DNA of 64,000 nt from an uncultured Gammaproteobacteria bacterium (GTDB lineage Bacteria > Patescibacteriota > Patescibacteriia > Patescibacteriales > GWC2-42-12), in contig CAZLKB010000003.1 of assembly GCA_964560005.1 (NCBI GenBank), positions 40,712 to 104,711 on the forward strand, written 5' to 3'. The translations under genes were made by a program, and so were the position numbers. Shown here piece after piece: positions 1 through 64,000 of this stretch (positions are counted from its first letter, which is position 1; every line of letters starts with the position of its first letter). The notes under the pieces were generated by a model. It saw only the letters and a list, made by a program, of their open reading frames with translations. It had not been told where the DNA came from and did no database searches.

Positions 1-1212
1 ACCGGATTGGTGAAAACATTGATATTTTTCACATTCTGATAATCATTTCCGTTAAAATCCGGACTTGAACACATTGATATGACCGCGCCCGTTTTCGGTT
101 CCATGATGATTACGCTGCCGCCGTCAGCGCCATGCCTGGCGACGGCTTCATTTAACTTAGTGCAAGCCATGGATTGAATGGAGCGGTTAATCGTTAATAT
201 TATATCGGCGCCGTTTTCGGCCTCATAGTATTCGCGGTCATTGATTATAATGGCCTTGCCTTTGGCATCGCGTTCAATTTTAATGGAACCGGGCTTGCCG
301 GCCAGCTCATAATCAAAATATTCTTCCAATCCATAACGGCCCTGCTGATTGTCGCCGACGAAACCGACGAAGCCTAAGAGGTTTGAGCCGATATTATTTT
401 CCGGGTAATAGCGAAAAGGCTTCTCGGAGAAATAAATACCAGCAATGGTTAGCCGCTCTTTTTTCCCGTTTTTCAAAATAAATAAAGAATTATTTTCAAC
501 CTCTAAATCGTTTTCTTTCTCGCCCTCGGCCGAAAAGTTTAGATCAAGATAAAACTTTTTCAAAATTATTTCGTCCACTTTTTGTTCTAACGGCTCATAA
601 ATATCATCGGCCTTTTTTAATTTTTTCAAATAAGCCGAAATAATTTCGTTTTTTCTTAAGTTTATCTCCGCCTCTCTCCTGATTTTTCTCACTTCCTGAA
701 ATTTTTTGTCTATTAAAAGCTTTTGATGATTAGCCATTATTTCAATTTGTTTAGCTCGATTTTTTTCATCGGACAAGTCCCCCAGAGCGTCTATTTGCGA
801 TTTCAATTCGGCCGCGTCTTCTTCTTCAAGCATTTTATCAACGGATTTTTCCGTTGCCTCGCGCTTAAAGGTTAGATATAGCTGTTCGCTGATTTTTTCC
901 GCGTCATTGACCTCTTTCGGTACGGCAAAAAGCAGATAAAAATTTTTATTGGTGGCCACCGGATAAAGCCGGCCGTTTTCGCCTTTTTCGTCATTTTGAA
1001 TAAAAATCCTGCCCCGTTCCGGCTCCAATAAGCTGTAAATTTGATGCTGATTGGCGGCTAAATTATAATATAATTCATAATTTAAAACCTGGAGATCGAA
1101 TAATTTGTAAATTATGCAGCCGGTTAATAAAAAAATAATCGCAATAATTAAATTGATGCGACTATTATTTATTTTTTCAAAATTTTTATGCCCCTTTTTC
1201 CAAAACGACATA
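1..1212 (-). CDS. ftsI: Penicillin-binding protein (FtsI-like transpeptidase), partial; the ORF runs off the window start
   Basis: Minus-strand frame reading MSFWKKGHKNF... from the ATG at 1212 stays open to position 1. It has an N-terminal TM segment, a PBP dimerisation-like region and GSVIIMEPKTGAV (start of the transpeptidase domain). It sits downstream of ftsL-rsmH-mraZ. It is absent from the ORF track because it is truncated by the window edge. Confidence 0.6.
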
Positions 1213-1264
1213 TTAAAATATTTCTAATTTATATAGATGGGACATTTGGCTTCTAATTTTAGCG

Positions 1265-1615
1265 CTATTTTTTTGCCACGGTTCCATTAATCACGCTTAT
1301 ATACTCAATGTTTCCGACCGCGACCATTTCTAAATTACTTATTTTCTTGCTCACGGCGCTATAAGAACTCAAATCAACGGCTTGGAGCTCCAATCTTTTA
1401 TTCTCATCCGACAGTTTGCCATACTGCGCTTTTAAATCATTTAAAACATAGCCCTTGATGGCTAGATCGTTTACCCCGGCGATATAAAAAATCCCCAAGG
1501 CTATTATGCCGAAAAGCAATAATTTATTCAGATTTCTAAAGTTTAAAAGATTTTTCTTTATTGATTTTACCTTACTGTTAACCTGACAATTTTTTAGGAT
1601 TTTTATTTTTTCCAT
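1265..1615 (-). CDS. Cell division protein FtsL-like (septum formation initiator)
   Basis: 116 aa with a single TM helix (LLLFGIIALGIFYIAG) followed by a coiled-coil-like segment. It lies between rsmH and the PBP gene, as in dcw clusters. Confidence 0.5.
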   Translation of the reverse strand: MEKIKILKNCQVNSKVKSIKKNLLNFRNLNKLLLFGIIALGIFYIAGVNDLAIKGYVLNDLKAQYGKLSDENKRLELQAVDLSSYSAVSKKISNLEMVAVGNIEYISVINGTVAKK

Positions 1616-1630
1616 ATTGAATTTTTATTT

Positions 1631-2584
1631 TTATATTATTTTTTCCACCACTCTTAGTCTGGCGCTTCTGGCTCTCGGATTGCTTGAGACTTCCTCGGCC
1701 GCTGGCTTTAAAATGCCCCGTGTTATAATTTTTATCTTGGCCTTATGCCCGCATTGGCAAACGGGAAATCGCGGCGGGCAAAGACAGTCTCTTGATTCTT
1801 GTTTAAAATATTGCTTAACGATTCTATCTTCTAAACTATGGTAGGCCATAACCGCTAATTTACCTCCCGGCTTAAGCAGGTCGACGGCTTGAGGCAGGGC
1901 TGCTCGCAGATTTTCCAGCTCCTGGTTAACGGCGATGCGCAATGCTTGAAAAACCTTGGTTGCCGGATGTATCTTGTCCCGCTGAAATCGCCTTGGTATG
2001 GCGCCGATAATAATTTTAACCAATTGATCCGTGGTGGTGATTCGTTTAATCAGGCGCTCATTAGATATGGCTAAAGCGATCTTGTAGGCGAATTTCTCTT
2101 CGCCGTAGTCTTTAAAAATCCTACTGATATCTTCAACGCTCCAATTATTGATAATATTTTCAGCCGTCTCTAAGTTCCGCCCGCCGAAATTCATGCTTAA
2201 CGGCGCGCCAGCCAAATTGAAAGAAAATCCTCTAAGCCGATCGTTGAGTTGAGCTGATGATAGCCCCAAATCAAATACAATGCCGTCAAATCGGTCATTC
2301 GCTGTAAAATATCTTTTGGCAATTTCCGATAAATTTTTAAAATTTTCATGAGCTAATAATAATTTATGATTCTTGATTGGCGATTTAAGGCTTATTTCCG
2401 CGTTGGCAATGGCTAAACTATCAAGATCAATAGCCAAAACTTGTCCCCGGCCGCCGAGCCGGTCCAGAATCGCTTGGCTGTAGCCGCCTCCGCCTAAAGT
2501 GCAATCTATATAACGGCCGCTCGGTTGCGGCGCTAAATATTCCATTACCTCCCTTAGCATTACCGGTATATGTCTATATTCCAT
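1631..2584 (-). CDS. rsmH: 16S rRNA m4C1402 methyltransferase RsmH (MraW)
   Basis: MEYRHIPVMLREVMEYLAPQPSGRYIDCTLGGGGYSQAIL... gives a full-length match to the RsmH family pattern. It follows mraZ. Confidence 0.9.
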   Translation of the reverse strand: MEYRHIPVMLREVMEYLAPQPSGRYIDCTLGGGGYSQAILDRLGGRGQVLAIDLDSLAIANAEISLKSPIKNHKLLLAHENFKNLSEIAKRYFTANDRFDGIVFDLGLSSAQLNDRLRGFSFNLAGAPLSMNFGGRNLETAENIINNWSVEDISRIFKDYGEEKFAYKIALAISNERLIKRITTTDQLVKIIIGAIPRRFQRDKIHPATKVFQALRIAVNQELENLRAALPQAVDLLKPGGKLAVMAYHSLEDRIVKQYFKQESRDCLCPPRFPVCQCGHKAKIKIITRGILKPAAEEVSSNPRARSARLRVVEKII

Positions 2585-2770
2585 ATGCTTGGCTCATTTA
2601 CAAAACTAGCGCTTTCTGCCTTTGAGTTAAAACCTCTCTCAAAATATTGCTATCAACTAATGGCGCCTTAATCACTCTAACTTTTAAATTAAAAAATTGC
2701 TTTTTTGACTTTTGTTGAGGAACTAATTTTGTCATATTTTTATTTTTATTTATTATTATTTTTACCATTT

Positions 2771-3202
2771 CTAAACTGCCAACTCTCCCAAGGCCTCGGC
2801 TATATCGGCGCTCTTCTTCTCCGTGCCATGCTTATATTTATTCCAAACCGTTTCGTCCCATATTTCCAATCTATCGTAAAGTCCGGCGAAGACCAGTTTC
2901 TTTTTCAGGCCGGCGAATTTCCTTAAATATTCAGGCAGCATAATTCTGCCCTGATTATCAAAATCAACATCCATAGCGCCGGCCAGCATAAAACGACCGA
3001 AAGCCCGCGGATTAGCTTTGCTGATCGGCAACTTAGAAAGTTTAATGGCCAGTTCCTGCCATTCCTTCTTGGTGTATAAAAAAAGACAGTTATCCAATCC
3101 CTTGGTAACCACGGCTCCGCCTTTTAAAATAGCCCGGAATTTCGCCGGTACCGCTACCCTGCCCTTGTCGTCCAGGTTGTGATTGTATTCGCCGATAAAC
3201 AT
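2771..3202 (-). CDS. mraZ: Transcriptional regulator MraZ
   Basis: MFIGEYNHNLDDKGRVAVPAKFR... shows the duplicated MraZ DXXXR motif regions. It is the first gene of the dcw cluster. Confidence 0.9.
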   Translation of the reverse strand: MFIGEYNHNLDDKGRVAVPAKFRAILKGGAVVTKGLDNCLFLYTKKEWQELAIKLSKLPISKANPRAFGRFMLAGAMDVDFDNQGRIMLPEYLRKFAGLKKKLVFAGLYDRLEIWDETVWNKYKHGTEKKSADIAEALGELAV

Positions 3203-3404
3203 AGCGATTGCTTAATTGATTAACCCGCCAAGGCGGGGCGCTAACCAAGCTGATATATGATAAACACAGTGTTGATGCACTGCTGTATTGTTTTTTAATT
3301 TTTGTTTTTGTTTTTTATCGGCCGAAGCTTTTTGCCTTGGCTGATAATTTTTTACTCCGTTGAATAGCGCCTGGCGCTGATTTTACCTTAGGTAAAATTA
3401 TTTA

Positions 3405-3625
3405 ACGGAGTGAAGCTGCGGCCTTGATTAGGGCTCCTAAGGAGGCTGACCGGTCCCGCTTAAGCGAGGCGGATCAAACCCCTTCTTTGCCTTAATTAAT
3501 TGTTCCGTTAGGCACGGAACGAGCCTAATGCAGATCCGGCGTAAAGCCAGTCTGTCTTTTGCCGGCGAAATTATCTTGGCCGGCATGTCTCGCCTAACAA
3601 AGGCGGACTTATATTTTATTTTTAT
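3405..3625. ncRNA. Candidate structured RNA or leader in a GC-rich island upstream of mraZ (identity unknown)
   Basis: About 220 nt of visibly elevated GC in an AT-rich genome. It holds several perfect local hairpins (gttccgttaggcacggaac; gccggcgaaattatcttggccggc; ccgcttaagcgg) and a possible long-range ggcggatc/gatccggc pairing. The overlapping 78-aa ORF has no convincing coding features. I could not match it to RNase P, tmRNA or SRP consensus by eye. Confidence 0.2.
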
Positions 3626-3890
3626 TTTGAAAAAGCTGAAAGATAAAGAATTGAACTTTGGGTTATTCACCACTTTTCACCACTAATCACCAATATACTA
3701 TAATTATATACCACAAAATGCCATTTGTCAATGATAAGCCGCCACTAAAATTTTATCTAAGATTAAATTAAAAAATAAAAAAAATACCCGCCGATTGACC
3801 GGTGGATATTTCTTATAAATTTCATTTTATTTTTTAGATGATACTTATCAACCGCTTTTCCACATCTATGCCTTTAATCGCCAGTTTATT

Positions 3891-4274
3891 TTAAAAACCG
3901 GACCTTTTCTTGGTAATTTTAGCTTGGCTGCTATATAATGGAGCCACTATGTTAAAAATTCGCCTTTGTCCTCTAACCGTTTTCGTCCGGCCCGCCTCGC
4001 CTGACGCCGGTATGCCTAGAGCGAAAGCTAAAGCGTTGGCCGTAACCACGCCGATACGCAAAGAAGTGAAACTGCCTCCCCGATTAGCTGCTTCAATCGC
4101 CTTAAAATCGCTTAACTTCAGCCTATTGGCTTTAAGAAATTTAGAAATTTCGGGCAAAAGTTTTTCCGCTTGAGTGCGATCTGAGGCATACTGCTTTCGC
4201 GCGATAATTTTATTTTGATCTTTAAAGCCAATTTCAATTATATTATTTTGTATTGTGTTGATAAATAAAATCAT
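3891..4274 (-). CDS. tsaB: TsaB/YeaZ-like protein (short form of the tRNA t6A biosynthesis Gcp paralogue)
   Basis: GGSFTSLRIGVVTANALAFALGIP motif is typical of YeaZ/TsaB N-terminal domains. Only 127 aa, so it is a truncated version. Confidence 0.5.
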   Translation of the reverse strand: MILFINTIQNNIIEIGFKDQNKIIARKQYASDRTQAEKLLPEISKFLKANRLKLSDFKAIEAANRGGSFTSLRIGVVTANALAFALGIPASGEAGRTKTVRGQRRIFNIVAPLYSSQAKITKKRSGF

Positions 4275-4291
4275 AATTGCCGGCTTCTTTG

Positions 4292-4364
4292 AGCCACCCG
4301 TCGGATTCGGACCGACGACCTACGGTTTACAAAACCGTTGCTCTACCAGCTGAGCTAGGGTGGC
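4292..4364 (-). tRNA. tRNA-Thr (anticodon TGT)
   Basis: The reverse complement folds as a cloverleaf: acceptor GCCACCC/GGGTGGC, D arm GCTC-AGCTGGTA-GAGC, anticodon stem ACGGT/ACCGT with loop TTTGTAA, T arm GTCGG-TCCGAAT-CCGAC. CCA is not encoded. Confidence 0.8.
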
Positions 4365-4490
4365 ATAATAATGTAAGCTTCAAAATTAAAAAATCAAAAT
4401 GACAATGCAAAATTTAAAATTAGCAATTTAAAAAAATTTTAATTTTAAACTGTCATTTTTAACTTTGATTTTTACATTTTGAATTTTTAT

Positions 4491-4612
4491 GTGCGTCGTG
4501 CTGGAATCGAAGCTCCTCTGTGCCGACCTCGTCGCTAAAATTGGATAACAGGACGACCGTCAGCTTAAAAATCCGCCAGCTGGCGGATCTGCGACTGAGC
4601 TAACTCTATGCA
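4491..4612 (-). pseudogene. Degenerate partial copy of tRNA-Lys (intact 3' T-arm/acceptor copy plus a decayed body)
   Basis: 4491-4511 (gtgcgtcgtgctggaatcgaa) is identical to 4634-4654 at the 3' end of tRNA-Lys. 4555-4605 retains D-arm and anticodon-loop remnants (ttagctcag ... ttttaagctga). The 5' acceptor strand is lost. Confidence 0.4.
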
Positions 4613-4634
4613 TTTTCTATTTTTATATTGTTAG

Positions 4635-4707
4635 TGCGTCGTGCTGGAATCGAACCAGCGACCATCAGCTTAAAAGGCTGTTGCTCTGCCAGCTGAGCTA
4701 ACGACGC
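4635..4707 (-). tRNA. tRNA-Lys (anticodon TTT)
   Basis: Reverse complement GCGTCGT-TA-GCTC-AGCTGGCA-GAGC-A-ACAGC-CTTTTAA-GCTGA-TGGTC-GCTGG-TTCGATT-CCAGC-ACGACGC-A is a canonical cloverleaf. Confidence 0.85.
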
Positions 4708-4867
4708 AAAATTAAAAAGTCCGCTTCCGAGGACGAATCAATTAATAATAAAATAACATATATATTTAAAAAAGGCAAGATTAAGGTGGAAAGATGGTGC
4801 ACGGTAAGTTAAAAAATAACGATTTTTTACTCTTGATAAAACTCGGCCGCCAGTGTAACATAACTGT

Positions 4868-6262
4868 ATGGCTGAAAATAAAACTCCAATCTCAAAATTA
4901 CCGCCGCAAAATCTTGAGGCTGAAAGCTCTCTCTTGGGCTGCTTAATGATTGATAAAGACGCGATCTTCAAAATAGCCGACACTTTACAGCCCGAAGATT
5001 TTTATAAAGACAGTAATCGCCTGATTTACGCCGCCATGCGCGATTTGTATGTCCACCATGAACCTATAGATATTTTAACCTTAACGGCGAAGCTGGAAGA
5101 AAAAAACCAGCTGGAAAAGATAAACGGCCGAACCTATTTAGCCGAACTAGGCAATACCGTCGCCACCTCGGCTCATGTAGTCTTCTATTCAAATATCATA
5201 CAGCGCAAGGCTACTCTAAGGCGCCTCTTAAGCGCTTCGGCTGAAATAAGCGAACTGGGGTACCGTGAAGACGAGGAAGTTGAAACAATCCTGGATGAAG
5301 CTGAGCAAAAATTATTCGGCGTTTCGCAAAAATATTTAAAAAATGTCTTCTTGCCGATTGATAATCTATTGACCGAAGCTTTTGACAGAATTGACGAACT
5401 GCACAAGCAAAGCGGAAAATTACGCGGCCTGCCTACCGGTTTTCCCGATTTGGACAATCTATTGGCCGGATTGCAAAAATCAGATTTAGTCATATTGGCG
5501 GCCAGGCCAAGCGTCGGCAAAACTTCTTTAGCTCTTGACATCGCCCGACTTTCCGCCATTAAAAGCAAAATCCCGGTCGGCATCTTTTCTTTAGAAATGA
5601 GCAAAGAGCAATTGGTTGACCGCATGCTTTGCGCCCAGGCTAATGTCAGCTTATGGCGCATGCGCACGGGCAAGCTATCGGACAAAGAAGAGGACAATGA
5701 TTTTTCGCGCATCGGCGATGCTATGGGGCAATTATCCGAAGCGCCGATTTATATTGATGATTCGGCCAGCTCAAATATCATGGAAATAAGATCTAAAGCG
5801 CGCCGGCTTCAAGTGGAAAAAGGCTTGGGCCTCTTGGTTATTGACTATCTTCAACTCATGGAAGGGCGCGGCAAATACGGTGATAATCGCGTCCAAGAAG
5901 TCGCTGAAATAACCAGAGGCATGAAGGCTATCGCCCGCGAATTGAATATCCCGGTACTGGCCTTATCCCAGCTCGCGCGCGCGGTAGAAATGAGCAAGCC
6001 GGCCATACCTCGGCTCGCCCATTTAAGAGAGTCCGGCTCAATTGAGCAGGATGCCGATGTGGTCATATTTATTTACCGTAAAGCCGCCGATCGCGGATAT
6101 AATTATGATGAGTTATCGGAAGCCGACAAACACAACGCTGAAATTCATATCGCCAAGCATAGAAACGGGCCAACCGGAAAAATAAATTTATTTTTTGATG
6201 AAAATACCGTAAGTTTTAAAAGTGTTGCTAAATCCAGCCAGGGAGATCAACCGGAATACTAA
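4868..6262 (+). CDS. dnaB: Replicative DNA helicase DnaB
   Basis: N-terminal DnaB domain (LPPQNLEAESSLLGCLM), Walker A ARPSVGKTSLALDIA and the RecA-like C-terminal domain. Confidence 0.95.
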   Translation: MAENKTPISKLPPQNLEAESSLLGCLMIDKDAIFKIADTLQPEDFYKDSNRLIYAAMRDLYVHHEPIDILTLTAKLEEKNQLEKINGRTYLAELGNTVATSAHVVFYSNIIQRKATLRRLLSASAEISELGYREDEEVETILDEAEQKLFGVSQKYLKNVFLPIDNLLTEAFDRIDELHKQSGKLRGLPTGFPDLDNLLAGLQKSDLVILAARPSVGKTSLALDIARLSAIKSKIPVGIFSLEMSKEQLVDRMLCAQANVSLWRMRTGKLSDKEEDNDFSRIGDAMGQLSEAPIYIDDSASSNIMEIRSKARRLQVEKGLGLLVIDYLQLMEGRGKYGDNRVQEVAEITRGMKAIARELNIPVLALSQLARAVEMSKPAIPRLAHLRESGSIEQDADVVIFIYRKAADRGYNYDELSEADKHNAEIHIAKHRNGPTGKINLFFDENTVSFKSVAKSSQGDQPEY

Positions 6263-6275
6263 TAATCGATCAGTC

Positions 6276-6308
6276 ATTGCGGGCTTGACCCGCAATCTAG
6301 ATTTTTTT
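6276..6308 (+). terminator. Rho-independent terminator after dnaB
   Basis: attgcgggcttgacccgcaat hairpin followed by a T run. A second near-identical hairpin (attgcggctcgggggccgcaat) lies at 6322-6343. Confidence 0.6.
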
Positions 6309-6356
6309 CACTAATAATTAGATTGCGGCTCGGGGGCCGCAATGACAATATAATTT

Positions 6357-6632
6357 ATGTTCAATAAACTAAAACAATTCAGAGACTTAAGAAGCCAGGC
6401 TAAAACTTTGCAAAATGCCTTGGCTCAAGAATCGGTAGAATATGAAAAAAACGGCGTTAAAGCGGTCATGAACGGCAATATGGAAATCACGCGATTGACA
6501 ATCGACGCGGGCATCGCCAACGACAGGCTGCAAAATATTTTAACCGAAGTAATAAACGAAACCATCAAGCGGGCTCAGAAAATCATGGCAAAAAAGGTGC
6601 AGGAGATGGGAGGAATACAAGGGTTCAATTAA
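6357..6632 (+). CDS. ybaB: Nucleoid-associated protein YbaB/EbfC
   Basis: 91 aa with the YbaB-family pattern (MNGNMEITRLTID...), sitting in the classic ybaB-recR pair. Confidence 0.85.
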   Translation: MFNKLKQFRDLRSQAKTLQNALAQESVEYEKNGVKAVMNGNMEITRLTIDAGIANDRLQNILTEVINETIKRAQKIMAKKVQEMGGIQGFN

Positions 6633-6737
6633 AAATGTAAAAATTAAAATGAAAAATGACAGTTAAAAATGTAAAATTAATAATTTTTAATTTTGCATTG
6701 TCATTTTACATTTTGAGATTTACATTTTACATTTTGC

Positions 6738-7334
6738 ATGCGCTATCCTGCTTCCATCCAAAACCTAATTGATCACTTTAGCAAACTGCCCACGGTCGGG
6801 CCTAAAACCGCCGAGCGGTATGTTTTTTATTTATTAAAGGCGCATCCGGAGAGCCTCCAGCAGTTCGCTCAGGCCATTGCCGAATTAAAAGAAAAAACCA
6901 CCATCTGCCGAACCTGCCTGGCAATCGCCGAAACCAACCCCTGCTCAATCTGCGCCGATCCAAGAAGAAACCGTTCGGTAATCTGCCTGGTGGCTGACAC
7001 CCGCGACCTCTTAGCCATTGAATCTACCAAGCAATTCAGCGGTCTCTACCAAGTTTTAGGCGGCGTAATCAACACGATCGAAGGCGCCGGACCGGAGCGG
7101 CTTAATCTAAAACAGCTGACCGGCAGGCTGAAACAACAACCTATTAAAGAAATTATTATGGCCTTTAATCCCGACCTGGAAGGCGAAACCACATCCCTAT
7201 ACATAGCCAAACTTTTAAAGAGCCATAAATTAAAAATCACCCGCCTGGCCAAGGGTCTGCCCATGGGCGCTGACCTGGAATACGCCGACGAAATAACTCT
7301 AAGCAACGCCTTAAAATATAGAAGCGAGATATAA
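6738..7334 (+). CDS. recR: Recombination protein RecR
   Basis: HhH motif LPTVGPKTAERYVFYLL, a C4 zinc finger (CRTCLAIAETNPCSIC) and a Toprim domain. Confidence 0.95.
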   Translation: MRYPASIQNLIDHFSKLPTVGPKTAERYVFYLLKAHPESLQQFAQAIAELKEKTTICRTCLAIAETNPCSICADPRRNRSVICLVADTRDLLAIESTKQFSGLYQVLGGVINTIEGAGPERLNLKQLTGRLKQQPIKEIIMAFNPDLEGETTSLYIAKLLKSHKLKITRLAKGLPMGADLEYADEITLSNALKYRSEI

Positions 7335-7366
7335 AAAAACGGCGAGAATGAACTCGTCGTTGAGCT

Positions 7367-7492
7367 TAATAGCTGAGTAGCACTTCAATGCCCTGCTTGA
7401 TTGCCGCCCAGATGATAATAATAACCGGGCTAAGCATCATCAGAACCGCCAGTGCCAGACCGCACCTTTTTGTTATGATTTTAGCATGCATA
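7367..7492 (-). CDS. Small hydrophobic peptide (41 aa), hypothetical
   Basis: MHAKIITKRCGLALAVLMMLSPVIIIIWAAIKQGIEVLLSY forms a single TM helix. It is GC-richer than its surroundings, divergent from the 111-aa ORF, and the pair is flanked by duplicated hairpins. Not in the ORF track because it is under 60 aa. Confidence 0.25.
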
Positions 7493-7582
7493 AAACTTTT
7501 TCCAAAGGACTGATTACATTATAAATTAAATACCTTAGCGAAGTCAAGCTGAAAAAATTTAATTGAAATAAAATATAAAAAT

Positions 7583-7918
7583 ATGGGAAAAATCGTTTCA
7601 ATAAAATTAAACCAGGCTCAAATTGCCTTGGAAGACTGCCGTGTTCGCCTATCCGTAAAATACAAGGGGGTATATTGTTCGGAAATCAAAATTTGGAAGT
7701 TACCTGAATCCGGCAACCTCCTTAATCTGCTGAAAATTAAAAAAACCTACTGGGCGGCTTACGGCGATTCGGCTAAATTTTTGCAGGGCTGGTTATATCA
7801 AGACGATTTAATGAAAATTTTGGCTTCTAAAATTGAAAAATGTTCGAATGAAAGTGATCTAAAAGCGTTATGTTTAGATCTAAATAGAATAATAGGAAAA
7901 AAAAATCACGATTTATAA
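7583..7918 (+). CDS. Hypothetical protein (111 aa)
   Basis: Clean ORF ending in the repeated hairpin terminator cggcgagaatcaactcgccg at 7925-7947. No recognisable family. Confidence 0.5.
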   Translation: MGKIVSIKLNQAQIALEDCRVRLSVKYKGVYCSEIKIWKLPESGNLLNLLKIKKTYWAAYGDSAKFLQGWLYQDDLMKILASKIEKCSNESDLKALCLDLNRIIGKKNHDL

Positions 7919-8203
7919 TAAAAAACGGCGAGAATCAACTCGCCGCTGAACCGGATAACGCAATGCCGCATCAGTTGGTTTGCTGGCATTATTTCAACGA
8001 CGACACTAATGCCGTCACAATCGCCGCAACGCAGAAAGTGGCTGAACCGAAAATTAGGACCAAGCAAAATAAGGGGGCGGCTTGAAAAGAACATTTTACT
8101 ATTTTTATTATCATTAGTCTCTCCTTTTGTAGGTTACCTATTTTATTATATATGCCTTTATTGCAATGTCAAATTAATAAGCAATAATAACTGTAAATAT
8201 AAC

Positions 8204-8238
8204 TAAAAAAACACGAGATCTCTAACCTCGTGTTTTTT
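8204..8238 (-). terminator. Rho-independent terminator downstream of rplU
   Basis: acacgag-atctctaac-ctcgtgt hairpin flanked by A and T runs, so it can act bidirectionally. It is followed by the GC-rich element at 8241-8290. Confidence 0.6.
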
Positions 8239-8293
8239 ACCCCCTTGATAAATTTATCCGCCTCTGGCGGAGGGGGTTGGGGGGATTTATCTT

Positions 8294-8620
8294 CTATACT
8301 TTAGTAATTTCCACTTTGGTAAACGGCTGGTGATGGCCGACATTCCTCTTATATCTGGTTTTATTCTTAAATTTAATGACGCTGATTTTTTTATTTCTCC
8401 CCTGCTCAATAACCTTGCCTTCCACCAGTTCGCCCAAGAACGGCTTGCCCAATTCAACTTTAACTTGCCCTGAGCCAATTGAAGGGTCTCCTTCTGCCGC
8501 CATTAGGGTTTGGAACTTTAAAACTTCGCCTGCCTTGGCGTCTATTTTTTCAATTTTTAAATTTTGCCCTTGGCTCACTTTATATTGTTTGCCGCCGGTT
8601 TTAATTACTGCGATTTTCAT
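8294..8620 (-). CDS. rplU: 50S ribosomal protein L21
   Basis: MKIAVIKTGGKQYKVSQGQNLKIEKI... aligns with bL21 along its whole length. Confidence 0.9.
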   Translation of the reverse strand: MKIAVIKTGGKQYKVSQGQNLKIEKIDAKAGEVLKFQTLMAAEGDPSIGSGQVKVELGKPFLGELVEGKVIEQGRNKKISVIKFKNKTRYKRNVGHHQPFTKVEITKV

Positions 8621-8705
8621 AGTCCTGTAATACTAATACTGCAAATGACACGCGAATACTGCGAATTTGTAGTATTTGAATTATAATTTATTGTATTGAT
8701 TAATC

Positions 8706-9734
8706 TTAAACATTTTTTTTATTTCTGTCAAGGTAAGCAAAAAATACTACCGCCAAGAGCATCATGCCGACCAGCAAAGCCAGGGCATAAACTTTACCAA
8801 TGCTTTGCAAAAACAAGGCGCTAAAGCCGAAGATTACGGCTAGAGCGTAATATAGCAAAACCGATTTTCTGACGGTAAGGCCCAAGGTAAGCAGCCGAAA
8901 ATGCAGATGCTTCCGATCCGCGATTTTAAACGGATTCTGGCCGGCCGCCAGGCGCCGCAGTATGGTCCAAACCACATCTAAGATCGGTATGCCCATAACT
9001 AGAAGAGCTATGGCGATTTTTCCGCCGGAAATTATCGCTAGCACCCCTAAGGCGTAGCCTAAAAATAAAGAACCGCCTTCGCCCAAAAAAATACGAGCCG
9101 GATGCCAATTAAAAAATAAAAATCCCAGGCAGGCCGCGGTTAAGACCAGCGCGGCGAAACCGATATCCGGCTGATAATATTTTTGCGATAAAGTAAAAAG
9201 AAATATAATGAATGCGCCGATAGCGGTCAAGCCGGTGACCAGGCCGTCCAGACCGTCGAGCAGCTTGGTCGTATACATCATGCCTAGAAGCCAGAGAGCA
9301 ATTAAAATAGCCGAAGCCGAGCCTAAGTATAAATAACCGCCCAGCGGGTTGGTAATTTTTTCAATCTCCACTCCGCCGGCGATCAGGCTGATAACGGCTA
9401 AACAAGGAAAAATAAACTGATAAACCGGTTTTAAATTATATTTATCGTCCAGATATCCGCCGATCATTAAAAAGCAGGCGCCGATGAAAAACGAGAGCCA
9501 ATGCCTTACGAGAAGATTGCCGGTAAGTATTTTATCCTGAAAAACGAATAAAATAATAAAAAAAGCCAAAAAAACCGCCAGACCGCCGAGCAAGGGAATA
9601 TTACCTTGATGAAATTTTCTCTCTTTATCCGGCTGATCGGTAATCTTAAATTTTTTAGCTAAACGCAAAACTAAAAAAGTCAGCCCTAAGGCTAACAAAA
9701 TGGTAATAACAAAAATTTCAAAATAAAAAAGCAT
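8706..9734 (-). CDS. Polyprenyl-phosphate N-acetylhexosamine-1-phosphate transferase (WecA/TagO/MraY family, GT4)
   Basis: Polytopic membrane protein with the GGYLDDKYNL and DGLDGL motifs of the MraY/WecA family. The true mraY, with a KSGTPTMGG motif, is at 52244-53293. Confidence 0.75.
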   Translation of the reverse strand: MLFYFEIFVITILLALGLTFLVLRLAKKFKITDQPDKERKFHQGNIPLLGGLAVFLAFFIILFVFQDKILTGNLLVRHWLSFFIGACFLMIGGYLDDKYNLKPVYQFIFPCLAVISLIAGGVEIEKITNPLGGYLYLGSASAILIALWLLGMMYTTKLLDGLDGLVTGLTAIGAFIIFLFTLSQKYYQPDIGFAALVLTAACLGFLFFNWHPARIFLGEGGSLFLGYALGVLAIISGGKIAIALLVMGIPILDVVWTILRRLAAGQNPFKIADRKHLHFRLLTLGLTVRKSVLLYYALAVIFGFSALFLQSIGKVYALALLVGMMLLAVVFFAYLDRNKKNV

Positions 9735-9994
9735 AAATTATTGTTCTTATCGAACCCTTCTTTTTTTATATGCTGGTTTTCTGCCACGCTTTCCATGGCT
9801 ATCATAAATTGAAATATCTCTCTGATTATAATTTAATCTATTTTTCAAAATATTTTTTTCTACTTCGTCCACAATTTTTTCTTGATCGTCTGTAAGCTTA
9901 GAGGGGTCAGGCTGGCTAAACGGCTCTCTAATCTCATATTCTTTCTCAAGATACGAAGGCTCTCTGCTTATGTCGTTTAAATCAATTTTCTTTA

Positions 9995-10152
9995 CATTTC
10001 TTTTACACTGCTTTCCGTCAACAGGTCCTCTTTTTCCATTAAGATTTCGCTTGGATTAGGACTTGGATCAGGTACTTCTTCTATAGGTATAAACATCTTT
10101 CTTCTTGCACTATGGGGAATTTTATTCATGTTGTCTGGATCAAAAAATTTCA
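9995..10152 (-). CDS. Small ORF (52 aa); possibly the 5' part of a frameshifted gene that continues in another frame to 9741
   Basis: MKFFDPDNMNK...SVKEM stop. An adjacent, overlapping open frame with no start codon (KKIDLNDISREPSYLEKEY...KKRRVR) runs to 9741. See findings. Confidence 0.2.
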
Positions 10153-10226
10153 TAAAATTATGCGGCCTCGTCTATCAAGACATTAAACTAGTTGTTATTA
10201 ATTGAAAATTGATAATTGAAAATTAT

Positions 10227-12983
10227 TTATAGCTCTCTCCCCCGCTTGACGCTGATCTTGGCTTCGCCGTCTATTACCACCGTATCCCTTCTCTTAATGC
10301 CGTCTTTTAAAACTATATTGGCTATTTCGTTTTCAATTTTTTCTTGAAGCAGGCGCCTGAGCGGGCGGGCGCCGAATTTCGGGTCAAACCCCAGAGCGGC
10401 TAATTTCTTAATTCCGGTTTCTTCATATTCCAGGCCGATGCCCTTGGCTTCCAATAATCGGGATACTTTTTTTAACATCAATTTAGTAATGCTTTCCACA
10501 TCCCCGAGGCTCAAGGGTTTAAATACTATAACGCCGTCAAAACGGTTAATCAATTCCGGCCTGATAAATTTATTTAATTGATCATTAACCAAGGACTCTT
10601 TAATTTGTTCAAGCGGAGTTCCCTTCTTGATTTCGTCCTGAATATAGACCGCGCCGATATTGGAGGTGGCGATTATAATACTAGAGGTAAAATCAATTGT
10701 CCGCCCCTGCCCGTCGGTCAGCCGGCCGTCGTCCATTACCTGCAAAAATAAATTCAATATATCAGGATGGGCTTTTTCTATTTCATCCAATAAAATGAGG
10801 CAAAACGGCGCTTTACGCACGGCTTCGGTTAAATAGCCTAAAATACCGTCCGGCGAACCGATCATTTTTTCTAGAGATTCCGGCCGTTGATACTCGCTCA
10901 TATCCAGCCTAACCATATAGTTCTCATTGCCGAAATAAACTTCCGCTACCGTCTTGGCTAATTCGGTCTTACCCACTCCGGTCGGCCCCAGAAAAAGAAA
11001 ATTGGCTATCGGCCTCTTGGTTTCCCTTAACTCGGTTCTGGCTCGCCTTAGACTGGCCGCGACCATAGCGACGGCTTCTACCTGGCCAACCATCCGTTTA
11101 TGCATATTCTCTTCTAAATCCAGCAAAGCTCCACTCTCCTTCTCCGTAATTTTAGTCAAAGGAATTTTAGTCTTCCGGCTAATGACGCTCGCTACATCTT
11201 CGGCGTCAACTATGCTATTTACGCCTTTATTCGTTGATACTTCAACCGCGATTGATTCCAAAACATCAACCGCTTTGGCCGGTAAAAATTTATCGTGAAT
11301 ATATTTAGCGGTTAATTCCACGGCTTTAGCAATACTGTCATAAGTGAAATAGACTTTATATTTTGCTTCATAAAAACCGATCTTGCTTTCAATCATCTGA
11401 ATGGCTAAATTCATATCAGGCTCGCTGACTTCAACTTTGGCCATGGCGTCGCCCAGCGGCTTATTTTCAACATATTTGGCATAATTTTTTTCACTGACCG
11501 AGGCTAAGCAAATAAATTCGCGGCGGCTTAAGGCATTGGATAAAACTTCAGATAATTCCAGGCTTTCTTCCTGGCCCGCGGTAATACCCATTAAATTTTC
11601 AATATTGCTAATATATAAAATAATATTTCTCGCCCGCGCCACTTCGTCAATAATAACCAAGAGCCTTTCTTCGGCTTTGGCTGGAGTCGCTCCGCTTAAG
11701 AGCCGGGGAATATCCAATTCCAGCAATCTTTTGTCTTTCAGGATTTTCGGCACATCTTCTTCCACCATCGCCCGCGCCACCTGACCGATGATCATATCTT
11801 TGCCTGCGCCGTTCGGACCGTAAAGCAATACTCCGCTTCTGCCGCTTTCCAAGTTTTGAAAAATCGCCTGGACTTCTCTCTCCCTGCCGACGCATAACTC
11901 CAACCTGCCCCATTTGGCGGCCAAGGTTAAGTCGTAAGAAAAGTGATTTAAAATCGGCGTAGCCACGGCGGTATAAGCTCGGTCCATTGAGCTGGCGGGC
12001 TTAAACCGGGAAGCTCGGCGATAAAGCCGGTAATTTTCCACCAATCGCTCGCTGATAACAAACCACTGAATGACATTATTAATTTTATCCCGGTCAATGC
12101 CCAGATCATAAAGTATTTCAGTTAAATTCTGATCGCGTTTAAGGCAGGGCAAGATGAAATTAATCGGATCTACTTTCTTTTGGCCTAAAGCCTCGGCATT
12201 AATATAGCTTTCCAGGAAAATCTCTTTTAATTCCAAAGATAAGCCGGTAGAATCGGCGCCGGCTTCCAAAGATAATAGCTGATTTTTTAACTTGCTGATC
12301 AATTTATCCGGATCGGCGTTAAGGCGTGAAAATAGGGCGGCCGCCGAATTATCTCTTAAGAGGCAAAAAAATAAATGAATCGGCTTAATCTCGCGGTGCT
12401 TGGCAAAATTCGCCAAAAGAAAAGCCTGCTCTACGACTTTAAACGCGCTCAAGCTAAAACCGTTTGATACTTCAATTTTGTATTTTCCCTTGCTGCTTCT
12501 AAACTCCAGCCAGTTATTAGGCGTTAGGTTCTCAATAGCCTCTCCATATTTAATTTTTTTTATTTTTTTCTTAGACGCTTCCTCCTCGCTTAAACGATAG
12601 ATGACAAACATGTCGGCGATTAAACTCACCCAAAATATAAGAATAAAAATACTTTTAACGCGCCAAAAGGCCAAAACGGTAAAATCGCCGGTATTCAAGC
12701 TGGCTAAATAAACCCAATAAGCTAAAGCCAGTAAACCGCATAAACCGGCGGCATAAGCCAATAAATTAACCACCAGGTGCAAGCTGGTTTTTAAATGCCT
12801 TAATTTTATAATCGGACGGCTTAACTCTAAATTGCTAAAATAAAATCTATTTTGATAATAAGCGATTAAGCCGTGGCCAAAACAATTTTTACATATCAGG
12901 CCGTGATCCAATACGCCGGCGCTGTTGCAAGCGGAGCAGGTGATGAATTGAATTGAATTTTTATTTATATCTTGTTTAGGCAT
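10227..12983 (-). CDS. ClpC/ClpB-like AAA+ chaperone with N-terminal zinc ribbon and transmembrane segments; first ATPase domain degenerate
   Basis: N-terminus CSACNSAGV...CKNCFGHG plus two hydrophobic helices. Clp N-domain repeats follow. NBD1 has Walker A GPNGAGKD and no DE in Walker B (IILYISNIENL). NBD2 is canonical (GPTGVGKTELAK; LILLDEIEKAHPD). The C-terminal D2-small domain is present. Confidence 0.85.
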   Translation of the reverse strand: MPKQDINKNSIQFITCSACNSAGVLDHGLICKNCFGHGLIAYYQNRFYFSNLELSRPIIKLRHLKTSLHLVVNLLAYAAGLCGLLALAYWVYLASLNTGDFTVLAFWRVKSIFILIFWVSLIADMFVIYRLSEEEASKKKIKKIKYGEAIENLTPNNWLEFRSSKGKYKIEVSNGFSLSAFKVVEQAFLLANFAKHREIKPIHLFFCLLRDNSAAALFSRLNADPDKLISKLKNQLLSLEAGADSTGLSLELKEIFLESYINAEALGQKKVDPINFILPCLKRDQNLTEILYDLGIDRDKINNVIQWFVISERLVENYRLYRRASRFKPASSMDRAYTAVATPILNHFSYDLTLAAKWGRLELCVGREREVQAIFQNLESGRSGVLLYGPNGAGKDMIIGQVARAMVEEDVPKILKDKRLLELDIPRLLSGATPAKAEERLLVIIDEVARARNIILYISNIENLMGITAGQEESLELSEVLSNALSRREFICLASVSEKNYAKYVENKPLGDAMAKVEVSEPDMNLAIQMIESKIGFYEAKYKVYFTYDSIAKAVELTAKYIHDKFLPAKAVDVLESIAVEVSTNKGVNSIVDAEDVASVISRKTKIPLTKITEKESGALLDLEENMHKRMVGQVEAVAMVAASLRRARTELRETKRPIANFLFLGPTGVGKTELAKTVAEVYFGNENYMVRLDMSEYQRPESLEKMIGSPDGILGYLTEAVRKAPFCLILLDEIEKAHPDILNLFLQVMDDGRLTDGQGRTIDFTSSIIIATSNIGAVYIQDEIKKGTPLEQIKESLVNDQLNKFIRPELINRFDGVIVFKPLSLGDVESITKLMLKKVSRLLEAKGIGLEYEETGIKKLAALGFDPKFGARPLRRLLQEKIENEIANIVLKDGIKRRDTVVIDGEAKISVKRGREL

Positions 12984-12984
12984 T

Positions 12985-13350
12985 TTAAATTAAAAGTTGA
13001 ATAGTTATTTCATAAATAACCAAGACCGGCAACAAAACCCAAAAACAGATCGCTAAAAACGCCAGGCTAAACCAAACCAGCATAACCAGGCTTCTAAAAA
13101 TGATCTGGCCTAAACGGACAAAAAAGCTGATCAGCATCCCCTGCCAATCATATTGAGCGTACATCGGCTTAAAAATATTTTTTATCCAAACCAACAGCGC
13201 CAAAGCTTTTTGCTGGTTTATCAAAAAATTTCTTACTCCCAAAATAAATTTGACCAAGCCGCGCGAATACCACCAAACCGGGAAATAAATTATATCCCTG
13301 AATAATTCAACAATAATTTGACCGGCGTAAAAAATAAAACTATTAGACAT
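12985..13350 (-). CDS. Hypothetical integral membrane protein (121 aa), operonic with the Clp-like ATPase
   Basis: Three or four hydrophobic helices. Its stop abuts the start of the Clp-like gene. Confidence 0.5.
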   Translation of the reverse strand: MSNSFIFYAGQIIVELFRDIIYFPVWWYSRGLVKFILGVRNFLINQQKALALLVWIKNIFKPMYAQYDWQGMLISFFVRLGQIIFRSLVMLVWFSLAFLAICFWVLLPVLVIYEITIQLLI

Positions 13351-13518
13351 AAAAAATTTAAAATTTAAAAATCAAAGTTAAAAATGACAATGTAAAATTT
13401 AAAAAATTATTATATTCAAACATTTTGCATTTTTAACTGTCATTTTGCATTTTGAGATTTTAACTTTACAATTTTATTATACCATATTCCCCTTTTTTGC
13501 ACCAAGCGCCGGCGAGCC

Positions 13519-13547
13519 TTGACAGTTAATTGGATATTGTGTAATAT
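13519..13547 (+). promoter_or_regulatory. Sigma70-type promoter for secE-nusG (TTGACA-N17-TAATAT)
   Basis: ttgaca at 13519-13524, a 17-nt spacer, and taatat at 13542-13547. It lies inside the ORF-track N-terminal extension of secE, which argues for the 13656 start. Confidence 0.55.
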
Positions 13548-13655
13548 ATAAACATCAATCAATAACACCCGCCAGGGTTGTTTTTTAATAAAACTAACCT
13601 GCCTTTCACCGCTTTAAAAATCCGGGGCGCGGGAAATAAATATAACCTATCAAAT

Positions 13656-13871
13656 ATGGAAAATGAAACTAAATCCAACGGCGTAAATAAAATCATCACC
13701 TACATTAAGGCGTCAATTGAAGAGATGAAAAAGGTTACTTGGCCGACCAAGAAAGAAACCTATAATTATACCCTGCTGGTAATTTTTATCAGTATTGGCG
13801 TGGCTCTATTCTTGGGACTCCTGGATATTATTTTCACCAAGGGTCTGGAATATTTAATTATCAATAAATAG
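13656..13871 (+). CDS. secE: Preprotein translocase subunit SecE
   Basis: C-terminal EEMKKVTWPTKKETYNYTLLVIFISIGVALFLGLLD is the SecE TM signature, directly upstream of nusG. The ORF-track start at 13578 is probably an artefact; the start used here is the Met at 13656. Confidence 0.8.
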   Translation: MENETKSNGVNKIITYIKASIEEMKKVTWPTKKETYNYTLLVIFISIGVALFLGLLDIIFTKGLEYLIINK

Positions 13872-13907
13872 CCTAATTTTAATTATTATTAGCTTTGAAT
13901 TATTCAT

Positions 13908-14453
13908 ATGGCAAAACAAATATTAAATCAAGGCCGGCGCTGGTATGTGCTCCATACTTATTCGGGTTACGAAGAGAATGTTTCGCAGAATTTAAAGCAA
14001 AGGATTGAATCCATGGACATGGAAGACAAAATTTTTAATATTCTTATTCCTACGGAAAAAAAGATTAAAATAAAAAACGGCAAACGGAAAATAGTTGAAG
14101 AAAAAATTTTCCCCGGCTATGTTTTAGTGGAGATGATCGTCACCGATGATTCTTGGTATGTGGTCAGAAATACGCCGAATGTAACCGGCTTCGTCGGCAC
14201 CGGCACGGTTCCGACTCCGATCGCTGAAAATGAAATTAAAGATCTGCAAAAACGGATGGGTGTGGAAGAGCCGAAATTTAAAATTGATGTGTCAATTAAT
14301 TCGCCGGCGCGCATTATTGACGGCCCCTTTAAGAATTTAGAGGGCAAAGTTGTGGAAATTGACGAGGCTAAGGGCAAAATTAAAGTTTCAGTTTCCATGT
14401 TCGGCCGCGAAACCCCGGTGGAGCTGGATTTTTTACAAATTAAAAAGATTTAA
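13908..14453 (+). CDS. nusG: Transcription termination/antitermination factor NusG
   Basis: NGN domain (RWYVLHTYSGYEENV) and C-terminal KOW domain (FKNLEGKVVEIDEAKGKIKVSVSMFGR). Confidence 0.95.
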   Translation: MAKQILNQGRRWYVLHTYSGYEENVSQNLKQRIESMDMEDKIFNILIPTEKKIKIKNGKRKIVEEKIFPGYVLVEMIVTDDSWYVVRNTPNVTGFVGTGTVPTPIAENEIKDLQKRMGVEEPKFKIDVSINSPARIIDGPFKNLEGKVVEIDEAKGKIKVSVSMFGRETPVELDFLQIKKI

Positions 14454-14576
14454 CCCTACAAATCAACAAATCCATTACAAATATACAAATTAGGCTTCTT
14501 ATATTTGTAAATTTGTAGCAAAATTTGTAAATTTGTGGGTATATAAAGATGATATAATCACTAAACTAATTAAGGT

Positions 14577-14996
14577 ATGAAAAAAATATTAACTAAAGTG
14601 AAACTGCAAATCCCGGCCGGCCAAGCCAATCCCGCTCCTCCGGTAGGACCGGCCTTAGGCCAGCACGGCTTGAATATCTCGCAATTCTGCCAGGCATTTA
14701 ATGAAAAAACCAAGGCTAAAATGGGCGATATCACACCGGTAGAAATAACCATCTACGAAGACCGAACTTACACATTTATTTTAAAGACCCCGCCGGCCGC
14801 GGAATTAATCAAAAAATACGCTAAAATTCCTAAAGGTTCGGGCAAGCCGCTGGCCGAAAAAGTCGGTAGTATTACTAAAGCTCAACTGAAAGAAATTGCT
14901 GAAATCAAAATGCCGGACCTGAATGCGCATGATATTGAAGCGGCTATGAGAATCGTCGCCGGCACCGCACGGCAAATGGGAGTGGAGATTAAGTAG
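14577..14996 (+). CDS. rplK: 50S ribosomal protein L11
   Basis: [26 protein letters not shown] matches the bL11 signature. Confidence 0.95.
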
Positions 14997-15118
14997 TTGA
15001 AAATTAAAAAATCAAAATGTAAAATTACAGTTTAAAATGCAAAGTTTAAATTTATAAATTTTAAATTTTACATTGTCATTTTTAACTTTAATTTTTGCAT
15101 TTTACATTAATAACTAAT
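14997..15118. repeat. Family A palindromic AT-rich intergenic element (aaaatgtaaaat/gacaatg type) between rplK and rplA
   Basis: aaaatcaaaatgtaaaattacagtttaaaatgcaaag...aaattttacattgtcatttttaactttaatttttgcattttacatt has imperfect inverted symmetry. One of at least seven copies in the window. Confidence 0.7.
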
Positions 15119-15164
15119 TTGTGGAAGCTCTGAATCAAAGAGCGATATTACCACGAAATAAATT

Positions 15165-15881
15165 ATGAAAAAAGAATCAGTGACCGCAAAGGCTGCAGCG
15201 GACAAAAAAAAGCAGAACAACAAGGTGGAGACAACGGAATATGACCGAAGTAAAGCTTATCCGATCGCCGAAGCCATTGAATTGACTAAGAAGCTTTCTA
15301 AAACCAAGTTTGATGCTTCGGTGGAAGTTCACTTTAAACTGGGTATTGACATTAAAAAGGGCGAACAGCAGGTCAGAGTGGCCGTTCCCCTGCCCCACGG
15401 CACGGGTAAGACCATAAAAGTCGCCGCTTTCGTAACTCAGGCTAAAGAAAAAGAAGTGCGCGAAGCCGGTGCCGATTTAGTCGGCAGCGAAGAATTGATC
15501 GCTGAGATCAAAAAAACCGAAAAGACTAATTTTCAGGTGGCGGTGGCCGAGCCGGCTATGATGAAAAACCTGGGACAAATCGCTAAAATCCTAGGCACCC
15601 GCGGACTGATGCCTTCGCCCAAGAACGATACCGTAACTACCGACCCGGCTAAAGCTGTCCGAGAGCTTAAAAAAGGAAAAGTCAGCTTAAAGAATGACGA
15701 TACCGGAAATGTCCATGTAGCCATCGGCAAAGTCTCCTTTGACAGCCAAAAATTAATTCAAAATTTCGATGTTTTATTGGATGCCGTTAGAAAAGCCAAG
15801 CCGTCCAGCTCCAAAGGAATTTACTTAAAAAATATCACGATTTGCTCAACTATGGGACCGGGTATAAGAGTGGCGATCTAA
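15165..15881 (+). CDS. rplA: 50S ribosomal protein L1
   Basis: Full-length uL1 pattern (KFDASVEVHFKLGIDIKKGEQQVRVAVPLPHGTGK). Confidence 0.95.
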   Translation: MKKESVTAKAAADKKKQNNKVETTEYDRSKAYPIAEAIELTKKLSKTKFDASVEVHFKLGIDIKKGEQQVRVAVPLPHGTGKTIKVAAFVTQAKEKEVREAGADLVGSEELIAEIKKTEKTNFQVAVAEPAMMKNLGQIAKILGTRGLMPSPKNDTVTTDPAKAVRELKKGKVSLKNDDTGNVHVAIGKVSFDSQKLIQNFDVLLDAVRKAKPSSSKGIYLKNITICSTMGPGIRVAI

Positions 15882-15915
15882 AATATCATAAATCACAACC
15901 CGTAACCCGTAACGC

Positions 15916-15945
15916 AAAACACCAGGCTGACTCGCCTGGTGTTTT
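15916..15945 (+). terminator. Rho-independent terminator after rplA
   Basis: aaaacaccaggc-tgactcg-cctggtgtttt hairpin with a T run. Confidence 0.7.
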
Positions 15946-16030
15946 GTTTAGTCATTAAGCTACTGTTGACTTTTTAAAATAGTAGAGTTAACCTTTATAT
16001 TAAAGGATTGAACCAAGCAAAAAATAAAAA

Positions 16031-16213
16031 ATGAAAACGCCAGTTGTAAATCGAAAAAAACTGCCCGGCCCGGACGAAGAAATGACAGGAGGGGGCAAGT
16101 GGAATACCACCGGTTCAAAACCCAAGCTGGTTGAAAAGCCGAAACCGCCTGTGATCAGGCCAATGACCGGATCCACATGGAAAGTCGGAAACGGCCAAAG
16201 CCAGGAATGCTAA
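16031..16213 (+). CDS. Small basic Pro/Lys-rich hypothetical protein (60 aa)
   Basis: First of four tandem same-strand small ORFs, each starting MK, in a visibly GC-richer island. Confidence 0.3.
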   Translation: MKTPVVNRKKLPGPDEEMTGGGKWNTTGSKPKLVEKPKPPVIRPMTGSTWKVGNGQSQEC

Positions 16214-16232
16214 AAACAAAAAATGAAAAAAG

Positions 16233-16400
16233 ATAAAAAAAGAACCGACATAAGGCGGAAAAACGCCGCAACCGCTCGCGCCCGAAACGGCCGCAGGCCG
16301 CGCCATAAAGGCCTTCCGACTATCCGCGCTCTTACAACCGTCAGAGCGAAGCTAATAATTTGCGGGCAAGATATTCGCATCCTGATCGTCTGGTAGATTA
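16233..16400 (+). CDS. Small Arg-rich hypothetical protein (55 aa)
   Basis: MKKDKKRTDIRRKNAATARARNGRRPRHKGLPTIRALTTVRAKL.... Not in the ORF track (under 60 aa). Second of the tandem series. Confidence 0.25.
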
Positions 16401-16429
16401 ACAATTGTCAAAAATCGGATCAAAAAAGC

Positions 16430-16603
16430 ATGAAAAATCGTCCTTTCAAACCAATACATCTGCCAAACAAAAATCCATTGGCGCGTGAACCTAAGAAGGA
16501 CCCACGCAAAAATTCCATCACACTAAAACATCCGGAAAAACAACGCTGGGCTTTTCTAAAGAGGGACGGGAAAAGGCCTGTCGGCTTTAAACCAGCTCTC
16601 TAA
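16430..16603 (+). CDS. Small basic hypothetical protein (57 aa)
   Basis: MKNRPFKPIHLPNKNPLAREPKKDPRKNSITLKHPEKQRWAFLKRDGKRPVGFKPAL. Third of the tandem series. Confidence 0.25.
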   Translation: MKNRPFKPIHLPNKNPLAREPKKDPRKNSITLKHPEKQRWAFLKRDGKRPVGFKPAL

Positions 16604-16642
16604 ACGCGTAACATCCGGTCATAAAAACAACACCTGAAAAAT

Positions 16643-16849
16643 ATGAAAGAGAAGCATTATTCTAGAGAGGATAGAAAGCATCGCGGAGCCCATAACTGTT
16701 GGTCATGCCGCTGTGGCCTTACCAATGGGCAAATCAGTAGGGGGGAACATTACTGCGCTAATTGCAAACCAAAGGCACTGTCAACGATGATAACAGATCA
16801 AAGATTCGGCACTTCAGCGAACAACTACTTCCTCCAACCCCGCGTGTAA
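16643..16849 (+). CDS. Small zinc-ribbon protein (68 aa; CxxC...CxxC)
   Basis: CWSCRCG ... HYCANC. The ORF ends inside a strong terminator hairpin. Confidence 0.45.
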   Translation: MKEKHYSREDRKHRGAHNCWSCRCGLTNGQISRGEHYCANCKPKALSTMITDQRFGTSANNYFLQPRV

Positions 16850-16875
16850 TTCCAAGAAGCACGCGGGGATTTTTT
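16838..16875 (+). terminator. Rho-independent terminator
   Basis: ccccgcgtg-taattccaagaag-cacgcgggg followed by ttttttt. Confidence 0.75.
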
Positions 16876-16958
16876 TATCCGCCATAATTTTATGTAATCA
16901 AAAATCCGGACATTGTCAGTCCGGCTTTTTTAATTTGATTTGATTTTCCAATTGCCGT

Positions 16959-17618
16959 TTAATACTTCGCTTCGTCCAATAAAAATAAATCGTAATCTTT
17001 TTTAAACAGCCTCTGGGCGATATGAAAAATGCCGAAGGTTATAAAATAGGCCGAAGCCACATCAATTGAATAATGGTAATGAGCCAGCAGCACGCTGATT
17101 CCGGCTACGATTGATGAAGATAAAAAAACATAGCGCAAAATTTTCTGCCGCCAGAAAATTAAAGCGAACAAAAACGGCATGCCCGTATGGCCGGAAAAAA
17201 ACAAATCGGTCGGAGTGGTAAAAACGCTGATAAAACTATCCATGGCCGCTCGTTCAGGAAACGGCCCGAAATGAGTTAAGATAATAAAGAATGACCTAAT
17301 AACTATGAACAGCGCCGCGCTTTTTAAGACGAAAGGTATGACTTTGGGTTCGCGGGTAAGCAAATAAATTACAAAAATAATAAAAACCAAGGAGCCCTCA
17401 ACAAATATTATATTAGTATCTATGACCGGCAAAATATTAAGCAAGATATCGGTTACAGCGTTACTTGATTTTAAAGCGGCGTAGATAATGGCATAATAAT
17501 TGATAATAATACTGGCGGTAAAGAACAATACGCCGATTAGAACCGAAATGATAAATTGCTTTTGCGACCAATAAAATTTATGTTTAGCGATAATATGCCG
17601 CATAATACTCGGAAACAA
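16959..17618 (-). CDS. Integral membrane protein, PAP2-like phosphatase superfamily (tentative)
   Basis: Six TM helices. SGHTGMPF and HYHYSIDV resemble PAP2 motifs C2 (PSGH) and C3 (SRx5Hx3D). Confidence 0.45.
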   Translation of the reverse strand: MFPSIMRHIIAKHKFYWSQKQFIISVLIGVLFFTASIIINYYAIIYAALKSSNAVTDILLNILPVIDTNIIFVEGSLVFIIFVIYLLTREPKVIPFVLKSAALFIVIRSFFIILTHFGPFPERAAMDSFISVFTTPTDLFFSGHTGMPFLFALIFWRQKILRYVFLSSSIVAGISVLLAHYHYSIDVASAYFITFGIFHIAQRLFKKDYDLFLLDEAKY

Positions 17619-17652
17619 ATTATTATAAAAATTTTCCGGACAGTCGGCGTTT

Positions 17653-18132
17653 TTACCTTGGGGTCGTGGTGGCGTTTTCCGCCCTGGCCGGTCTTAGCTG
17701 AATCATTTGCGCTGTAATGCTGCCGTCAGTGTTGGTCGTGCCGTTAGCTATTACCGTTTGGCCGACGACTAGATCAGAAAGGCTGCCGGCCGCGAACTTT
17801 GAAATTTGGGTGCTGGCTGACAGAAAAATTATTTTTGAACCGCCGTCGGCTGATTTAACAGTAATGCTTTTATCGTCAATGGCTAAGATGTCGCCGTTTA
17901 TAAAACCTCCGGCCATCCTGTTTCCGCCGCCGGCCAACCCGGAGCCATTCCTTTGCATCCCGCCGATGCCGCCGGCGCCGAACCCCTGGCGCTGGCTAAA
18001 AGATGAATTTTGCGCCCCGCCCTGGCTCTTGCCATAAATCATACCGCCGTAAAAAGATCCGCCTCCAACAATAATTATAGCGATAATAAAACCAATTAGC
18101 AATGTATTTTTCATACTTTTTCCAACTGTCAT
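17653..18132 (-). CDS. Secreted/membrane-anchored Gly-rich hypothetical protein; paralogue of 22372-22872
   Basis: N-terminal TM anchor, Gly/Gln-rich linker, then a conserved C-terminal module (ITVKSADGGSKIIF...LSDLVVGQTV). The likely true start is MKNTLL at 18114. Confidence 0.5.
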   Translation of the reverse strand: MTVGKSMKNTLLIGFIIAIIIVGGGSFYGGMIYGKSQGGAQNSSFSQRQGFGAGGIGGMQRNGSGLAGGGNRMAGGFINGDILAIDDKSITVKSADGGSKIIFLSASTQISKFAAGSLSDLVVGQTVIANGTTNTDGSITAQMIQLRPARAENATTTPR

Positions 18133-18234
18133 GCTGGAGCGACTGAAAGGAGCGATAGCATCTTGTTCTTACTATTTCCTGCAAGATTCTATCGCTTCGC
18201 TCCAGAATGACATAATGTATTATAAATTATTTAA

Positions 18235-19461
18235 TTACTCAAACCTTAAGGCTTCTATCGGGTTTAAATTTGAGGCTCGCCGAGCCGGATAATAACCGAA
18301 GACCAATCCGATAACCGCGGAAACTCCAAAAGCCAAAATAACGGAATAAAAAGATACGGTGGTGGCCGTTCCGGCAAAACGAGTTATTAATATAGACGCC
18401 AGCCAGCCGAGAAAAACGCCGATAACGCCGCCGAGCAAAGTTAAAATAACCGCCTCGGTTAAAAATTGCCCGTTAATATCCTGCTTGGTGGCGCCGATGG
18501 CTTTGCGCAGGCCGATCTCACGAGTCCGCTCGGTCACGGTAGTCAGCATCATATTCATAATGCCGATGCCGCCAACGATTAAAGAAATTCCGGCGATAGA
18601 GGCTAAGAGCATGGTAAAAGTATTGGTAACGCTGGAGGCCGTGGCCACGATATCGGCTTGATTCATAATGCTAAAATCGGCCTGGGTGGAGTCGGATATT
18701 TTATGCCGTTGTAAGAGCAAATTGCTTACCTGCTCCTCTACCGCGGCCATATCGCCGGAGCTTTCCGCTTGTATGCTGATAGTGGACACATAATCTGCTC
18801 CGGCCAAGTATCTCTGCATAGTCGTTAAAGGAATATAGATTATATCGTCCTGGTTGGAAAAACCGCTGCCGCCCTTTGACTTAGCCAGACCGATAACTCT
18901 AAATTCCATTTTATTAATTTTGATGGTTTGCCCGATTATGCCGGTAGCATCGGTGCCGAACAAATCGTCGCGTACTGTCGGGCCGATCACCGCCGCCTTG
19001 GATAAACTTAAATTATTTTGTTCGGTGATAAACGACCCCTGATCTATCTCTATGCTTCTGACTTCGGCATAACTCGCGGTCACGCCATTCACCGAAGTGT
19101 TTGTATTGGCGCCTTTCGCCGTTACCTGATACCGGCCGGAAAGATTAGGCGCTACCGCCTTTACGGAAGACACTTCCGCCTCTACGGCGTCGGCATCGGC
19201 CTGAGTCAGAGACTGAGCCGCTCCCCGCCCGGTACTGACTCCGGCGCCGAAATTTCGCTGCATGCCCGGCATAACCATAATCAAATTTGAACCGATTGAC
19301 TGGATGCTTGATTCAATTGAGCCTTTAGCGCCTTGGCCGATTGACACCATGGCGATAACCGAAGCGATGCCTATGACTATGCCTAACATAGTCAAGCTTG
19401 ACCTGACTTTATTGCTTGATAGCGCTAAAAAACTTTCTTGGAATAAATCTGTATATAACAT
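18235..19461 (-). CDS. ABC transporter permease, MacB/FtsX family
   Basis: N-terminal TM, large periplasmic domain and a C-terminal FtsX 3-TM domain. Adjacent to an ABC ATPase and an adaptor. Confidence 0.85.
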   Translation of the reverse strand: MLYTDLFQESFLALSSNKVRSSLTMLGIVIGIASVIAMVSIGQGAKGSIESSIQSIGSNLIMVMPGMQRNFGAGVSTGRGAAQSLTQADADAVEAEVSSVKAVAPNLSGRYQVTAKGANTNTSVNGVTASYAEVRSIEIDQGSFITEQNNLSLSKAAVIGPTVRDDLFGTDATGIIGQTIKINKMEFRVIGLAKSKGGSGFSNQDDIIYIPLTTMQRYLAGADYVSTISIQAESSGDMAAVEEQVSNLLLQRHKISDSTQADFSIMNQADIVATASSVTNTFTMLLASIAGISLIVGGIGIMNMMLTTVTERTREIGLRKAIGATKQDINGQFLTEAVILTLLGGVIGVFLGWLASILITRFAGTATTVSFYSVILAFGVSAVIGLVFGYYPARRASNLNPIEALRFE

Positions 19462-19581
19462 TATAAATTTTTAATTTTTAATTTTATAAATAATTTTTAA
19501 TATACTAATTTTTAATGAAAATTTTCTAAATTTATTTTGATATTAAAAATTTAGATATTATTTAAAAAATTAAAAATTTCA

Positions 19582-20322
19582 TTACAATCTCGCAATTACT
19601 CTTTTATTTTCGTTCTTATTATCACTTACTATATTACCATCTCTAATAGTTACTATCCTGTCCGTATGTTCAGCCACATATTGCTCATGCGTAATTAAGA
19701 TTATCGTTTTGCCTTTGCCGTTCAAATTCTGAAATGTCCCTAAAACAATATCACCGGTCTTGGTATCCAGGTTTCCGGTGGGCTCGTCGGCCAGGATAAT
19801 CGCCGGGTTATTCACCAAGGAGCGGGCGATGGCTACCCGTTGCATCTGGCCGCCGGATAGTTGATTAGAAAGATGGTTAAAATGCTCCGCTTCCAGCCCG
19901 GCCTGAAGCAAAGCTTCCCTGGCTTTCTGCTCGCGCTGTTCTTTCGGCACGCCGGCGTAAATCATAGGCAGAATTACATTGCGTAAAACCGTGGCGCGTG
20001 AAAGCAGGTTGAAGGACTGGAAGACAAAGCCGATTTTCTCCTGCCGAGTTTTAGCTAATTCATCATCCGACAAAGAGGAGACATCATGCCCGTCCAGAAA
20101 ATACCGGCCGCGCGTAGCCGTATCCAGCGCCCCCAGAATATGCATTAAAGTGGATTTGCCTGAACCGGACGGTCCGATAATTGCGATAAATTCTCCTTTT
20201 TCAACCTTAAAGGAAATATTTTTTAATACCTCCGTAACCACGCCACCGGTATCGTACGATTTATAAATATTATTGCATTTTATCATTGGCAGCGATGCCA
20301 GATAAAGTTTTAGTTTTTCCAC
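19582..20322 (-). CDS. ABC transporter ATP-binding protein (MacB/LolD-type)
   Basis: Walker [10 protein letters not shown], signature [13 protein letters not shown], Walker [12 protein letters not shown]. Confidence 0.9.
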
Positions 20323-20495
20323 CCGCTTTCGCGAGTGCTAAAGGCCGACGAAATTTGGGTATTTTTCTTTTCAAGAAAAATACAAACAATTTTTCCCCGA
20401 TTGCTTGTTTTGGCTTCGAGAGAAGCACCGAGGAGCAGCTCAAAATTAAAACCTTCATCTGGCGATAATTAAATTTTAAGTAAATTTATTGCGGC

Positions 20496-22352
20496 TTATC
20501 GGCCGCCGCTAAACACTCCGAAGCCTCCACCGCCCGCTCTGGTATTCGTCGGAGCAGCTGTTTTAGCGGCGCTACTGATAATTTGCGTTATTACTTTATC
20601 CCCTTCTTTCAGGCCGTTGGTGATTTCAGTGCTGGTATCGTTAGCTAGACCGATTTGCACTAAAATATTTTTCGGTTGGCCGTCAGCGCCCAGCGTCTGA
20701 ACATAACTCCCGCCGTTATTGTCGGTTTTTACGGCCGAATTAGACACCATTAAAACATCGGTTTTTGCGTTGGTTATAATCGTAGCGTTGGTGCTCATGC
20801 CGGATTTAACTCGGTTATCCTGCGTATCAAAACTAATTTTTACATTATAAGTTACCACGCCCTGGCTGACCGCGCCGATAGAATCAATTTCCCCCACCTG
20901 GCCGCTGATGGTCAGCTCCTCAATGGCGTCAAAAGTTAAAGTTACTTTATCGCCAACTTTAATCTTCGCCACATCAACTTCATTTAATGAAATTTCAGCG
21001 ATTTTTTGCTTGGTTATAAGAGTCGCGATAGCGGCGCCGGAAGCCGAGTCGCCGATTTTTAAATTTATGGACGCGATCACGCCGTCGAACGGCGCGCGGA
21101 TCGTGTAATCGGCCAAAGCGGCTTGAGCGTCATAAAGAGCGTTTCGTTTTTGTTGAAGCGATAACTCCTGCGATCTGATATCCAGAGGATCGGTTCCCGC
21201 TTTAAGCTTCGCCAGCGACGCTTGTTTTTCTTTTAGCGAGGCTTCGGCGGCGGCTAAATCCAGCGGCTGATTTTGGCTTAAAGTTTTTAAATTATTTTGC
21301 GCCGTAATAATCGCCTCTTTATCGCTCTGAATAGAGGCTTGCGAAGTTAGCAAGGTTGACAGGCTGGAATTAGTTTGGCCGACGAAAGTACCTAAGCTTG
21401 CCTGGTATTCTTTAACTTTGGAAAAAATCGTTAAACTGTTATTAGACATTGCATCAGACCAGGCGTCTAAAAAATTACTTTCACTCTTTACGCTTTGGGC
21501 GATCAATCTGGTAATTTCTAAAGTTTCATCAAGCAAGGCTCCAACCGTCTGCCTATCGGAATAGCGGCTGGCGTTTTTATAATTTAAAAAACTTACCGCA
21601 TATTTTGCCTGCGCCTTCTTAAAATCAGCTTCGGCGAGTATTTGCGAGGTTTTTATATCGGCTTTTTCATCATCAGACGCGTCGATTGCGCTATTTTCCA
21701 GGACAGCGATATTGCCATAACTCTGACCGAAAGTCGGTTCGCTTTCGCTGATTTCCTTGCTATATAAAATGTTATTTAATTTTTCCATCATGGTCGGCAA
21801 ATCTATATAGACATTGACAATTGTGTTAAAAGCATCTTCATAGGTTTTTATCAAACTATCTTCAGCCTTATTTTTATCGTCAATCGCGGTCTGGTAATCG
21901 GCCGGCTGCGATAATTTTAATTTTTCCAAACTTGCTTTTGCATTCGTCAAAGCATTCTCCGCTTGCATGAGCGAATAGCTGTCGGCCGGCTGTTTTAACT
22001 TATCCATGGCCAATTGAGCGCTGGCCAAGCCTGATTGAGCGTCTCTAACGGTTTTATAGGCTTCTCTGGTATCCAGTTGAGCGATTAAATCTCCGGTTTT
22101 TACCTGCTGTCCGTTTACCACCGCGATTTTGGTAATGTCGCCGGAAACCTTGGCCTTTATATCAACTTGATTGGAGACCGAAATTTGGCCGCTGCCGGAG
22201 ATAGAGACGATTAAAGTCCCCTTTTCCACCGCGGCCGTAATATAGCTGGTTTCAACTTGACTGCCTTTAAATTTTCCATAGCCATAGTAACCCCCGCCGA
22301 TTAAAATTAAAACGGCGATGACGGTGATAATTTTATGTCTTTTTATTTTCAT
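20496..22352 (-). CDS. Periplasmic adaptor / membrane fusion protein (HlyD/MacA-like) with a very long coiled coil
   Basis: TM anchor, biotinyl-lipoyl-like motifs (VSGDITKIAVVNGQQVKTGDLIAQLD) and an extended alpha-helical hairpin. The start is taken at MKIKRHK (22352). The ORF-track start at 22418 overlaps the upstream gene. Confidence 0.7.
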   Translation of the reverse strand: MKIKRHKIITVIAVLILIGGGYYGYGKFKGSQVETSYITAAVEKGTLIVSISGSGQISVSNQVDIKAKVSGDITKIAVVNGQQVKTGDLIAQLDTREAYKTVRDAQSGLASAQLAMDKLKQPADSYSLMQAENALTNAKASLEKLKLSQPADYQTAIDDKNKAEDSLIKTYEDAFNTIVNVYIDLPTMMEKLNNILYSKEISESEPTFGQSYGNIAVLENSAIDASDDEKADIKTSQILAEADFKKAQAKYAVSFLNYKNASRYSDRQTVGALLDETLEITRLIAQSVKSESNFLDAWSDAMSNNSLTIFSKVKEYQASLGTFVGQTNSSLSTLLTSQASIQSDKEAIITAQNNLKTLSQNQPLDLAAAEASLKEKQASLAKLKAGTDPLDIRSQELSLQQKRNALYDAQAALADYTIRAPFDGVIASINLKIGDSASGAAIATLITKQKIAEISLNEVDVAKIKVGDKVTLTFDAIEELTISGQVGEIDSIGAVSQGVVTYNVKISFDTQDNRVKSGMSTNATIITNAKTDVLMVSNSAVKTDNNGGSYVQTLGADGQPKNILVQIGLANDTSTEITNGLKEGDKVITQIISSAAKTAAPTNTRAGGGGFGVFSGGR

Positions 22353-22371
22353 GAATAGTTTTCCCATATTT

Positions 22372-22872
22372 TTATTGTAAACCGCCGTTAGTGCTGGTAG
22401 CGAAATTATCATTGGCATTATTAAGCATTGGAGCTGGCATCACTCTGATTAATTTCGCTTCCACTTGACCCCAGTTATTCGGCCGGCCGATAACCACGAT
22501 ATATTCGTCCACTTTTAAATCTGATAATTTCAAACTTTGGTTAAATTTTTGAATGGCGGTTTTGTCGTCTACCGCGATTATTTTTTCCAAATTATCAGGG
22601 CCTTTAACCACAATGCTTTGGCCTTCAATTTTAATAATCTGCCCGAAGCCGCTGTGGGCGTTAAATTCAGGCCGGCCGAAATTCATCATGCTCCGACCGC
22701 TCGGACCCATGATGTTGCGATAATAATTCTCTCCCCATCTTTGGGAAAATCTGGTTTTCTCGTGGCCGATTAAAATACCGACGGCGAAAACAAAAACCAA
22801 GACAACCGCGGCCGCCAAAACTATTAACAGCCTGTTTAAATGATTTGGTTTTAAAATTTCTTTAAGACTCAT
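22372..22872 (-). CDS. Secreted/membrane-anchored hypothetical protein; paralogue of 17653-18132
   Basis: Shares its C-terminal module with the 17653 protein (IVVKGPDNLEKIIAVDDKTAIQKFNQSLKLSDLKVDEYIVVIG). Confidence 0.5.
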   Translation of the reverse strand: MSLKEILKPNHLNRLLIVLAAAVVLVFVFAVGILIGHEKTRFSQRWGENYYRNIMGPSGRSMMNFGRPEFNAHSGFGQIIKIEGQSIVVKGPDNLEKIIAVDDKTAIQKFNQSLKLSDLKVDEYIVVIGRPNNWGQVEAKLIRVMPAPMLNNANDNFATSTNGGLQ

Positions 22873-22894
22873 AGATTTATTTATTTTTTAAAAT

Positions 22895-23308
22895 TTATAG
22901 CTTGATAGTTATTTTTTTAAAATCAGTATAAGCATCTTCCAGTTTAGCGATATAAAAAGTTATGGCCAGGATCGCGGCCAACGCCAATGATAGACTAATG
23001 ATTGGAGCTGATTCTAACAAGGCCATAGCGTAATCGCCGATATTGATCATAACTATATTAAAATCACTAAGTAATAGTGAAAAAAATTGCACTAACCCCG
23101 ATTTGACAATATCGGAATATAGCCTTAAGGCCAAAGGAATAAAGACTAAAAATGACAATAATAAGCCGGAAGACTGTAAAATTAGCCTTCTTTTTAATAT
23201 AGCAATTTTCTCTTCACGATTTATTCGGTTGATAATGCGATCATACAGATCGGCTCTCGGTTGTATTAGCATATTAATAATACGATATGATTGGCTATTC
23301 TGGTGCAA
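22895..23308 (-). CDS. Small membrane protein, candidate anti-sigma factor
   Basis: 137 aa with a cytoplasmic N-terminus and two TM helices, immediately downstream of the ECF sigma factor gene. Confidence 0.4.
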   Translation of the reverse strand: MHQNSQSYRIINMLIQPRADLYDRIINRINREEKIAILKRRLILQSSGLLLSFLVFIPLALRLYSDIVKSGLVQFFSLLLSDFNIVMINIGDYAMALLESAPIISLSLALAAILAITFYIAKLEDAYTDFKKITIKL

Positions 23309-23360
23309 ATAAATATAATTTGTAGTATTTGAAATTAATTTGTAGTATTCGCATTATGCA

Positions 23361-23924
23361 TTATTTACCACTTATCAATTCCTTTAACTTTGCTAACGCT
23401 CTTCTATTTCTGCTCTTAATGGTCTCTATGGATTCTTTTAAAATTTCCGCGATTTCCCTAAATTTATATCCGCCGTGGAAATGTAATTTAACGGCGGCTT
23501 TATATTTATCTGGTAATTGATCTACCGCTTGATTGACGCGCGCGGCATCCTGCGCAGCCGACATCAGGATATCGGGCGAGGCCGAAGTTTCTTTAATCAA
23601 TTCTGCAAATGATAAGCTATCATCTCCCCGGTCCAACGCGGAAAAATTTATGGCTTTATTCTTTTTCAAATAGTCCAGGCAAGTATTTTTCGCGATGGTA
23701 TATAGCCAGCTTTTAAATTTATACTGCTTATCAAATTTTTTGATTTTTTTCCAGACCTTAACGAAAACTTCTTGAGTGATGTCATCGGCAACGGCTTCAT
23801 CTTTTACATAATATAAAACAAAATTAAAAATCGGCGTTAAATAACGCTTAATTAAAATCTCCAGAGCCGGCTTCTCGCCCCTTAGATAATACTCTACTAA
23901 TTGTTCGTCGGTTAAATCGTTCAT
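23361..23924 (-). CDS. ECF-type RNA polymerase sigma factor (sigma-70 family)
   Basis: Region 2 (DITQEVFVKVWKKIKKFD) and region 4 HTH (YKFREIAEILKESIETIKSRNRRALAKLK). Confidence 0.85.
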   Translation of the reverse strand: MNDLTDEQLVEYYLRGEKPALEILIKRYLTPIFNFVLYYVKDEAVADDITQEVFVKVWKKIKKFDKQYKFKSWLYTIAKNTCLDYLKKNKAINFSALDRGDDSLSFAELIKETSASPDILMSAAQDAARVNQAVDQLPDKYKAAVKLHFHGGYKFREIAEILKESIETIKSRNRRALAKLKELISGK

Positions 23925-24075
23925 AATCGGCTAAGTTTTAATATTAGATGAAAAAATGTATAAATGCAACCCAAAGATTTTAAAATTTATAATTGACATT
24001 GTCTGTATAAAAATATAAACTATTAATATAGGACAATTACAACAACATCAAAAACAAAACAATGGAAGGTTCTTT

Positions 24076-24336
24076 ATGAATAATAAAAGCATACTAATGT
24101 TCAAATTCGGGGGCAAACAACTCGTCTACCTCGGGGCTGGCGTCGTCGTCTTACCTTTGATGGTATTAGGCGCGCTCGCAATCCTCACACCCTTCGGCTT
24201 CGACACGCGCCTCAAAGAAACGTTCCAAGTGTTCGGGCCAATCTCATTACTTGGGCTCATCTACCTACTCCTTGCCGTTTGGACATTGTACCTTGAACGC
24301 CGTAAAACGGCCAAACTTCCGCGCGCTAAACTCTAA
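24076..24336 (+). CDS. Small integral membrane protein (86 aa), visibly GC-rich relative to the genome
   Basis: Two TM helices. A TTGACA at 23993-23998 sits 77 bp upstream. Immediately precedes the SPFH gene (an NfeD-like partner position). Confidence 0.4.
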   Translation: MNNKSILMFKFGGKQLVYLGAGVVVLPLMVLGALAILTPFGFDTRLKETFQVFGPISLLGLIYLLLAVWTLYLERRKTAKLPRAKL

Positions 24337-24425
24337 AAGTGCGAGGAATTTTTTTATTATTAATTCTATTGTTTTTTCTTTTATTTTCTGCTAACATTTA
24401 AATATAATTCCTAACTTCAAATTTT

Positions 24426-25193
24426 ATGATTTGGCTCTACATTTTAATCTTCGTCGTCGTTTTTATAATTTTACCCGGTTTCAGGGTGGTTCAGCAATAC
24501 GAAAAAGGCGTGGTCTTTTTCCTGGGTAAAATTATCGCCGTTAAAGACCCTGGCCTTTGCTGGATTATCCCCTACATTCAATGGATGAGAAAGGTTGACT
24601 TCAGAACTCTGACTATGCCGATTCCACCGCAAAAAATTATCACCAAAGACAATGTTTCGGTGGATATTTCGGCTGTGGCTTATTTTAAAATTGTGGATGC
24701 GGTTAAAAGCATCGTAGCGATTGAGAATGTGCGCCAGGCGATTGACCAGCTGGCGCAAACTACGGTCAGAAATATCGTCGGCCGCTTTCAACTGGACGAG
24801 GTCTTATCGGAACGCGACGCCATCAATAAAGAAATCAGAACGGTTTTAGACGCTCATACCGAGCCTTGGGGCATCCTGGTAAGCCTGGTGGAAATTAAAG
24901 ATATTGAACTGCCGGAAAATATGCAGCGCGCCATGGCCAAGCAGGCCGAAGCCGAACGAGAAAAAAGGTCTAAAATCATCGCGGCCGAAGGCGAGCTTCT
25001 GGCCGCGGTAAAATTAGGCCAAGCCGCCGACATTATGGCCGAACATCCGATCGCCCTGCAATTAAGAAACTTGCAGACCATGGCGGAAATCAGCATTGAA
25101 AAAAATTCTACCATCATTTTCCCGGCCCAGCTCATGAGCACGGTGGAAGATATAAAAAAATTCGTCGCCAGAGAACAGGGGTCAAAAAAATAA
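24426..25193 (+). CDS. SPFH/band-7 family protein (stomatin/prohibitin-like)
   Basis: N-terminal TM, then an SPFH domain ([17 protein letters not shown]...[19 protein letters not shown]) and a coiled-coil C-terminus. Confidence 0.9.
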
Positions 25194-25343
25194 AAAAAGA
25201 AAAATAAATGAAAACTCTAATGGAACTGGTAGCTTTCAAGCAACCGCTTATTAAGCTAATCGAAACCATGGCAGTAGCGATTATAATACTGCTTTTATAC
25301 ATCCTAGGTAAGCTCCGCTTAATTTGAGTTAAGCGGTTAGCCG

Positions 25344-25376
25344 CCGAGGATTTTCTTTGAAGATCCTCGGTTTTTT
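25344..25376 (+). terminator. Rho-independent terminator after the SPFH operon
   Basis: ccgaggat-tttctttgaag-atcctcgg followed by tttttt. Confidence 0.7.
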
Positions 25377-25452
25377 ATTTCGCCACTGGGCATTTGCCTT
25401 TCCTTTCGCCTTTTGATAAAATAATATAACCTTTAACTCTTAAAGTTATTCT

Positions 25453-25971
25453 ATGGCCGACCTAAAAAATCCGCATCTCACCAGGCTTAGCTGGGATGAA
25501 ACTTTCATGAACTTGGCGCTTTTAATCGCGCAAAGAACCGCTTGCCGCTTCCACATTGTCGGCGCAGTTTTCGTTGATGATAACAATCGGATAATTTCCC
25601 TGGGCTACAACGGTCCGTCCGAAGGCGATTACCACTGCAACGAAGTCGGCTGCGCTAAAATTGACGGCAATCCGGTGACGAAAAAAATAGAACGCTGCCG
25701 CGGCGTGCACGCGGAAATTAACGGGATTATCAATTCGCAAAATACCAGCCGCCTAAAAGGCGGCGCACTTTACACCACGGTTCTCCCCTGCTACGACTGC
25801 ATGAAAGCTATAAATAACGCCGGTATTAAAGAGGTCGTCTACAAGGAAGTCTATAAGCGCATCCAGACCGGTGGAGAAAAATTTGAGGAAGAACGCGAAG
25901 TTTGGAACTTGGCGGAAAAACGCGGCATAAAAATTAGGAAGTATGAAGGAAAGGTATATTTAAAAATTTAA
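25453..25971 (+). CDS. dCMP deaminase (ComEB-like cytidine/deoxycytidylate deaminase)
   Basis: Zinc-binding HAEINGI ... PCYDCMKAI motifs. Confidence 0.85.
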   Translation: MADLKNPHLTRLSWDETFMNLALLIAQRTACRFHIVGAVFVDDNNRIISLGYNGPSEGDYHCNEVGCAKIDGNPVTKKIERCRGVHAEINGIINSQNTSRLKGGALYTTVLPCYDCMKAINNAGIKEVVYKEVYKRIQTGGEKFEEEREVWNLAEKRGIKIRKYEGKVYLKI

Positions 25972-26083
25972 AATGTAAATCTCAAAATGTAAAATAACAA
26001 TGCAAAGTGTAAAATTACTTCTTAAGACATTTTGCATTTTAAACTGTCATTTTCAATTTTGATTTTTACATTTTACATTATCT
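25962..26083. repeat. Family A palindromic AT-rich intergenic element
   Basis: aaaatgtaaatctcaaaatgtaaaataacaatgcaaagtgtaaaatt...cattttgcattttaaactgtcattttcaattttgatttttacattttacatt. Confidence 0.7.
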
Positions 26084-26632
26084 ATGATTCTCGGCATTAA
26101 AAAACTCCACGAACTGGTTAAAGAAATAAAGCTGGTAGAAAACCTCTGCGACCGGGAAATGAATAATCCCGAAGGCGCGGGCTTTGATTTACGCTTAGGC
26201 GAGGTCTATGAACTTTCCGGCAACGGATTTTTAGGCGTGGAAGAGCGAGATACGCCCAAAATTAATTTAGCGGCAAAACACGATCCGGCCAAAACGGAAG
26301 CGGATAACTTTTTCATTTTTAAACCCGGCAAGTATTACTTGATTAAAACCATGGAAAAGGTCAATCTGCCCACCACCCTATCCGGCATAATCTTTCCTCG
26401 CACTACCATGTTCCGCTCCGGACTCGGTTTATTTAACGGCGTCGTCCAGCCCGGCTATAAAGGTGAATTGACTTTCGGCTTAGCTAATCTGGGCCAAAGC
26501 GACATAAAAATATCCTTCGGCGCCCGCGTCGTGCATATCACTTTTCATGAAGTTCTCGGCCAAGGCAACCAATACCGCGGCCAATGGCAAGGCGGACGAG
26601 TGGCGACAGAGGGCAAGGAAACGCAAGTGTAA
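26084..26632 (+). CDS. dcd: dCTP deaminase / dUTPase-superfamily protein
   Basis: Beta-barrel dUTPase-like motifs ([14 protein letters not shown]; [37 protein letters not shown]). Its length and N-terminus fit Dcd. Confidence 0.65.
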
Positions 26633-26643
26633 CAATAAAACCT

Positions 26644-27645
26644 ATGAACCAAAATCATCCCGAATACCAATATTTAAATTTACTTAAAGACATAAAAGAT
26701 AACGGTTCGGATAAAAAATTATTTTTTACTCCGGAAGTTATGGCTGATTACGCGAAAAAAGGGCAAGAGCCGCCTATTATTAGATCGGTTTTCGGCCGAC
26801 AGATCCGCTTCAACCTCAAAGATGGGTTTCCCCTATTGACCACGAAAAAAGTTTTTATCAGAGGTATAATTATTGAACTGCTTTGGTTTTTACGCGGCGA
26901 TACCAATGTTAAATTTTTAGTTGATCATAACGTCCATATTTGGGACGATTGGGCCTGGAAAAGATACCATAAACATTGCCTGCAAAATGAGCCGGAGAAG
27001 GATCTGACCCAAGAACAGTTTATCGCTAAAATAAAAGAACTGCCGGCCACAGACCAATTTGTTAAAAACTGGGGCGACTTAATTAGCGTTTACGGACGAA
27101 TGTGGCGCAAGTGGCCGGCTTCTGACGGACGAGAAATTGATCAATTGGGCTGGTGCATCCAAGGATTAAAAGACAAACCGTTCCGGAAATCTTATGTGGT
27201 TTCCGCCTGGAACCCGGATTTTATTTATGCTATGGCCTCAAAAGGCAATGCCAATGAAGTGCCGCCGTTTTGCCATACCACTTACCAATTTCAAGTTACC
27301 GGCAATGGCGTTTTGAATTTAGGTCTTTATCAGAGAAGCGCAGACGTATTTTTAGGAGTTCCATTTAATATCGCTAGCTATTCCCTTCTTCTCTTAATGG
27401 TGGCGCAAATTACGGGATTAAAGCCTGGCGAATTCGTTCACACTTTCGGCGATGTGCATATTTACTCAAATCATTTTGACGCGGTCAATGAACAGTTGAG
27501 CCGTGAACCTAAGCCTTTTCCAACTATGAAATTAAACCCGGCTATAAAAAATATTGATGATTTTAAATATGAAGATTTTACTTTAGAGGGCTATGACCCG
27601 CGCCCGGCCATTAAGGCCGAGATCGCCAATATCGGGGGCTTTTAA
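26644..27645 (+). CDS. thyA: Thymidylate synthase ThyA
   Basis: [42 protein letters not shown] plus the catalytic-region [12 protein letters not shown]. The start is taken at [11 protein letters not shown]; the ORF-track start at 26584 overlaps dcd. Confidence 0.95.
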
Positions 27646-27710
27646 TAACTAATAATTAAAAATTTAATCATTCATTGAAAATTGAGAATTGAATATTGAA
27701 AATTAATTTT

Positions 27711-28193
27711 ATGATTTCCATTATTTGCATCATCGCCAAAAATCGCGCCATCGGCTTTAAAAATAAGTTGCTTTACGATATTCCCGAAGATATGAAGCAC
27801 TTCAGGGAAATTACCAGCGGGCACACGGTCATAATGGGCGAAAAAACATTTCATTCCATGAACGACCGCCCTCTACCCAAACGAGTTAACATCATTTTAA
27901 CTTTGGATAAAAATTTTAGCGCGCCGAATTGCTTGGTCGCTCACTCCTTGGAAGAATCCGTTGAATTGGCCAAATCGCAAAACGATAACGAAATTTTCTT
28001 TATCGGCGGCGGCCAGATTTATAAATTGGCCTTGCCTTTGGCTGATAAATTATATCTGACCATTGTTGACGACGAGCCGAAAGAAGCCGACACTTTTTTC
28101 CCTGATTATTCTGAATTTAAAAAAGTTATATCGGAAAAAACCATGGACACGGCTAGCGGTCATAAAATAACTTTTACGGAATTAACTAGATAA
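27711..28193 (+). CDS. folA: Dihydrofolate reductase
   Basis: MISIICIIAKNRAIGFKNKLLYDIPEDMKHFREIT.. and GGGQIYKLALPLADKLYLT. It follows thyA. Confidence 0.9.
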   Translation: MISIICIIAKNRAIGFKNKLLYDIPEDMKHFREITSGHTVIMGEKTFHSMNDRPLPKRVNIILTLDKNFSAPNCLVAHSLEESVELAKSQNDNEIFFIGGGQIYKLALPLADKLYLTIVDDEPKEADTFFPDYSEFKKVISEKTMDTASGHKITFTELTR

Positions 28194-28195
28194 AT

Positions 28196-28687
28196 ATGAC
28201 CAAAACTGTAATCTGCCACGACATGTACGGTAGGCTCTATAAAGTGGACGCTAAAAAATTGACCTTTCGCCCGTCAATTTATGGTATATTAATTGAAAAA
28301 AATAAAATCTTGCTTTCAAAACAATTTGACGGCTACGATTTCCCGGGTGGTGGCGCCGAACTTCATGAAACTATTGAGCAGACTTTAAAAAGAAAATTTT
28401 GGGAAGAAACCGGCTTTAAAGTCAAACCGGTTAAGCTTATCCGCGTCGGCACTTCGTTTTTCTACGCCAGATTAAGAAAACAATACTGGAATTGCCCATT
28501 TTTTTATTTTCTGGTCAAAAAAGTTAACGGTAAATTATCAACAATAAACTTTGACGAATACGAAAAAAAATATGCAGATCTGGCCGAATGGATTGGTCTA
28601 GAGAAAATTGGCAAAATTAAATTTATTAATTCCTTTTTAGGCAATCAGGGCAGTATAAAAATAATAAAACAGGCGTTGAAAAAATAA
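28196..28687 (+). CDS. NUDIX hydrolase
   Basis: Nudix box GGGAELHETIEQTLKRKFWEETGF. Confidence 0.75.
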   Translation: MTKTVICHDMYGRLYKVDAKKLTFRPSIYGILIEKNKILLSKQFDGYDFPGGGAELHETIEQTLKRKFWEETGFKVKPVKLIRVGTSFFYARLRKQYWNCPFFYFLVKKVNGKLSTINFDEYEKKYADLAEWIGLEKIGKIKFINSFLGNQGSIKIIKQALKK

Positions 28688-28690
28688 TAT

Positions 28691-29275
28691 ATGAACACTG
28701 ATAATAAAGTGATTGCCATTGTCGGCCTGCCTGGTTCAGGAAAAACCGAGGTGGGAAAATTTTTCATTGACCTAGGTTTTCAACCTATTCGACTGGGGCA
28801 GTTAACTCTTGACGAGGTCAGAAAACGCGGCCTGGAGCCGGGCGAAGCCAGCGAACGCCCGATTAGGGAAGCAATTAGAAAAAAACACGGCATGGGAGCC
28901 TATGCCACACTCAATTTCCCTAAGATAGATTCTTTATTAAAAAATGGCGACGTCATAGTAGACGGGCTTTACAGCTGGGAAGAATACTTAGAATTTAAAA
29001 AAAAATACAGCGAAAAATTAACCGTTATCGCGGTTTATGCATCTCCGAAAGTCAGGCATCAAAGACTTTTATCTAGAAAATGGGATAAAAATAAAGACCC
29101 TAAAATGGTAAACAGGCCTTACACTGAAGAACAGGCCAAAGCCAGAGATAACGCCGAAATTGGTAATTTACATACCGGCGGACCGATTGCTATGGCTGAT
29201 TTTACGATCATTAATGAAAACACCAAGGATGAATTACAAAAAAATATAAAAAAAATTATCCGATATTTAAATTGA
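28691..29275 (+). CDS. P-loop nucleoside/nucleotide kinase (possible dNMP kinase)
   Basis: Walker A GLPGSGKT at the N-terminus and an adenylate-kinase-like fold size. It sits between the Nudix and tmk genes in the nucleotide module. Confidence 0.55.
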   Translation: MNTDNKVIAIVGLPGSGKTEVGKFFIDLGFQPIRLGQLTLDEVRKRGLEPGEASERPIREAIRKKHGMGAYATLNFPKIDSLLKNGDVIVDGLYSWEEYLEFKKKYSEKLTVIAVYASPKVRHQRLLSRKWDKNKDPKMVNRPYTEEQAKARDNAEIGNLHTGGPIAMADFTIINENTKDELQKNIKKIIRYLN

Positions 29276-29300
29276 CAAATTGTTAAAAATGGCATAATTT
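29272..29300 (+). promoter_or_regulatory. Candidate sigma70 promoter upstream of tmk (TTGACA ... TGGCATAAT extended -10)
   Basis: ttgaca at 29272-29277; tggcataat at 29290-29298. Confidence 0.4.
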
Positions 29301-29355
29301 TTAAATAGAATTTACAATTTACCAGGGGGCGCCGAGGAGCGCTCCTTTATCGTCT

Positions 29356-30288
29356 ATGAGCGAAAATCATCCGGGAAAATTCATCGTCATTGACGGCACT
29401 GACGGCTCGGGCAAGGCCACCCAAACAGAGCTTCTCGCCCAGCGGTTGAAACGGTTTGGCCTGGAAGTGGAAACGGCCGATTTTCCCCAATACAATACCA
29501 AGTCGGCCGGCCTGGTAGAAGAATATCTAAGCGGCAAATATGGATCGGCTGAAGCAGTCGGGCCTTATCGCTCTTCAATTTTTTATGCCTGCGATCGTTT
29601 TGACGCGAGTTTTCTAATTAAAAAATGGCTGGCGCAAGGCAAGATCGTAATTTCCAACCGTTATGTAACCGCCAATATGGGGCACCAGGGAGCTAAAATT
29701 AAAAACGCTCTGGAAAGAAAAGTGTTTTTTAATTGGCTCTATGAATTGGAATATGAAATATTCGAAATACCCGAGCCTGATTTAAACATTATTTTAAGAG
29801 TAAGAGCTGAAATCGCGCAAACTTTGGCTAAACAAAGACGGCGCGAAGATTGGGCCGGAAAACAAAGAGACCTTCATGAAGAAAATTTATCTCATCTTAA
29901 AAATGCGGAAACCGCCTATCAGGAAATTGCCCGATCATTTCCCAATATGTTTCTGATTGACTGCGTTCAAAATAATAAACTGCTGGCGCGTGAAACAATT
30001 AACGAATTAATCTGGCAACGAATAAAAAAATTGGTTTGGCCATCTCCCCTCCCGTCCAATAAAAATGAAATAAACAAAAATAAATTTATGAAGATTCATT
30101 CAGCCGATTACTATTCTTTAGTTCCTGGCGAGCGGGCTTTGATAAAAAATGATTTAGGAATGGCCGCATCAATAATCAACGTTTCTCATGACTTGCTGCA
30201 TATTACCCCTGGCCAAGATATCACCCCACTACTCAAGAAACAATCCGATGAAGCGGATAACCAGCTTAACGGCTCGGGGTTGTTTTAA
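29356..30288 (+). CDS. tmk: Thymidylate kinase with a C-terminal extension of about 100 aa
   Basis: FIVIDGTDGSGKATQ P-loop, DRF motif and LID region. The C-terminal third (from about KKLVWPSPLP) has no Tmk counterpart. Confidence 0.85.
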   Translation: MSENHPGKFIVIDGTDGSGKATQTELLAQRLKRFGLEVETADFPQYNTKSAGLVEEYLSGKYGSAEAVGPYRSSIFYACDRFDASFLIKKWLAQGKIVISNRYVTANMGHQGAKIKNALERKVFFNWLYELEYEIFEIPEPDLNIILRVRAEIAQTLAKQRRREDWAGKQRDLHEENLSHLKNAETAYQEIARSFPNMFLIDCVQNNKLLARETINELIWQRIKKLVWPSPLPSNKNEINKNKFMKIHSADYYSLVPGERALIKNDLGMAASIINVSHDLLHITPGQDITPLLKKQSDEADNQLNGSGLF

Positions 30289-30314
30289 TGAGTATTTTAA
30301 GTTAGAATTAAGTT

Positions 30315-31841
30315 ATGGCATACGATGTTATAATCGGCCTGGAAATCCACGCCGAACTAAAAACCAAGTCCAAAATGTTCTGCCGCTGCGATAACGACGC
30401 GGAGGGCAAAGAGCCTAATACCACGGTTTGTCCGATCTGTATGGCGCATCCGGGGACTTTGCCTTTGCCTAATAAACAGGCCATAGAATGGACTATTCTT
30501 ATTGGCTTAGCTTTAAATTGTAGAATTAATGAACTCTCCAAGTTTGACCGCAAAAATTATTTCTACCCCGATTTACCAAAAGGCTACCAAATATCTCAAT
30601 ACGACCTGCCGATCGCTCACGACGGTTTTCTGGAAATTGACGGTAAGCCGATTTTAATCACCAGGATTCATTTAGAAGAAGACACGGGAAAATTAATCCA
30701 CCCGTCCGGTAAAAAACATTCTTTAGTGGATTATAACCGCGCCGGCACGCCTTTAATAGAACTGGTGACCGAGCCGGTAATCAAGACGGCCGTAACGGCC
30801 AAAAAATTCGCGACAGAATATCAGAAAATTTTACGCTACTTGAATATTTCCAACGCTGACATGGAAAAAGGAGAAATGCGCTGCGAAGCCAATATCAGCC
30901 TTCAGGAAAAGGGTAAGTGGCAATACACTAATGGCCAGATCGTGCCGGTCGGCGATTACAAACTAAATCCAAAAGTTGAATTAAAAAATATTAATTCTTT
31001 CAGGTACATGGAAAAAGCGGTTGATTATGAAATCAAGCGCCAAATTAAAGCTTTGGCCGATAATGACCCTTCGACCGGCTCAGGACTGGTTCAGGAAACT
31101 CGAGGCTGGGATAATGAAAAGGGCATAACTTTTAGCCAAAGAATTAAAGAAACTTCGGCTGATTACCGCTACTTCCCGGAACCCGATATACCGCCGCTCG
31201 CTATCAGCCAAAAGTGGATTGATAAAGTAAAAGCCAAAATGGGAGAATTGCCGGCGGAAAAATTTAAACGATTTAAAGAAGAGTATTTATTTTCCGATTA
31301 TGAAAGCGAAATTCTAACCGGCGATGAAGATTTAGCCAACTACACCGAACAAGTGGTTTCCGAACTGCACGCCTGGATTGAAGCCAGCGGTGATGATTGG
31401 GCAAGGCAAAAGCAGAAGCTAGCCAAAGCGACCGCCAATTGGCTGATCAATGAATTATTTAAACATCTTAAATCCAATAACCAAACCATCGGCCAAATTA
31501 GAATTAATCCGGAAAATTTTGCGGAATTTATCGCCTTGGTTTACCAGGATAAAATAAATTCATCCGCCGCCCAGACGATTTTGGGGCAGATGTACGAAAA
31601 AGGCGGCGACCCGACGCAGATTATGGATGAACTGGGCTTAAAGCAACTCGACGATAAAGAGGCTTTAAAGAAAGTTATAAATGAAGTAGTTTCAAAAAAC
31701 CAACAACAGGTTGAGCAATACAGAAAAGGCAAAACCAATGTTCTGCAATTTTTGGTCGGCCAAACCATGGCCGCGACCAAGGGCAAGGCTAATCCGAAAA
31801 TTATCATGGAAATTTTAACTAATTTACTAAAAAATAACTAA
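30315..31841 (+). CDS. gatB: Asp-tRNA(Asn)/Glu-tRNA(Gln) amidotransferase subunit B
   Basis: MAYDVIIGLEIHAELKTKSKMFCRCDN...VCPICMAHPGTLP and the C-terminal YqeY-like domain. Confidence 0.95.
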   Translation: MAYDVIIGLEIHAELKTKSKMFCRCDNDAEGKEPNTTVCPICMAHPGTLPLPNKQAIEWTILIGLALNCRINELSKFDRKNYFYPDLPKGYQISQYDLPIAHDGFLEIDGKPILITRIHLEEDTGKLIHPSGKKHSLVDYNRAGTPLIELVTEPVIKTAVTAKKFATEYQKILRYLNISNADMEKGEMRCEANISLQEKGKWQYTNGQIVPVGDYKLNPKVELKNINSFRYMEKAVDYEIKRQIKALADNDPSTGSGLVQETRGWDNEKGITFSQRIKETSADYRYFPEPDIPPLAISQKWIDKVKAKMGELPAEKFKRFKEEYLFSDYESEILTGDEDLANYTEQVVSELHAWIEASGDDWARQKQKLAKATANWLINELFKHLKSNNQTIGQIRINPENFAEFIALVYQDKINSSAAQTILGQMYEKGGDPTQIMDELGLKQLDDKEALKKVINEVVSKNQQQVEQYRKGKTNVLQFLVGQTMAATKGKANPKIIMEILTNLLKNN

Positions 31842-31846
31842 ATATT

Positions 31847-32212
31847 ATGATTAAAGAAAACAACCAAGGCGGTTTCACGCCAGAGGCTGGAGATTATCTC
31901 CAGGACGGGCTTGAAGAGGCAGAATTATCAAGGCGAGCTGAAATGGAAATGGGCAAAAAACAGTTGGGATCTATTTTAAGACAGTTAGAAACCAAATTAA
32001 TTAATAGCGGCAATAAAAATGAGGATTGGTCGAAAAAACAAGTCGAGAAACTTAGCCAAGATGTAAATCGGCTAGCTGTGATAAAGGAAGAACTTCGTCT
32101 TAATGCCGAAGCAAATAAAGGTGATGATGGACGCGAAGAAGTTATCGCGCGGCTGGCCGACGAGCTGATAACGCAGCCTTATCCGGCGGAAGCCAGCGCC
32201 GAAAACAGATAA
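31847..32212 (+). CDS. Hypothetical acidic coiled-coil protein (121 aa)
   Basis: Clean ORF overlapping the gatB stop by context, followed by a terminator. Confidence 0.5.
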   Translation: MIKENNQGGFTPEAGDYLQDGLEEAELSRRAEMEMGKKQLGSILRQLETKLINSGNKNEDWSKKQVEKLSQDVNRLAVIKEELRLNAEANKGDDGREEVIARLADELITQPYPAEASAENR

Positions 32213-32363
32213 TCCAAACGGCTAAATTATTTTAATGACGGTTGACTTGACAAATATTTTCTGCATGATAATATTAACTTAATGGAAAAAAATATTACGC
32301 CAAAGCTGAATCATTCATCAACTCGAAGAAAAACCCCGAGAGGAAAATTTATTTTTTAAAAAA

Positions 32364-32394
32364 TTCCCCGTTCAATAGAACGGGGAATTTTTTT
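32364..32394 (+). terminator. Rho-independent terminator
   Basis: ttccccgttc-aatag-aacggggaa followed by ttttttt. Confidence 0.75.
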
Positions 32395-32440
32395 GAACAT
32401 AAAAAGCTAATTTTAAATAAACATAACCAACATCTTATCT

Positions 32441-33415
32441 ATGAAAAAAATTTTTACCAGAAAACAATTAGAAAAAAAATTCACTGATATTAATTGGATT
32501 TTTGCTTATGAAGAACTAATCTCTGCATACGATGAAAAATATAAAATGGTAATGCTGATTGAAGATTACATGCAGGGTGTATATGCCGAGGCCTGGCGGG
32601 TATATCATTTCCCCAGAACCAGCCGACTAGTAGTTTTTGCCAAGCGCGAAGGCACTAAATCAATTTTTTACCTGAAAGAGGGCTCGGTCAAATTAAACTT
32701 AATTCCCTCTTTCTCTCCCATCGGCATAAGCAAGGTGCAAGTCAAACAAAACGAAATTGACATTCTCTATAGCGGCATTGGCGGCGGCGGCGTCAGCGCG
32801 GCCTACTGCCGCGGCTTGGCTAAAGGGGTAAAGGGGGTGCGTATTTTAAAACATGCCGGCGGTAATCAGCTGGGCGAAGCTATTGTTACTATGCCTCGGT
32901 ATCACAGCTTAATTATTGGCGTTGACGACACCGATACGGAAAAAGAAGGCGCAACTTATTCTTTGGCCCATAATATCGCTAAAAAAATTTCCGACGGAAA
33001 AAATATCAGATATATCTCCCATGTCAATACCCAGCTTTACCCGGAAAACCCGGAAAAAACCAAAAATTGCATGGCCACCAGCATTGGCTTTTTAGTTAAG
33101 CCGGGATTGGAAGATAAAGTTATAGAATCATTTAGAAAGGAACTGGCTGATGGAACCTTAAGCGACCAAACCGGCATGACGGTTTTGCGTGGATTCTATA
33201 TCCCCCAGGAATTAAAAACTTTTATCAAGAGATTGCGGACTAAATTTTTTAAAGACCTGTCTTATGCGAAACAACTTATGGACAGATTAGGTATAGAATA
33301 TTATGTTATCACCGGAGAAAAGGGCTTAATCGGAGCTTTGGGTGCGATTTGCCTGCATGACAATCCTGATTTGGCCGCCAGTTTACCACCGGGTTTCGAT
33401 AGTCGAGATAAATAA
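32441..33415 (+). CDS. Hypothetical protein (324 aa) with a GxDDTD motif reminiscent of TiaS/DUF1743-type kinase domains (tentative)
   Basis: IIGVDDTDTEKEGATYSLAHNIAKKI and a glycine-rich GIGGGGVSAAYCRG segment. No confident family assignment. Confidence 0.5.
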   Translation: MKKIFTRKQLEKKFTDINWIFAYEELISAYDEKYKMVMLIEDYMQGVYAEAWRVYHFPRTSRLVVFAKREGTKSIFYLKEGSVKLNLIPSFSPIGISKVQVKQNEIDILYSGIGGGGVSAAYCRGLAKGVKGVRILKHAGGNQLGEAIVTMPRYHSLIIGVDDTDTEKEGATYSLAHNIAKKISDGKNIRYISHVNTQLYPENPEKTKNCMATSIGFLVKPGLEDKVIESFRKELADGTLSDQTGMTVLRGFYIPQELKTFIKRLRTKFFKDLSYAKQLMDRLGIEYYVITGEKGLIGALGAICLHDNPDLAASLPPGFDSRDK

Positions 33416-33472
33416 AATCTGTACGCTCTATGCTGCTTTTATAAATAAAAAACCGGACTTAGGCCCGGCTTT

Positions 33473-34378
33473 TTATATTATGAATTTTTTAATTATGCTT
33501 TCCGTTTTTTTAATATTATTACACCAATTTATTTTCGCGCTCTGCCTTTCCCAGCGCTTAAACCAGCTCATCTGCCGCTTGGCGAATTGGTTGGAAGCGG
33601 TATTTAATTGTTCTGCCATCTCCTCGTAAGTTAATTTTTTCTGTAAATATAGAGAGATGAATTTATATTCAAGACCGAAAGCCTCCAATCTTTTCCAGCT
33701 CATTCCTCGGCTGTGTAAAACCTCCACTTCTCCGATTAAATTTTGCTCTTTTAGCCTGGCTATAAGCCTCTTGGCGATTCTTTGCTTCGTGATCTCCCTC
33801 GAATGTTTAAGGCCGATTATTAGCGGATTATATTTTTTCTTGCCCGCATGGCTTTTAAAATTTTTATCCTGTTCTAAAATTTCTAAATAACGAATTAGCC
33901 GGCGCTTATTATTTTTATCGCTCTGATTTAATTTGACTGCCATTTTTGGAGACAATTTTTTAAGTTTATCAAACAATTCTCCGGCGTTAAATTTTTCCAG
34001 ATATTTTCTCAAGTTCAAATCTTTTTTAATATTAGCAAATTTATAATTATCAACCACGGCCTGCAAATACAAGCCGCTGCCGCCGGTTAAGATCGGCAGC
34101 TTGGCGCGCGATAAAATATCATCAATCGCCGCGAATGCCAGTTTTTGATACTTAGCCAGATCAAACTGTTTTTTCGGGCTGGCCACATCAATTAAATGAT
34201 ATGGCACGGTATAGTCGGCTAAATCTTTCCCGGTACCGATATCCATGCCCTTATATACCTGTCTAGAATCGGCGCTTACGATTTCGCCGTTAAACTTATC
34301 GGCCAATTCAATGGCCAGCTTGGTTTTCCCGCTGGAGGTGGGTCCGAGAATAACAATAATTTTATTATTATTTTCCAT
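33473..34378 (-). CDS. miaA: tRNA dimethylallyltransferase MiaA
   Basis: IVILGPTSSGKTKLAIELADKFNGEIVSADSRQVYKGMDIGTGK. Confidence 0.95.
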   Translation of the reverse strand: MENNNKIIVILGPTSSGKTKLAIELADKFNGEIVSADSRQVYKGMDIGTGKDLADYTVPYHLIDVASPKKQFDLAKYQKLAFAAIDDILSRAKLPILTGGSGLYLQAVVDNYKFANIKKDLNLRKYLEKFNAGELFDKLKKLSPKMAVKLNQSDKNNKRRLIRYLEILEQDKNFKSHAGKKKYNPLIIGLKHSREITKQRIAKRLIARLKEQNLIGEVEVLHSRGMSWKRLEAFGLEYKFISLYLQKKLTYEEMAEQLNTASNQFAKRQMSWFKRWERQSAKINWCNNIKKTESIIKKFII

Positions 34379-34383
34379 AGCTC

Positions 34384-35673
34384 TTACTTAATTATTTCCC
34401 CCTCTAAACCAAAGTCTCTAGCCTTCACAATCATAACTTTAACAAATTTTCCAACTAAACCTTTTATCGATTCGGAATCTTCGACCACTGTTAATTTGCC
34501 GGTCCCGGTTCTCGCTAACCAATCGCCTGCTTTATTTTTGCCATCAATCAAAACTTCTATAGTTTTACCTAGATATTTTTTATTATTAAAAAACGCGGTT
34601 TTTTTCAATACTTCATTCAGCTCTTCTTCTCTGCGCCGTTTTTCCTGCCTTGATACATTATCCTTCAACTTGGCTGCTTCAGTTCCTGGCCTTGAGCTAT
34701 ATTGGGCCAGATAAGCCATATCAAATTTAACTTGTTTAAACAATTTTACCGAATTATTAAATTGCTTCTTGGTTTCGCCCGGAAAACCGACGATCAGATC
34801 CGTGGTTATGCTCGCGTCCGGCATAACGATTCTAATTTTTTTTATTAAGCTTATATAGTGTTCAATCGTATACTTTCTGTTCATTTTTTTAAGGACTTCA
34901 TTATCCCCGGCTTGCGCCGGCAGATGAACCTGATGGCAGACTTTCTGGCACTGCGCCATGGTTTTAATCAGTTTAGCCGACATATCCTTAGGATGACTGG
35001 TAAAAAACCTAACCCAAAAATTTCCCTTAATATTGTTAACCATGTTCAGCAGGTCGGCGAAGTCAATTTTACCCGACCGATAGCTATTTACATTCTGTGC
35101 AATTAATATAATCTCTTTATAGCCTTTGTCAACTAAATTTTTTACCTCATTTAAAATGTCGTCTGCTTTCCGATAAACTTCCCGGCCGCGCGCGTATGGC
35201 ACAACGCAATACGAGCAAAAATTATTACAGCCATTGCCGATCGGCACCAAGGCGGAAAATTTAGAGTTATATTTTGGTTTTATTGATAAATAATCATTTT
35301 TATTTTGCACATCTTTTTGAAAATTAATTTTTGAAAATTCATTGAAAATTGAAAATTGAAAATTGAAAATTTCCTTAATCTGCATCCATTCATCCACATA
35401 CTTTTCCAATCTTCTTTTAACATCTTTTCTCTCCGATAAACAACCGGTTAAAATAACTTCTGCTTTTTTGTTTTCCTTTTTAATCCTAGGTATTAAACCG
35501 TAAATTCTATTTTCAGCAGATTGCCTCACTCCGCAAGTATTAATCACAACCAAATCAGCCTGATATTTATTATCAATATATTTATAACCCTTGTTTCCCA
35601 ACAAGCCAGCCAATCTTTCGCTGTCTGATTCATTCATCTGGCAACCAAAGGTGGTGATATGATAAGTCTTCAT
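34384..35673 (-). CDS. miaB: tRNA-i6A37 methylthiotransferase MiaB (radical SAM MTTase) carrying a heptamer-repeat-encoded linker
   Basis: MTTase N-domain (ITTFGCQMNESDSERLAG), radical SAM CNNFCSYC and a TRAM C-terminus. The linker FNFQFSIFNEFSKINFQ is encoded by (AATTTTC)n at 35315-35371. Confidence 0.9.
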   Translation of the reverse strand: MKTYHITTFGCQMNESDSERLAGLLGNKGYKYIDNKYQADLVVINTCGVRQSAENRIYGLIPRIKKENKKAEVILTGCLSERKDVKRRLEKYVDEWMQIKEIFNFQFSIFNEFSKINFQKDVQNKNDYLSIKPKYNSKFSALVPIGNGCNNFCSYCVVPYARGREVYRKADDILNEVKNLVDKGYKEIILIAQNVNSYRSGKIDFADLLNMVNNIKGNFWVRFFTSHPKDMSAKLIKTMAQCQKVCHQVHLPAQAGDNEVLKKMNRKYTIEHYISLIKKIRIVMPDASITTDLIVGFPGETKKQFNNSVKLFKQVKFDMAYLAQYSSRPGTEAAKLKDNVSRQEKRRREEELNEVLKKTAFFNNKKYLGKTIEVLIDGKNKAGDWLARTGTGKLTVVEDSESIKGLVGKFVKVMIVKARDFGLEGEIIK

Positions 35674-35675
35674 AA

Positions 35676-35790
35676 AAATTAAAAATGTAAAATGTAAATC
35701 TCAAAATGACAATGTAAAATTTAAAATTATTAAATTAATAAATTTACATTTTGAACTGTCATTTTTCATTTTGATTTTTACATTTTACAT
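35676..35790. repeat. Family A palindromic AT-rich intergenic element between miaB and dnaJ
   Basis: aaaatgtaaaatgtaaatctcaaaatgacaatgtaaaatttaaaatt...tttacattttgaactgtcatttttcattttgatttttacattttacattt. Confidence 0.7.
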
Positions 35791-35794
35791 TTTT

Positions 35795-36883
35795 TTATAT
35801 TCCCAACTCCCTCAGCATTTCTTTTTGCTTTCTTGACAAACTGGTCGGAATTTTAACGATTATTTCCACTAAGTGATCGCCCCTGGAACTGCTATGTATA
35901 TGCGGCACGCCCTTGCCTTTAAGCCGAATCACTCGGCCCGATTGCGTGCCTTCGGCGATTTTTAATTCCACCGGACCGTCAACCGTTTCCACATCAATTT
36001 TTCCGCCTAAAGCCGCCAGCGCTATATTAATTTCAGCTTTTGATAAAATATCAAAGCCGTCACGCGCGAATCTTCTATCCGGATTGACCCTAACCTTTAC
36101 ATATAGATCTCCAGCCTGGCCGCCCTTGGCTACGGCTTCGCCTTGCCCGGCGAATCTTAAAGTTTCTTCATTGTCAATTCCGGCCGGAATCTTAATTTTT
36201 AAAACGGCTATCTCGTGGATTACGCCCGAGCCTCGGCATTGTTTGCATTTTTCTTTAATAATTTTACCTTCACCGTGGCAGGCGGTACAAGTAGTTTGCA
36301 CCTGCACATTACCTAAAATTGTTCTCTGCATTTTAGTCACCCTGCCCGTACCGCGGCAGGTTGGGCAGGTCTCCGCACCAATGCCGGGTTCGGCGCCCGA
36401 GCCCTTGCACCTAGAGCAACTGACGGCTTTTTTTAAACTAATTTCCCGCTCTACGCCGAAAATCGCCTCTTTAAAATCAATATTTAGGATTACTTCGATG
36501 TCTCGTCCGCGGCTTGCCCGCCGCCGCCCTGATCGGCCACCTTCACCAAAACCAAAAATATCGCCAAAGCCGCCGAAAATATCGCCCAGGTCGTCCATGT
36601 TGATGTTAAAGCCCTGGCCACTGTCAAAACCGCTGAAACCGGAAAAGCCTCCGCCCCCGCCTGACCGCGCCTGTTCAAAAGTTTGGCCATATTGGTCATA
36701 TTGGGATCGTTTCGCGGAGTCGCTTAAAACCTGATAAGCCTCATTCAGCTCCTTAAACTTGGCTTCGTCGCCGCCCTTTTTATCCGGGTGGCACTCGTGA
36801 GCTTTTTTCCGAAAAGCCTTTTTGATTTCATCTTGATTAGCACCCTTACTCACGCCGAGAATATTGTAGTAGTCTTTGGACAT
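35795..36883 (-). CDS. dnaJ: Chaperone DnaJ
   Basis: J domain with HPD (KAHECHPDK), G/F-rich region and four CxxCxGxG zinc-finger repeats. Confidence 0.95.
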   Translation of the reverse strand: MSKDYYNILGVSKGANQDEIKKAFRKKAHECHPDKKGGDEAKFKELNEAYQVLSDSAKRSQYDQYGQTFEQARSGGGGGFSGFSGFDSGQGFNINMDDLGDIFGGFGDIFGFGEGGRSGRRRASRGRDIEVILNIDFKEAIFGVEREISLKKAVSCSRCKGSGAEPGIGAETCPTCRGTGRVTKMQRTILGNVQVQTTCTACHGEGKIIKEKCKQCRGSGVIHEIAVLKIKIPAGIDNEETLRFAGQGEAVAKGGQAGDLYVKVRVNPDRRFARDGFDILSKAEINIALAALGGKIDVETVDGPVELKIAEGTQSGRVIRLKGKGVPHIHSSSRGDHLVEIIVKIPTSLSRKQKEMLRELGI

Positions 36884-36972
36884 AATTTATTTAATCATCA
36901 GTGTATTGATTGACAGAAATCAACTATCTATGATAATATAAAATCACTAATCTCAACAAAAGGAATAAGACA

Positions 36973-37098
36973 ATGAAATTCGTAATTATCGGGTTTTGCA
37001 TTCTCGTCGTGTTCGGACCGTTTATTATGGCGCTCCTTAAGGCGGCAAGCAAGCCAATGCCGTCACCAACCCCGCCCGACGATCGTCGGGATCTCTGA
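36973..37098 (+). CDS. Small GC-rich membrane peptide (41 aa), hypothetical
   Basis: MKFVIIGFCILVVFGPFIMALLKAASKPMPSPTPPDDRRDL. Opposite strand to its neighbours and followed by a terminator. Confidence 0.3.
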   Translation: MKFVIIGFCILVVFGPFIMALLKAASKPMPSPTPPDDRRDL

Positions 37099-37110
37099 GC
37101 GGACGAATGT

Positions 37111-37166
37111 CCCGCTTAACGCCCGCACGATTTCCATCAATTTGGCGATCAGGCGGGCTTTTTTTA
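37111..37166 (+). terminator. Candidate terminator (gcccgc ... gcgggc stem plus T run)
   Basis: gcccgcacgatttccatcaatttggcgatcaggcgggc followed by ttttttt. The long loop makes this uncertain. Confidence 0.4.
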
Positions 37167-37200
37167 TTCGCTAAATTCGTTATAAATCAGCCCCTATTCG

Positions 37201-37809
37201 CTATTTACTTCTTTTCCGTAAACTCCCCTTCAATCGGTCCTTGATCCTTTTTCTTATTTCTTCAGTAAATACTCGCTTGGAGATTTCAGTATAAAATTTA
37301 TTATTTTTGATTCTAAAATCGCACATTGATGCCCGGCCGGCTTTATAATATTTTAAATCGGCTTCAAACTGTTCCTTGAAAGAATCGGATAAAGCATCGG
37401 CATCAATTAAAATTCTTTTATTTATCTCTCTAGGGTTAGTGAATTTATGCGCCTTTATTATCTCGGCAACTTTCTTAATTTTTCTCGGTTCATAATTAAG
37501 TTCGCGCAAAACTTTAGCCGCGATTATGGCTGAATATTTAAGATGCAATTTTAACGCCTTAATTCTATCTTTTTTGTCTTGGCTTTTCTGCAACTTCTTA
37601 GAAACCTTGCTCCAGCCGATGTCATGTAAAATTGCCGCCGGTATAAGCAGACTTTCGTCGCCTATGCCAGACTTAATTATTATTTCCATGGCCTTAACCA
37701 CGCCCTTAACATGCGTAAGATCTTTTTCTCTTCCGGCTTTTATGTAAGGCAGAGCTAATTTCCAGATTTTTTGGTATTGTTTGTCCATTTTTTTATTTAG
37801 TCGCGACAA
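37201..37809 (-). CDS. HD-domain phosphohydrolase
   Basis: H...HD motif (LLIPAAILHDIGWSK). The C-terminal 15 codons are encoded by a 44-bp copy of the dnaK 3' end read in another frame. Confidence 0.75.
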   Translation of the reverse strand: MSRLNKKMDKQYQKIWKLALPYIKAGREKDLTHVKGVVKAMEIIIKSGIGDESLLIPAAILHDIGWSKVSKKLQKSQDKKDRIKALKLHLKYSAIIAAKVLRELNYEPRKIKKVAEIIKAHKFTNPREINKRILIDADALSDSFKEQFEADLKYYKAGRASMCDFRIKNNKFYTEISKRVFTEEIRKRIKDRLKGSLRKRSK

Positions 37810-38590
37810 CTATCATATCCTCCGATTTCTCGTTGTACAATTTACCTCTCCAATCGGCATAAACTTCGCATGATTTAAACCCAACGCGTCTACACAATTT
37901 TACGAACTCATCTTTCGTGTAAACCTGAACGGAATAATCTTTTCTTTCTCTTCTCCCATCATTTTTTAACAAAATCCATGAACCGTTTATCCTCTTGGCA
38001 ATATCGTTATAGTTTTCCACTATTTTAAGTTTATCGCCGGATTTAAGAATTCTTATCTCGTTAAGTTTATATTCGCCGTTCACAATTCTCGGGATATTTA
38101 CATCAGTATGCATTAAAAATTTTCCGCCTGGTCTTAATGCCTTAAAGAAATTCATCAAAACTTTGTAATTGTCTTCTTCCTTATCAAAAAACCCAAACGA
38201 AAAAAACATATTTATGACTGCATCAAACTCGGAGTCGTATTTTATATCAATCATGTTCTCCTTGATAAATTCTACTTTAACAAGATCTTCCCTGGCGGCA
38301 ACTTTGGCTTTTTCTAAATGATAAGAATTAATATCCGACCCAGTCATCTTAAAACCTTTTTTGGCTAAACTAATACTGTGTCGGCCGTAGCCACAGGGAA
38401 TATCCAATATACGAGCGTCCGGTTGCAAGTTTAACAGCTTAATCACGCCTTTTACTTCCGCGTCAGTCCGTTGCCCCAGATTTTGTTTTTCACCTGAAAG
38501 ATACCCTTCTTTTGAATCATCCCCTTGCATATAAAAACGACCGAAAAATCCGTATTTTTCTTGCCACCAAAAAGTTTTTTTATTTGTCAT
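37793..38590 (-). CDS. Class I SAM-dependent methyltransferase
   Basis: Motif I ILDIPCGYGRHSISLAKKG. The start is taken at MTNKKTFWW (38590); the ORF-track extension to 38689 overlaps the dnaK 3' end. Confidence 0.8.
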   Translation of the reverse strand: MTNKKTFWWQEKYGFFGRFYMQGDDSKEGYLSGEKQNLGQRTDAEVKGVIKLLNLQPDARILDIPCGYGRHSISLAKKGFKMTGSDINSYHLEKAKVAAREDLVKVEFIKENMIDIKYDSEFDAVINMFFSFGFFDKEEDNYKVLMNFFKALRPGGKFLMHTDVNIPRIVNGEYKLNEIRILKSGDKLKIVENYNDIAKRINGSWILLKNDGRRERKDYSVQVYTKDEFVKLCRRVGFKSCEVYADWRGKLYNEKSEDMIVVATK

Positions 38591-38603
38591 AACAAAAAAT
38601 TTG

Positions 38604-40568
38604 TTATTTCTTTTCCGTAAACTCCCCTTCAATCGGCCCTTGATCTTTTTTCTGTTCGCCTGCTCCTGACCCGGGTTGCGCGCCGGCATTCGCCTGTTCT
38701 GATCCTGGTATAGGTCCGGTACTTTGCGCTCCTTGGGCGGATTGCGCCGACTGATACATAGCCGCGCCGATCTTTTGCGCCGTAGTATTTAATTCTTCCA
38801 TCTTCTTTTTTATCTCATCAAACTTATCGCTATCTTTTACCTTCTTTAAGGCCTCAACTTTTTCTTCCAATTCTTTCTTATCTTCAGGCTTAACCTTATC
38901 TCCAGCCTCTTTCAGCATTTTTTCCGTTTGGAAAATTACGGCCTCGGCCTGATTTTTGATTTCCACCTGTTCTTTTTTCTTTTTGTCTTCCTCGGCGTGC
39001 AGTTCGGCTTCCTTTTTCATTTTTTCCACTTCTTCTTTAGATAAACCGGAAGAAGCGGTAATGGTAATTTTTTGCTCCCTGCTCGTAGCCTTATCTTTGG
39101 CTTTAACATTTAAGATGCCGTTGGCGTCAATATCAAAAGAGACTTCCACTTGCGGAATGCCGCGAGGCGCCGAGGGTATGCCGTCCAAAATAAATCTGCC
39201 CAAAGTCTTATTATCCCCGGCCATCGGCCGCTCGCCCTGTAAGACATGGATTTCCACGCTGGTCTGACCGTCGGCCGCAGTGGAGAAAACTTGCGACTTT
39301 GAAGTCGGGATCGTGGTATTTCGTTCAATTAAAGGCGTGGCCACGCCGCCCAGAGTTTCAATGCCCAGAGTTAAAGGAGTTACATCTAATAGTAAAACAT
39401 CTTTAACATCGCCCTGGAGAACCCCGGCTTGCACGGCCGCGCCTAAGGCCACGACCTCGTCAGGATTGACAGTCAAATTCGGCTCCTTGCCGAAAAATTC
39501 TTTAACCGTCTTTAAGACTAAGGGCATGCGGGTCATGCCGCCGACCATGAGTACTTCCTCTATATCTTTTACATCAACGCCAGCGTCTTTAAGCGCGGCT
39601 CTAACCGGAGCGATGGTCGCGGCCACTAAGTCGCCGGTCAGCTCTTCTAATTTCGCTCTGGTCATCTTCATGACTAAGTGTAAGGGCCGGCCGCTCGGGT
39701 CAACCGTAATAAACGGCTGATTGATTTCGGTTTCCGGCATAGTGGATAACTCAATCTTTGCTTTTTCCGCCGCTTCTTTTATTCTTTGGAGAGACAAGGG
39801 GTCTTTAGATAAGTCTGCGCCTTGATCTTTCTTAAACTGTTCAATAATCCATTTAATTATCCTTTGATCAAAATCGTCGCCGCCTAAGTGCGTATCGCCG
39901 TTCGTAGATTTAACTTCTACCGTGTCCGAACTGACATCCAAAATGGAAATATCAAAGGTTCCGCCGCCTAAATCGTAAACCGCGATTTGCTGACCCTTCT
40001 TCTTTTCAAAGCCGTAAGCTAGCGCGGCTGCGGTCGGCTCGTTTATGATTCTTTTTACATCTAAGCCGGCAATGCGCCCAGCGTCCTTGGTCGCTTGCCT
40101 CTGCGCGTCATTAAAATAGGCTGGTACGGTTATGATCGCTTCGGTGATTTTCTCGCCGATCTTGGCTTCAGCGTCGGCTTTCAACTTGGCCAGTATCATG
40201 GCCGAAATTTCCTGCGGCGTGTATTCTTTCGCCTGCCCAGAGCCTGCCGAAGGGCCGATTTTCACTTTAACGCCGCCATTAGCTTTAATAATTTTATACG
40301 GCATAACTTTCAAATCGCGCTGGACTTCTTCATCTTCAAAACTGCGGCCGATTAACCGTTTAATAGAAAAGATAGTGTTTTCCGGATTGGTTACGGCTTG
40401 GCGCTTGGCCGACATGCCGACCAATCGTTCGCCGTTTTTCGTAATCGCGACAATAGAGGGCGTGGTTCTCATGCCTTCAATGTTTTCAATGATTTTCGGT
40501 TGTCCGCCTTCGATTATCGCCATGGCGCTGTTGGTAGTGCCTAAATCAATACCTAATATCTTACTCAT
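38604..40568 (-). CDS. dnaK: Chaperone DnaK (Hsp70)
   Basis: [18 protein letters not shown], the EEVD-less C-terminus and full-length Hsp70 architecture. Confidence 0.97.
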
Positions 40569-40599
40569 AATTTTTATTATTAAATTAATTAATCAAACA

Positions 40600-40971
40600 T
40601 TAATTTTTTCTGATGGGCTTCTTGGTAAAAATTATTTTGCTTTTTTGATTTTTTGCTTTTTCACGAATAAAATCATATTTAGGATCGTCCGTTAAGTCAG
40701 CCAAGTTGTATATCATTCTTTTTATATCATGCGGACCCGGCGCATCTCCTAACTCTTCACATTGCCTTAAAATTATTTCAATTTCATTTGCAGGTAGCGA
40801 ATGAATATAAGCCATTTCAGTACTTATAGCACAATCTTGCCATTCAGGTTTTATGGCTTTTTTTAATGCCGCCATATCTGCATCTGAAATTTGCAAGGTT
40901 CTCTCCTCAAGTTCTGCCATAAAAGCCATATCTGAAGGAAAATTTGGTTTATTCTTGATGATTTCTTTCAT
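40600..40971 (-). CDS. Hypothetical protein (123 aa) co-transcribed upstream of dnaK
   Basis: Clean ORF ending 29 nt before the dnaK start. No family recognised. Confidence 0.5.
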   Translation of the reverse strand: MKEIIKNKPNFPSDMAFMAELEERTLQISDADMAALKKAIKPEWQDCAISTEMAYIHSLPANEIEIILRQCEELGDAPGPHDIKRMIYNLADLTDDPKYDFIREKAKNQKSKIIFTKKPIRKN

Positions 40972-41020
40972 AAAGCTATAAATTAATTCGTAATTCTTAA
41001 TTCGTAATTGGTAATTAATT

Positions 41021-41452
41021 TTATTTCTTCGCCGTCTTAATCTTAATCGTCTTTGGTTTGGCTTCCGGCGCCTTAGGTACGGCTATTTTCAGTATGCCAT
41101 TAACCGCTTCGGCCGAAGCTTTTTCGCCGATTACATGGGTCGGCAAGGGCACGCTTCGGTAAAAACTACCGCGCCTGATTTCTTTCCGATAATAATTTTT
41201 GTCTTCCACTTCGCTTTTCTTTTCGTTTTCACCCTTGATGATTAAAACATCATTTTCAATGGAAATGTCCACTTTTTCCGGGTCAATCCCGGCTAATTGC
41301 GTTTCCACATAGACTTTATCCTTATCCTGATAAATGTCCACGGCCGGAACCAAGCCGGTAAAACCGCCCCGAGCGGGCATGTAGTCGTCAAACATTTTGT
41401 CCATGTCCTCGAATGGTTCAAGGAATGGCGTCCACTTAATTATCGGTAACAT
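41021..41452 (-). CDS. Small heat shock protein (Hsp20/alpha-crystallin family)
   Basis: Alpha-crystallin domain (PAVDIYQDKDKVYVETQLAGIDPEKVDISIENDVLIIKGE...FYRSVPLP). Confidence 0.9.
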   Translation of the reverse strand: MLPIIKWTPFLEPFEDMDKMFDDYMPARGGFTGLVPAVDIYQDKDKVYVETQLAGIDPEKVDISIENDVLIIKGENEKKSEVEDKNYYRKEIRRGSFYRSVPLPTHVIGEKASAEAVNGILKIAVPKAPEAKPKTIKIKTAKK

Positions 41453-41510
41453 ATATTTGTTCTCCTTCCCCGCTCAAACTATATTCCAAAGCTTGAGCGA
41501 TAATTATATT

Positions 41511-41660
41511 ATAATTTAAAATGTAAATCTCAAAATGTAAAATGACAGTTGAAAATGCAAAATGTCTAAATTAATAATTTTAAACTTTACATTGTCATTG
41601 CTCTGCAATGACCCCGCATCTGCGGGGTGCTAGCGGAGCTAGCATTTTACATTTTGATTT
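41511..41660. repeat. Family A palindromic element carrying an inserted GC-rich hairpin, between grpE and hsp20
   Basis: aaaatgtaaatctcaaaatgtaaaatgacagttgaaaatgcaaaatg...actttacattgtcatt plus ctctgcaatgaccccgcatctgcggggtgctagcggagctagc. Confidence 0.65.
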
Positions 41661-41661
41661 T

Positions 41662-42525
41662 TTAACTTTTCATTTTATAAACTACCACCTTGGCCGCTTC
41701 TATCACCTTGCCATTAAGCTTATACCCGGCCTTCATCTCGCGAGCCACTTTGCCATCCAATTTTTTATCATCCGTTTCTTCGTTCTGTATGGCTTCCATG
41801 GTATTATGATCAAATTTTTCTTCCGCGGTTTTAATTTCCGTTACCCCGATTTTTTCCAAAACATCCTTAAATTGCTTAACCACATGCTTAACGCCGGTTA
41901 GCCATTCGTCCGCCGACTCATTATTATGATGTTCAATAGCCATCTTTAAATGATCGTAAACCGGTAAAATTTCTTTTAGCATTATTTCATTGGCAAACAT
42001 GGCGAACTCCATTTTTTCCTTAGCCGTCTGCTTCATTAAATTCTGATAATCAGCCAAAGCGCGCTTATATAGCCCCTCGTGATCGTTCTCTCTGGCTGTA
42101 ATAAATTTTTCCACGCTGACTCTGGTGTAAGGGTTTAATTCTAATTCTTTTAGAGCTGTCTCCGGCTTAATCCATTTATATTCTTCCATCTCCCTATTCT
42201 TCTCGGCCATCTTTCCGCCGGCCAGATGGGCGCTATAATCCAAAAAAACAAAATGAACTTTTCTTTCAAATTCTTTTGGATAAACGCAGTCCTGCAGGTC
42301 GTTAAATTTTATATTATCAATTTCCAAGCCGGTTTCTTCTCTAATTTCCCGCTTTAAAGCTTGCTCGCAGGTTTCACCTAATTCAACATGGCCGCCCGGA
42401 ATCTGCCAGTATGCTCCCCACTTTGAAGATTTGGTTAATAAAATTTCGTCCTGATTATTATAAATTATCGCCGCCACTACGGTTTCCGGATATTTTTTAT
42501 CGCTCTTTTTTATTTCTTCCGCCAT
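41662..42525 (-). CDS. grpE: Nudix hydrolase domain fused to nucleotide exchange factor GrpE
   Basis: N-terminal Nudix box (GGHVELGETCEQALKREIREETGL, residues 44-67). C-terminal GrpE helical pair and beta domain (PVYDHLKMAIEHH...FDHNTMEAIQ...GYKLNGKVIEAAKVVVYK). Position between hrcA and dnaK. Confidence 0.8.
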   Translation of the reverse strand: MAEEIKKSDKKYPETVVAAIIYNNQDEILLTKSSKWGAYWQIPGGHVELGETCEQALKREIREETGLEIDNIKFNDLQDCVYPKEFERKVHFVFLDYSAHLAGGKMAEKNREMEEYKWIKPETALKELELNPYTRVSVEKFITARENDHEGLYKRALADYQNLMKQTAKEKMEFAMFANEIMLKEILPVYDHLKMAIEHHNNESADEWLTGVKHVVKQFKDVLEKIGVTEIKTAEEKFDHNTMEAIQNEETDDKKLDGKVAREMKAGYKLNGKVIEAAKVVVYKMKS

Positions 42526-42526
42526 A

Positions 42527-43213
42527 TTATTTCTCTATTAAAATATCATTAATAAATTTTACTAACGCTAAGTTTTTTTCATAATTCATCCTCATCGGCC
42601 CTAATACTCCCACTAATCCGACATTATCGCCCAACCGATATTTCGTAATAATGACACTACAATAAGCGCCGAACGGATTTTTCGCGCCCAGCATAATCTG
42701 CGTCCCGAATTTTAAATCATTAAAAATGCGGCCGATGATTTCATCCAGGCGATCAATCAAGCCGGAAATATCATAAATCATATCGGCTTGGGAAAATTCC
42801 GGCTGATGCAAAAGGTTGGAAACCCCGGTGTAATATAAATTATGCTTGTGGAAAGCCCAGAAAATCGCGTTGCCGGAAATTTTTGCCATAATCTTGGCCG
42901 CTTGCTTAAAGCTCATTTCTTCCTTCTTGGCCAAGATTTCTTTAAAAATTTTTGCTTCGCTTTCGCTTAACTTCTTTTCGCTTAAGTTTTCCAAATAAAA
43001 ATTATAGGCTTTTTCCGTCGGGATGCGGCCGGCCGAAGTATGCGGCTGGGCGATGTATCCGGCTTCTTCCAGGTCCGCCATTTCATTTCTAACCGTGGCC
43101 GAAGAAATGTCCAAATTATACTTTTCCACCAAGCCTTCAGAACCGATGGGCATAGCGGTTTTTATGTATTCTTTGATTATGGTCTTTAGTATTAATTCCT
43201 TGCGTTTGTCCAT
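42527..43213 (-). CDS. hrcA: Heat-inducible transcription repressor HrcA (short form)
   Basis: N-terminal wHTH (ELILKTIIKEYIKTAMPIGSEGLVEKYNLDISSATVRNEMADLEEAGYI). A CIRCE operator sits upstream. Confidence 0.85.
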   Translation of the reverse strand: MDKRKELILKTIIKEYIKTAMPIGSEGLVEKYNLDISSATVRNEMADLEEAGYIAQPHTSAGRIPTEKAYNFYLENLSEKKLSESEAKIFKEILAKKEEMSFKQAAKIMAKISGNAIFWAFHKHNLYYTGVSNLLHQPEFSQADMIYDISGLIDRLDEIIGRIFNDLKFGTQIMLGAKNPFGAYCSVIITKYRLGDNVGLVGVLGPMRMNYEKNLALVKFINDILIEK

Positions 43214-43297
43214 AGATTTGTCCCCCTTCTAATCGGGGGATTTTCCCCAGAGGCGGATCCGCCTTCGGCGGAAAGGGGGTTTAATATCCTTGTTTCC

Positions 43298-43326
43298 ATT
43301 ATATAAAACATTAGCACTCCTGTCAA
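43298..43326 (-). promoter_or_regulatory. Sigma70 promoter of the hrcA operon (TTGACA-N17-TATAAT on the minus strand) overlapping CIRCE
   Basis: Minus-strand -35 ttgaca (complement of 43321-43326) and -10 tataat (complement of 43298-43303), 17-nt spacer. Confidence 0.55.
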
Positions 43327-43337
43327 GAGAGTGCTAA
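43311..43337. promoter_or_regulatory. CIRCE operator (HrcA binding site), perfect inverted repeat
   Basis: TTAGCACTC-CTGTCAAGA-GAGTGCTAA matches the CIRCE consensus TTAGCACTC-N9-GAGTGCTAA exactly. Confidence 0.85.
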
Positions 43338-43452
43338 ATCATTTATTTTATAAAATAAAAAATGACTAAAATTAAACATTTTTATATATTTAAGGTTGAC
43401 AAAATTATATATTAATGATAAATTTATTACTCCACATACCATGCGGTAACAA

Positions 43453-43767
43453 TTGGACAACACACTCTGGCTAGTTGCCAGCCAAACTCTGCCGACAGAA
43501 AAAATGAGCAGAATAGAATACCAACATCCGACAGAACCGAAGGCTATGGCCATCGGCGTGGATCAATTCATGGTCCCCGGCGACTCTGACCCTAGAACCT
43601 TCCTTCAAATTTGGGACACTACTACAGGCAACCAACCCACTAACGAGGAAGGCTTTAATAATCTCCTCGTCAACAGGCTTGACGTGGACGTTGACCAAGT
43701 AATAACGGTCGCCAAACAATACGGCTTTAAAGTGCCGGAGGTAGAAGTCTTCGAGCTCTTTGATTAA
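43453..43767 (+). CDS. Hypothetical protein (104 aa), GC-richer than its surroundings
   Basis: Plus-strand ORF preferred over the overlapping antisense ORF. It ends at a hairpin plus T-run shared with the mrdA 3' end. Confidence 0.35.
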   Translation: MDNTLWLVASQTLPTEKMSRIEYQHPTEPKAMAIGVDQFMVPGDSDPRTFLQIWDTTTGNQPTNEEGFNNLLVNRLDVDVDQVITVAKQYGFKVPEVEVFELFD

Positions 43768-43807
43768 TCCGAACAATCCGCACGAGCACAAGCTACGGCG
43801 GGTTTTT

Positions 43808-45763
43808 TTATTTCCTGCTAAACCACCAATCCAATACCTCCTTGGCGATGGGCACGGCTACGGAAGAGCCTTCCCCGCCCTGCTCAATTAAGATGGTTAG
43901 AACGATTTGCGGATTATCGTAGGGCGCGAAACCAGTGAACCAGGCGTGAGTTGGCTTGGTCGAAGACCATTGGGCCGTGCCGGTTTTTCCGGCCACCGGC
44001 ACCGGCACAGTTTGCAAAATCTGGGCGCTGCCTGAAACAACGGTTTGGCGCATGCCTTGCTTGACAATTTCTATATTCTTAGCGCTGACAAAATCGCTTC
44101 TAACCGGCTTATTATCCAATTCTCCAATAATTTTATCCTGGCTATCTAAAAAATACCGGATTAAGTGCGGCCGGTAGAGTGAGCCGCCGTTGGCGAAAAC
44201 CGCGGTATAATCGGCAACCTGCAACGGCGTAACCAGGAGATCGCCTTGGCCGATTGACACATGATAGGTGTCGCCGATATACCAAACTTCCCCCTTGGTT
44301 TCTTCTTTCCATTCTTTAGTGGGAAGAAAACCATCTACCTCGCCGGGCATATCTATGCCGGATTGCGTATCCAAACCGAATAGCTTTTCATAGTTTACCA
44401 TCCGTTCCAGCCCTAAGCCTTTAAAATCCTGGTAGCCGCCGCCAATGTAATAGAAAAAAGTATTCACCGAATTGGCGATCGCCGATCTGACATTAACCGT
44501 ACCGTGCCCGCCGGCTTTCCAGTCGGGAAAAAACCATTGATCAATTCTTAGTCCGCCGGTGCTTAAAAAACTGGTATTTTCATTAATTACCTTTTCTTCC
44601 AGCGCCGCCGCCGCGATCACCGGCTTAATTACCGAGCCGGACGGATATTCGCCGGCGATACAGCGATTGAATAAAGGCTGGTCCGGGTGCCCCGCGATGC
44701 TTTGATACTGGGCTTCGGTCATGCCGCGGGCAAAATCGTTATTATTATAAGAAGGAAAACTTACCATGGCCAAAATTTCTCCATTATTCGGATCTAAAGC
44801 GATAGCGCAGGCTTTATTAAGCTTTAGCTTCTCTAAAGCGCTGATTATTGACTCTTCTATTTTTTTCTGCAATTCAATATCTAAAGACAAAACTAAATTA
44901 TGTCCGTCTTCGCCCGCTTCTTGGGTAATAATTTTCTTTTCCTTGCCTAAGGCGTCCACTTCTATCTGCTTTTTGCCGTTAATCCCCCTCATTTCATTTT
45001 CCCAAAAATTTTCTACGCCGGCTTTGCCGATGTAATCAATTGGTAAATACTCTTTGCCGAATTTAGTTAATTCGTTCTCATTAATTTTTCCGGTATAGCC
45101 CAAAATATGGGATAAAGACAAGCTGAATAAATTGTATTCGCGCCTGGTCTTATTGGTTATGATGACGCCCGGCATATTATCCGAGGCTAAATATAGCATC
45201 ATGGCTTTTTCATAATCAATATTATCAGCAATAAATAAAGGCTGATAAGATTCCAACGATCCGGCTTTTACTTCGGCCAAAGAATTAATAATCTCATCGG
45301 TATTCACGCCGCTCAAATTTTCGCTGACTTTTTGAATTATTTTCCTTTGTTCCAGCTTATCTTTAGGCAGATCCGCCGGAACAAAATATAATAAAAAATT
45401 AGCCGAATTTCTTACCAGCGGCCGGCCGGCTCGATCATAAATCACCCCGCGCTTGGCTTCCAGCCTTTCCACTCTGATGCGGTTGCCTTCGGCTAATTCG
45501 TAGTAGTAGCTGCCTCGGGCGATTTGCAGCCAGCCGGCGCGTCCGATGATAAAGCAAAAAAATAATAACAAAGCCAAATTAATTTTAAAAATTTTATTAA
45601 TATCAAAACTCTTGCCAATCATTTCTTTTTTTCCTATAAAAGATGATTGGGGCTGTTCCAATTCCCAAGCGCCAAAATCCCTTTTTAATTTGCCGGTGCC
45701 GGTGCTGCCTTCCTGAATAACGAAGGGGTCGCTTCTGTTTATATGTTTTTTAAAAAAAATCAT
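43808..45763 (-). CDS. mrdA: Penicillin-binding protein 2 (elongasome transpeptidase)
   Basis: SxxK (SGSVIKP), SxN and KTG(T) motifs. Adjacent to the mreD-like gene. Confidence 0.85.
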   Translation of the reverse strand: MIFFKKHINRSDPFVIQEGSTGTGKLKRDFGAWELEQPQSSFIGKKEMIGKSFDINKIFKINLALLLFFCFIIGRAGWLQIARGSYYYELAEGNRIRVERLEAKRGVIYDRAGRPLVRNSANFLLYFVPADLPKDKLEQRKIIQKVSENLSGVNTDEIINSLAEVKAGSLESYQPLFIADNIDYEKAMMLYLASDNMPGVIITNKTRREYNLFSLSLSHILGYTGKINENELTKFGKEYLPIDYIGKAGVENFWENEMRGINGKKQIEVDALGKEKKIITQEAGEDGHNLVLSLDIELQKKIEESIISALEKLKLNKACAIALDPNNGEILAMVSFPSYNNNDFARGMTEAQYQSIAGHPDQPLFNRCIAGEYPSGSVIKPVIAAAALEEKVINENTSFLSTGGLRIDQWFFPDWKAGGHGTVNVRSAIANSVNTFFYYIGGGYQDFKGLGLERMVNYEKLFGLDTQSGIDMPGEVDGFLPTKEWKEETKGEVWYIGDTYHVSIGQGDLLVTPLQVADYTAVFANGGSLYRPHLIRYFLDSQDKIIGELDNKPVRSDFVSAKNIEIVKQGMRQTVVSGSAQILQTVPVPVAGKTGTAQWSSTKPTHAWFTGFAPYDNPQIVLTILIEQGGEGSSVAVPIAKEVLDWWFSRK

Positions 45764-45955
45764 ATTTCTACAAATCTACAAATTAGCTCACAAATATCAC
45801 AAATAAAATTTTTTGCATTATTTGTGATATTCGTGAATTGATTTACCTGCCTGTCCGGCTCGCTTATCCGGAGAGTAAGCCAGCCTCGCCGAGTCTAGGC
45901 GGGCGAGGCGGGCAGTTAAATTTGTGAATAATTAAATGAATAAATCTAAATAATC

Positions 45956-46525
45956 CTAATACTTTCCTCTTTTCATTAAAAAAACCGGCCGTAAATTTCC
46001 GCCCAGAAAATGAATTAAGTAATAGATAAGCAAAGTAAACAGTAAATTTAAACTCAGCTGTTTTAAGATGGTGGTCCAAAAGTTCAAATCCGCTAAAAAC
46101 CAGTATTGATCGGTTTCAATAAAAATTATGGATATGAAATTTATGATTAATTCATAAACCGCGGTCGCCAAAGCGACTAAAGCCAAAAAGGAATACAACG
46201 AACGGTTGGTAAAGAAATAGTTCAATAAAAAATTAGCGATAATAACGGTCAGGCTCATGCTTATAAGATAAGCGCTAAAGGGCAAAAAAGAAAAAATATC
46301 CAGCATAAATCCGGCTCCAACCGACCACCAGGCGGCGAAGTTAAAACCGGAAAAACCTAAAATAAAGATCAAAACCACTAAGACCAGGTTCAAATTAAAT
46401 AACCAGCCCGGCAAACCGCTGATAAAAGCGATTTGCACCGTCACCAGGCTGATAATAAATATAATATTGGCAATTATTTTGACAACCATATTATTTCGCA
46501 ATATTTTTATTACCCACAAAATCAA
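45956..46525 (-). CDS. mreD: Rod shape-determining protein MreD-like (polytopic membrane protein)
   Basis: Hydrophobic 5-6 TM protein immediately upstream of mrdA. Weak family signal; the true start may be at MVVKII (46489). Confidence 0.45.
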   Translation of the reverse strand: MILWVIKILRNNMVVKIIANIIFIISLVTVQIAFISGLPGWLFNLNLVLVVLIFILGFSGFNFAAWWSVGAGFMLDIFSFLPFSAYLISMSLTVIIANFLLNYFFTNRSLYSFLALVALATAVYELIINFISIIFIETDQYWFLADLNFWTTILKQLSLNLLFTLLIYYLIHFLGGNLRPVFLMKRGKY

Positions 46526-46640
46526 CGTTAATTCGCTATAAATTCGCGATTAATTTGCTTTGTTTATCTTAACAAAAAACTAACAAAAAAGCCACTTGCC
46601 TTAAGTGGCTAAATTTTTATTGTCAAAGACTGCTAGAGTT

Positions 46641-48107
46641 TTACTTTCTCACCAGATTCTCCCCCACTCTAAAAATATCGCCCGCGCCCATTAAGACCAC
46701 GACATCATTTCTCTCAATCTGCTCGCGCAAATATTTTTCGCATTCCACTAAAGTCGGTATATATCTTACCTCTTGGTTGACGCCCAGAGATTTATTTCTA
46801 GCGATAATATTTTCCACTAATTCGCGCGCCTCAACCCCGCCCTGCCCGCCTCGACTCGCACGCTCGTCGGGCGAGGCGGGCTTCTCCCGCGCCGAACCGT
46901 AAATATCCAAAATAATTAATTCGTCAACCTGATCAAAGCTTTTCACGAAATCTTGAAACAAAGCCTTGGTGCGGCTGAAAGTGTGCGGGTGAAAAGCCAC
47001 GACCAGCCTGCGCACGCCGTATTTTTGCCGTATCGCGCTTACGGCGGCTTTTATTTCCGTAGGGTGGTGGGCATAATCGTCAATTACAGTGGCTCCGCGA
47101 AATTCGCCTAGCACTTGCATTCTCCGCTCCGTGCCGGTGAATTCTTCCAAATATTTTCTAATTTTAAAAAGTTCAATATTCAACTCAATACTGACCGCGA
47201 TCACGGCCAAAGCATTTAAAATATTGTGCTTACCGGCCAGTTGAATGGAAAAATCGCCTAATTCATCCCCCCTGATAAGGGGGGCCTCTCCATTTTCATC
47301 CTCCACGCCCAGTTTAACTTTAAAATACTGTTTTCCCTGATCAGCTCTAATATCATAAGCCACATAATCCGCCGCCTCGTCAATAGCATAGGTTATTACC
47401 TTGCCTTTGCAGTTTACCTGGGCGGTTTTTCTGATCACGGGATCGTCAATATTCGCCACCAAGAAACCTCTGGCAGGAATTTTTTTTATAAATTCTGTAA
47501 AAACATTTTCATAATCCGCTTCGGTTGGAAAAAAATCAGGATGATCATAATCAATATTATTTAAAATCACGGCTTTAGGCTGATAATACTGCAGCTTGTT
47601 CTGATATTCATCCGCTTCTATTATTAAATATTCAGAGCCTCCGGTTAAAGAACAGCCGTCTAACTGCGGTACGCGCGCTCCTACCATAACGCTAGGCTCC
47701 AGGCCTGATTTTTCCATAACATACCCGAGCCACGCCGTCGTTGTAGTTTTGCCGTGAGAACCGACCACCGCAATGCCGTATTTTTGATTAAACACCTCGC
47801 CTAAAGCTTGGGCATAAGTCAAAGTTTTAATTTTTCCAGTTAAAGCCGCGGCCACTTCAATATTGGTATCGGGAGTATAGGCGGTGGAATGTATTATTAA
47901 ATCTGTGTCAGCGGGTATATTCATCGCATCAAACTTTTCAATAACTTTTATGCCGCATTTTTTTAACACCGCGTCGGTCATGTACTTTTCCTGCCCATCG
48001 GAGCCGCTGACTTCCATTCCTCGCGCGCTTAAATACTGAGCCAGCATGGTCATGCCTACGCCTTTTATGCCAATCATGTAAATTTTTTTAATTTTGGTTA
48101 AATCCAT
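46641..48107 (-). CDS. murC: UDP-N-acetylmuramate--L-alanine ligase MurC with an in-frame GC-rich insertion
   Basis: IGIKGVGMTMLAQYLSARGMEVSGSD N-terminus, GSHGKTTTT P-loop and Mur ligase C-domain. The ASPDERASRGGQGG segment is encoded by the palindrome at 46845-46882. Confidence 0.85.
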   Translation of the reverse strand: MDLTKIKKIYMIGIKGVGMTMLAQYLSARGMEVSGSDGQEKYMTDAVLKKCGIKVIEKFDAMNIPADTDLIIHSTAYTPDTNIEVAAALTGKIKTLTYAQALGEVFNQKYGIAVVGSHGKTTTTAWLGYVMEKSGLEPSVMVGARVPQLDGCSLTGGSEYLIIEADEYQNKLQYYQPKAVILNNIDYDHPDFFPTEADYENVFTEFIKKIPARGFLVANIDDPVIRKTAQVNCKGKVITYAIDEAADYVAYDIRADQGKQYFKVKLGVEDENGEAPLIRGDELGDFSIQLAGKHNILNALAVIAVSIELNIELFKIRKYLEEFTGTERRMQVLGEFRGATVIDDYAHHPTEIKAAVSAIRQKYGVRRLVVAFHPHTFSRTKALFQDFVKSFDQVDELIILDIYGSAREKPASPDERASRGGQGGVEARELVENIIARNKSLGVNQEVRYIPTLVECEKYLREQIERNDVVVLMGAGDIFRVGENLVRK

Positions 48108-48325
48108 AATAATATTAACACCTTAATTGACTTGCTTTTAATTTTAAATGCGAGCATAGAAAAATTTAGGATTAGATTTGGCCTAAAATTTACTTACAAA
48201 CATTTTCCTTTAGTTGTTTCTGATGAAAATTTTGTTGGAAATTTTAGGCCAAATCCCTAAATTTTTCTCCAGCGAGCGACTTTTTGGTTACTTTTTCTAG
48301 AAAAAGTAACCCCAGCGGAGCGTTC

Positions 48326-49099
48326 TTATTTTACTCCGCAATGATCGCAGTCATCAAAATCAATTTTCGGAATCACGCTTAATAAAAGTTTTAAAACATT
48401 GCTGGAGTTATCTTTCATCACCTGCATGATCGCCTGCCAGGTAACACCCTCTTCGCCTTCCCGCCAGGCATCATAGTCGGTTGCCATCGCCACGCTGGCA
48501 TAACAAATACCCAGTTCTCGGGCCAGAATTACTTCGGGTACGGTTGACATGTTTATTATGTCTGCTCCCATTTGCTTAAAAAAGCGGCTTTCCGCCCGGG
48601 TAGAAAATCTCGGCCCTTCAATGGTAATCACTGTTCCGGTTTGGTGATATGAAAGACCCAGCCCCCCGGCTGATTCAATCAAAATCTGCCGCAAACCTGG
48701 GCAAAAAGGATCGGCCATGGCGGTATGCACTACTTTGTCCTCAAAAAAAGTCAGGTTGCGGTGTTTGGTAAAATCTATAAACTGATCCAAAATTATAAAA
48801 TCCCGAGGCTTAATATCCTCCCTGAGAGACCCGCAGGCCGTAGTGGCTAAAATATGCGTGCAGCCGATTTCCTTTAAAGCCCAAATATTGGCTCGATAAG
48901 GCACCTTGGTCGGCATAATAGTGTGGTTTAGCCCGTGCCGCGCCAATACTACAACATCAACGCCGTTTATCTCCCCGCTAATTAATGGCGCCGAGGTGGC
49001 GCCGAACGGCGTTTCTACTTTTTTTTCTTTAGCCTTTTTTATGATTTCCGGGTTATCAATCCCGCTGCCGCCGATAATAGCGATTTTGATTTTACCCAT
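48326..49099 (-). CDS. mtnP: S-methyl-5'-thioadenosine phosphorylase / purine nucleoside phosphorylase
   Basis: MGKIKIAIIGGSG..., GADIINMSTVPEV, PNP/MTAP family. The ORF-track N-terminal extension to 49204 is judged spurious because it runs through an inverted repeat. Confidence 0.85.
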   Translation of the reverse strand: MGKIKIAIIGGSGIDNPEIIKKAKEKKVETPFGATSAPLISGEINGVDVVVLARHGLNHTIMPTKVPYRANIWALKEIGCTHILATTACGSLREDIKPRDFIILDQFIDFTKHRNLTFFEDKVVHTAMADPFCPGLRQILIESAGGLGLSYHQTGTVITIEGPRFSTRAESRFFKQMGADIINMSTVPEVILARELGICYASVAMATDYDAWREGEEGVTWQAIMQVMKDNSSNVLKLLLSVIPKIDFDDCDHCGVK

Positions 49100-49248
49100 A
49101 TATTTTTCTATAATTATACTTAAATTTACCCACAAATCTACAAATCGGCTACGAATACTACAAATATTTATTCGCGGCATTCGCATATATTTGCAGATTA
49201 GCATTATATCATTCGTAATATTTGTAGCCGATTTGTAGATTTGTGGGA

Positions 49249-49776
49249 TTATTCCGATTCATACTCCACCAAACTTCTCACCTCAATCCCCTGCTCTTTA
49301 ATTTTTTTTGACCCGCCTAAAAACGGCAAATCAATCAAAAAGCTTACTCCTAAAATATCTCCGCCCAGCCTTTCTATTAAATCGCAAGCGGCCAAGGCCG
49401 TGCCGCCGGTAGCGCACAAGTCGTCAATTAAAATAATGCTTTCGCCCGGCTTAATGGCATCATCATGAATTGCCACTATATTAGAATCATACTCATAGGT
49501 GTACTCCTTTTCTATCGTTTTGGAAGGCAACTTGCCCTTTTTACGAACAATAGCCAGCCCGGCGCCTAATTTATATGCAATCGGCGCGGCCAAAAGGAAA
49601 CCGCGTGCGTCTATACCAACCACTTTATCAATTTTTTGCCCAGCGTACGGTGCGGCTAATTGATCAACCGCCTGCCTGAAAGCCTGACCGTCTTCCAGTA
49701 AAGTCGTAATATCTTTAAAATTAATTCCCGGCTTCGGCCAATCCGATATTTCCCTGATTTTAGATTTTATATCCAT
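49249..49776 (-). CDS. apt: Adenine phosphoribosyltransferase
   Basis: PRPP-binding motif ILLIDDLCATGGT. Confidence 0.9.
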   Translation of the reverse strand: MDIKSKIREISDWPKPGINFKDITTLLEDGQAFRQAVDQLAAPYAGQKIDKVVGIDARGFLLAAPIAYKLGAGLAIVRKKGKLPSKTIEKEYTYEYDSNIVAIHDDAIKPGESIILIDDLCATGGTALAACDLIERLGGDILGVSFLIDLPFLGGSKKIKEQGIEVRSLVEYESE

Positions 49777-49793
49777 AAAATTCCATTAATAAT

Positions 49794-50927
49794 TTATTCC
49801 AACATTTTCAAAATAATTCTTACCATATCCCGGTTCGCTCCTTCCTTTATCACCCGCCCCATCTTTTCTCCCAGCTTTTTCTGCAAGTCTTTATTATTAA
49901 TCAAATTTTTTATCTCCGTAACAAATATTTCAGAGGTTAAGTCTTTCTGTTCTAACACTATGGCCGCGCCTTTAAACATAGCCGCATTCTCTTCCTGGTG
50001 CGACTCCGGCATGGGGATAATTATGGCCGGCTTTTTTAAATATGACAATTCGGATAAAACTCCCAGCCCGGCGCGCGTCACGACTACTTCGGCTAATTTA
50101 AGCGCCTTTGCCATTTGCTCCGTTTCTAAAAATTCGTATTGCGCGTAATTTTTTATCTCTAATCTCTCATCTCTACTCTCCTTACCTTTTCCTGTAACAT
50201 GAATAATCTGGCAAATCTTGGTCAACTCCCCAAAGCTCTGTTCCACTAACCGGTTAATTGCCATCGCTCCTGTTCCCCCGCCAACGATTAAGACAACGGG
50301 CAAACTTTTGTCTATTTTATTAAATTGAAAATTGAAAATTGAAAATTGAAAATTTTTCCTAATGGGGTTTCCGGTCCAAACCGCTTTTTTGCCGTAGTCA
50401 CGCATTGATTTTTCAAAAGTTACGGTTATAATCTTAGCAAAAGGCGCCATTAATTTATTGGCCAAGCCTGGCCGGACATCTTGCTGATGGATTAAAACCG
50501 GTACGCGCAAAAGCCAGGCCGCCCAAACCACCGGCACACTGACGAAACTACCCGCGCTCATCACCATGTCCGGCCGCCACTTTAGCATTATGAAAAGAGC
50601 TTGAAAAAAACCTAGTTTAATTTTAAAAATATCCACTAAATTATTTAAAGAAAAATACCGGCGCCATTTTCCGCCGCTAATCGCCTTGAATTTTATTCCT
50701 TCTTTTTCCACCATTACTTTCTCCACTCCGAATTTAGTGCCCAGCCATAAAAATTCGTAACCCCCCGCGCCCTCTCTTCTGCCCCCTTGATAAAGAGCCT
50801 GTCCCGCACTTGATGCGGGAGGGTTAGGGGGATTTTTCATTTCATCATAAATAGCCAAGAGCGGCGCCACCGACCCACCCGTACCGCCTCCGGAAAAAAG
50901 AATTTTGTAAGTTTTTTCATTATTCAT
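49794..50927 (-). CDS. murG: UDP-GlcNAc:lipid I GlcNAc transferase MurG with two repeat-encoded segments
   Basis: GGTGGSVAPLLA N-terminus, GT28 N and C domains. The PPNPPASSAGQALYQGGRREGAGG insertion (GC-rich element 50761-50835) and the NFQFSIFNFQF interdomain linker ((AATTTTC)n, 50324-50355) are both in frame. Confidence 0.9.
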   Translation of the reverse strand: MNNEKTYKILFSGGGTGGSVAPLLAIYDEMKNPPNPPASSAGQALYQGGRREGAGGYEFLWLGTKFGVEKVMVEKEGIKFKAISGGKWRRYFSLNNLVDIFKIKLGFFQALFIMLKWRPDMVMSAGSFVSVPVVWAAWLLRVPVLIHQQDVRPGLANKLMAPFAKIITVTFEKSMRDYGKKAVWTGNPIRKNFQFSIFNFQFNKIDKSLPVVLIVGGGTGAMAINRLVEQSFGELTKICQIIHVTGKGKESRDERLEIKNYAQYEFLETEQMAKALKLAEVVVTRAGLGVLSELSYLKKPAIIIPMPESHQEENAAMFKGAAIVLEQKDLTSEIFVTEIKNLINNKDLQKKLGEKMGRVIKEGANRDMVRIILKMLE

Positions 50928-50937
50928 AATTCATGTT

Positions 50938-52107
50938 TCATGACTTCATCTGCTTACTAATATTCGCCAATATTCCGATAGAGGCTAGGGCTGCCAGCAT
51001 GGCCGATCCGCCGTAGCTGACCATCGGGAGCGGCACGCCGGTCATAGGCATAATATTAACCATGCCGCCGATATTTATCAAGGCTTGGATTGTGATCCAA
51101 GAAACAATGCCCACAGCTAAAATCTTGCCGAAATCGTCAGGCGCTCGTTTAGCGATAATCACGCCTCTGGAAAACAATGCCAAAAATAATAAAATTAAGC
51201 CGGTAGAAAAAATAAAACCGGTCTCCTCGCTGATAATTGGAAAAATGGCGTCGTTCTGCGCCTGCGGCAGGTAGGAAAATTTTTGTCTGGAAGCGCCCAG
51301 TCCCCGGCCCCAAAAACCGCCGGAACCGACCGCGATCAAGGATTGATTAACTTGATAACAAATTTCTTGTTTGGAAAAAGACGGATTCAGCATACATTTA
51401 AACCGGTTGGCCTGATAAGGGTAAATATTGGTCATGATGGTTAACCCGGCCAATCCCAATAAAATCAAAGCTACCAAGTGCTTGATACTGCCGCCGCCGA
51501 TAAAATAAACTATCAGCGACGCCAAGGCGATTATTGTCAATGTTCCCATATCCGGCTGAAGTATCATCAACAGAGCGATTACACCTAAAATAACCACGAA
51601 CGGGCCGATGCCTTCAGAAAAATCGGCTAATTTCTTTTTCCTGCCCTCCAGCCAGGCGGCCAGATAAATTAAAAAGGTTATTTTTACAAATTCGGACGGC
51701 TGTAAAGAATAGCCGAAAACATTTATCCAGCTTCGGGAAGTCCCCCAGGTACCGGCGAGCCCGGGGATGAAAACTAAAAGAAGCAGACCGATTGAAGCGA
51801 CCAGCATCAACAGCCCGTATTTTTGCCAAAAATGATAATCAACTTTTGAAAAAAACCAAAAGGCGCAAAGACCCAATATCAAGCCGAAGAGCTGATGTTT
51901 TACCAAGTAATAACTATCGTCATAGGTATTATAGGCTATAACCGACGAAGCGCTAGAAAGCATAATGATGCCGAAAACAATAATAACTCCGACGATAACC
52001 AGCAGTTTTTTATCCGATTCGCCGTATTTATCGCTGGAACTTAATATTCTTTTAAACCAATTAATCGCCGATGTCATATCAAAAAATGTAAAATATAAAT
52101 TTCGCAT
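50938..52107 (-). CDS. ftsW: SEDS family peptidoglycan glycosyltransferase FtsW/RodA
   Basis: Ten-TM SEDS pattern with the conserved PQAQNDAIFPIISEETGF and MPMTGVPLPMVSYGGS motifs. Position between mraY and murG. Confidence 0.85.
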   Translation of the reverse strand: MRNLYFTFFDMTSAINWFKRILSSSDKYGESDKKLLVIVGVIIVFGIIMLSSASSVIAYNTYDDSYYLVKHQLFGLILGLCAFWFFSKVDYHFWQKYGLLMLVASIGLLLLVFIPGLAGTWGTSRSWINVFGYSLQPSEFVKITFLIYLAAWLEGRKKKLADFSEGIGPFVVILGVIALLMILQPDMGTLTIIALASLIVYFIGGGSIKHLVALILLGLAGLTIMTNIYPYQANRFKCMLNPSFSKQEICYQVNQSLIAVGSGGFWGRGLGASRQKFSYLPQAQNDAIFPIISEETGFIFSTGLILLFLALFSRGVIIAKRAPDDFGKILAVGIVSWITIQALINIGGMVNIMPMTGVPLPMVSYGGSAMLAALASIGILANISKQMKS

Positions 52108-52243
52108 TAATTTTCAAATCACAATTTCCAATTTTCAATGAATTTACAATGATTAAATTTTCAAACGAAAAAATTTTTCATTGTAAATTAATCCATTGAA
52201 ATTTCATTGAAAATTGGCGCTTGAAAATTGAAAATTATTCTAT

Positions 52244-53293
52244 TTACAGGTGTCTATCCAATAAAAACACAATCAAGCCGATAGCCGCGCTGATGCCGGC
52301 GATTACCCAAAAACGCATGACGATTTTTGCTTCCGGCCAGCCGATGGCCTCAAAATGATGATGAATCGGCGAAGAAATAAATATTTTTTTGCCTCTGATT
52401 TTTTTAGATAGCTGCTGTAAGATAAAAGACAGCGACTCAATGACAAAAACCAAGCCGATGATCGGCAAAATCAAAGCTGAATTGGTCAGCATGGCGATTA
52501 CTCCCAAAGTTATGCCCAGGCTCATGGCTCCGGTATCACCCATAAAGAAACGCGCCGGCGTAATATTAAACCATAAAAAAGCCAACAGCGCTCCGACAAT
52601 AACGCCGCAGAAAGTGGCTAAATCATATTTGCCAGTTGAAAAAGCGATCACGCCGAAAGCGGCAAAGCATAAAAGCAAGACGCCGCCCGCCAAGCCGTCT
52701 AAACCGTCGGTTTCATTGACCGAAAAGGCGGTGGAAACCAAGACCAGGATAAAAATTAAAATATACGGCCAGCCTAATTGAAAATCTCCCATAAAGGGCA
52801 CATGAAAAATATCCCAATCCAATTTAAAGTAAAACCACCAGGCGCCAATGGCGGCAATAATCGTGTAAATCATCAAACGATGCTTAATCCTTAAGCCGCC
52901 GCCGCCTAAAATACCCTTGCCTTTAATATCCAGCCAGTCATCAAACAGGCCGATCAAGGCCGTGGCCACTAAGACACCCAACGGCAAGAGCGTCTGGCTC
53001 CTGGATAAAAAATTTAATTGTTTAAAAATATCAAAAGGTAAAAAATTGGCTAAATAATAAAATAGCAAAGCAAAGATCAATACCGTCAGCCAGACTAATA
53101 TACCGCCCATGGTCGGCGTACCGCTCTTATGGGCATGCAATTTCGTATAAACCGGGGTGCTGCCGCTGGCTCTAATCTGCTTGCCCATTTTATATTTATA
53201 TAAATAATGGGTTAAGAGCGGCGTCCAAAGCAGGGCGAAAATAAAGGCCGAGGCCGAAAGCAGTAAAATTTTAATGATGTAAAAATCAAACAT
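52244..53293 (-). CDS. mraY: Phospho-N-acetylmuramoyl-pentapeptide transferase MraY
   Basis: KSGTPTMGG, NETDGLDGLAGG and HHHFE motifs. Confidence 0.95.
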   Translation of the reverse strand: MFDFYIIKILLLSASAFIFALLWTPLLTHYLYKYKMGKQIRASGSTPVYTKLHAHKSGTPTMGGILVWLTVLIFALLFYYLANFLPFDIFKQLNFLSRSQTLLPLGVLVATALIGLFDDWLDIKGKGILGGGGLRIKHRLMIYTIIAAIGAWWFYFKLDWDIFHVPFMGDFQLGWPYILIFILVLVSTAFSVNETDGLDGLAGGVLLLCFAAFGVIAFSTGKYDLATFCGVIVGALLAFLWFNITPARFFMGDTGAMSLGITLGVIAMLTNSALILPIIGLVFVIESLSFILQQLSKKIRGKKIFISSPIHHHFEAIGWPEAKIVMRFWVIAGISAAIGLIVFLLDRHL

Positions 53294-53398
53294 ATTAACG
53301 CGAATTAATAACGAATTAAATGCGAATTATCACGAATTTTATATAATTATAATTTTTTTATCACCTATAATTCGCTTTGAATTCGCGATCTATTCGCT

Positions 53399-53812
53399 TT
53401 ACCTGAAATTAATTAAATAAATAGAAACCGTACTGGCAATTAAAAATAAATTTATAAGCAAAGAAGATCCGAGAATCAAATGAACTAACAATTTGCTTTT
53501 CCGGTAAGTATTCAGCAATAAAAGAAAATTTAATATAATAAAAGACAGGCCCAGGGCGGGTATGATATAAATATTAGCAACATTGCCGATTAAATTTACG
53601 CCCAAGTTCACATTATAATGCAAAACTACCAAGTTCTGACTGACATTTCTGTTTACATAATAGACGAATAGCCAGTTGGCGATATTTAAAACGAACAGCA
53701 ATATAAGATATAAGCGCACAGCCTTAAGGCTGATCAAAGATAAAACAGACTCGGCCAGCTTGTCGCGGCCGAAATTAAAATGGCTCAATAGCTTATTCCA
53801 ATCAATCACCAT
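53399..53812 (-). CDS. Hypothetical integral membrane protein (137 aa)
   Basis: Four hydrophobic helices; no family recognised. Confidence 0.4.
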   Translation of the reverse strand: MVIDWNKLLSHFNFGRDKLAESVLSLISLKAVRLYLILLFVLNIANWLFVYYVNRNVSQNLVVLHYNVNLGVNLIGNVANIYIIPALGLSFIILNFLLLLNTYRKSKLLVHLILGSSLLINLFLIASTVSIYLINFR

Positions 53813-53881
53813 GCTTATAATTTAGCACACTTTTCTCATAATTCGCAACCGGCCGCGCTCTTTCCATAAAAAGATAGATTA

Positions 53882-53890
53882 TGGTATAAT
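53882..53890 (+). promoter_or_regulatory. Extended -10 promoter element (TGGTATAAT) upstream of pilB
   Basis: tggtataat sits 31 nt upstream of the pilB ATG. Confidence 0.5.
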
Positions 53891-53921
53891 AAAAACAGTT
53901 ATAATTATAACCAATCATGCC

Positions 53922-55643
53922 ATGCTATCAAACGAACAGCTAAAAAAAATTCTGGCGCACGCCGAGATAATGCCGGCGGCGACTTTTGAAAAATTTATTA
54001 AAGAAGCGCGGCAAAACGGAAAAAAAGTAGAAAACTACCTGATTGAGAAAAAAATCATTACCTCCAACTCATTATACGAAAATGCGGCGAATTTTCTAAA
54101 AGTGCCGTTTATTGATTTGAAAAATTTAACCATCAGAAAAGATATTCTGTTCAATATCCCCGAGCCGATCGCCTCAACGCAGCAGATAATCGCTTTCGCG
54201 GCCGATGACAAGGAAATTAAAATCGCTTGCTTAGACCCGGAAAATATTGAAATTTTTGAATTCATTAAGAAAAAAACCAATCTTGAGCCGAAAATATATT
54301 TAACCACCCCGGAAAGCTTTGACGAGGCTCTGAAACAATATCATAAAAGCCTAAAAGCTGAATTTAAAGATCTGGCCAGCGAAAATCTTGACACTTCGGA
54401 CGCTAATCTTAAAAAATTAGCCGAAAATCTGCCGATTGTCAGAATCGTTGATACGCTTTTAGAATACGCGATTTTTGAAAACGCCAGCGATATCCATATT
54501 GAACCTGAAGAAAAAGACATTCTGGCCCGCTATCGGATTGACGGGATTTTAAAAACCGTGATGACTCTGCCTAAAAATGTTCAGCCGGGCATTATCGCCA
54601 GAATTAAAATACTGGCCAACCTTAAAGTTGATGAGCATCGCCTGCCGCAAGACGGACGTTTTAAAATCAACGCTAAAGATTACAAGGTGTCATTCAGGGT
54701 TTCTATCATCCCGACTTTTGACGGAGAAAAAATTGTCATGCGCTTATTGAACGAAAAAGCTCAAATATTAACCTTGGAACAGCTCGGCTTCCAGCCCTCA
54801 ACCTTGGACTCAATAAAAAGAAATATTACAAAGCCGCATGGCATGATTTTAGTTACCGGGCCGACCGGCTCCGGCAAAACGACCACTCTTTATACCATCC
54901 TGAATATCTTAAATACGCCGGAAGTCAACATCATCACCATTGAAGATCCGATTGAATACCGCATGCCGCATGTAAACCAATCTCAAGTTAATCCTAAAAT
55001 CGGCTATACTTTCGCCACCGGACTGAGAGCCTTTCTAAGGCAGGATCCCAATATTATTATGGTTGGGGAAATCCGCGATCAAGAAACCGCGGAAATCGCC
55101 GTTCATGCCGCTATGACCGGCCACTTAGTGCTGTCATCACTACATACCAACGACGCTGTAACTACTTTGCCCAGGCTTAGCGATATGGGCATACCCGCTT
55201 TCTTAGTGGCTTCAACAACCAATGTTATAATCGCTCAAAGATTGGTTAGAAAAATCTGCCCCAATTGCATCCAAAGCTATAAATTAGACAAGCAAGTCAT
55301 AGAAGAGCTGAAAAAGCAGCTTGACTTAGTTAATATAATGCAAACGATGGAAAAAAAGAAAATCATCACCGACGCCAAGCGCGGAATTGAATCATTGTTA
55401 TTTTATCGCGGCATCGGCTGCAAGCAATGTTCCAACTCCGGTTATAAAGGCAGAATCGGCATCTATGAGGCCTTGGAAATCACTGATGAACTGTCAGAAC
55501 TGATTTTAAGAAAATCGACGCCTTCGGAACTAAAAAAACAAGCGGAAAAACAAGGCATGCTGACCATTGTGGAAGACGGCTTCATTAAGGCGAAAAACGG
55601 CATTACTACAATTGAGGAGATTATGAGAGTAACCAAGGAATAA
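53922..55643 (+). CDS. pilB: Type IV pilus assembly ATPase PilB (GspE family)
   Basis: N-terminal GSPII_E_N domain, Walker A VTGPTGSGKTTTLY, Asp and His boxes, and a C-terminal tetracysteine motif (CPNC...CKQC). Confidence 0.9.
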   Translation: MLSNEQLKKILAHAEIMPAATFEKFIKEARQNGKKVENYLIEKKIITSNSLYENAANFLKVPFIDLKNLTIRKDILFNIPEPIASTQQIIAFAADDKEIKIACLDPENIEIFEFIKKKTNLEPKIYLTTPESFDEALKQYHKSLKAEFKDLASENLDTSDANLKKLAENLPIVRIVDTLLEYAIFENASDIHIEPEEKDILARYRIDGILKTVMTLPKNVQPGIIARIKILANLKVDEHRLPQDGRFKINAKDYKVSFRVSIIPTFDGEKIVMRLLNEKAQILTLEQLGFQPSTLDSIKRNITKPHGMILVTGPTGSGKTTTLYTILNILNTPEVNIITIEDPIEYRMPHVNQSQVNPKIGYTFATGLRAFLRQDPNIIMVGEIRDQETAEIAVHAAMTGHLVLSSLHTNDAVTTLPRLSDMGIPAFLVASTTNVIIAQRLVRKICPNCIQSYKLDKQVIEELKKQLDLVNIMQTMEKKKIITDAKRGIESLLFYRGIGCKQCSNSGYKGRIGIYEALEITDELSELILRKSTPSELKKQAEKQGMLTIVEDGFIKAKNGITTIEEIMRVTKE

Positions 55644-55772
55644 ATTTTTAATTTCTAATTTTTAATTTTTAAACAATGATTTAATGTCTAAATTTTCAAA
55701 CAAAAATTATAAAGTGTTTTTAATTTTAAAAATTAAAAAATTGAAAATTGTTTGAAAATTAGAAATTGAAAA

Positions 55773-56963
55773 TTGAAAATTGTTTATAAAAATATGCCTG
55801 TAAATTTACCCAAACAACAAAGTTCAGCGCAATCCGACGAGCGGGCGGCCGGTACAGAAAAAACCGAAACCAAGGCGGCGGGTGAAAATATGATAAGCAG
55901 AATTAATGATTTCTTGGCGAAATTTTCCAATATCCCTATTTCCGAAAAATTATTTTTCGTCCAATATTTGGGAATAATGCTAAAAGCCGGTATTTCTTTA
56001 TCGGCCGCCTTAAAAACCTTGGCGCGACAGACTAAAAACAGAAAATTTGCTAAAATCATAGATAATATTTCAAAAAATGTAGAAAGGGGCGTAAGCTTTA
56101 CTGACAGTTTAAGGCCGTATGAAAAAATCTTCGGACAATTATTTATAAATATGATTGAATCCGGCGAAATTTCCGGCAAACTGGAAGAAGTCTTAAAAAA
56201 ACTATACATCCAATTTAAAAAAAATCATGAATTAGTTTCAAAGGTTAAGGGCGCTTTAACTTATCCGGTTGTCATACTTATAGCCATGTGCGGCATAGGA
56301 ATTTTTATGATGATAGTCGTAGTGCCGAAAATTACCGCCATGTTTCAAGATTTTAACGCCGAGCTGCCCCTGCCAACCAAACTATTAATAAAATTTTCCG
56401 ATAGCTTGGTCTCTCACGGCTTGCTTTATTTAATCGGCGCGGTCGTCTTCGTCTTAATTTTCGTGCAATTGATAAAAACCGCCAAAGGCAAACATATTTT
56501 TCATGCTGTTTTATTAAAATTGCCGATTTTCGGACAAATTATTAAAAAAATAAACTTAGCGCGTTTCGCCAGAACCATCAGCTCTTTATTGAAAACCGAT
56601 ATAATGATCATTAAAAGTTTTCAAATTACCGGGCAGGTTCTGGGTAATATCCAGTATCGCGATGCTTTATTGGACATGAGCAACAAGATAAAAAAGGGTG
56701 GCACCATCAGCGAAATAATTTCCAAATACCCAAAGCTCTTCCCGCCGGTTGTCGTGCAAATGATAGCCGTGGGCGAAGATACCGGCGAGCTTGACTATGT
56801 GCTGGAAGAACTAGCTGAATTTTACGAAGAAGAAATCGACCAAACCATGAATAATTTGCCCGCCATAATCGAGCCGGTGCTGATTTTAACCCTTGGCTTG
56901 GTCGTCGGCGGCATGGCAGTGGCGATTATTATGCCAATGTACTCTTTAACTTCAGCAATTTAA
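55773..56963 (+). CDS. pilC: Type IV pilus inner-membrane platform protein PilC (GspF family)
   Basis: Duplicated GspF domains (LGIMLKAGISLSAAL...; KYPKLFPPVVVQMIAVGEDTGELD) and three TM helices. Confidence 0.85.
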   Translation: MKIVYKNMPVNLPKQQSSAQSDERAAGTEKTETKAAGENMISRINDFLAKFSNIPISEKLFFVQYLGIMLKAGISLSAALKTLARQTKNRKFAKIIDNISKNVERGVSFTDSLRPYEKIFGQLFINMIESGEISGKLEEVLKKLYIQFKKNHELVSKVKGALTYPVVILIAMCGIGIFMMIVVVPKITAMFQDFNAELPLPTKLLIKFSDSLVSHGLLYLIGAVVFVLIFVQLIKTAKGKHIFHAVLLKLPIFGQIIKKINLARFARTISSLLKTDIMIIKSFQITGQVLGNIQYRDALLDMSNKIKKGGTISEIISKYPKLFPPVVVQMIAVGEDTGELDYVLEELAEFYEEEIDQTMNNLPAIIEPVLILTLGLVVGGMAVAIIMPMYSLTSAI

Positions 56964-56973
56964 ATTTAAGCAG

Positions 56974-57426
56974 ATGATAAAATTACGCCAAAATTTCCAA
57001 GGCAGCATGTTAATTGACTTGCTGGTTACGCTTGGCATTGTCGTTCTTTTGTCCACCATCAGCATTCCCTATATTAGAAAATACCAGCCTAATTTAAAAT
57101 TGCATGGAACGGCGCGCAACCTGGCTGCCGATATCAGGTATGCCCAACAGCTGGCGGTAACGCAGCAAAAAGTCCATGTGGTATATTTTGATGAGGCCAA
57201 CGAAAGATATTTAATCCAAAGGCTGGATACGGCTACAACAACGATTAAAACCGTAAACTTTGACTCCGAAATAAGCTACCAGCAAATTACCGGCTTAAAC
57301 GATAATTATGTTTATTATAATTTCTACGGCGGCGTTAGCCAGCCGGGACAAATAATTCTACAAAACATTAATAATATTGTTTCTACTATTAACATAAAAA
57401 CATCCGGCTATGTTGAATTGCCATAA
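56974..57426 (+). CDS. Type IV pilin-like protein (GspH/FimT-like minor pseudopilin)
   Basis: Prepilin-type N-terminus (QGSMLIDLLVTLGIVVLL), then TARNLAADIRYAQQLAVTQQ, typical of the FimT/GspH family. Confidence 0.7.
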   Translation: MIKLRQNFQGSMLIDLLVTLGIVVLLSTISIPYIRKYQPNLKLHGTARNLAADIRYAQQLAVTQQKVHVVYFDEANERYLIQRLDTATTTIKTVNFDSEISYQQITGLNDNYVYYNFYGGVSQPGQIILQNINNIVSTINIKTSGYVELP

Positions 57427-57937
57427 ATTTAATCTAAAGAACGGTTTTACCCCGTTAAATCCAACCGTGTCGGTGCTCGCCCGGCGGAATCCTTTCGGGT
57501 TGCGAAGTAAATTCCACAGGACGAGAAATTTAACGGGGTTCACTTTAATTGAAACCATGGTAGCCTTTTTTATTTTTTCCATGGTTTTTATCAGTTTGGC
57601 CTATGCCTTTCCCCGAGGCTTAATGATTAATAAAACCGCGGAAAATTCCACCAAAGCTTCTTACTTGGCGCAAAGCCAGCTGGAGTACCTTAATTCTTTA
57701 AACTATGACGGCATCGGCACCGGCATTATTGAATCCAAGCATAGATTATCAGCCGACCCGAATAGCTATCTGTATTATTTTCAAAGGCAAACCGAGGTAT
57801 TATATGTTAATGCCGAACTACAAAACACTCATGCCGATACGGGCTTAAAAAAAATAATCGTGACTGTATATTATACTAATTCTTTCGCCAAAACTGAAAA
57901 AACTTACATTACAACAACTTTAATAAACCAATGGTAA
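57410..57937 (+). CDS. Type IV pilin-like protein (PilV-like minor pilin)
   Basis: Class III signal LTG/FTLIETMVAFFIFSMVFI. The leader from the annotated ATG is unusually long (43 aa); an in-frame TTG at about 57498 would give a typical 13-aa basic leader. Confidence 0.6.
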   Translation: MLNCHKFNLKNGFTPLNPTVSVLARRNPFGLRSKFHRTRNLTGFTLIETMVAFFIFSMVFISLAYAFPRGLMINKTAENSTKASYLAQSQLEYLNSLNYDGIGTGIIESKHRLSADPNSYLYYFQRQTEVLYVNAELQNTHADTGLKKIIVTVYYTNSFAKTEKTYITTTLINQW

Positions 57938-58623
57938 TAAAAAACATAAAAGGCGGGATCTCAATTATTAATATCGTTATCATACTCAGCCTGATACTGC
58001 TGGCCTATTTAAGCTACGCGCAATATTTGGATAAAAAAGTTAAACAGGAATTAAGCAGCTCTGATTACCCGCCTAAACCGACGGCGCCGGGAACTAATGA
58101 ATCAACAGCTCCGGCTGATTCACCGATAAATAAACATCCGGCTTCGGATAAAACCGCGGCTAAACCATCGCCGACCACGGAAACCAAGCCGCTTATTCCG
58201 GCGCCAGCTAAAAAAGGCTATTACAAAAATAATACATATTTTTACGAAATCAGCTTTCCCGAAAACTGGCAAATAAAAATCCGCTCTGAAGAAAATGTTT
58301 CCTTGGGCACGATTCCTCCGAAAAACGGCCAAGGCGCCATAACTATTGAAATCGCCGGCGACGAAAGCGAAAACGAAGTTAAACTGGCAAAGGCGGAAGC
58401 CGCTAAATACCCAGGGCTGGTTTCCTTAACCGAAGAATCATATATTTTGGCGGGATTAACCGGCGCGAAAATCACTCTTAATAACTTTACTGCTAAAACA
58501 AAAAATATATATATCCTCTTAATAAAGAACCGGCTGAATTATATTATAAAATACAGCGAAGAATCTCCCGAATTCTCCGATCAAGCCGAGAAAGCTTTAT
58601 CAACATTTAAATTTTTAAAATGA
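57931..58623 (+). CDS. Hypothetical membrane-anchored protein with a Pro/Thr/Ala-rich linker (230 aa)
   Basis: N-terminal TM helix, low-complexity linker and a C-terminal globular region. It sits inside the pilus operon. Confidence 0.4.
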   Translation: MVIKNIKGGISIINIVIILSLILLAYLSYAQYLDKKVKQELSSSDYPPKPTAPGTNESTAPADSPINKHPASDKTAAKPSPTTETKPLIPAPAKKGYYKNNTYFYEISFPENWQIKIRSEENVSLGTIPPKNGQGAITIEIAGDESENEVKLAKAEAAKYPGLVSLTEESYILAGLTGAKITLNNFTAKTKNIYILLIKNRLNYIIKYSEESPEFSDQAEKALSTFKFLK

Positions 58624-59225
58624 AAAAAATCTCAACCGACCGTAAAATCAACCATTGCTCCGGCCGGCCGGCCGGCTTCACCTTAATAGAAGTTATAATT
58701 AGCTTAGCTTTGTTTATAAGTCTGATTTTATTAGTTAACAGCATGTACACGCTGTCCCAGTCCGCTTATAATAATAATTCTGACGCGGCCGAATTAACTC
58801 AAAACGCCAGAGTCGCCCTGGATCGGCTTTCGCGGGAACTTCGCCAATCAGAAATCGTTATTACTTCCCTGCCGCCCACCGATACGGATCCGGCCAACCC
58901 GCCGGTCAACCAAATTTTTTTTCAGGACGGCCATAATACCGGCCTGACAACTTATATTTTTTATCGGCTTAACGGAACAAACCTGGAACGGCAGCAGAAA
59001 GCCTATTATTTTTCCAGCGAACCGTCAACTTATGTTACTTATAACAGCGTGGATCAAGACGGCAATCCGCCGCTGGAATTGATTATCAGCGAATCAACCG
59101 TGGGAGAATATTTTAACGACTTGAAATTCTGGGGAGCTAACGGTCTGATTAACATTTCCATAAGCCTGGCTAAACATAAAAGCGTCTTTAGTCTTGACAC
59201 CAGCATTTATAGCAGAAATCATTGA
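58620..59225 (+). CDS. Type IV pilin-like protein (PilW/GspJ-like minor pilin)
   Basis: Prepilin motif PAGFTLIEVIISLALF and QNARVALDRLSRELRQ. Confidence 0.6.
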   Translation: MKKISTDRKINHCSGRPAGFTLIEVIISLALFISLILLVNSMYTLSQSAYNNNSDAAELTQNARVALDRLSRELRQSEIVITSLPPTDTDPANPPVNQIFFQDGHNTGLTTYIFYRLNGTNLERQQKAYYFSSEPSTYVTYNSVDQDGNPPLELIISESTVGEYFNDLKFWGANGLINISISLAKHKSVFSLDTSIYSRNH

Positions 59226-59334
59226 TAGAACCAAGCACCTTCACCGCGGGTTATTAACCCTGCCGGAAGATAAAAATTCCCTTCATCCAGCACCAAGCCG
59301 GCGCTGGATTCATCAGCCCGGCTAAGACTGAGGA

Positions 59335-60606
59335 GTGTTCTGGAAGGTGCTGGATAAATTTAAGCCTAAGAATATGCCAATTTCCATAATAAAAAACCAC
59401 CGGGGTATAGAATTGATTATGACGATTTTATTCATGACAGTGATTTTATTTCTGGCCGCTTATCTTTTAGACGCTGCTTTAATAGAAAACCGCATCGCCA
59501 TAAGTCAGTCTTGGGGAGCGAAAACTTATTATTTGGCCGAATCCGGCATTCAAGAGATGGTCTGGAAATTGAAGAACGACGCTGTTTACAAGCAAAATTT
59601 TGAAACCAACCCCGCCTGGACCGAGACATTTTCCAGAATCAACCCGTTTGGCGCCAATAGCGGTTCATATACGGTAACTATAACCAACTCAAGCTTGGCG
59701 CACGGCACGATCGTTTCCATCGGTACAATTGATTTAAACAATGGGGCGGCCAGCCAGAGGATTGTTAAAACCGCGGTGTTTCGGGCTATGGGAGAATCGG
59801 GCATAGGCGACAATGGAGCCTACGCCGACGGCAATGTGGAAATTTCTTTAAGCAGCGTTTATTTTCATGATGGCAGCTCACATTCAAATAATAATTACAA
59901 TGTTAAAATTTTAAGCACGGTTAATGTAGACAATAATATAAATGTGGTCAACCAATATATTGAATCTTGGCTGGCGACGGTTAATGTAGGCGGCTCTATT
60001 TTCGCGGCTAATTACGCGCCGGCCGCCGCGCCCATCGCTATGCCGGCGGTTGATTTTGATTCGGCTAATCCGACTTCTTTGATAAACCGGGCGACCGTAT
60101 TTTACAGCCAAAGCCAATTTGACGAGTTAATGCAAAATAATCAAATATTAACTTTAGACGGGCCGATTACCTATGTTGACGGCGATATTGATGTTAGGGG
60201 GGCGCAAACTCTAATCATCAATGGCCTCTTGGTAGCGGGCCGCGATTTTAACTTCGCTTCAAATCTCTGCCGCGGCTCGCGTTGCGGCAATAGCCATCTG
60301 ACGGTCAACCGAACCGCCGGCCAACCGGCCGGCATCTTTGCCAAAAGAAAAATCTATTTTAATTTATGGAGCGGCAACATAGATATAACCGGCGTGGTCT
60401 ATGCCAACGACCAATTTAACCTCTTAAGCCTGCCGCTGGGCTTTACAAATAAAATCACCGGCGGATTAATCGGCCGAAAATTAACCATTACCAGCGTTTG
60501 GCTGCCGATTAATATATATTACGATAATACTATTATCAGCGAAGCAATCGGTTCAAGCAGTTTTTCTCCGGTATTAACGGTTGAGCACTGGGAAGAAGAA
60601 TATTAA
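59335..60606 (+). CDS. PilX/GspK-like minor pilin with a large C-terminal beta-rich extension (423 aa)
   Basis: Hydrophobic N-terminal helix (IELIMTILFMTVILFLAAYLLD) and an AESGIQEM motif. The C-terminal region is Gly/Asn-rich and repetitive. Confidence 0.5.
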   Translation: MFWKVLDKFKPKNMPISIIKNHRGIELIMTILFMTVILFLAAYLLDAALIENRIAISQSWGAKTYYLAESGIQEMVWKLKNDAVYKQNFETNPAWTETFSRINPFGANSGSYTVTITNSSLAHGTIVSIGTIDLNNGAASQRIVKTAVFRAMGESGIGDNGAYADGNVEISLSSVYFHDGSSHSNNNYNVKILSTVNVDNNINVVNQYIESWLATVNVGGSIFAANYAPAAAPIAMPAVDFDSANPTSLINRATVFYSQSQFDELMQNNQILTLDGPITYVDGDIDVRGAQTLIINGLLVAGRDFNFASNLCRGSRCGNSHLTVNRTAGQPAGIFAKRKIYFNLWSGNIDITGVVYANDQFNLLSLPLGFTNKITGGLIGRKLTITSVWLPINIYYDNTIISEAIGSSSFSPVLTVEHWEEEY

Positions 60607-60669
60607 TATTCAGCTTTTTGTGGTATAATAAATATATTGATAAATCATAAAACATCCATCGCCTAAACT

Positions 60670-61848
60670 ATGTTTTTAACTAATAACTCAACTTGGCCTA
60701 TCGGTTTAGATATTTCCGATTTATCATTAAAATTAGTCCAGCTCCACCGGGTCAGGGAAAAAATTAAAATTCAAGCCTTAAGCAAGCTAAGCCTGCCTAA
60801 AGGAGTGATTAACAGTGGCGAAATAAAAAATAAAGTCGAGCTGATAAAAGCCATTAGAAAATTAGTCGCCTCTCCGATATACGGCAAAGTATATTCGGAA
60901 GAAGTGATCGCCTGCCTGCCTGAATCAAAGACTTTTATTAAACTGATTGAAGTTGAGAAGTCGCCTAACACCTTGGCGGATATTATCGGCTGTGAAATTG
61001 AAAAACATGTTCCCTTAGCTGTGTCGGAAATTTACTACGATTGGCAGATAGTTGAAAGCCTCCCTGATAAATATTTTATTTTAATCGGCGCGGCGCCAAA
61101 AAATATTGTTGATCAATATACGGCTATGCTGGAAGAAGCTAAACTATCGCCGGTAGCCCTGGAAATCGAGCCGGTTGCCATCGCCAGATGCCTTTTAAAA
61201 GAAGAGCTGACTGCCGCAAAACCAATATTAAAGGAAAAAATCCTATTAAGCGACGGCTTAAACTACGGCTTAATTGATATTGGCGCCGACCATGCCTGCA
61301 TGATATTTTACTCAAAAAATACCATACTTTTTACCGTCAGCATGCCGATTTCCGGCGAAGAAATCACGGCTAAAATTTCAAAAGCGTTAAATCTGACCAG
61401 GGAGCAAGCTGAAAAAGCTAAAATAATTTGCGGCATGGATGAAGCCAAGGCTAACGGGGTAATTAAAGAAATTTTAGCCGATATGATAAAAAATTTAGTC
61501 GAAAAAATTAAAGAAGCCGTTCAATATTATGATAGTTATTTCAGCCGGCACGGCGCGTTAAGCCGGGTTCTGCTGTCTGGCGGCGGCGCTAACATTATTG
61601 ATTTGGCGGCCATCATCGGCCGGGAAATTCCCATAAAAGTTCAAGTCGCCGATGCCTTAGCTAATATAAGTGAAAGCAAGGATAAATTTAATAACTTTTT
61701 TATGGAGAAACACAGCCTGGACCCTAAAATGGCCAAAATTTTTTCAAAGGATAAAGAAAAAAATTTATCAATTAAACAAAATTCCAGCTCGGCCTATGCT
61801 ACCGCCATTGGGCTGGCCTTAAGGGGAATTATTATTGATGAAATGTAA
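60670..61848 (+). CDS. pilM: Type IV pilus assembly protein PilM (actin-like ATPase fold)
   Basis: IGLDISDLSLKLVQL N-terminus and actin-like fold length. Followed by pilN- and pilO-like genes. Confidence 0.8.
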   Translation: MFLTNNSTWPIGLDISDLSLKLVQLHRVREKIKIQALSKLSLPKGVINSGEIKNKVELIKAIRKLVASPIYGKVYSEEVIACLPESKTFIKLIEVEKSPNTLADIIGCEIEKHVPLAVSEIYYDWQIVESLPDKYFILIGAAPKNIVDQYTAMLEEAKLSPVALEIEPVAIARCLLKEELTAAKPILKEKILLSDGLNYGLIDIGADHACMIFYSKNTILFTVSMPISGEEITAKISKALNLTREQAEKAKIICGMDEAKANGVIKEILADMIKNLVEKIKEAVQYYDSYFSRHGALSRVLLSGGGANIIDLAAIIGREIPIKVQVADALANISESKDKFNNFFMEKHSLDPKMAKIFSKDKEKNLSIKQNSSSAYATAIGLALRGIIIDEM

Positions 61849-62422
61849 AATTAAGCTAATATTAGCGATTAATAATCTAGTCCACTATATGATTACCTTA
61901 AACCTAGTTTCGTCGGTGCAAAAAAAGGAAACCAAGCTTCGGCATATCTATGGTATAATAAAAACTTTTAACTTCATCTTAATTACCATTACTATTATTA
62001 TCGCCATTATTCTTTTAACCGCTAAAATAATACTCCAAGAAAAATTCAATGAAGTCGTCGCCCAAACGACCTTGGTCACGAAAACCAACCAGGGTTATAA
62101 TAATAATGTCCGCGAGATAAACAATAAATTGAATTTTATTAATAAAATTCAGGATGAATATATCCCCTGGTCCGGCCTTATAACCGGCTTGGCCGAGATG
62201 ACGCCGGCCGACATCAGCTTTAATTATATGAAAATTGACTCTTCCGACCGAACTATAAAAATCAGAGGCCGGGCTAAATTTAGAAGCAGCTTGCTGGATT
62301 TTAAAAATAAAATGACATCCGGAAATTACTTTAAAGATGTTGAATTTCCGATTAAGAACATTCTGGAAAAAGAAAATATTGATTTTGAAATTAACGCCAA
62401 GTTGAATTTGTCCGGTTTATAA
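61835..62422 (+). CDS. pilN: PilN-like bitopic membrane protein
   Basis: Single TM (ILITITIIIAIILL) followed by a periplasmic coiled-coil and beta domain. Gene order pilM-N-O. Confidence 0.55.
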   Translation: MMKCKIKLILAINNLVHYMITLNLVSSVQKKETKLRHIYGIIKTFNFILITITIIIAIILLTAKIILQEKFNEVVAQTTLVTKTNQGYNNNVREINNKLNFINKIQDEYIPWSGLITGLAEMTPADISFNYMKIDSSDRTIKIRGRAKFRSSLLDFKNKMTSGNYFKDVEFPIKNILEKENIDFEINAKLNLSGL

Positions 62423-62436
62423 AAGCCTAATATTCT

Positions 62437-63030
62437 ATGATGCTGGATAAACTGCAAAAACTTAACTTAAAAAATAAGATCATCGCCAGCCTGTCCGGCT
62501 TTATCTTAATATTTTTTTGTTTAATTTATTTCATCGTAATCCCGACTATAAAAGATATCCGAGCCATGGATAATGACATTGAGGAGCAAAGAATCGACCT
62601 GGAAAAAAAATACATTAAAGGCTATAGTTTAAAACAGCTGACGGAAAATCTAAAAAAAATTCAGCCTAAGTTAAGCCAATTAGATCAAATTTTTATCAAT
62701 AAAAATGATGAACTGAAGTTTATTACTACCCTGGAAAATGAGGCTGACCAAGCCGGGGTAATCCAAAAAATAAATCTAAATCCGCCTCAAGCCGCGGACA
62801 GCCAAAAATTTCAAAAAAATAACCTGCAGCTGAGCACTAAAGGAGGATTTCATCAACAGCTCAAATATCTCCAAAATTTGGAATCCTTGAGCTATTATAT
62901 TAATGTGTATTCAATAGAATTCATATCCGCTAATAAGCCCGAAGCGGCGGCTGCCGGCCAGGCGCCTCTATCCTCGCCAAATGAAACTAGCGTCAATATG
63001 CTTATTAGCGCCGATACTTACTGGGAATAA
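62437..63030 (+). CDS. pilO: PilO-like bitopic membrane protein
   Basis: TM helix (IIASLSGFILIFFCLIYFIVIP) and a coiled-coil region. Confidence 0.5.
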   Translation: MMLDKLQKLNLKNKIIASLSGFILIFFCLIYFIVIPTIKDIRAMDNDIEEQRIDLEKKYIKGYSLKQLTENLKKIQPKLSQLDQIFINKNDELKFITTLENEADQAGVIQKINLNPPQAADSQKFQKNNLQLSTKGGFHQQLKYLQNLESLSYYINVYSIEFISANKPEAAAAGQAPLSSPNETSVNMLISADTYWE

Positions 63031-63031
63031 T

Positions 63032-63310
63032 ATGATAACAAAAAAACAAATAAAGCTAACGCCAAAAAAAATCTCTTACTGGATAACGATTATTATCACC
63101 ATCTTGACTTTAGCCGCGCTTATTTTAGTTTCCGGTTTTTTATATAACAACTTCTACCAAGCCATTACCGAGACAAAGGAAATAATAATACTTAAAGAGA
63201 AGGTCGCGCTGGATACGATAGATATGAAAAAATTTAATTCAATAATTGATAAATTGGCGGAAAAAACCACTCCTAAAAAATTAAATAATGCCAATAATCC
63301 TTTTAATTAG
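63032..63310 (+). CDS. Small bitopic membrane protein (92 aa), PilP-position hypothetical
   Basis: Start taken at MITKKQIK; single TM (WITIIITILTLAALILVSGFL). Confidence 0.4.
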   Translation: MITKKQIKLTPKKISYWITIIITILTLAALILVSGFLYNNFYQAITETKEIIILKEKVALDTIDMKKFNSIIDKLAEKTTPKKLNNANNPFN

Positions 63311-63353
63311 AAAAGTCTTCCTCGGTAAAATTTTTTACTGCTAAAATCGAATA

Positions 63354-63398
63354 AAACAAACGGCTTTCGCATATATTCTGCAAAAGCCGTTTGTTTTT
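63354..63398. terminator. Bidirectional rho-independent terminator between the pilus operon and the cysteine desulfurase gene
   Basis: aaacaaacggcttt-cgcatatattctgcaa-aagccgtttgttttt. Confidence 0.7.
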
Positions 63399-63415
63399 AA
63401 ACAATATATAAAAAA

Positions 63416-64000
63416 TTATAATTGCGGCGCCATTTGCCTTAATCTGGCTATAATCGGCGGCAATATCTTTAATATCTTCTTTATTTCCGCCTCGGTATTA
63501 TGCTTGCCTATGGTGAACCTTATCGTACTATGAGAAATCTCTTCTTTTATACCCATAGCCAATAATACCGGCGAAGCTTTCAGGCTTTGAGAGGCGCAAG
63601 CCGAACCGGTAGACACGGCTACGCCTTCCATGTCCAGGGCGATTAAAATAGATTCTCCTTCAGCTCCGACGAACGAGATATTGGCATGAGACGGAGTTGA
63701 ATGTTTAATGTCGGTGTTGATAACAATATTATCAATCTGATTTTTTAGGCCGGCGATAAATTTATCTCTTAATTTTAAGATTTTTTTATTATTTTTCTTT
63801 TGATCTTTCAAACATATTCTCATGGCTTCGCCGAGGCCGACTATGCCGGGAACATTTAAAGTGCCGCTTCTTAGATTTCTTTCATGGTGCCCGCCCAGCT
63901 GCGCCCCCCGGATAGGCGTACCGGATCTTACGAATAAAGCGCCGATACCCTTCGGACCATAAATTTTATGGCCGGAAAGCGATAGTAAATCAACATGAAG
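63416..64000 (-). CDS. Cysteine desulfurase (IscS/NifS/SufS class V aminotransferase), C-terminal part; the gene continues beyond the window end
   Basis: Active-site STGSACAS motif and the upstream PLP region (LSLSGHKIYGPKGIGALFV) translate continuously on the minus strand up to position 64000. The ORF-track Met at 63823 is internal. Confidence 0.8.
   Translation of the reverse strand, partial: LHVDLLSLSGHKIYGPKGIGALFVRSGTPIRGAQLGGHHERNLRSGTLNVPGIVGLGEAMRICLKDQKKNNKKILKLRDKFIAGLKNQIDNIVINTDIKHSTPSHANISFVGAEGESILIALDMEGVAVSTGSACASQSLKASPVLLAMGIKEEISHSTIRFTIGKHNTEAEIKKILKILPPIIARLRQMAPQL

Follow-up and report, generated by a model that had tools for sequence, protein, structure and literature searches.

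Prokaryotic MITEs, including the Correia/NEMIS elements of Neisseria, are small, AT-rich, non-coding sequences with inverted-repeat symmetry. They preferentially target AT-rich intergenic DNA and are co-transcribed with their neighbours, giving transcripts that can form stem-loops (PMC10969869). Rickettsia palindromic elements (RPE) comprise several palindromic families of 100-150 bp that occupy a reduced genome, both between genes and in frame within them (PMC10969869). No way of moving is known for ERIC sequences, which are reported to influence mRNA decay (in part PMC10969869). REP sequences are GC-rich hairpins of 20-40 nt with a 5′ GTAG, often clustered in alternating orientation and linked to RAYT; a dedicated enzyme probably recognises the short conserved motif beside the REP or REPIN palindrome. 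T4-type phages have promoter-early stem-loop (PeSL) cassettes and T7 has intercistronic RNase III sites, both of them repeated intergenic modules of ~100 nt at gene boundaries.

Family A, found in a 64-kb window (the whole stretch of DNA analysed) and in other genomes of the candidate phyla radiation (CPR), is a genuine and undescribed repeat family. The original prediction did not recognise it, and nor do the resources searched here. Only two tRNAs in the window reach an Rfam gathering score and family A is without a match. At E-value thresholds of 10 or 1 Rfam returns weak chance matches of at most 30 bits, far under gathering scores, and literature searches that included the core words found nothing relevant.

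Copies in the window and their architecture

The seven intergenic copies had been placed correctly to within a few bases, as judged with an HMM built from them (Table 1). Over the 64 kb nhmmer finds exactly seven copies, at 65-84 bits and E-values of 1e-19 to 2e-25, and no eighth match below E=0.1. The density is 7 copies in 42 kb. The predicted neighbours are also right (ybaB/recR, dCMP deaminase/dcd, miaB/dnaJ and grpE/hsp20 by Pfam, together with rplK/rplA and tRNA-Thr). A location inside operons does not describe every copy: copy 3 lies between the orf121 start and a promoter block and therefore in the inferred 5′ UTR of orf121-clpB, downstream of that conserved promoter. The promoter itself falls outside and upstream of copy 3 and is conserved in L167, L168 and L170; its TGgTATAAT block is found in 4/4 genomes at the orf121 locus. 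Copy 5 contains the stop codon of the upstream gene (ORF end 25971).

Table 1. Family A copies and associated features in the window
Feature	Position	Strand	Evidence	Context
Family A copy 1	4368..4485	+ (canonical orientation on +)	nhmmer 67.0 bits, E=4e-20; core pattern match 4399-4459	Flanked by tRNA-Thr (4291-4364, -) and a tRNA-Lys-like fragment
Family A copy 2	6627..6735	- (canonical on -)	nhmmer 65.4 bits; core match 6653-6704	Fills spacer from ybaB stop to recR start (Pfam YbaB and RecR)
Family A copy 3	13353..13472	+	nhmmer 70.1 bits	Between orf121 start (13350, -) and conserved promoter block
Extended -10 promoter for orf121	13477..13485	-	TGGTATAAT on -, read from sequence	Context only
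Family A copy 4	14995..15110	-	nhmmer 66.7 bits	Between rplK stop and conserved L1-leader hairpin preceding rplA
Family A copy 5	25963..26079	+	nhmmer 83.9 bits	dCMP deaminase/dcd spacer (Pfam)
Family A copy 6	35675..35791	+	nhmmer 74.5 bits	Fills spacer from dnaJ stop to miaB start (both genes -)
Family A copy 7	41513..41681	-	nhmmer 82.1 bits	grpE stop to hsp20 upstream region; nested insert
Nested insert of copy 7	41600..41643	.		44 nt, GC-rich, three small hairpins

The insert of copy 7 is located in the canonical left arm, adjoining CAATGACAATG, and resembles the GTCATTGCGAG...CTCGCAATGACA elements of relatives. The suggestion drawn from this nested GC-rich hairpin, that the elements receive insertions, is borne out by foreign centres in L169 and L017. 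Two short-read contigs of the same organism terminate inside copies (L001 in copy 2, L171 in copy 7); such repeats therefore help to explain the fragmentation of CPR assemblies.

The consensus is ~115 nt long (117 +/- 8 nt) and is built of heptads in phase, of the form AAAANNN in one arm and NNNTTTT in the other; Tandem Repeats Finder reports period 7 for both. The AAAANNN arm closes with AAAATGACAATG, a variable centre comes next and the NNNTTTT arm opens with AACTGTCATTTT, giving the core AAAATGACAATG...(28-48 nt)...AACTGTCATTTT, in which the distance varies without helical phasing. The two-core pattern ATGACAATG-N28-48-AACTGTCATTTT has 5 matches against 0.00 expected (100 shuffles). One arm carries TGACAATG and the other TGACAGTT, so the element has polarity; four window copies point one way (+) and three the other (-). 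The ends read roughly AATKYAAAATG...CATTTTRCATT. Conservation fades outward, leaving the best-conserved part internal and the boundaries fuzzy. The A4 tracts are 95-100% conserved with variable positions between them, and whole arms are inverted at the level of these A/T tracts. The element is oriented and quasi-symmetric rather than a true or simple palindrome. It is non-coding, with stop codons in all frames. The window copies have a GC content of 13-30%, about 19% overall, versus 41% for the window. Element GC stays at 0.19 +/- 0.05 whatever the GC of the host (0.30-0.55), and copies are AT-rich even in hosts of 53-55% GC. AT-richness is intrinsic to the element.

As expected, every copy gives a long hairpin, with an MFE of -21 to -34 kcal/mol and z of -2 to -8 (-54 kcal/mol for copy 7 with its insert). 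The arms show no covariation: 84.2% of cells pair versus 84.6% in shuffles, and 419/500 shuffles equal or exceed the real value. In RNAalifold just 9 pairs remain, all invariant, and the covariation term is 0. Chimeric hairpins fold no worse than real ones, and variable positions are mostly unpaired or mismatched. A conserved RNA hairpin is rejected by three independent tests. The hairpin is a by-product of the quasi-symmetric consensus, with no sign of RNA-hairpin selection. An intrinsic terminator, which has a GC-rich stem and then a U tract, is likewise rejected, as the stems are A:U only.

Distribution and turnover in related genomes and phages

The same ~115-nt consensus is present in about 45 CPR assemblies, so that the recurrence expected beyond the window is real. 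The hosts are Parcubacteria-group and Microgenomates-group assemblies and MAGs labelled Saccharibacteria. Beyond the window there are 84 full-length copies at about 60 loci, gathered with an exact 21-nt pattern; matches to the pattern outside CPR were unconfirmed by HMM. The original prediction had named AT-rich genomic background as the alternative, which fails because GC is independent of the host and the word order recurs across genomes.

Most of the 84 copies lie no more than 0-6 nt from the adjoining stop and start codons. Family A occupies short AT-only stop/start junctions, a 5′ UTR or sites beside tRNA genes, in either orientation, and no copy was seen inside a gene. The flanking genes are unrelated housekeeping genes. 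The downstream genes represent 149 Pfam families in 74 proteins, which excludes the operator of a regulon. Orientation relative to the downstream gene shows no preference (33 vs 29). At least one gene start is faced by 72/76 copies, and the excess of divergent over convergent contexts (10 vs 4) is not significant.

The distribution is patchy. The rplA loci of 80 relatives, 422 kb in all, contain only 2 copies, versus the 7 in 42 kb here, and seven syntenic loci yield one weak and one truncated copy. Identity is 0.77 between copies of one genome and 0.73 between genomes, with a few pairs at 86-92%; within-genome identity is barely above the between-genome value and thus gives no sign of a recent burst.

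Close relatives show other states at five orthologous junctions: an empty site (down to 3 nt), another palindromic family or a decayed family A copy, which supports the view of the copies as inserted DNA. At dnaJ/miaB, for example, the window has family A, L172 has family B, L173 has a GC-rich GTCATTGCGAG element and L174 has a 3-nt spacer. The rplK/rplA junction is empty (8-18 nt) in L095, L099, L100 and L101, carries a shortened orthologous family A copy in L088 and L096, and holds other elements in at least six relatives (L085, L086, L089, L091 and L093 among them). The orf121/secE spacer is empty in L168 (about 30 nt). A truncated copy in the same orientation as copy 7 lies at the grpE/hsp20 junction of L173, and the ybaB/recR junction has four different occupants in five genomes, usually a long palindromic element. 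Orthologous copies are separated by heptad indels. These presence/absence differences are seen between related species; exact-protein look-ups for strain-level polymorphism returned only contigs breaking at the element, or nothing.

In one phage group, diverged relatives of family A fill the junctions between genes near the portal and capsid genes. Phage contig L232 has such elements at four consecutive junctions of its portal-capsid module, and four related phages keep those on either side of the capsid gene in the same orientation. The capsid-flanking elements of L176, L232 and L229 are 79-92% identical versus 60-67% at synonymous third positions, figures that are inflated because of low complexity (controls: shuffled 0.63, non-orthologous copies 0.75). 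Purifying selection in the phages, argued from this comparison, is downgraded by the same controls, and the same junction is occupied by other sequences in related phages. Phage L291 has a non-palindromic tandem, (GAACATT)x6, as its period-7 junction occupant. The phage cousins were found with a looser arm pattern; the strict two-core pattern gave chance matches only in IMG/VR, and BLAST of one copy against phage and plasmid collections gave no match, possibly through low-complexity masking.

Phages and hosts also have a GTCATTGCGAG family in common. Several co-resident repeat families carry the (C)AATGACA motif, and CAATGAC is enriched in spacers from which family A has been removed (15 observed vs 3.1 expected). 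Family B heptads lie in frame inside miaB and a murG-like gene of the window. In the spacers of phage contigs the autocorrelation peaks clearly at lags 7, 14 and 21. Period 7 as a general property of this genome's spacers is rejected for the window, where spacers minus family A give no lag-7 signal.

A probable mobile repeat and its rivals

On balance, family A is probably, though by no means securely, a mobile non-autonomous intergenic repeat of ~115 bp that behaves like ERIC or a MITE and is co-transcribed with its neighbours. It would be inserted DNA that spreads within and between CPR genomes, with phages that share the same repeat pool as plausible vehicles. Spread would need a trans-acting enzyme recognising the conserved (C)AATGACA motif or, alternatively, microhomology-mediated recombination at A/T runs. 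After insertion the element would be transcribed with its neighbours and effects on expression would be secondary. We propose that these genomes tolerate family A because Shine-Dalgarno sequences are hardly used.

Several observations count against mobility. The flanks of four copy pairs with 86-92% identity are unrelated and show no direct repeat, and filled versus empty orthologous sites likewise reveal no target-site duplication (TSD). No sharp termini were found. No autonomous parent, sought as an arm pair 0.3-4 kb apart, and no mobilising enzyme appeared in 1.16 Mb of loci (+/-4 kb around copies), and no transposase is among the most frequent Pfam families of flanking genes. The fuzzy ends and the lack of any sign of a recent burst also count against this reading. 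Conservation is far stronger in the A4/T4 phasing and the core than at the three inter-tract positions. This could mean function rather than selfish spread, an argument weakened because the copies were ascertained by an exact 21-nt pattern. Retention also counts against mobility: the ybaB/recR spacer is never empty in the five genomes compared, and the four related phages retain their capsid-flanking elements in the same orientation.

These last points lend themselves to another explanation, possible but rather unlikely, in which family A and the families that replace it are a functional cis-module that punctuates gene boundaries and separates cistrons. Such a module may act through transcription attenuation, boundaries of RNA processing or decay, or translation insulation. 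Its spread would be that of a mobile regulatory cassette, comparable to the promoter-stem-loop cassettes known from T4-type phages. The tight fit to stop and start codons, the occupation of ybaB/recR in 5/5 genomes, the four consecutive filled junctions of L232, the elements kept beside the capsid gene in L176, L232 and L229 and the AT-richness that persists in GC-rich hosts are all consistent with it. However, the arms do not covary, and a stem of 4-5 bp A:U blocks broken at each heptad would serve poorly as a terminator or RNase III substrate. Elsewhere the genome uses ordinary GC-rich terminators and sigma-70 promoters. Close relatives leave junctions empty with no visible replacement (3 nt in L174, 8-18 nt at four rplK/rplA loci), the phage identities are inflated by low complexity, and related phages differ at the same junction.

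A broader and unlikely version would unite family A, family B, the GC-rich GTCATTGCGAG elements and the phage cousins in one CPR-specific gene-boundary superfamily read by a single protein. That protein would recognise (C)AATGACA and the 7-nt-phased tracts, and might be a mobilising enzyme or a heptad-reading DNA- or RNA-binding factor. If so, interchangeable phage-borne cassettes would punctuate operons where Shine-Dalgarno initiation is largely absent.

The omega ribbon-helix-helix protein of plasmid pSM19035 binds heptad operator and centromere arrays. On this model family A would be a 7-bp iteron array, bound cooperatively by a heptad-reading protein, whose arms are facing runs of one-way sites and whose role would be nucleoid organisation, silencing or partition. 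This is quite unlikely. Period 7 on both arms, the near-invariant A4 tracts, a symmetry that resides in tract arrangement and not in base pairing, the period-7 occupants of the same junctions such as that of L291 and the heptad peaks in phage spacers point to it. Yet no candidate for the protein emerged, and the core distance has no helical phasing. A single specific binder also fits poorly with the different words that the families show at one and the same housekeeping junction. Sites are lost without replacement in relatives, and window spacers outside family A lack the lag-7 signal.

Back-to-back outward sigma-70 promoters, one per arm, of the form (T/C)TGTCA-17 nt-TACATT and serving leaderless or near-leaderless transcripts, are very improbable. 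A -35-like TGTCA does lie 17 nt from TACATT, the element ends ~7 nt further on, the start codon follows after 0-6 nt and nearly all copies face a gene start. But in a sigma-70 promoter, with its -35 and -10 spaced 16-18 nt apart, -11A and -7T are invariant, and here the -11 position coincides with the unconserved NNN; the 33 vs 29 split shows no orientation preference though one arm would have the better -35, and the divergent excess is not significant. Both genes flanking the copy at 13353-13472 have conserved promoters beyond its limits, so that transcription has to cross the copy. The same 33 vs 29 rules out polarity as a stronger outward promoter on the TTGTCA arm. Missing Shine-Dalgarno sequences beside the elements are not special, because the whole genome is Shine-Dalgarno-poor. 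Hardly credible, finally, is the absence of any element, with ordinary AT-rich spacers shaped by local heptad slippage: low complexity, fuzzy ends and heptad indels between orthologous copies would suit it, but it is refuted by HMM, pattern, cross-genome and GC results, namely dozens of distant genomes that share the ~115-nt word order and the asymmetric core (E down to 1e-20), a pattern expected 0 times by chance, a GC independent of the host and a lag-7 signal missing from window spacers outside the copies.

Very few non-coding sequences shared across CPR are known, and the family A consensus spans the Parcubacteria and Microgenomates groups and, in diverged form, a phage group. Shared repeat families could mark phage-host links in uncultured lineages. 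Families that replace one another at the same junctions offer a tractable system for studying how reduced genomes tolerate or use inserted DNA, and for finding the machinery that moves it.

Comparison with described repeat systems

In integrons, attC sites with R''/L''...L'/R' boxes (RYYYAAC...GTTRRRY) bound cassettes downstream of intI. Family A is not an attC site; it flanks essential genes in conserved synteny and the boxes, checked by eye, are not consistently present. PATEs of the IS200/IS605 type insert 3′ of a fixed tetra- or pentanucleotide, with a strand bias relative to replication. This identity is rejected, since left flanks have no common motif and copies lie 4 + / 3 - under a uniformly negative GC skew in the window. 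TIGR stem-loops (tigRNA) form a tandem array that adjoins tas and has two spacers flanked by box C (RUGAUGA) and box D (CUGA) (10.64898/2026.09.09.750476). They too are rejected as an identity: family A copies are scattered singly and their cores, AUGACAAUG and AACUGUCA, are not box C/D.

The original prediction compared the elements to REP/BIME or MITEs. Small size (<500 bp), multiple copies and insertion polymorphism support the comparison with MITEs. The defining features of REP/BIME are absent, and a TSD, sharp termini and a partner IS, expected of a classical MITE, were not found. Like REP/BIME and REPIN-RAYT systems, family A consists of abundant extragenic palindromes between operon genes; identity with REP/BIME is excluded by its 115 nt, 19% GC, single copies and lack of GTAG. 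It shares the MITE traits listed at the outset and differs in having no TSD in the youngest pairs and no sharply defined termini, and no related IS was found in the 1.16 Mb of loci. Features known from Correia elements and not seen in family A are terminal inverted repeats of 26 bp, a TA duplication, an IHF site and RNase III cleavage, the last of these proven. RPE are similar in size and setting, and family B heptads are likewise in frame in genes; unlike RPE, family A showed no copy within a gene, and it has no sequence relationship to RPE and another host group. The phage cousins punctuate the portal-capsid module as PeSL cassettes do gene boundaries, but neither a conserved promoter nor a well-paired stem could be demonstrated in family A.

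In behaviour family A resembles ERIC. Both are imperfect palindromes of about 120 bp in transcribed intergenic regions, in either orientation, and both occur in several families of one bacterial group with widely varying copy number, presence/absence at orthologous sites and possible internal insertions (in part PMC10969869). In contrast to ERIC, family A has phased A4N3 heptads, about 19% GC, Patescibacteria as hosts, no compensatory evolution of its arms and phage cousins. Homology to the 127-bp ERIC consensus is implausible because of the AT-only heptads and the host group, and the likeness is behavioural only.

Anatomy and distribution of family A

Family A is an oriented, AT-rich intergenic repeat of ~115 bp. 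All seven elements of the original prediction stand: an HMM trained on them recovers exactly these seven from the 64 kb of the window (65-84 bits, E = 1e-19 to 2e-25) and no further match there with E < 0.1, and the two-core pattern ATGACAATG-N28-48-AACTGTCATTTT matches five times in the window against 0.00 expected. The neighbouring genes that had been named are borne out by Pfam and ARAGORN, and the GC-rich insert nested in copy 7 is present and 44 nt long. The copies contain 13-30% GC in a window of 41%. Pairwise scores divide them into two orientation classes (four on the + strand, three on the -), and with the HMM one strand outscores the other by 20-35 bits in every window copy. The oriented core reads AAAATGACAATGyAAAATTnAAAATT - variable centre - ATTTTrCATTTTnAACTGTCATTTTnnnTTTTGATnTTTACATTTT; arm 1 is therefore TGACAATG and arm 2, in reverse complement, TGACAGTT. 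As predicted, the two arms show quasi-symmetry and can fold, but the elements are not simple palindromes since the copies have polarity. Both arms have a period of 7 (Tandem Repeats Finder): the left one is a run of AAAANNN heptads, the right one of NNNTTTT heptads. Conservation is 95-100% in the A/T tracts, with variation at the three positions between them; core conservation is inflated by the ascertainment of all external copies via an exact 21-nt pattern. The cores are 28 to 48 nt apart, without phasing.

Each copy folds into the expected long A:U hairpin (z -2 to -8 against dinucleotide shuffles). Across 82 distinct copies, pairing of the consensus hairpin is 81.6% within a copy and 82.3% between left and right arms of different copies, and the chimeric hairpins fold no worse than the real ones (-25.8 vs -24.2 kcal/mol). 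RNAalifold on 67 copies retains no pairs beyond the nine invariant ones, AAAATGACA/TGTCATTTT, and its covariation term is zero. There is no excess pairing, with 84.2% of cells paired against 84.6% in shuffled data (419 of 500 shuffles at or above the observed value), and the variable positions are mostly unpaired (e.g., 48/67, 45/67 and 40/67 cells). As real hairpins pair no better than chimeras or shuffles, no selection for the hairpin is seen and foldability is a by-product of the quasi-symmetric consensus. Family A has no match in Rfam.

When the two-core pattern was run against 185,579 species-representative genomes in a single scan, 82 stretches matched, and in ~60 of these, from other genomes, the HMM confirmed 84 full-length copies, nearly all in Patescibacteria. 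Matches outside the candidate phyla radiation (CPR), in Coprococcus, Roseburia, Bacteroidales, Sulfurovum and similar, are taken as chance because the HMM did not confirm them. The hosts belong largely to the Parcubacteria group (Falkowbacteria, Doudnabacteria, Zambryskibacteria, Liptonbacteria, Yanofskybacteria, Taylorbacteria, Colwellbacteria, Moranbacteria, Minisyncoccales), with Gottesmanbacteria from the Microgenomates group and many MAGs deposited under the label Saccharibacteria, which may not hold. The element keeps a GC content of 0.19 +/- 0.05 in host loci of 30% and of 55% GC alike (r = 0.33), so the refuting case put forward with the original prediction, plain AT-rich background, does not apply. 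The closest named RecR proteins are 81-85% identical to that of the window, which derives from a Falkowbacteria relative.

Gene context and turnover at orthologous junctions

Both neighbours were called for 76 copies (longest-ORF calls in external loci), and these are co-directional in 62 cases, divergent in 10 and convergent in 4; with respect to the downstream gene, the two orientations number 33 and 29. Most elements reach to within 0-6 nt of both the stop and the start codon. Downstream lie housekeeping genes unrelated to one another: their 74 proteins contain 149 Pfam families, and no transposase ranks among the most frequent of these. A Shine-Dalgarno sequence is recognisable in only ~6 of the 66 called window genes, most starts being preceded by plain A/T-rich sequence; since it is nearly unused genome-wide, its absence beside the elements is not special. 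Elsewhere this genome has normal sigma-70 promoters and GC-rich terminators.

The most informative evidence on family A is its turnover at orthologous sites, compared between species rather than strains.

Occupancy of orthologous junctions in the window and in loci of CPR relatives (L-numbers)
Junction	Window	Relatives
rplK/rplA	family A	L095, L099, L100, L101: 8-18 nt A/T, then conserved L1 leader; L088, L096: shortened orthologous family A; L085, L086, L089-L094: unrelated palindromes or other heptad elements
ybaB/recR	family A	L167: GC-rich GTCATTGCGAG element; L168: another long inverted repeat; L169: 781-aa ORF; L170: heptad palindrome of CAAATGA words
orf121/secE	family A	L168: ~30 nt; L167, L170: other elements
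dnaJ/miaB	family A	L172: family B; L173: GTCATTGCGAG element; L174: 3-nt spacer TAAAATATG
grpE/hsp20	family A + nested 44-nt insert	L172: family B; L174: small hairpin; L173: truncated family A, orientation as in window, + another GC-rich palindrome

Only two copies occur in the rplA loci of 80 relatives (422 kb; 65-90% amino-acid identity) vs seven in 42 kb of the window. At orf121/secE two conserved promoters, an extended -10 for orf121 (TGgTATAAT) and TTGACA-17-TAnTAT for secE, are situated outside the window copy, so that, judging from the promoter sequences, the copy would have to be transcribed as 5′ UTR. The copies are also break points of short-read contigs from the same organism: contig ends fall inside them, and one 5,785-nt contig is exactly the interval from copy 6 to copy 7.

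Other features were noted at these junctions. A conserved hairpin, TTTGTGGGAG...CGCACCACGAAA, just upstream of rplA occupies the orthologous position in L085-L101 and looks like the L1-binding leader between rplK and rplA, with no Rfam call; in L091 and L093 heptad elements are inserted in its loop. The ORF between ybaB and recR in L169 has no Pfam match, and near it lie a weak Transposase_20 (IS110-like) gene and then 1.8 kb of non-coding DNA crowded with short repeats.

Phage cousins and companion repeats

The strict two-core pattern gave only chance matches in IMG/VR. With an arm pattern and the HMM, cousin elements were found near full length in nine contigs (20-34 bits). L176 carries genes for an SPP1-like portal protein and a major capsid protein and has 53% GC overall, its elements 23-28%; in L232 the elements occupy four junctions in a row within the portal-scaffold-capsid module. 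The elements around the capsid gene are orthologous, with orientation kept, in L176, L232 and L229. They are 79-92% identical vs 60-67% at synonymous third positions, which only suggests constraint because low complexity inflates such figures (controls: shuffled 0.63, non-orthologous copies 0.75). Phage relatives with capsids 69-88% identical carry other period-7 sequences at that junction, one a plain (GAACATT)x6 tandem. In two of these contigs a similar GC-rich element follows the capsid gene; that of L265 matches the CPR hosts in reading GTCATTGCGAG. Phages and hosts thus have a repeat pool in common. In spacers of the phage contigs the autocorrelation peaks at lags 7, 14 and 21, a signal absent from window spacers without family A.

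The GC-rich family has the termini TGTCATTGCGAG...CTCGCAATGACA, for which no literature was found, and the nested insert of copy 7 resembles it. It contains the word CAATGACA or TGTCATTG, as does the heptad family of L170, and family B has it at its centre in the form CAATGA or TCATTG. In spacers of the window minus family A and of seven relatives, CAATGAC occurs 15 times vs 3.1 expected, at five times its density in coding sequence. We infer a recognition motif common to these families.

In family B (words TTGAAAA / AATTTTC) the intergenic palindromes begin with the T-rich arm. Perfect (AATTTTC)n also occurs in frame in miaB (encoding ...IFNFQFSIFNEF...) and in a murG-like ORF (...NFQFSIFNFQFN...), resembling the in-frame insertions of Rickettsia palindromic elements; the MiaB heptads sit in a linker between domains, which in L174 is 17 residues shorter. 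A long palindromic element (GCGAGCATAGAAAAATTTAGGATTAGATTTGGCCTAAAATTT...) has a close relative in the rplK/rplA spacer of L168 and L090, which argues for a further mobile family. Short tandem word arrays, TAATTCG / CGAATTA (period 7 or 11) and ATTTGTAG / CTACAAAT, lie upstream of genes. Near copy 1 is a tRNA-Lys-like fragment called by neither ARAGORN nor Rfam, in which an anticodon-arm-like segment lies between duplicates of the tRNA-Lys 3′ end (GTGCGTCGTGCTGGAATCGAA). A 50-nt direct repeat (94% identity) sits at the 3′ ends of dnaK and another ORF, which therefore have common C-terminal coding sequence.

Coordinates of repeats and other features (window unless a relative or phage locus is named)
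Feature	Positions	Remarks
Family A, copies 1-7	4368-4485, 6627-6735, 13353-13472, 14995-15110, 25963-26079, 35675-35791, 41513-41681	
Nested insert, copy 7	41600-41643	
Family B	10174-10231, 27647-27704, 52108-52237, 55643-55806	
In-frame (AATTTTC)n	35300-35371, 50297-50354	miaB; murG-like ORF 49794-50927
GC-rich family	L167 9895-9960, L173 13565-13790, L089, L094, L265	L265: after capsid gene
GCGAGCATAGAAAAATTTAGGATTAGATTTGGCCTAAAATTT element	48108-48330; L168 17285-17564	window: in spacer
Tandem word arrays	40972-41020, 46526-46560, 53294-53398; also 14454-14576, 23309-23360, 45764-45810	
A/T spacer	19462-19581	120 nt, 5% GC, period-7 and period-15 A/T repeats
rplA leader-like hairpin	15118-15160	
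tRNA-Lys-like fragment	4493-4633	3′-end duplicates 4490-4511, 4633-4654
50-nt direct repeat	37205-37254, 38604-38653	ORF 37201-37809; dnaK 38604-40568
781-aa ORF	L169 7645-9990 and 2710-5852 (together with the nearby Transposase_20 gene and repeat-filled stretch)	
Tandem family A units	L040 3908-4377	

Mobility and the nature of family A

Family A fits best as inserted, non-autonomous DNA, because it is distributed patchily yet very broadly, has been gained, lost and replaced at the same junctions and is present in decayed form at orthologous sites, and because copies lie in either orientation beside unrelated genes, take nested insertions and occur in phages. The predicted role of the elements as insertion targets extends to copies in L169 and L017, which also have foreign centres. 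Other features are unlike a classical transposable element. The youngest copy pairs (86-92% identical) have unrelated flanks and no direct repeats, their similarity fading at about AATKYAAAATG...CATTTTRCATT, and no arm pairs with a gene-sized gap between them were found in 1.16 Mb of loci. In columns not fixed by the search pattern, identity within a genome (0.77) barely differs from that between genomes (0.73). Locus L040 holds three identical tandem 182-nt units, each a family A copy with a degenerate copy of the 5′ end of the downstream gene; either segmental tandem duplication or faulty assembly could account for them.

The rival explanation is that family A has a function, either in punctuating gene boundaries or as a binding array of heptad iterons. 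It draws on the strongly conserved phasing of the tracts, on the ybaB/recR junction, which is never empty, and on the regular placement in the phage structural module. For inserted DNA, movement could proceed by an unconventional enzyme or by microhomology-mediated recombination, because there is no duplication, the A/T ends are fuzzy and the targets are A/T only. The MITE likeness of the original prediction thus holds loosely for behaviour and not for membership, there being neither duplication nor sharp ends; Rickettsia palindromic elements, of which family A is likewise not a member, are similar to the same looser degree. Family A, while not a member of ERIC, is closest to it in behaviour (review PMC10969869).

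Follow-up and report, generated by a model that had tools for sequence, protein, structure and literature searches.

The 64-kb window analysed here (the whole stretch of 64,000 nucleotides, from a Falkowbacteria-like member of the Patescibacteria) raises the question of why the same short GC-rich hairpin block should stand directly behind the ribosomal protein gene rplU and again within murG, which encodes an essential cell-wall enzyme. An earlier note on this DNA had reported this recurrence, and all of the sequences that it cited were present, with small corrections to their coordinates. Copy 1 of the three-block C5/G5 element (8240-8288, plus strand) has the structure CCCCCTTGATAAA-[nested hairpin]-GGGGGTTGGGGGGATTT and lies between a bidirectional terminator (8205-8239), which it adjoins, and the stop codon at 8294 of rplU (L21), a minus-strand gene whose stop is 5 nt from the element. 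Copy 2 (50782-50835, plus strand) lies within murG, antisense to the gene, and encodes NPPNP..LYQGG. The element ends are CCCCCTTG.. and ..GGGGGATTT. Exact ends of 13 and 15 nt are common to both copies, and a search with the pattern CCCCCTTGATAAA-N(20-40)-GGGTTRGGGGGATTT returned copies 1 and 2 as its sole matches, with 0.00 expected in shuffled sequence.

The hairpins that had also been noticed in the hrcA leader proved to be a composite at 43222-43282 (plus strand), made up of CCCCCTTCTAATCGGGGGATTT plus CCCC-[CCGCCTTCGGCGG]-GGGGGTTT, which belongs to the three-block family, carries the same modules, and lies between a CIRCE operator (43311-43337) and the ATG at 43213. A further hairpin of the family, CCCCCCTGATAAGGGGGG, which the earlier note had missed, was found in murC at 47267-47284, where it encodes APLIRGD within an acidic loop that is hypervariable. 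The sequence of this genome that was analysed came to ~73 kb, consisting of the window and two 10-kb Logan contigs that were found via the proteins at the window's edges and added 6.4 kb and 3.1 kb (L196 on the left and L197 on the right); these ~73 kb contain 3-4 three-block copies and no inverted doublets.

The earlier note had placed all of these hairpins, together with a palindrome in murC, in one family. This grouping did not hold, as the three-block element of murG, rplU and hrcA shares no sequence with the GCCCGCCTCGCC palindrome of murC and of the intergenic element at 45846-45916. The kinship that had been proposed between the latter two was borne out: the murC palindrome is GCCCGCCTCG-N18-CGAGGCGGGC (46844-46881, with arms at 46844-46853 and 46872-46881), and the intergenic element is a composite of ~70 nt whose inner hairpin, GCCTCGCC..GGCGAGGC, is enclosed by outer inverted ends, CCTGCCTG..CAGGCAG. 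A near-identical copy of this composite is found 3 kb past the window's right-hand end (L197 near 9998), which brings the murC family to 3 copies in about 73 kb, one of them just outside the window. The word GGCGAGGCGGGC occurs at 5 sites with at most one mismatch against 0.31 expected, and a compensatory change from C:G to T:A was seen in the family.

The inner hairpins likewise are not part of one family; they are separate modules nested in loops. In copy 1 the module ATCCGCC-TCTG-GGCGGA (8254-8272) is inserted after TTGATAAA, and ATCCGCC-N4-GGCGGA recurs at 43255-43273 and at 4569-4590, where it forms the intergenic hairpin ATCCGCCAGCTGGCGGAT. In copy 2 the nested module is CCCGCA-CTTGA-TGCGGG (50803-50819). 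A second copy of CCCGCA..TGCGGG at 41613-41626, intergenic and within an AT-rich repeat, is the GC hairpin that had been placed at 41600-41640; two sites compare with 0.02 expected, and to the left of the window there is one more (L196 near 7924).

Within murG, the net insertion relative to insert-free orthologues is 69 nt (50763-50831, minus strand), encoding the 23 residues P33-G55; the peptide is as first described, and the DNA consists of the three-block element plus a decayed second unit (RREGAG). Within murC, the palindrome amounts to an in-frame insertion of 36 nt (46845-46880, minus strand) that encodes the 12 residues PASPDERASRGG. As the earlier note had expected, neither insert is conserved: the MurG segment is absent from 40 of 119 orthologues (between L24 and W61 there are at most 17 aa in these 40, at least 23 aa in 62, and 37 aa here), and the MurC insert is absent from 108 of 120 homologues. 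When the murG DNA was aligned with that of the relative L136, both had the base element with differing inner inserts at the same point. Other Patescibacteria relatives carry different hairpin inserts in the same protein loops, and there are many further in-frame cases. Insertion hot spots are numerous in MurC and MurG and nearly absent from the membrane proteins FtsW and MraY. Across more than 100 orthologues the reading frame was intact in every one, and all examined inserts were a multiple of 3 in length and free of stop codons. These alignments support a view of the MurG and MurC segments as lineage-specific in-frame insertions of hairpin DNA that have no conserved protein sequence. From the conservation of frame we infer that translation would turn the inserts into floppy peptides of low complexity. 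AlphaFold models the MurG insert as a loop of low confidence (pLDDT 46-64) lying between a helix (17-31) and a strand (57-63).

The minimal three-block element, a unit of 28-33 nt in which a stem of 7 bp closes a loop of 4 nt, was found on more than 120 contigs among the matches listed, against about 2 expected. The same 30-nt sequence is common to Patescibacteria, Proteobacteria, Desulfuromonadales and Ignavibacteria. Although the search pattern did not demand a hairpin, one was completed in 126 of the 139 matches listed, and 29 of these 139 had an extra GC hairpin. One Falkowbacteria MAG has at least 8 copies (seven of 29 nt and one of 30 nt), and in Thiobacillus the element occurs as inverted doublets. 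Turnover appears in the comparison of L145 with L150, which are 92% identical: they differ by a 24-nt hairpin nested inside the loop of another and by the cassette at one in-frame site, and L150 has one ~50-nt element both in a leader and in frame 500 nt away. Only 5 viral contigs matched the pattern, and thus phages are no obvious vector.

These comparisons establish insertion, dispersal, nesting, reuse of hot spots and recent turnover. We think it probable that the hairpins are short modular GC-rich palindromic repeats, selfish or neutral, of the REP/BIME and Rickettsia-RPE type, mobilised in trans and retained only in permissive loops. Copies of at least two sequence families, and of small hairpin modules, would have come to occupy many sites in this Patescibacteria genome and in those of its relatives. 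In the main family three blocks follow one another, (A)AAT-C5, an optional GC hairpin, and C5TT-loop-AAG5, and the G block can pair with either C block. New units would land preferentially in or beside existing hairpins, in their loops or between blocks, and so build up nested mosaics. The genic survivors would be those that keep the frame, have no stop codons and lie in disordered surface loops of soluble proteins, and because only such copies survive, the same MurG and MurC loops would be hit repeatedly. The earlier note had described the units as high-GC inserts in an AT-rich genome; the hairpins are indeed GC-rich, but the window has 41% GC and is therefore only moderately AT-rich. Its proposal of a small mobile hairpin element agrees with the recurrence at unrelated intergenic and genic sites in many genomes; transposition itself is presumed, and the window has no transposase gene. 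Target-site duplications, to which it had looked as a check, were found neither flanking the window copies or the Falkowbacteria MAG copies nor between filled and empty murG and murC sites.

If the hairpins are repeats of this kind, many odd low-complexity stretches in Patescibacteria proteins (such as PLxKGG, NPPNP and GEAGR) would be explained as translated selfish DNA, which bears on how the sequences of this huge uncultured group are annotated and aligned and on the phylogenies and structure predictions made from them. Streamlined genomes of ~1 Mb would also be seen to tolerate repeat invasion in essential cell-wall enzymes, where hot spots are used again and inserts turn over fast.

The lack of target-site duplications would be expected if the palindromes arose locally through template switching during replication (by quasi-palindrome correction or by snap-back copying of adjacent sequence), in which case the hot spots would be error-prone sequences and there would be no mobile unit. 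The element ends also show junction microhomology with native codons (AAAAAT and CAAGG in murG, AAG and CAGGGCGG in murC), which would fit a copy-choice origin, and at the position where L132, which has no insert, retains GACGTCGG, the relative L131 carries the perfect palindrome GACGTCGGACGTCTT-GAA-AGACGTCCGACGTC. Template switching, however, cannot put the same 13- and 15-nt ends, a ~50-nt element or a 29-mer at unrelated loci, nor can it account for their placement in several phyla, and the nested 24-nt insert of L145 has no template within 8.5 kb. We consider it improbable.

Somewhat less likely still is that the hairpins are RNA structures selected for gene regulation, as terminators, mRNA stabilisers, translation pause sites or thermosensors. 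Copy 1 does lie in the 3' UTR of rplU, the plus-orientation element has a terminator-like end (G5ATTT(T)), and just after the CIRCE operator the first hrcA-leader hairpin, on the mRNA strand, pairs with and covers the ribosome-binding-like site AAGGGGGA. Yet copy 1 is not an intrinsic terminator, since on the rplU mRNA strand it is followed by UAAAAAAC, with the separate canonical terminator after it, and the genic copies lie mid-gene, in both orientations and several frames. Between a third and nine tenths of the orthologues lack the segments, sequences at the same site differ, and folding of the window hairpins beats shuffles only modestly (z of -1.3 to -2.8). An Rfam scan of the whole window gave only two tRNAs at the gathering score and no match to the hairpins. 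Individual copies may have been co-opted for regulation.

The repeated appearance of inserts in one and the same loop across many lineages might suggest that selection on the protein has favoured the peptides as adaptive additions to MurG and MurC, for instance as a membrane or partner-binding loop. We regard this as very unlikely: the DNA hairpin is constant while the peptide varies with frame and orientation (NPPNPLYQGG, KIPLTPFDKGG, SPLIKGD, TSPPAPLLIRRGE), the same DNA is also intergenic, the loop is predicted to be disordered, and sites turn over between genomes that are 92% identical. It is hardly credible that the inserts are left untranslated, through ribosome bypassing (as in T4 gene 60 and mitochondrial byp elements) or removal from the mRNA, for although a GC-rich hairpin of 30-70 nt inserted into a coding region calls to mind the byp elements of yeast mitochondria, every insert here is in frame, and neither matching take-off and landing codons nor an in-frame stop was found.

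Palindromic repeats of the REP and RPE kind are already known, and we view the present elements as a further variant of them. RPEs, as described by Ogata et al. (2000) and quoted in PMC3733652, are palindromic repeats that occur both between genes and in frame within genes for conserved functional proteins. As with RPEs, surface peptides are added, the genes stay intact (69 nt in MurG and 36 nt in MurC), and there is no obvious transposase of their own. The units here differ from RPEs as described (about 100-150 bp, Rickettsia only) in being 18-70 nt, modular and nested and apparently of unrelated sequence, in having a Patescibacteria host, and in having a core unit that is common to several phyla. 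REPs number tens to hundreds per genome, most of them outside genes and many paired as inverted doublets. Their definition includes a conserved unpaired GTAG/CGTC tag at one end, and intragenic REPs are known (Di Nocera et al. 2013, PMC3733652). GC-rich imperfect palindromes of 20-40 nt, mosaic arrays, copies downstream of genes, inverted doublets (in Thiobacillus) and occasional in-frame copies in housekeeping genes are all features that the present elements have in common with REP/BIME/REPIN sequences, but they have no GTAG or CGTC at their foot, and their intragenic fraction in Patescibacteria appears unusually high. Like MITEs (Correia/NEMIS, RUP, ERIC) they are small, non-autonomous and dispersed, although 45846-45916 alone has inverted ends; unlike MITEs they showed neither target-site duplications nor terminal repeats derived from an IS, and they are mostly much shorter. 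The GC clusters and byp elements of yeast mitochondria are likewise GC-rich hairpin mini-elements in a lower-GC genome, coding regions included. Byp elements break the reading frame and the ribosome bypasses them, whereas here the frame is always preserved, and host and sequences are unrelated. Literature searches on the element sequence, on CPR/Patescibacteria repeats and on DUF559 with repeats found no description.

We infer that the elements are mobilised in trans and that the gene for the enzyme lies elsewhere than in the window. Searches of the 64 kb by tblastn, with RAYT, IS608 TnpA and DUF559 sequences as queries, found no transposase, RAYT or DUF559 gene. In other genomes, DUF559 genes were flanked by the elements in 11 of 11 loci drawn from one DUF559 subfamily (4 found by the pattern and 7 of 7 chosen independently), and the hairpin density within 300 nt of DUF559 genes was ~33-fold that in the rest of the same loci. 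This layout, a dedicated gene flanked by repeats, resembles a REPtron, but the flanked gene encodes a DUF559 nuclease and not a RAYT. By this association the small DUF559 nuclease (Vsr-like, PD-(D/E)XK) is the best candidate for the enzyme. The association is correlative, and hairpin clusters might simply be where such genes land.

The conventional alternative is a REP-associated tyrosine transposase. One is encoded near murG in the relative L138 (88 bits against a cut-off of 80, NCBIfam REP_Tyr_transpos); it is flanked by a different 92-nt repeat and not by these elements. More speculatively, and as a possibility that we hold only tentatively, the three-block hairpin could be the non-autonomous form of an unrecognised cross-phylum mobile system, whose autonomous unit would be a DUF559 nuclease gene between inverted element copies, in effect a REPtron with a different enzyme. 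The consistent flanking of DUF559 genes suggests that REPtrons of such a second kind exist alongside those built on a RAYT, and it gives this very common domain of unknown function a concrete role that can be tested. If the system exists, this widespread domain gains a function, and both the presence of one 30-nt sequence in the four groups named above and the fast-turnover hairpin cassettes of Patescibacteria housekeeping proteins are explained.

Some other GC-rich sites were also considered. Windows of 70% GC were uninformative as a guide to elements, being mostly ordinary coding sequence, and CCGCC..GGCGG at 25749 was rejected as an insert because it is native-looking dCMP deaminase sequence (RLKGG). 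The word GGCCCGCCTCGCC at 3988-4001 (plus strand), inside a tsaB-like ORF where it encodes ASGEAGR, is possibly a half-unit of the murC family.

The window has a GC content of 41%, and the nearest relatives of its MurG (49794-50927) and MurC (46641-48107) are proteins of Candidatus Falkowbacteria and other Patescibacteria (CPR). An earlier note had taken GC-rich segments in both proteins to be insertions rather than conserved protein, and this was borne out by the length variation among 119 MurG homologues and by the absence of the segment from 108 of 120 MurC homologues. Measured from L24 to W61 in the MurG alignment, the segment has at most 17 residues in 40 homologues and at least 23 in 62; the window protein has 37, the net insert being P33-G55 (50763-50831). 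In the AlphaFold model of the window MurG (mean pLDDT 87.8), residues 32-56 form a loop of pLDDT 46-64 that connects helix 17-31 to strand 57-63. In the 108 MurC homologues ..SAREK runs directly into QGGV.., while 11 homologues have a related 10-residue insert (QPALPDASLGG). The window's own 12-residue MurC insert comes from a palindrome (46844-46881) that is the longest perfect GC stem within any window gene, and a second murC hairpin that had been overlooked, CCCCCCTGATAAGGGGGG (47267-47284, peptide APLIRGD), lies within an acidic loop that, in many orthologues, contains one to four units of this kind. The core idea that hairpin mini-elements are tolerated in-frame in essential enzymes holds; what we had to correct were the family structure and the target duplications.

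Placing all of these hairpins in a single family proved untenable, since the murC family and the murG/rplU element share no sequence, and so there are two or more families, along with nested modules (small hairpins inside loops). The murG/rplU element, a three-block C5/G5 hairpin repeat, does have the shared ends claimed for it: an exact 13-mer CCCCCTTGATAAA and an exact 15-mer GGGTTRGGGGGATTT occur both in copy 1 (8240-8288, beside the gene for ribosomal protein L21 at 8294-8620) and in copy 2 (50782-50835, inside murG), and the combined pattern has only these two matches in the window (0.00 expected from shuffles). Directly after TTGATAAA each copy has a different small hairpin, ATCCGCC-TCTG-GGCGGA in copy 1 and CCCGCA-CTTGA-TGCGGG in copy 2. 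The latter, as CCCGCA..TGCGGG, recurs at 41613 (2 window sites versus 0.02 expected), with a third copy just beyond the left window edge, and ATCCGCC..GGCGGA recurs at 4569 and in the hrcA leader. Folding gave stable hairpins, though their margin over shuffles was no more than 1.3 to 2.8 sd. Members of the murC family are the window murC insert, a murC insert in L133 (L-numbers denote loci outside the window), a copy in L159, the intergenic 45846-45916 beyond the PBP2-type transpeptidase gene (43808-45763), and a near-identical copy near position 9998 of L197, 3 kb past the right window edge. The family's word GGCGAGGCGGGC has 5 sites versus 0.31 expected, and its stem shows a compensatory C:G to T:A change. 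At 4255-4330 of L159 the unit is nested within a ATTCCCGC..GCGGGAAT hairpin (peptide signature IPAFAGMT), a further hairpin word found in unrelated genomes, including the L030 flank.

A base element, AAATCCCCCTAACCCC^CTTTATCAAGGGGG on the coding strand, is common to the MurG sites of the window, L121, L122 and L136, with an extra piece at ^ in the window and L136 that is different in each and a second unit after the element in L121; in other MurG orthologues this codon position is occupied by hairpins that are quite different. Insert peptides such as NNPPNPLYQGG, KIPLTPFDKGG, TSPPAPLLIRRGE and SPLIKGD represent one kind of palindrome in differing frames and orientations, so that the conserved entity is the DNA hairpin and not the peptide. 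Other CPR lineages have AT-rich repeat peptides at the same loop (e.g., RITNYELRI, RIRNKELGI and MSDVGCRMSDVG), so an AT-rich repeat class shares this hot spot with the GC hairpins. In place of the GACGTCGG that the insert-free L132 keeps at this site, L131 has a perfect palindrome of 33 nt, GACGTCGGACGTCTT-GAA-AGACGTCCGACGTC; the palindrome could have formed in situ, or it could be the scar of a deletion.

The reading frame was intact through the insert in every orthologue examined, and from the frame, rather than from direct observation, we infer that the inserted DNA is almost certainly translated. Across 61 metagenomic murG loci there were many insertion hot spots in MurC and MurG and almost none in the membrane proteins FtsW and MraY, as a filter for permissive soluble loops would predict. 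Further recurrent hot spots lie near window residues 73 and 193-207 of MurG and near residues 30, 90, 266-282 and 441 of MurC; examples are ASASS.. before GIK and the interdomain linker in MurG, and LLRQGYGGQA-type peptides in MurC. Recent turnover was seen between L145 and L150 (92% identity). One difference is a 24-nt hairpin in the leader of a CCA-adding enzyme gene, where it is nested within the loop of another hairpin, CCCCTCC-CGA-GGAGGGG. L150 has one ~50-nt three-block element twice, in this leader and in-frame 500 nt downstream, between the enzyme's two domains; at the in-frame site the cassette is TTPQPLLEKEGGQDG in L145 versus EIKSGINPPRPRGAATPPEDGTS in L150, both in frame.

When one genome per species was scanned for CCCCCTTGATAAA-N(3-33)-GGGGGATTT, matches turned up in at least 120 contigs, where ~2 would be expected for random sequence. 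Among the 139 matches listed, 126 completed the hairpin CCCCCTTGATAAAGGGGG, though the pattern did not demand it, 110 were minimal units of 28-33 nt, and in 29 an additional GC hairpin separated the two G blocks. Judged from record titles, the matches listed included about 46 contigs of Patescibacteria, 27 of Thiobacillus and other Proteobacteria (including one complete Chitinibacter genome), 21 of Ignavibacteria, Kapaibacterium or Bacteroidetes, 16 of Geobacter, Geomonas or Desulfuromonadales, and 1 of Nitrospirota; the element was rare on viral contigs. A single Falkowbacteria MAG had at least 8 copies (seven of 29 nt, one of 30 nt), and in Thiobacillus the units were arranged as inverted doublets and arrays. 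Many copies in Patescibacteria were in-frame in real genes, judged by flanking peptides, the hosts being enolase-, Der-, MiaB-, GlmS-, UvrC- and methylase-like ORFs.

Dispersal, nesting, reuse of hot spots and turnover are what the data show; for a mobilising enzyme there are two candidate leads, both from relatives, and the window itself encodes no RAYT (REP-associated tyrosine transposase), IS200-like or DUF559 protein. The Falkowbacteria relative L138 has a bona fide RAYT gene (8964-9509; NCBIfam 88 bits, cut-off 80) 2 kb downstream of its murG and, after it at 9513-9900, a different GC-rich repeat of 92 nt, which contains a CTAC/GTAG-adjacent hairpin and is present in at least 4 tandem copies. 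The second lead is a DUF559 nuclease (Pfam PF04480), whose nearest solved structure, 3HRL, has no assigned function. Each of the 11 loci examined had three-block units flanking such a gene (2418-2777 in L032, 5363-5689 in L057, 1913-2293 in L115, 7595-7918 in L120, and at 1501 or 3001 in L187-L195), and in most of them the units lay on both sides. Four of these loci (Thiobacillus, Parcubacteria, Gracilibacteria and an unclassified bacterium) had been found by the pattern; the other seven were fetched regardless of the element and were likewise all flanked, with weaker hairpins (3-4 C stems) in L192, where secY and adk lie on either side of the inserted gene. In L194 the start codon is 34 nt away from an exact CCCCCTTGATAAAGGGGG..GGGGGATTT unit. 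Within 300 nt of the gene, the seven independently fetched loci had 17 C/T-arm hairpins in 4.2 kb versus 3 in the other 28.8 kb (~33-fold). In a strict three-block scan, all 7 elements of the first three independently fetched loci were within ~350 nt of the DUF559 gene; murG loci had 0.69 elements per 10 kb. In many DUF559 homologues the C-terminus continues into hairpin peptides, and the units facing outward on both sides resemble the layout of RAYT genes among REPs. We regard the DUF559 link as an association only, and the gene might simply land in hairpin clusters. The L194 and L195 genes are also flanked by direct repeats of ~50-110 nt.

The behaviour of the elements matches that of Rickettsia palindromic elements (RPEs), but they are shorter, are from another host and are not RPE members. 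Intragenic REPs (Di Nocera et al., PMC3733652) are likewise matched in behaviour, but our elements have neither a GTAG or CGTC tag nor a cognate RAYT and do not belong to that class either. The target-site duplications that the earlier note proposed to look for flank none of the copies, the element ends instead overlapping native codons (AAAAAT; AAG; CAGGGCGG), and we therefore rejected a MITE identity. A terminator identity, in the contexts seen, and a bypass element identity were also rejected. Our literature search, incomplete in coverage and not proof of novelty, found no paper on such repeats in CPR bacteria or tying DUF559 to repeats. Most worth pursuing are the cross-phylum core unit, the fast cassette turnover and the DUF559 association.

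C or G runs of at least 5 are scarce in the whole window (36 observed versus ~81 expected under a first-order Markov model), and about one third of them fall within hairpin elements. The intergenic spacer 6276-6343 has three overlapping hairpins on the word ATTGCGG/CCGCAAT, which appear to be a different repeat family. A tsaB-like ORF (3891-4274) has only 127 residues, of which 33-91 match the TsaD/TsaB family; past these the ORF has a GC-rich segment (ASGEAGR..) with the murC-family word; it may have been truncated or remodelled by an element. In the leader of hrcA (42527-43213), an mRNA-strand hairpin, CCCCC-GAUUAGAA-GGGGG (43220-43239), pairs with a ribosome-binding-like site, AAGGGGGA, 7-15 nt before the ATG and just downstream of the CIRCE operator (43311-43337), and could be an RNA thermometer-like switch.

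Follow-up and report, generated by a model that had tools for sequence, protein, structure and literature searches.

Small palindromic intergenic repeats and MITEs occur in several bacterial groups, including the Correia/NEMIS elements of Neisseria, the ERIC/IRU sequences of enterobacteria and the Rickettsia palindromic elements. REP sequences and BIMEs are mobilised by RAYT (Y1 HUH) transposases, and REPs are single G+C-rich hairpins of 20-40 nt with one GTAG head. Short repeated words are also found in operators bound by ribbon-helix-helix (RHH) proteins, the metboxes of MetJ being one such class. Another is the omega/ParB system on parS of pSM19035, in which heptad repeats are bound by an RHH protein and four repeats are the functional minimum (PMC9499535). 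Heptanucleotide tandem repeats (STRR) are known from heterocystous cyanobacteria, and heptameric SSRs from Xanthomonas and Nostoc (PMC4692102). TIGR arrays of the TIGR-Tas systems, which occur in CPR bacteria, consist of two alternating repeats separated by variable 9-nt spacers; the 36-nt unit is present 5-15 times, beside a Nop-domain Tas gene (PMC12045711).

A preliminary description of the DNA analysed here (64,000 nt, referred to as the window) reported a conserved motif of roughly 14 nt in front of several start codons. Every string quoted is present at its position, but the repeated unit is not a 14-mer. What was taken for a promoter motif is the repeating word of 7-8 bases from which the inverted arms of small multi-copy palindromic elements, here called Family B, are built. 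The unit word is ATTYGYR, repeated in tandem every 7-11 nt, and its A, T, T and G do not vary in any word of the 17 arms, from 8 genomes, that were aligned. An arm consists of four words in a 2+2 layout (33-38 nt; start-to-start distances of 8-9, 11-12 and 7-9 nt), and two inverted arms around a variable centre form a non-coding palindrome of 70-125 nt. Paired arrays read outward in 17 cases and inward in none, which holds on both strands. This exclusive polarity might merely reflect common descent. The architecture is not unique to this word: four or more unrelated sets (AAAATGT, TTTTCAA, AATTTTT and GGGATT) share it.

The word set is non-random, as the preliminary description had proposed; it is strictly intergenic and adjacent to gene boundaries, and its recurrence in front of unrelated operons was confirmed. 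The exact word ATTTGTAG and its complement CTACAAAT occur 11 times in the window, all in short spacers, where 0.9 occurrences are expected given that these spacers represent 7.9% of the window. The shorter words ATTTGT (27 of 53 in spacers; 4.2 expected) and ATTCGC (13 of 47; 3.7 expected) behave similarly, and CTACAAA occurs 11 times compared to 0.71 in dinucleotide shuffles of the spacers. The 13-mer TTTGTRGTATTCG with at most 2 mismatches has 12 sites against 3.8 ± 2.2 in shuffles, a count that none of the 100 shuffles attained. When 1 mismatch was allowed, the 8-mer showed no window-wide enrichment (61 vs 74); the signal is in the exact words and their clustering. The sites in the window, including two (40986-41013 and, loosely, 37166-37201) that were absent from the preliminary description, are listed in Table 1.

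Table 1. Family B sites and related word arrays in the window (strand as assigned; z, hairpin stability score)
Position	Strand	Feature	Remarks
8626..8685	.	Imperfect palindrome upstream of rplU	Sense-strand fold weak, z -1.4, not significant
14454..14540	.	Family B palindrome, nusG stop to rplK	Hairpin z -6.2 (14454-14541); orthologous copies in L121, L128
23318..23352	+	Unpaired four-word array, ECF sigma gene stop to next ORF	No hairpin, z -0.8
37166..37201	+	Loose ATTCGC / ATTCGT / ATTCGC words after terminator-like hairpin	Doubtful member
40986..41013	+	Heptamer array ATTCGTA ATTCTTA ATTCGTA ATTGGTA	49-nt spacer, hsp20 to next gene
45766..45846	.	Partly decayed Family B palindrome, directly upstream of mrdA	Hairpin z -5.3
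46531..46558	+	Three words ATTCGC, ATTCGC, ATTTGC, 11-nt spacing, beside mreD-like start	
49129..49247	.	Family B palindrome, phosphoribosyltransferase stop to mtnP	Hairpin z -12.9 (49127-49249)
53296..53401	.	GCGAAT/ATTCGC palindrome, 11-nt word period, upstream of mraY	Hairpin z -3.7 (53294-53402)

The rplK palindrome has termini CCCTAC...GTGGG, a left arm of four CAAAT words (14455-14491), the centre TAGGCTTCT and a right arm (14503-14539) reading ATTTGTAA ATTTGTAG caaa ATTTGTAA ATTTGTGGG. The two 37-nt arms at mtnP show 92% complementarity; the termini are CCCAC...GTGGG, and the centre has ATTCGC/ATTTGC words. The Pfam match of the mtnP ORF (48326-49204) starts only at residue 40, and therefore the true start is probably near 49100 and the palindrome intergenic. 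At mrdA, whose ATG is at 45763 on the minus strand, the proximal arm (45768-45806, four words) reads ATTTGTGAT ATTTGTGAGCTA ATTTGTAG ATTTGTAG aaat ATG on the minus strand, and two words remain of the distal arm (45818-45845). The mraY palindrome fills its spacer, with the final word stopping 6 nt short of the ATG, and the rplU site contains TTTGCAGTATTAG and TTCGCAGTATTCG on the minus strand and TTTGTAGTATTTG on the plus strand. The array ATTTGTAGT ATTTGAAatta ATTTGTAGT ATTCGCA (spacing 9/11/9), previously placed upstream of an anti-sigma/ECF region, lies downstream of the ECF sigma gene, and its four words point into the 3' end of that gene. The words assigned to mreD follow a canonical terminator (46590-46610) and adjoin the mreD-like start; on the sense strand of the gene they read GCGAAT, in the opposite orientation.

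The palindromes fill whole spacers, from the stop codon to about 4-15 nt before the next ATG; as hairpins they begin 0-2 nt past the stop and end 0-16 nt before the ATG. All neighbouring genes are housekeeping operon genes. AT-rich palindromes of this kind were present in 41 of about 303 tandem spacers and 6 of 36 divergent spacers; the one found among 36 convergent spacers is an ordinary terminator. A register of -12 from the ATG arises because an 8-nt word is placed beside the spacer of about 4 nt found at empty orthologous sites.

The window belongs to the genome of a Falkowbacteria-like member of the Parcubacteria (CPR), which are ultra-small bacteria. Within this clade the elements form a multi-copy, dispersed family and are gained and lost between related genomes. 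Related loci of relatives contained 62 arrays in 1.66 Mb, and in a subset of these loci 33 arrays of at least 3 words were counted compared to 0.3 in block shuffles; the density is about one per 4-8 kb (window; L003/L121 genome). No relative in the collections searched is closer than 82% identity (PBP2), and for this reason near-identical strains showed no insertion polymorphism of the AT-rich word type. Orthologous spacers of, for example, 105-136 nt in the window measure 4-20 nt in relatives; the spacer upstream of mraY is 105 nt in the window and 4-14 nt in L005, L006, L011 and L014. Conversely, a 118-nt element precedes clpB in L121, where the window has TAA-a-ATG and L126 has TAA-ATG, and a 310-nt spacer with a palindrome separates murG from the phosphoribosyltransferase gene in L003 compared to 17 nt in the window. 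The mtnP copy is confined to the window among the relatives compared; the corresponding spacers of L030, L003 and L010 hold unrelated GC-rich hairpins. Dispersed paralogues were found, two in L121 and one in L008; their arms are nearly the same and their centres have diverged. At the nusG-rplK site the arms have 1 to 5 words across genomes, which suggests that arms may grow and shrink in place by slippage; the centre motif is similar in L122, the window and L121 and is absent from L128. Palindromic elements of other kinds are cleanly present or absent when genomes of 93% identity are compared, and hairpin elements of other kinds were observed nested within Family B palindromes.

Our search of the literature returned no description of such elements in CPR bacteria. 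Family B resembles MITEs and the Correia, ERIC and Rickettsia palindromic elements in being 70-150 nt long and non-coding, with terminal inverted repeats, many dispersed copies, presence/absence between related genomes, a location inside transcribed operons beside genes and, in some copies, outward promoter-like sequences. It differs in that each terminal repeat is an array of four tandem words of 7-8 nt, arranged 2+2, in filling stop-to-start junctions almost exactly, in having several word families with one architecture and in its CPR host. In addition, no target-site duplication was definable, the clpB junction leaving 5 unexplained bases, and the window yielded no cognate transposase and no other gene for mobilisation; no ORF flanked by outward arms was found in 1.66 Mb, the pairs enclosing ordinary genes. 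Like REPs and BIMEs, the elements are abundant extragenic palindromic repeats in inverted pairs, in which a GTAG/GTGG tetranucleotide recurs (ATTTGTAG, ATTTGTGG), whereas Family B arms are A+T-rich tandem words that form no hairpin of their own, and no RAYT gene was seen. STRR are likewise intergenic, 7-nt-unit tandem repeats abundant in a particular clade, but they are longer one-directional arrays of G/C-containing heptamers, unlike paired inverted four-word arms (PMC4692102). TIGR arrays share short repeats (8-12 nt), a periodicity of about 9 nt, difficult detection and occurrence in CPR genomes (PMC12045711). Family B differs in using one word only, in 4+4 copies without variable spacers, and in its inverted arms and dispersed distribution, and the window contains no Nop gene.

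On balance we lean towards regarding Family B as a MITE-like family of non-autonomous insertion elements, a few copies of which were seemingly kept by the host in front of genes. The four-word arms would represent the terminal inverted repeats and would be arrays of putative binding sites for a protein that moves or maintains the elements, and insertions would survive only in the tiny stop/start spacers of a compact genome. Three sites (mrdA, rplK and mraY) are common to several species, with an orthologue of the mraY palindrome in L046. Arrays at mrdA are found in 7 species, the proximal arm having 3-4 words and the distal arm 0-4, interrupted; this preferential retention of the gene-proximal arm suggests a secondary host use. 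In L002 and L046 unpaired proximal arms are perfectly kept across about 80% protein identity, which is difficult to reconcile with dead selfish DNA and points to a host-level function. The copies at mrdA, rplK and mraY, a minority, were probably co-opted for expression of the downstream gene, because the copies persist across species and the proximal arm at mrdA is preferentially preserved. A weak outward promoter-like sequence (TTGTAG-17-TAGATT) may have provided the route.

The proposal of a global regulator in the preliminary description corresponds to operator or architectural arrays, in which each subunit of an oligomeric DNA-binding protein would contact one ATTYG word, a regulatory or nucleoid-organising set present genome-wide. 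RHH proteins, which coat tandem 7-8 bp repeats, offer an analogy. The equal conservation of all four words is more consistent with a series of equivalent contacts than with a -35/-10 pair, and conservation upstream of mrdA, rplK and mraY and the high density are in agreement with this model. The 7-8 bp period with at least four direct or inverted repeats recalls omega on parS of pSM19035 (PMC9499535), as does the position near gene starts. RHH operators and centromeres, however, are few per replicon, have one word in contiguous order and a known binder, whereas Family B probably has hundreds of sites per genome, and its words are spaced 8/12/8. No candidate binding protein was identified, the four or more unrelated word sets would need several such proteins, and unpaired arrays are randomly oriented relative to genes. 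Most sites are missing from the orthologous spacers of close relatives and are therefore not ancestral promoters or operators of those genes. We consider this explanation unlikely, and none of our tests favoured a global-regulator site specifically.

Less likely again are sigma-70-type promoters, in which word 1 would supply the -35 (TTGTAG/TTGTAA) and the -10 (TAGATT/TAAATT) would fall where words 3 and 4 meet, the 3-5 nt linker setting the spacing at 17-18 nt and transcripts starting just before the ATG. Such readings can be made at rplK (TTGTAA-17-TAAATT), mtnP (TTGTAG-17-TAGATT), mrdA (TTGTGA-18-TAGATT-9-ATG) and mrdA of L030 (TTGTAA-17-TAGATT-12-ATG). Arms of the sister Family A read [CT]TGTCA-17-TACATT, and in all 4 genes that abut them the ATG follows after 10-11 nt. 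Convergent spacers are avoided and most genes have no Shine-Dalgarno sequence. The best reading, TTGTAG-17-TAGATT, matches the consensus at just 7 of 12 positions, and a sigma-70 scan flagged no Family B arm, although canonical TTGACA-17-TATAAT promoters do occur in the clade. In L002 and L046 the -10 position reads TTGATT, without the key A, and ATTCG arrays yield merely TAATTC, below even 7 of 12. Both arms have the same geometry, unpaired arrays point toward gene starts (14) as often as stops (15), and no -10 element was positioned relative to the start codon across 136 genes. Of the shared promoter or regulator that the preliminary description envisaged, the non-random intergenic words before unrelated operons and the conservation of three sites stand, and a single 14-mer with constant spacing to a -10 element does not.

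It is rather improbable that the palindromes act as RNA hairpins in a polycistronic transcript, whether as terminator or attenuator, as RNase III processing or stability element, or as a stem that juxtaposes the upstream stop and the downstream start and so preserves translational coupling despite the insertion. The stems are very stable (z down to -12.9) and closely fitted between stop and start codons, and at nusG-rplK they differ wholly between genomes, with a compensatory CAGAT/ATCTG pair in L122. Against this, wobble-compatible mismatches show no strand bias (47 sense, 46 antisense), the palindrome being symmetric at the DNA level, and palindromes are also found in divergent spacers and adjoining a tRNA. 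Neither a G+C-rich stem nor a U-tract after it is present, canonical terminators exist separately, several conserved copies that have no distal arm cannot fold, and no Rfam family matched. A mutational by-product of AT-rich spacers growing by 7-8 nt slippage and palindrome-making template switching, with neither transposition nor function, would fit the variable word number at one site, the many word sets with one architecture and the orthologous spacers holding palindromes of different words, but is very improbable given that the 2+2 layout and near-identical arms are found again at loci that are not orthologous and in different genomes, that a 118-nt element occupies a spacer of 0-1 nt, and that arms are conserved far better than centres.

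Every string quoted in the preliminary description of Family B was found in place in the window, confirming the existence of the recurring words. They are not isolated motif instances as described there, however, since at the rplK, mtnP, mrdA and mraY sites they build both arms of long imperfect palindromes, while the rplU site is a weaker palindrome and the ECF site an unpaired four-word array (see the table). We conclude that the words make up the inverted arms of what is probably a MITE-like palindromic insertion family. An alignment of 17 arms from eight genomes (A2) gave the consensus ATTYGTnn ATTYGTn-(3-4 nt linker)-ATTYGTnG ATTYGY, in which A, T, T and G are invariant in each word and the start-to-start spacings between words are 8-9, 11-12 and 7-9 nt. 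Variant arms show a 9/11/9 layout, words repeating every 11 nt (AATTCGCnnnn, upstream of mraY) or heptamers set end to end (ATTCGTA), and the 14-mer described previously is an adjacent word pair (e.g., words 1-2 or 3-4) of the 9/11/9 variant. Every one of the 17 paired arrays has CRAAT words on the left and ATTYG words on the right, so that the words face outward on both strands; inward-reading arm pairs were not found among these 17. The elements begin 0-2 nt past a stop codon and end a few nucleotides short of the next ATG.

Positions of Family B sites and of other features (window coordinates unless a locus of a related genome, L002 and so on, is named; z, single-strand fold)
Feature	Position	Description
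Family B, rplK	14454-14540	Long imperfect palindrome, z -6.2
Family B, mtnP	49129-49247	Long imperfect palindrome, z -12.9
Family B, mrdA	45766-45846	Long imperfect palindrome, z -5.3
Family B, mraY	53296-53401	Long imperfect palindrome, z -3.7
Family B, rplU	8626-8685	Weaker palindrome
Family B, ECF	23318-23352	Four-word array, unpaired, without hairpin
Family A palindromes	4364-4491, 6633-6737, 13351-13470, 14997-15105, 25972-26083, 35674-35794, 41510-41660	Words AAAATGT/ACATTTT
grpE-hsp20 spacer	41453-41661	Orthologues in L002-L016
CIRCE operator	43311-43337	Exact TTAGCACTC-N9-GAGTGCTAA, upstream of hrcA-grpE
Consensus promoter	8172-8145, minus strand	Perfect TTGACA-16-TATAAT in a convergent spacer; no annotated gene downstream on that strand
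tRNA-Lys duplication	4491-4633	Beside a Family A element
Stretch without credible ORFs	3203-3890	G+C-rich, many helices
Stretch without credible ORFs	15882-16958	
GCTTCT(AC) motif	14492-14502	In or beside the nusG-rplK hairpin loop
TTACCCCGTTAGAAG...CTTCTAATGGGGTG element	L006:14115-14200, L006:14891-14981	Inserted exactly at a start codon
GGAATTAGTAATTTT...AAAATTACTAATTCC hairpin	L002:2500-2620, L046:880-1060	Nested in Family B palindromes

Exact ATTTGTAG/CTACAAAT occurred 11 times against 0.9 expected, every time in short spacers, which cover 7.9% of the window. CTACAAA was found 11 times, where dinucleotide-shuffled spacers gave 0.71. The 13-mer TTTGTRGTATTCG with at most two mismatches gave 12 sites against 3.8, and the 8-mer with one mismatch was not enriched window-wide; what carries the signal is the exact words and how they cluster. 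Arrays of three or more ATT[TC]G[TC] words, 7-14 nt apart, numbered 33 against 0.3 after local shuffling (window and 41 related loci), and 62 such arrays were present in 1.66 Mb of non-redundant related sequence. A search with fixed spacing recovers one site only, since spacings differ by 1 nt.

Several properties of Family B are those expected of MITEs. The arms form terminal inverted repeats of 33-38 nt that are 80-92% complementary, and the elements, 70-125 nt long and wholly intergenic, are small and without coding capacity. Copies are dispersed, with eight sites in the 64-kb window and about nine in 36 kb of the L003/L121 genome. Presence or absence of the element was observed at the orthologous mraY, clpB, murG-phosphoribosyltransferase and mtnP spacers, in each case between species (~80% PBP2 identity) and not between strains. 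Upstream of mraY the spacer is 105 nt in the window and 4-14 nt in L005, L006, L011 and L014, which lack the element; the mraY-ftsW spacer, with an element of a different word family, is 136 nt in the window and 6-20 nt in four relatives. Conversely, L121 carries a 118-nt Family B palindrome upstream of clpB where the window reads TAA-a-ATG and L126 TAA-ATG, and L003 has a GCGAAT palindrome in a 310-nt spacer between murG and the phosphoribosyltransferase gene that measures 17 nt in the window. At mtnP, unrelated hairpins take the place of the Family B copy in L030, L003 and L010. Two L121 paralogues and one L008 copy have nearly identical arms and diverged centers (alignment A3), Family B palindromes host nested hairpin elements of other kinds, and other palindromic families show clean presence/absence between 93%-identical genomes.

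The flanks of the rplK and mtnP copies and of the L121 clpB copy hold no consistent direct repeat, and a TA or TTA duplication is possible. A search of the 1.66 Mb of related sequence for a cognate autonomous element yielded outward arm pairs 0.25-4 kb apart that enclosed housekeeping genes only (mreD, RarA-like and the mraY region). Among documented systems the nearest to the elements are the classical MITE/REP-type repeats of bacteria, and the nearest to the word arrays are the heptad operators bound by ribbon-helix-helix proteins; our literature searches returned no account of elements like these from CPR bacteria. How Family B elements may spread, a putative protein that would read the four words, and a possible effect of the elements on transcription or translation are matters of inference.

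Judged by its PBP2 and NusG relatives, the window belongs to a Parcubacteria group near Candidatus Falkowbacteria, with nearest genomes at 80-82% PBP2 identity and 94% NusG identity; a PBP2 scan of genomes and metagenomes found no relative above 82%. The genes adjoining Family B sites are all housekeeping genes, mostly in classical operons, and the genes of the window include no transposase, Nop/Tas or similar gene. Beside Family B the window contains word families of the same architecture, namely Family A (7 copies), AATTTTT and TTGAAAAT, as well as G+C-rich nested palindromes, and fold z-scores lie below -3 for 16 of its 29 spacers between 70 and 260 nt long. The same palindrome classes are seen in close relatives and not in more distant ones. 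CPR/Patescibacteria genomes are usually called minimal and streamlined, but long palindromes inserted in core operons (ybaB-recR, nusG-rplK-rplA, the dcw cluster, hrcA-grpE-dnaK and pilB-pilC) account for about half of the window's longer spacers. Such dense and actively turning-over elements bear on the expression of genes that lack a Shine-Dalgarno sequence and are split by 100-nt hairpins, on the identity of a trans-acting protein that would recognize four tandem 8-mers, and on the reasons for assembly fragmentation.

Some copies appear to be retained by the host. The fullest form at mrdA is a compact 8-word palindrome in L047. The proximal arm has four words in the window, L002, L046 and L047 and three in L030, L003 and L049, while the distal arm, interrupted by insertions, has two in the window, one in L002, three in L046, four in L047, none in L030 and L003 and three in L049; more distant relatives have no mrdA array. 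The rplK palindrome is common to the window, L121 and L128, with a one-word version carrying a compensatory CAGAT/ATCTG pair in L122, and the mraY palindrome is common to the window and L046. Such asymmetric preservation over ~80% protein identity speaks for a role of the proximal arms, at least, in the downstream gene. A more far-reaching explanation, which we consider improbable, is that Family B and its sister palindromes form a clade-wide system, either as arrays for a Parcubacteria-specific oligomeric DNA-binding protein or as portable promoter/insulator cassettes. Such a system would allow ultra-small, largely Shine-Dalgarno-less genomes to re-wire the expression of essential operons at their stop/start junctions, and its arms would gain or lose entire words with symmetry kept.

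The preliminary description had proposed a shared promoter architecture or a global regulator site. The words are indeed non-random, adjoin gene 5' ends and are sometimes conserved, but they are probably not a shared promoter and are not a demonstrated regulator site. Four gene-proximal arms read TTGTRR-17/18-TA[AG]ATT, a suitable spacing, matching the sigma-70 consensus at only 7 of 12 positions and unflagged by a consensus scan; the -10 A is absent in L002 and L046, ATTCG arrays yield only TAATTC, and canonical TTGACA/TATAAT promoters occur in the clade. Unpaired arrays point toward a gene start 14 times and toward a gene stop 15 times, which does not fit the orientation of sigma-70 promoters. 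The anticipated fixed spacing to starts or -10 elements was not borne out either, as the last word's -12 register amounts to its own 8 nt plus the ancestral spacer of about 4 nt seen at empty sites. A start-anchored motif profile of 136 genes contained no positioned -10 element, only T at -1 and A-rich -2 to -6. By eye, the arms at rplK and mrdA agree with a Bacteroidetes-type promoter (TTTG-N19-21-TAnnTTTG), a reading that was dropped because neither L002/L046 (TTGATTTG) nor any ATTCG array fits it. Recurrent upstream words should not be taken for regulator sites before orthologous spacers are checked.

Intrinsic (Rho-independent) termination was rejected, the stems being 22-33% G+C with no T-run behind them. 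A terminator scan listed the rplU site alone among Family B sites, at the minimum of three G-C pairs, and found canonical terminators elsewhere. AT-rich palindromes occupy 41 of ~303 tandem, 6 of 36 divergent and 1 of 36 convergent spacers, that one being a canonical terminator, a pattern opposite to the expectation for terminators. For selection at the RNA level, an initial comparison in which the sense strand had more G.U pairs and a lower energy was an artifact, because that strand had also served for detecting the hairpins. With strand-symmetric palindrome detection, wobble-compatible mismatches numbered 47 on the sense and 46 on the antisense strand, and thus there is no sign of selection on the sense transcript. 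Rfam at gathering threshold returned two tRNAs only, and 14380-15200 gave only spurious microRNA-hairpin matches (E up to 5).

REP/BIME elements are G+C-rich imperfect palindromes with a GTAG head and an associated RAYT, whereas Family B arms consist of A+T-rich words in tandem and form no hairpin by themselves, and no Y1 transposase gene occurs in the window. TIGR arrays consist of two alternating repeats with 9-nt variable spacers in 5-15 units next to a Nop-domain gene (PMC12045711); Family B has one word and inverted arms, and the window has no Nop gene. MraZ or WalR/PhoP-type direct-repeat operators and DNA-uptake sequences seem unlikely, there being no word arrays upstream of mraZ and no Family B words in coding DNA.

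Nearly all Family A arms read [CT]TGTCA-N17-TACATT. In all four protein genes abutting an arm the ATG lies 10-11 nt past the hexamer, and the 5' end of tRNA-Thr lies 5-6 nt past a TACATT. From their sequence, Family A arms look like outward promoters that would yield near-leaderless transcripts. Most genes in the window and close relatives lack a Shine-Dalgarno sequence, and 79% of 136 starts have T at -1, with -2 to -6 A-rich. L001 (Logan SRR12133403, 972 nt), the sole public contig with the exact L11 protein of this genome, is identical to the window and terminates within a Family A palindrome, consistent with palindromes breaking short-read assemblies.

The grpE-hsp20 spacer is a hotspot, with Family A (conserved AAAATCAAAAT..AAAATGACAATG) in the window, L003 and L016, TTTTCAA-type palindromes in L002, L030 and L008, G+C-rich GTCATTGCGAG..CTCGCAATGAC palindromes in L005, L006 and L014, and nested insertions in some copies. 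The TTACCCCGTTAGAAG...CTTCTAATGGGGTG element supplies a new ATG and six codons (MKTSNGV-/MQTSNGV-) and is missing in the 93%-identical L007. The occurrence of the long GGAATTAGTAATTTT...AAAATTACTAATTCC hairpin at two loci in two genomes suggests that it targets Family B palindromes. CIRCE is also present in relatives, with TTGACA within the loop and TATAAT downstream. Beside one Family A element, the first 21 nt of the tRNA-Lys region (GTGCGTCGTGCTGGAATCGAA) and its anticodon-arm segment are duplicated with about 42 extra nt between them. The duplication, which gave no call by ARAGORN or Rfam, may represent either an att-like remnant or a tRNA-like gene that has taken up an insertion. The two long stretches without credible ORFs had no Rfam match at gathering threshold. 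The GCTTCT(AC) motif recurs in or beside the loop in most genomes (also L121, L122, L123, L126, L127, L130 and L131), although the stem sequences are unrelated between genomes, and a conserved helix GTGGGAG...CGCTCGCACCAC ahead of rplA may be an L1-binding leader.
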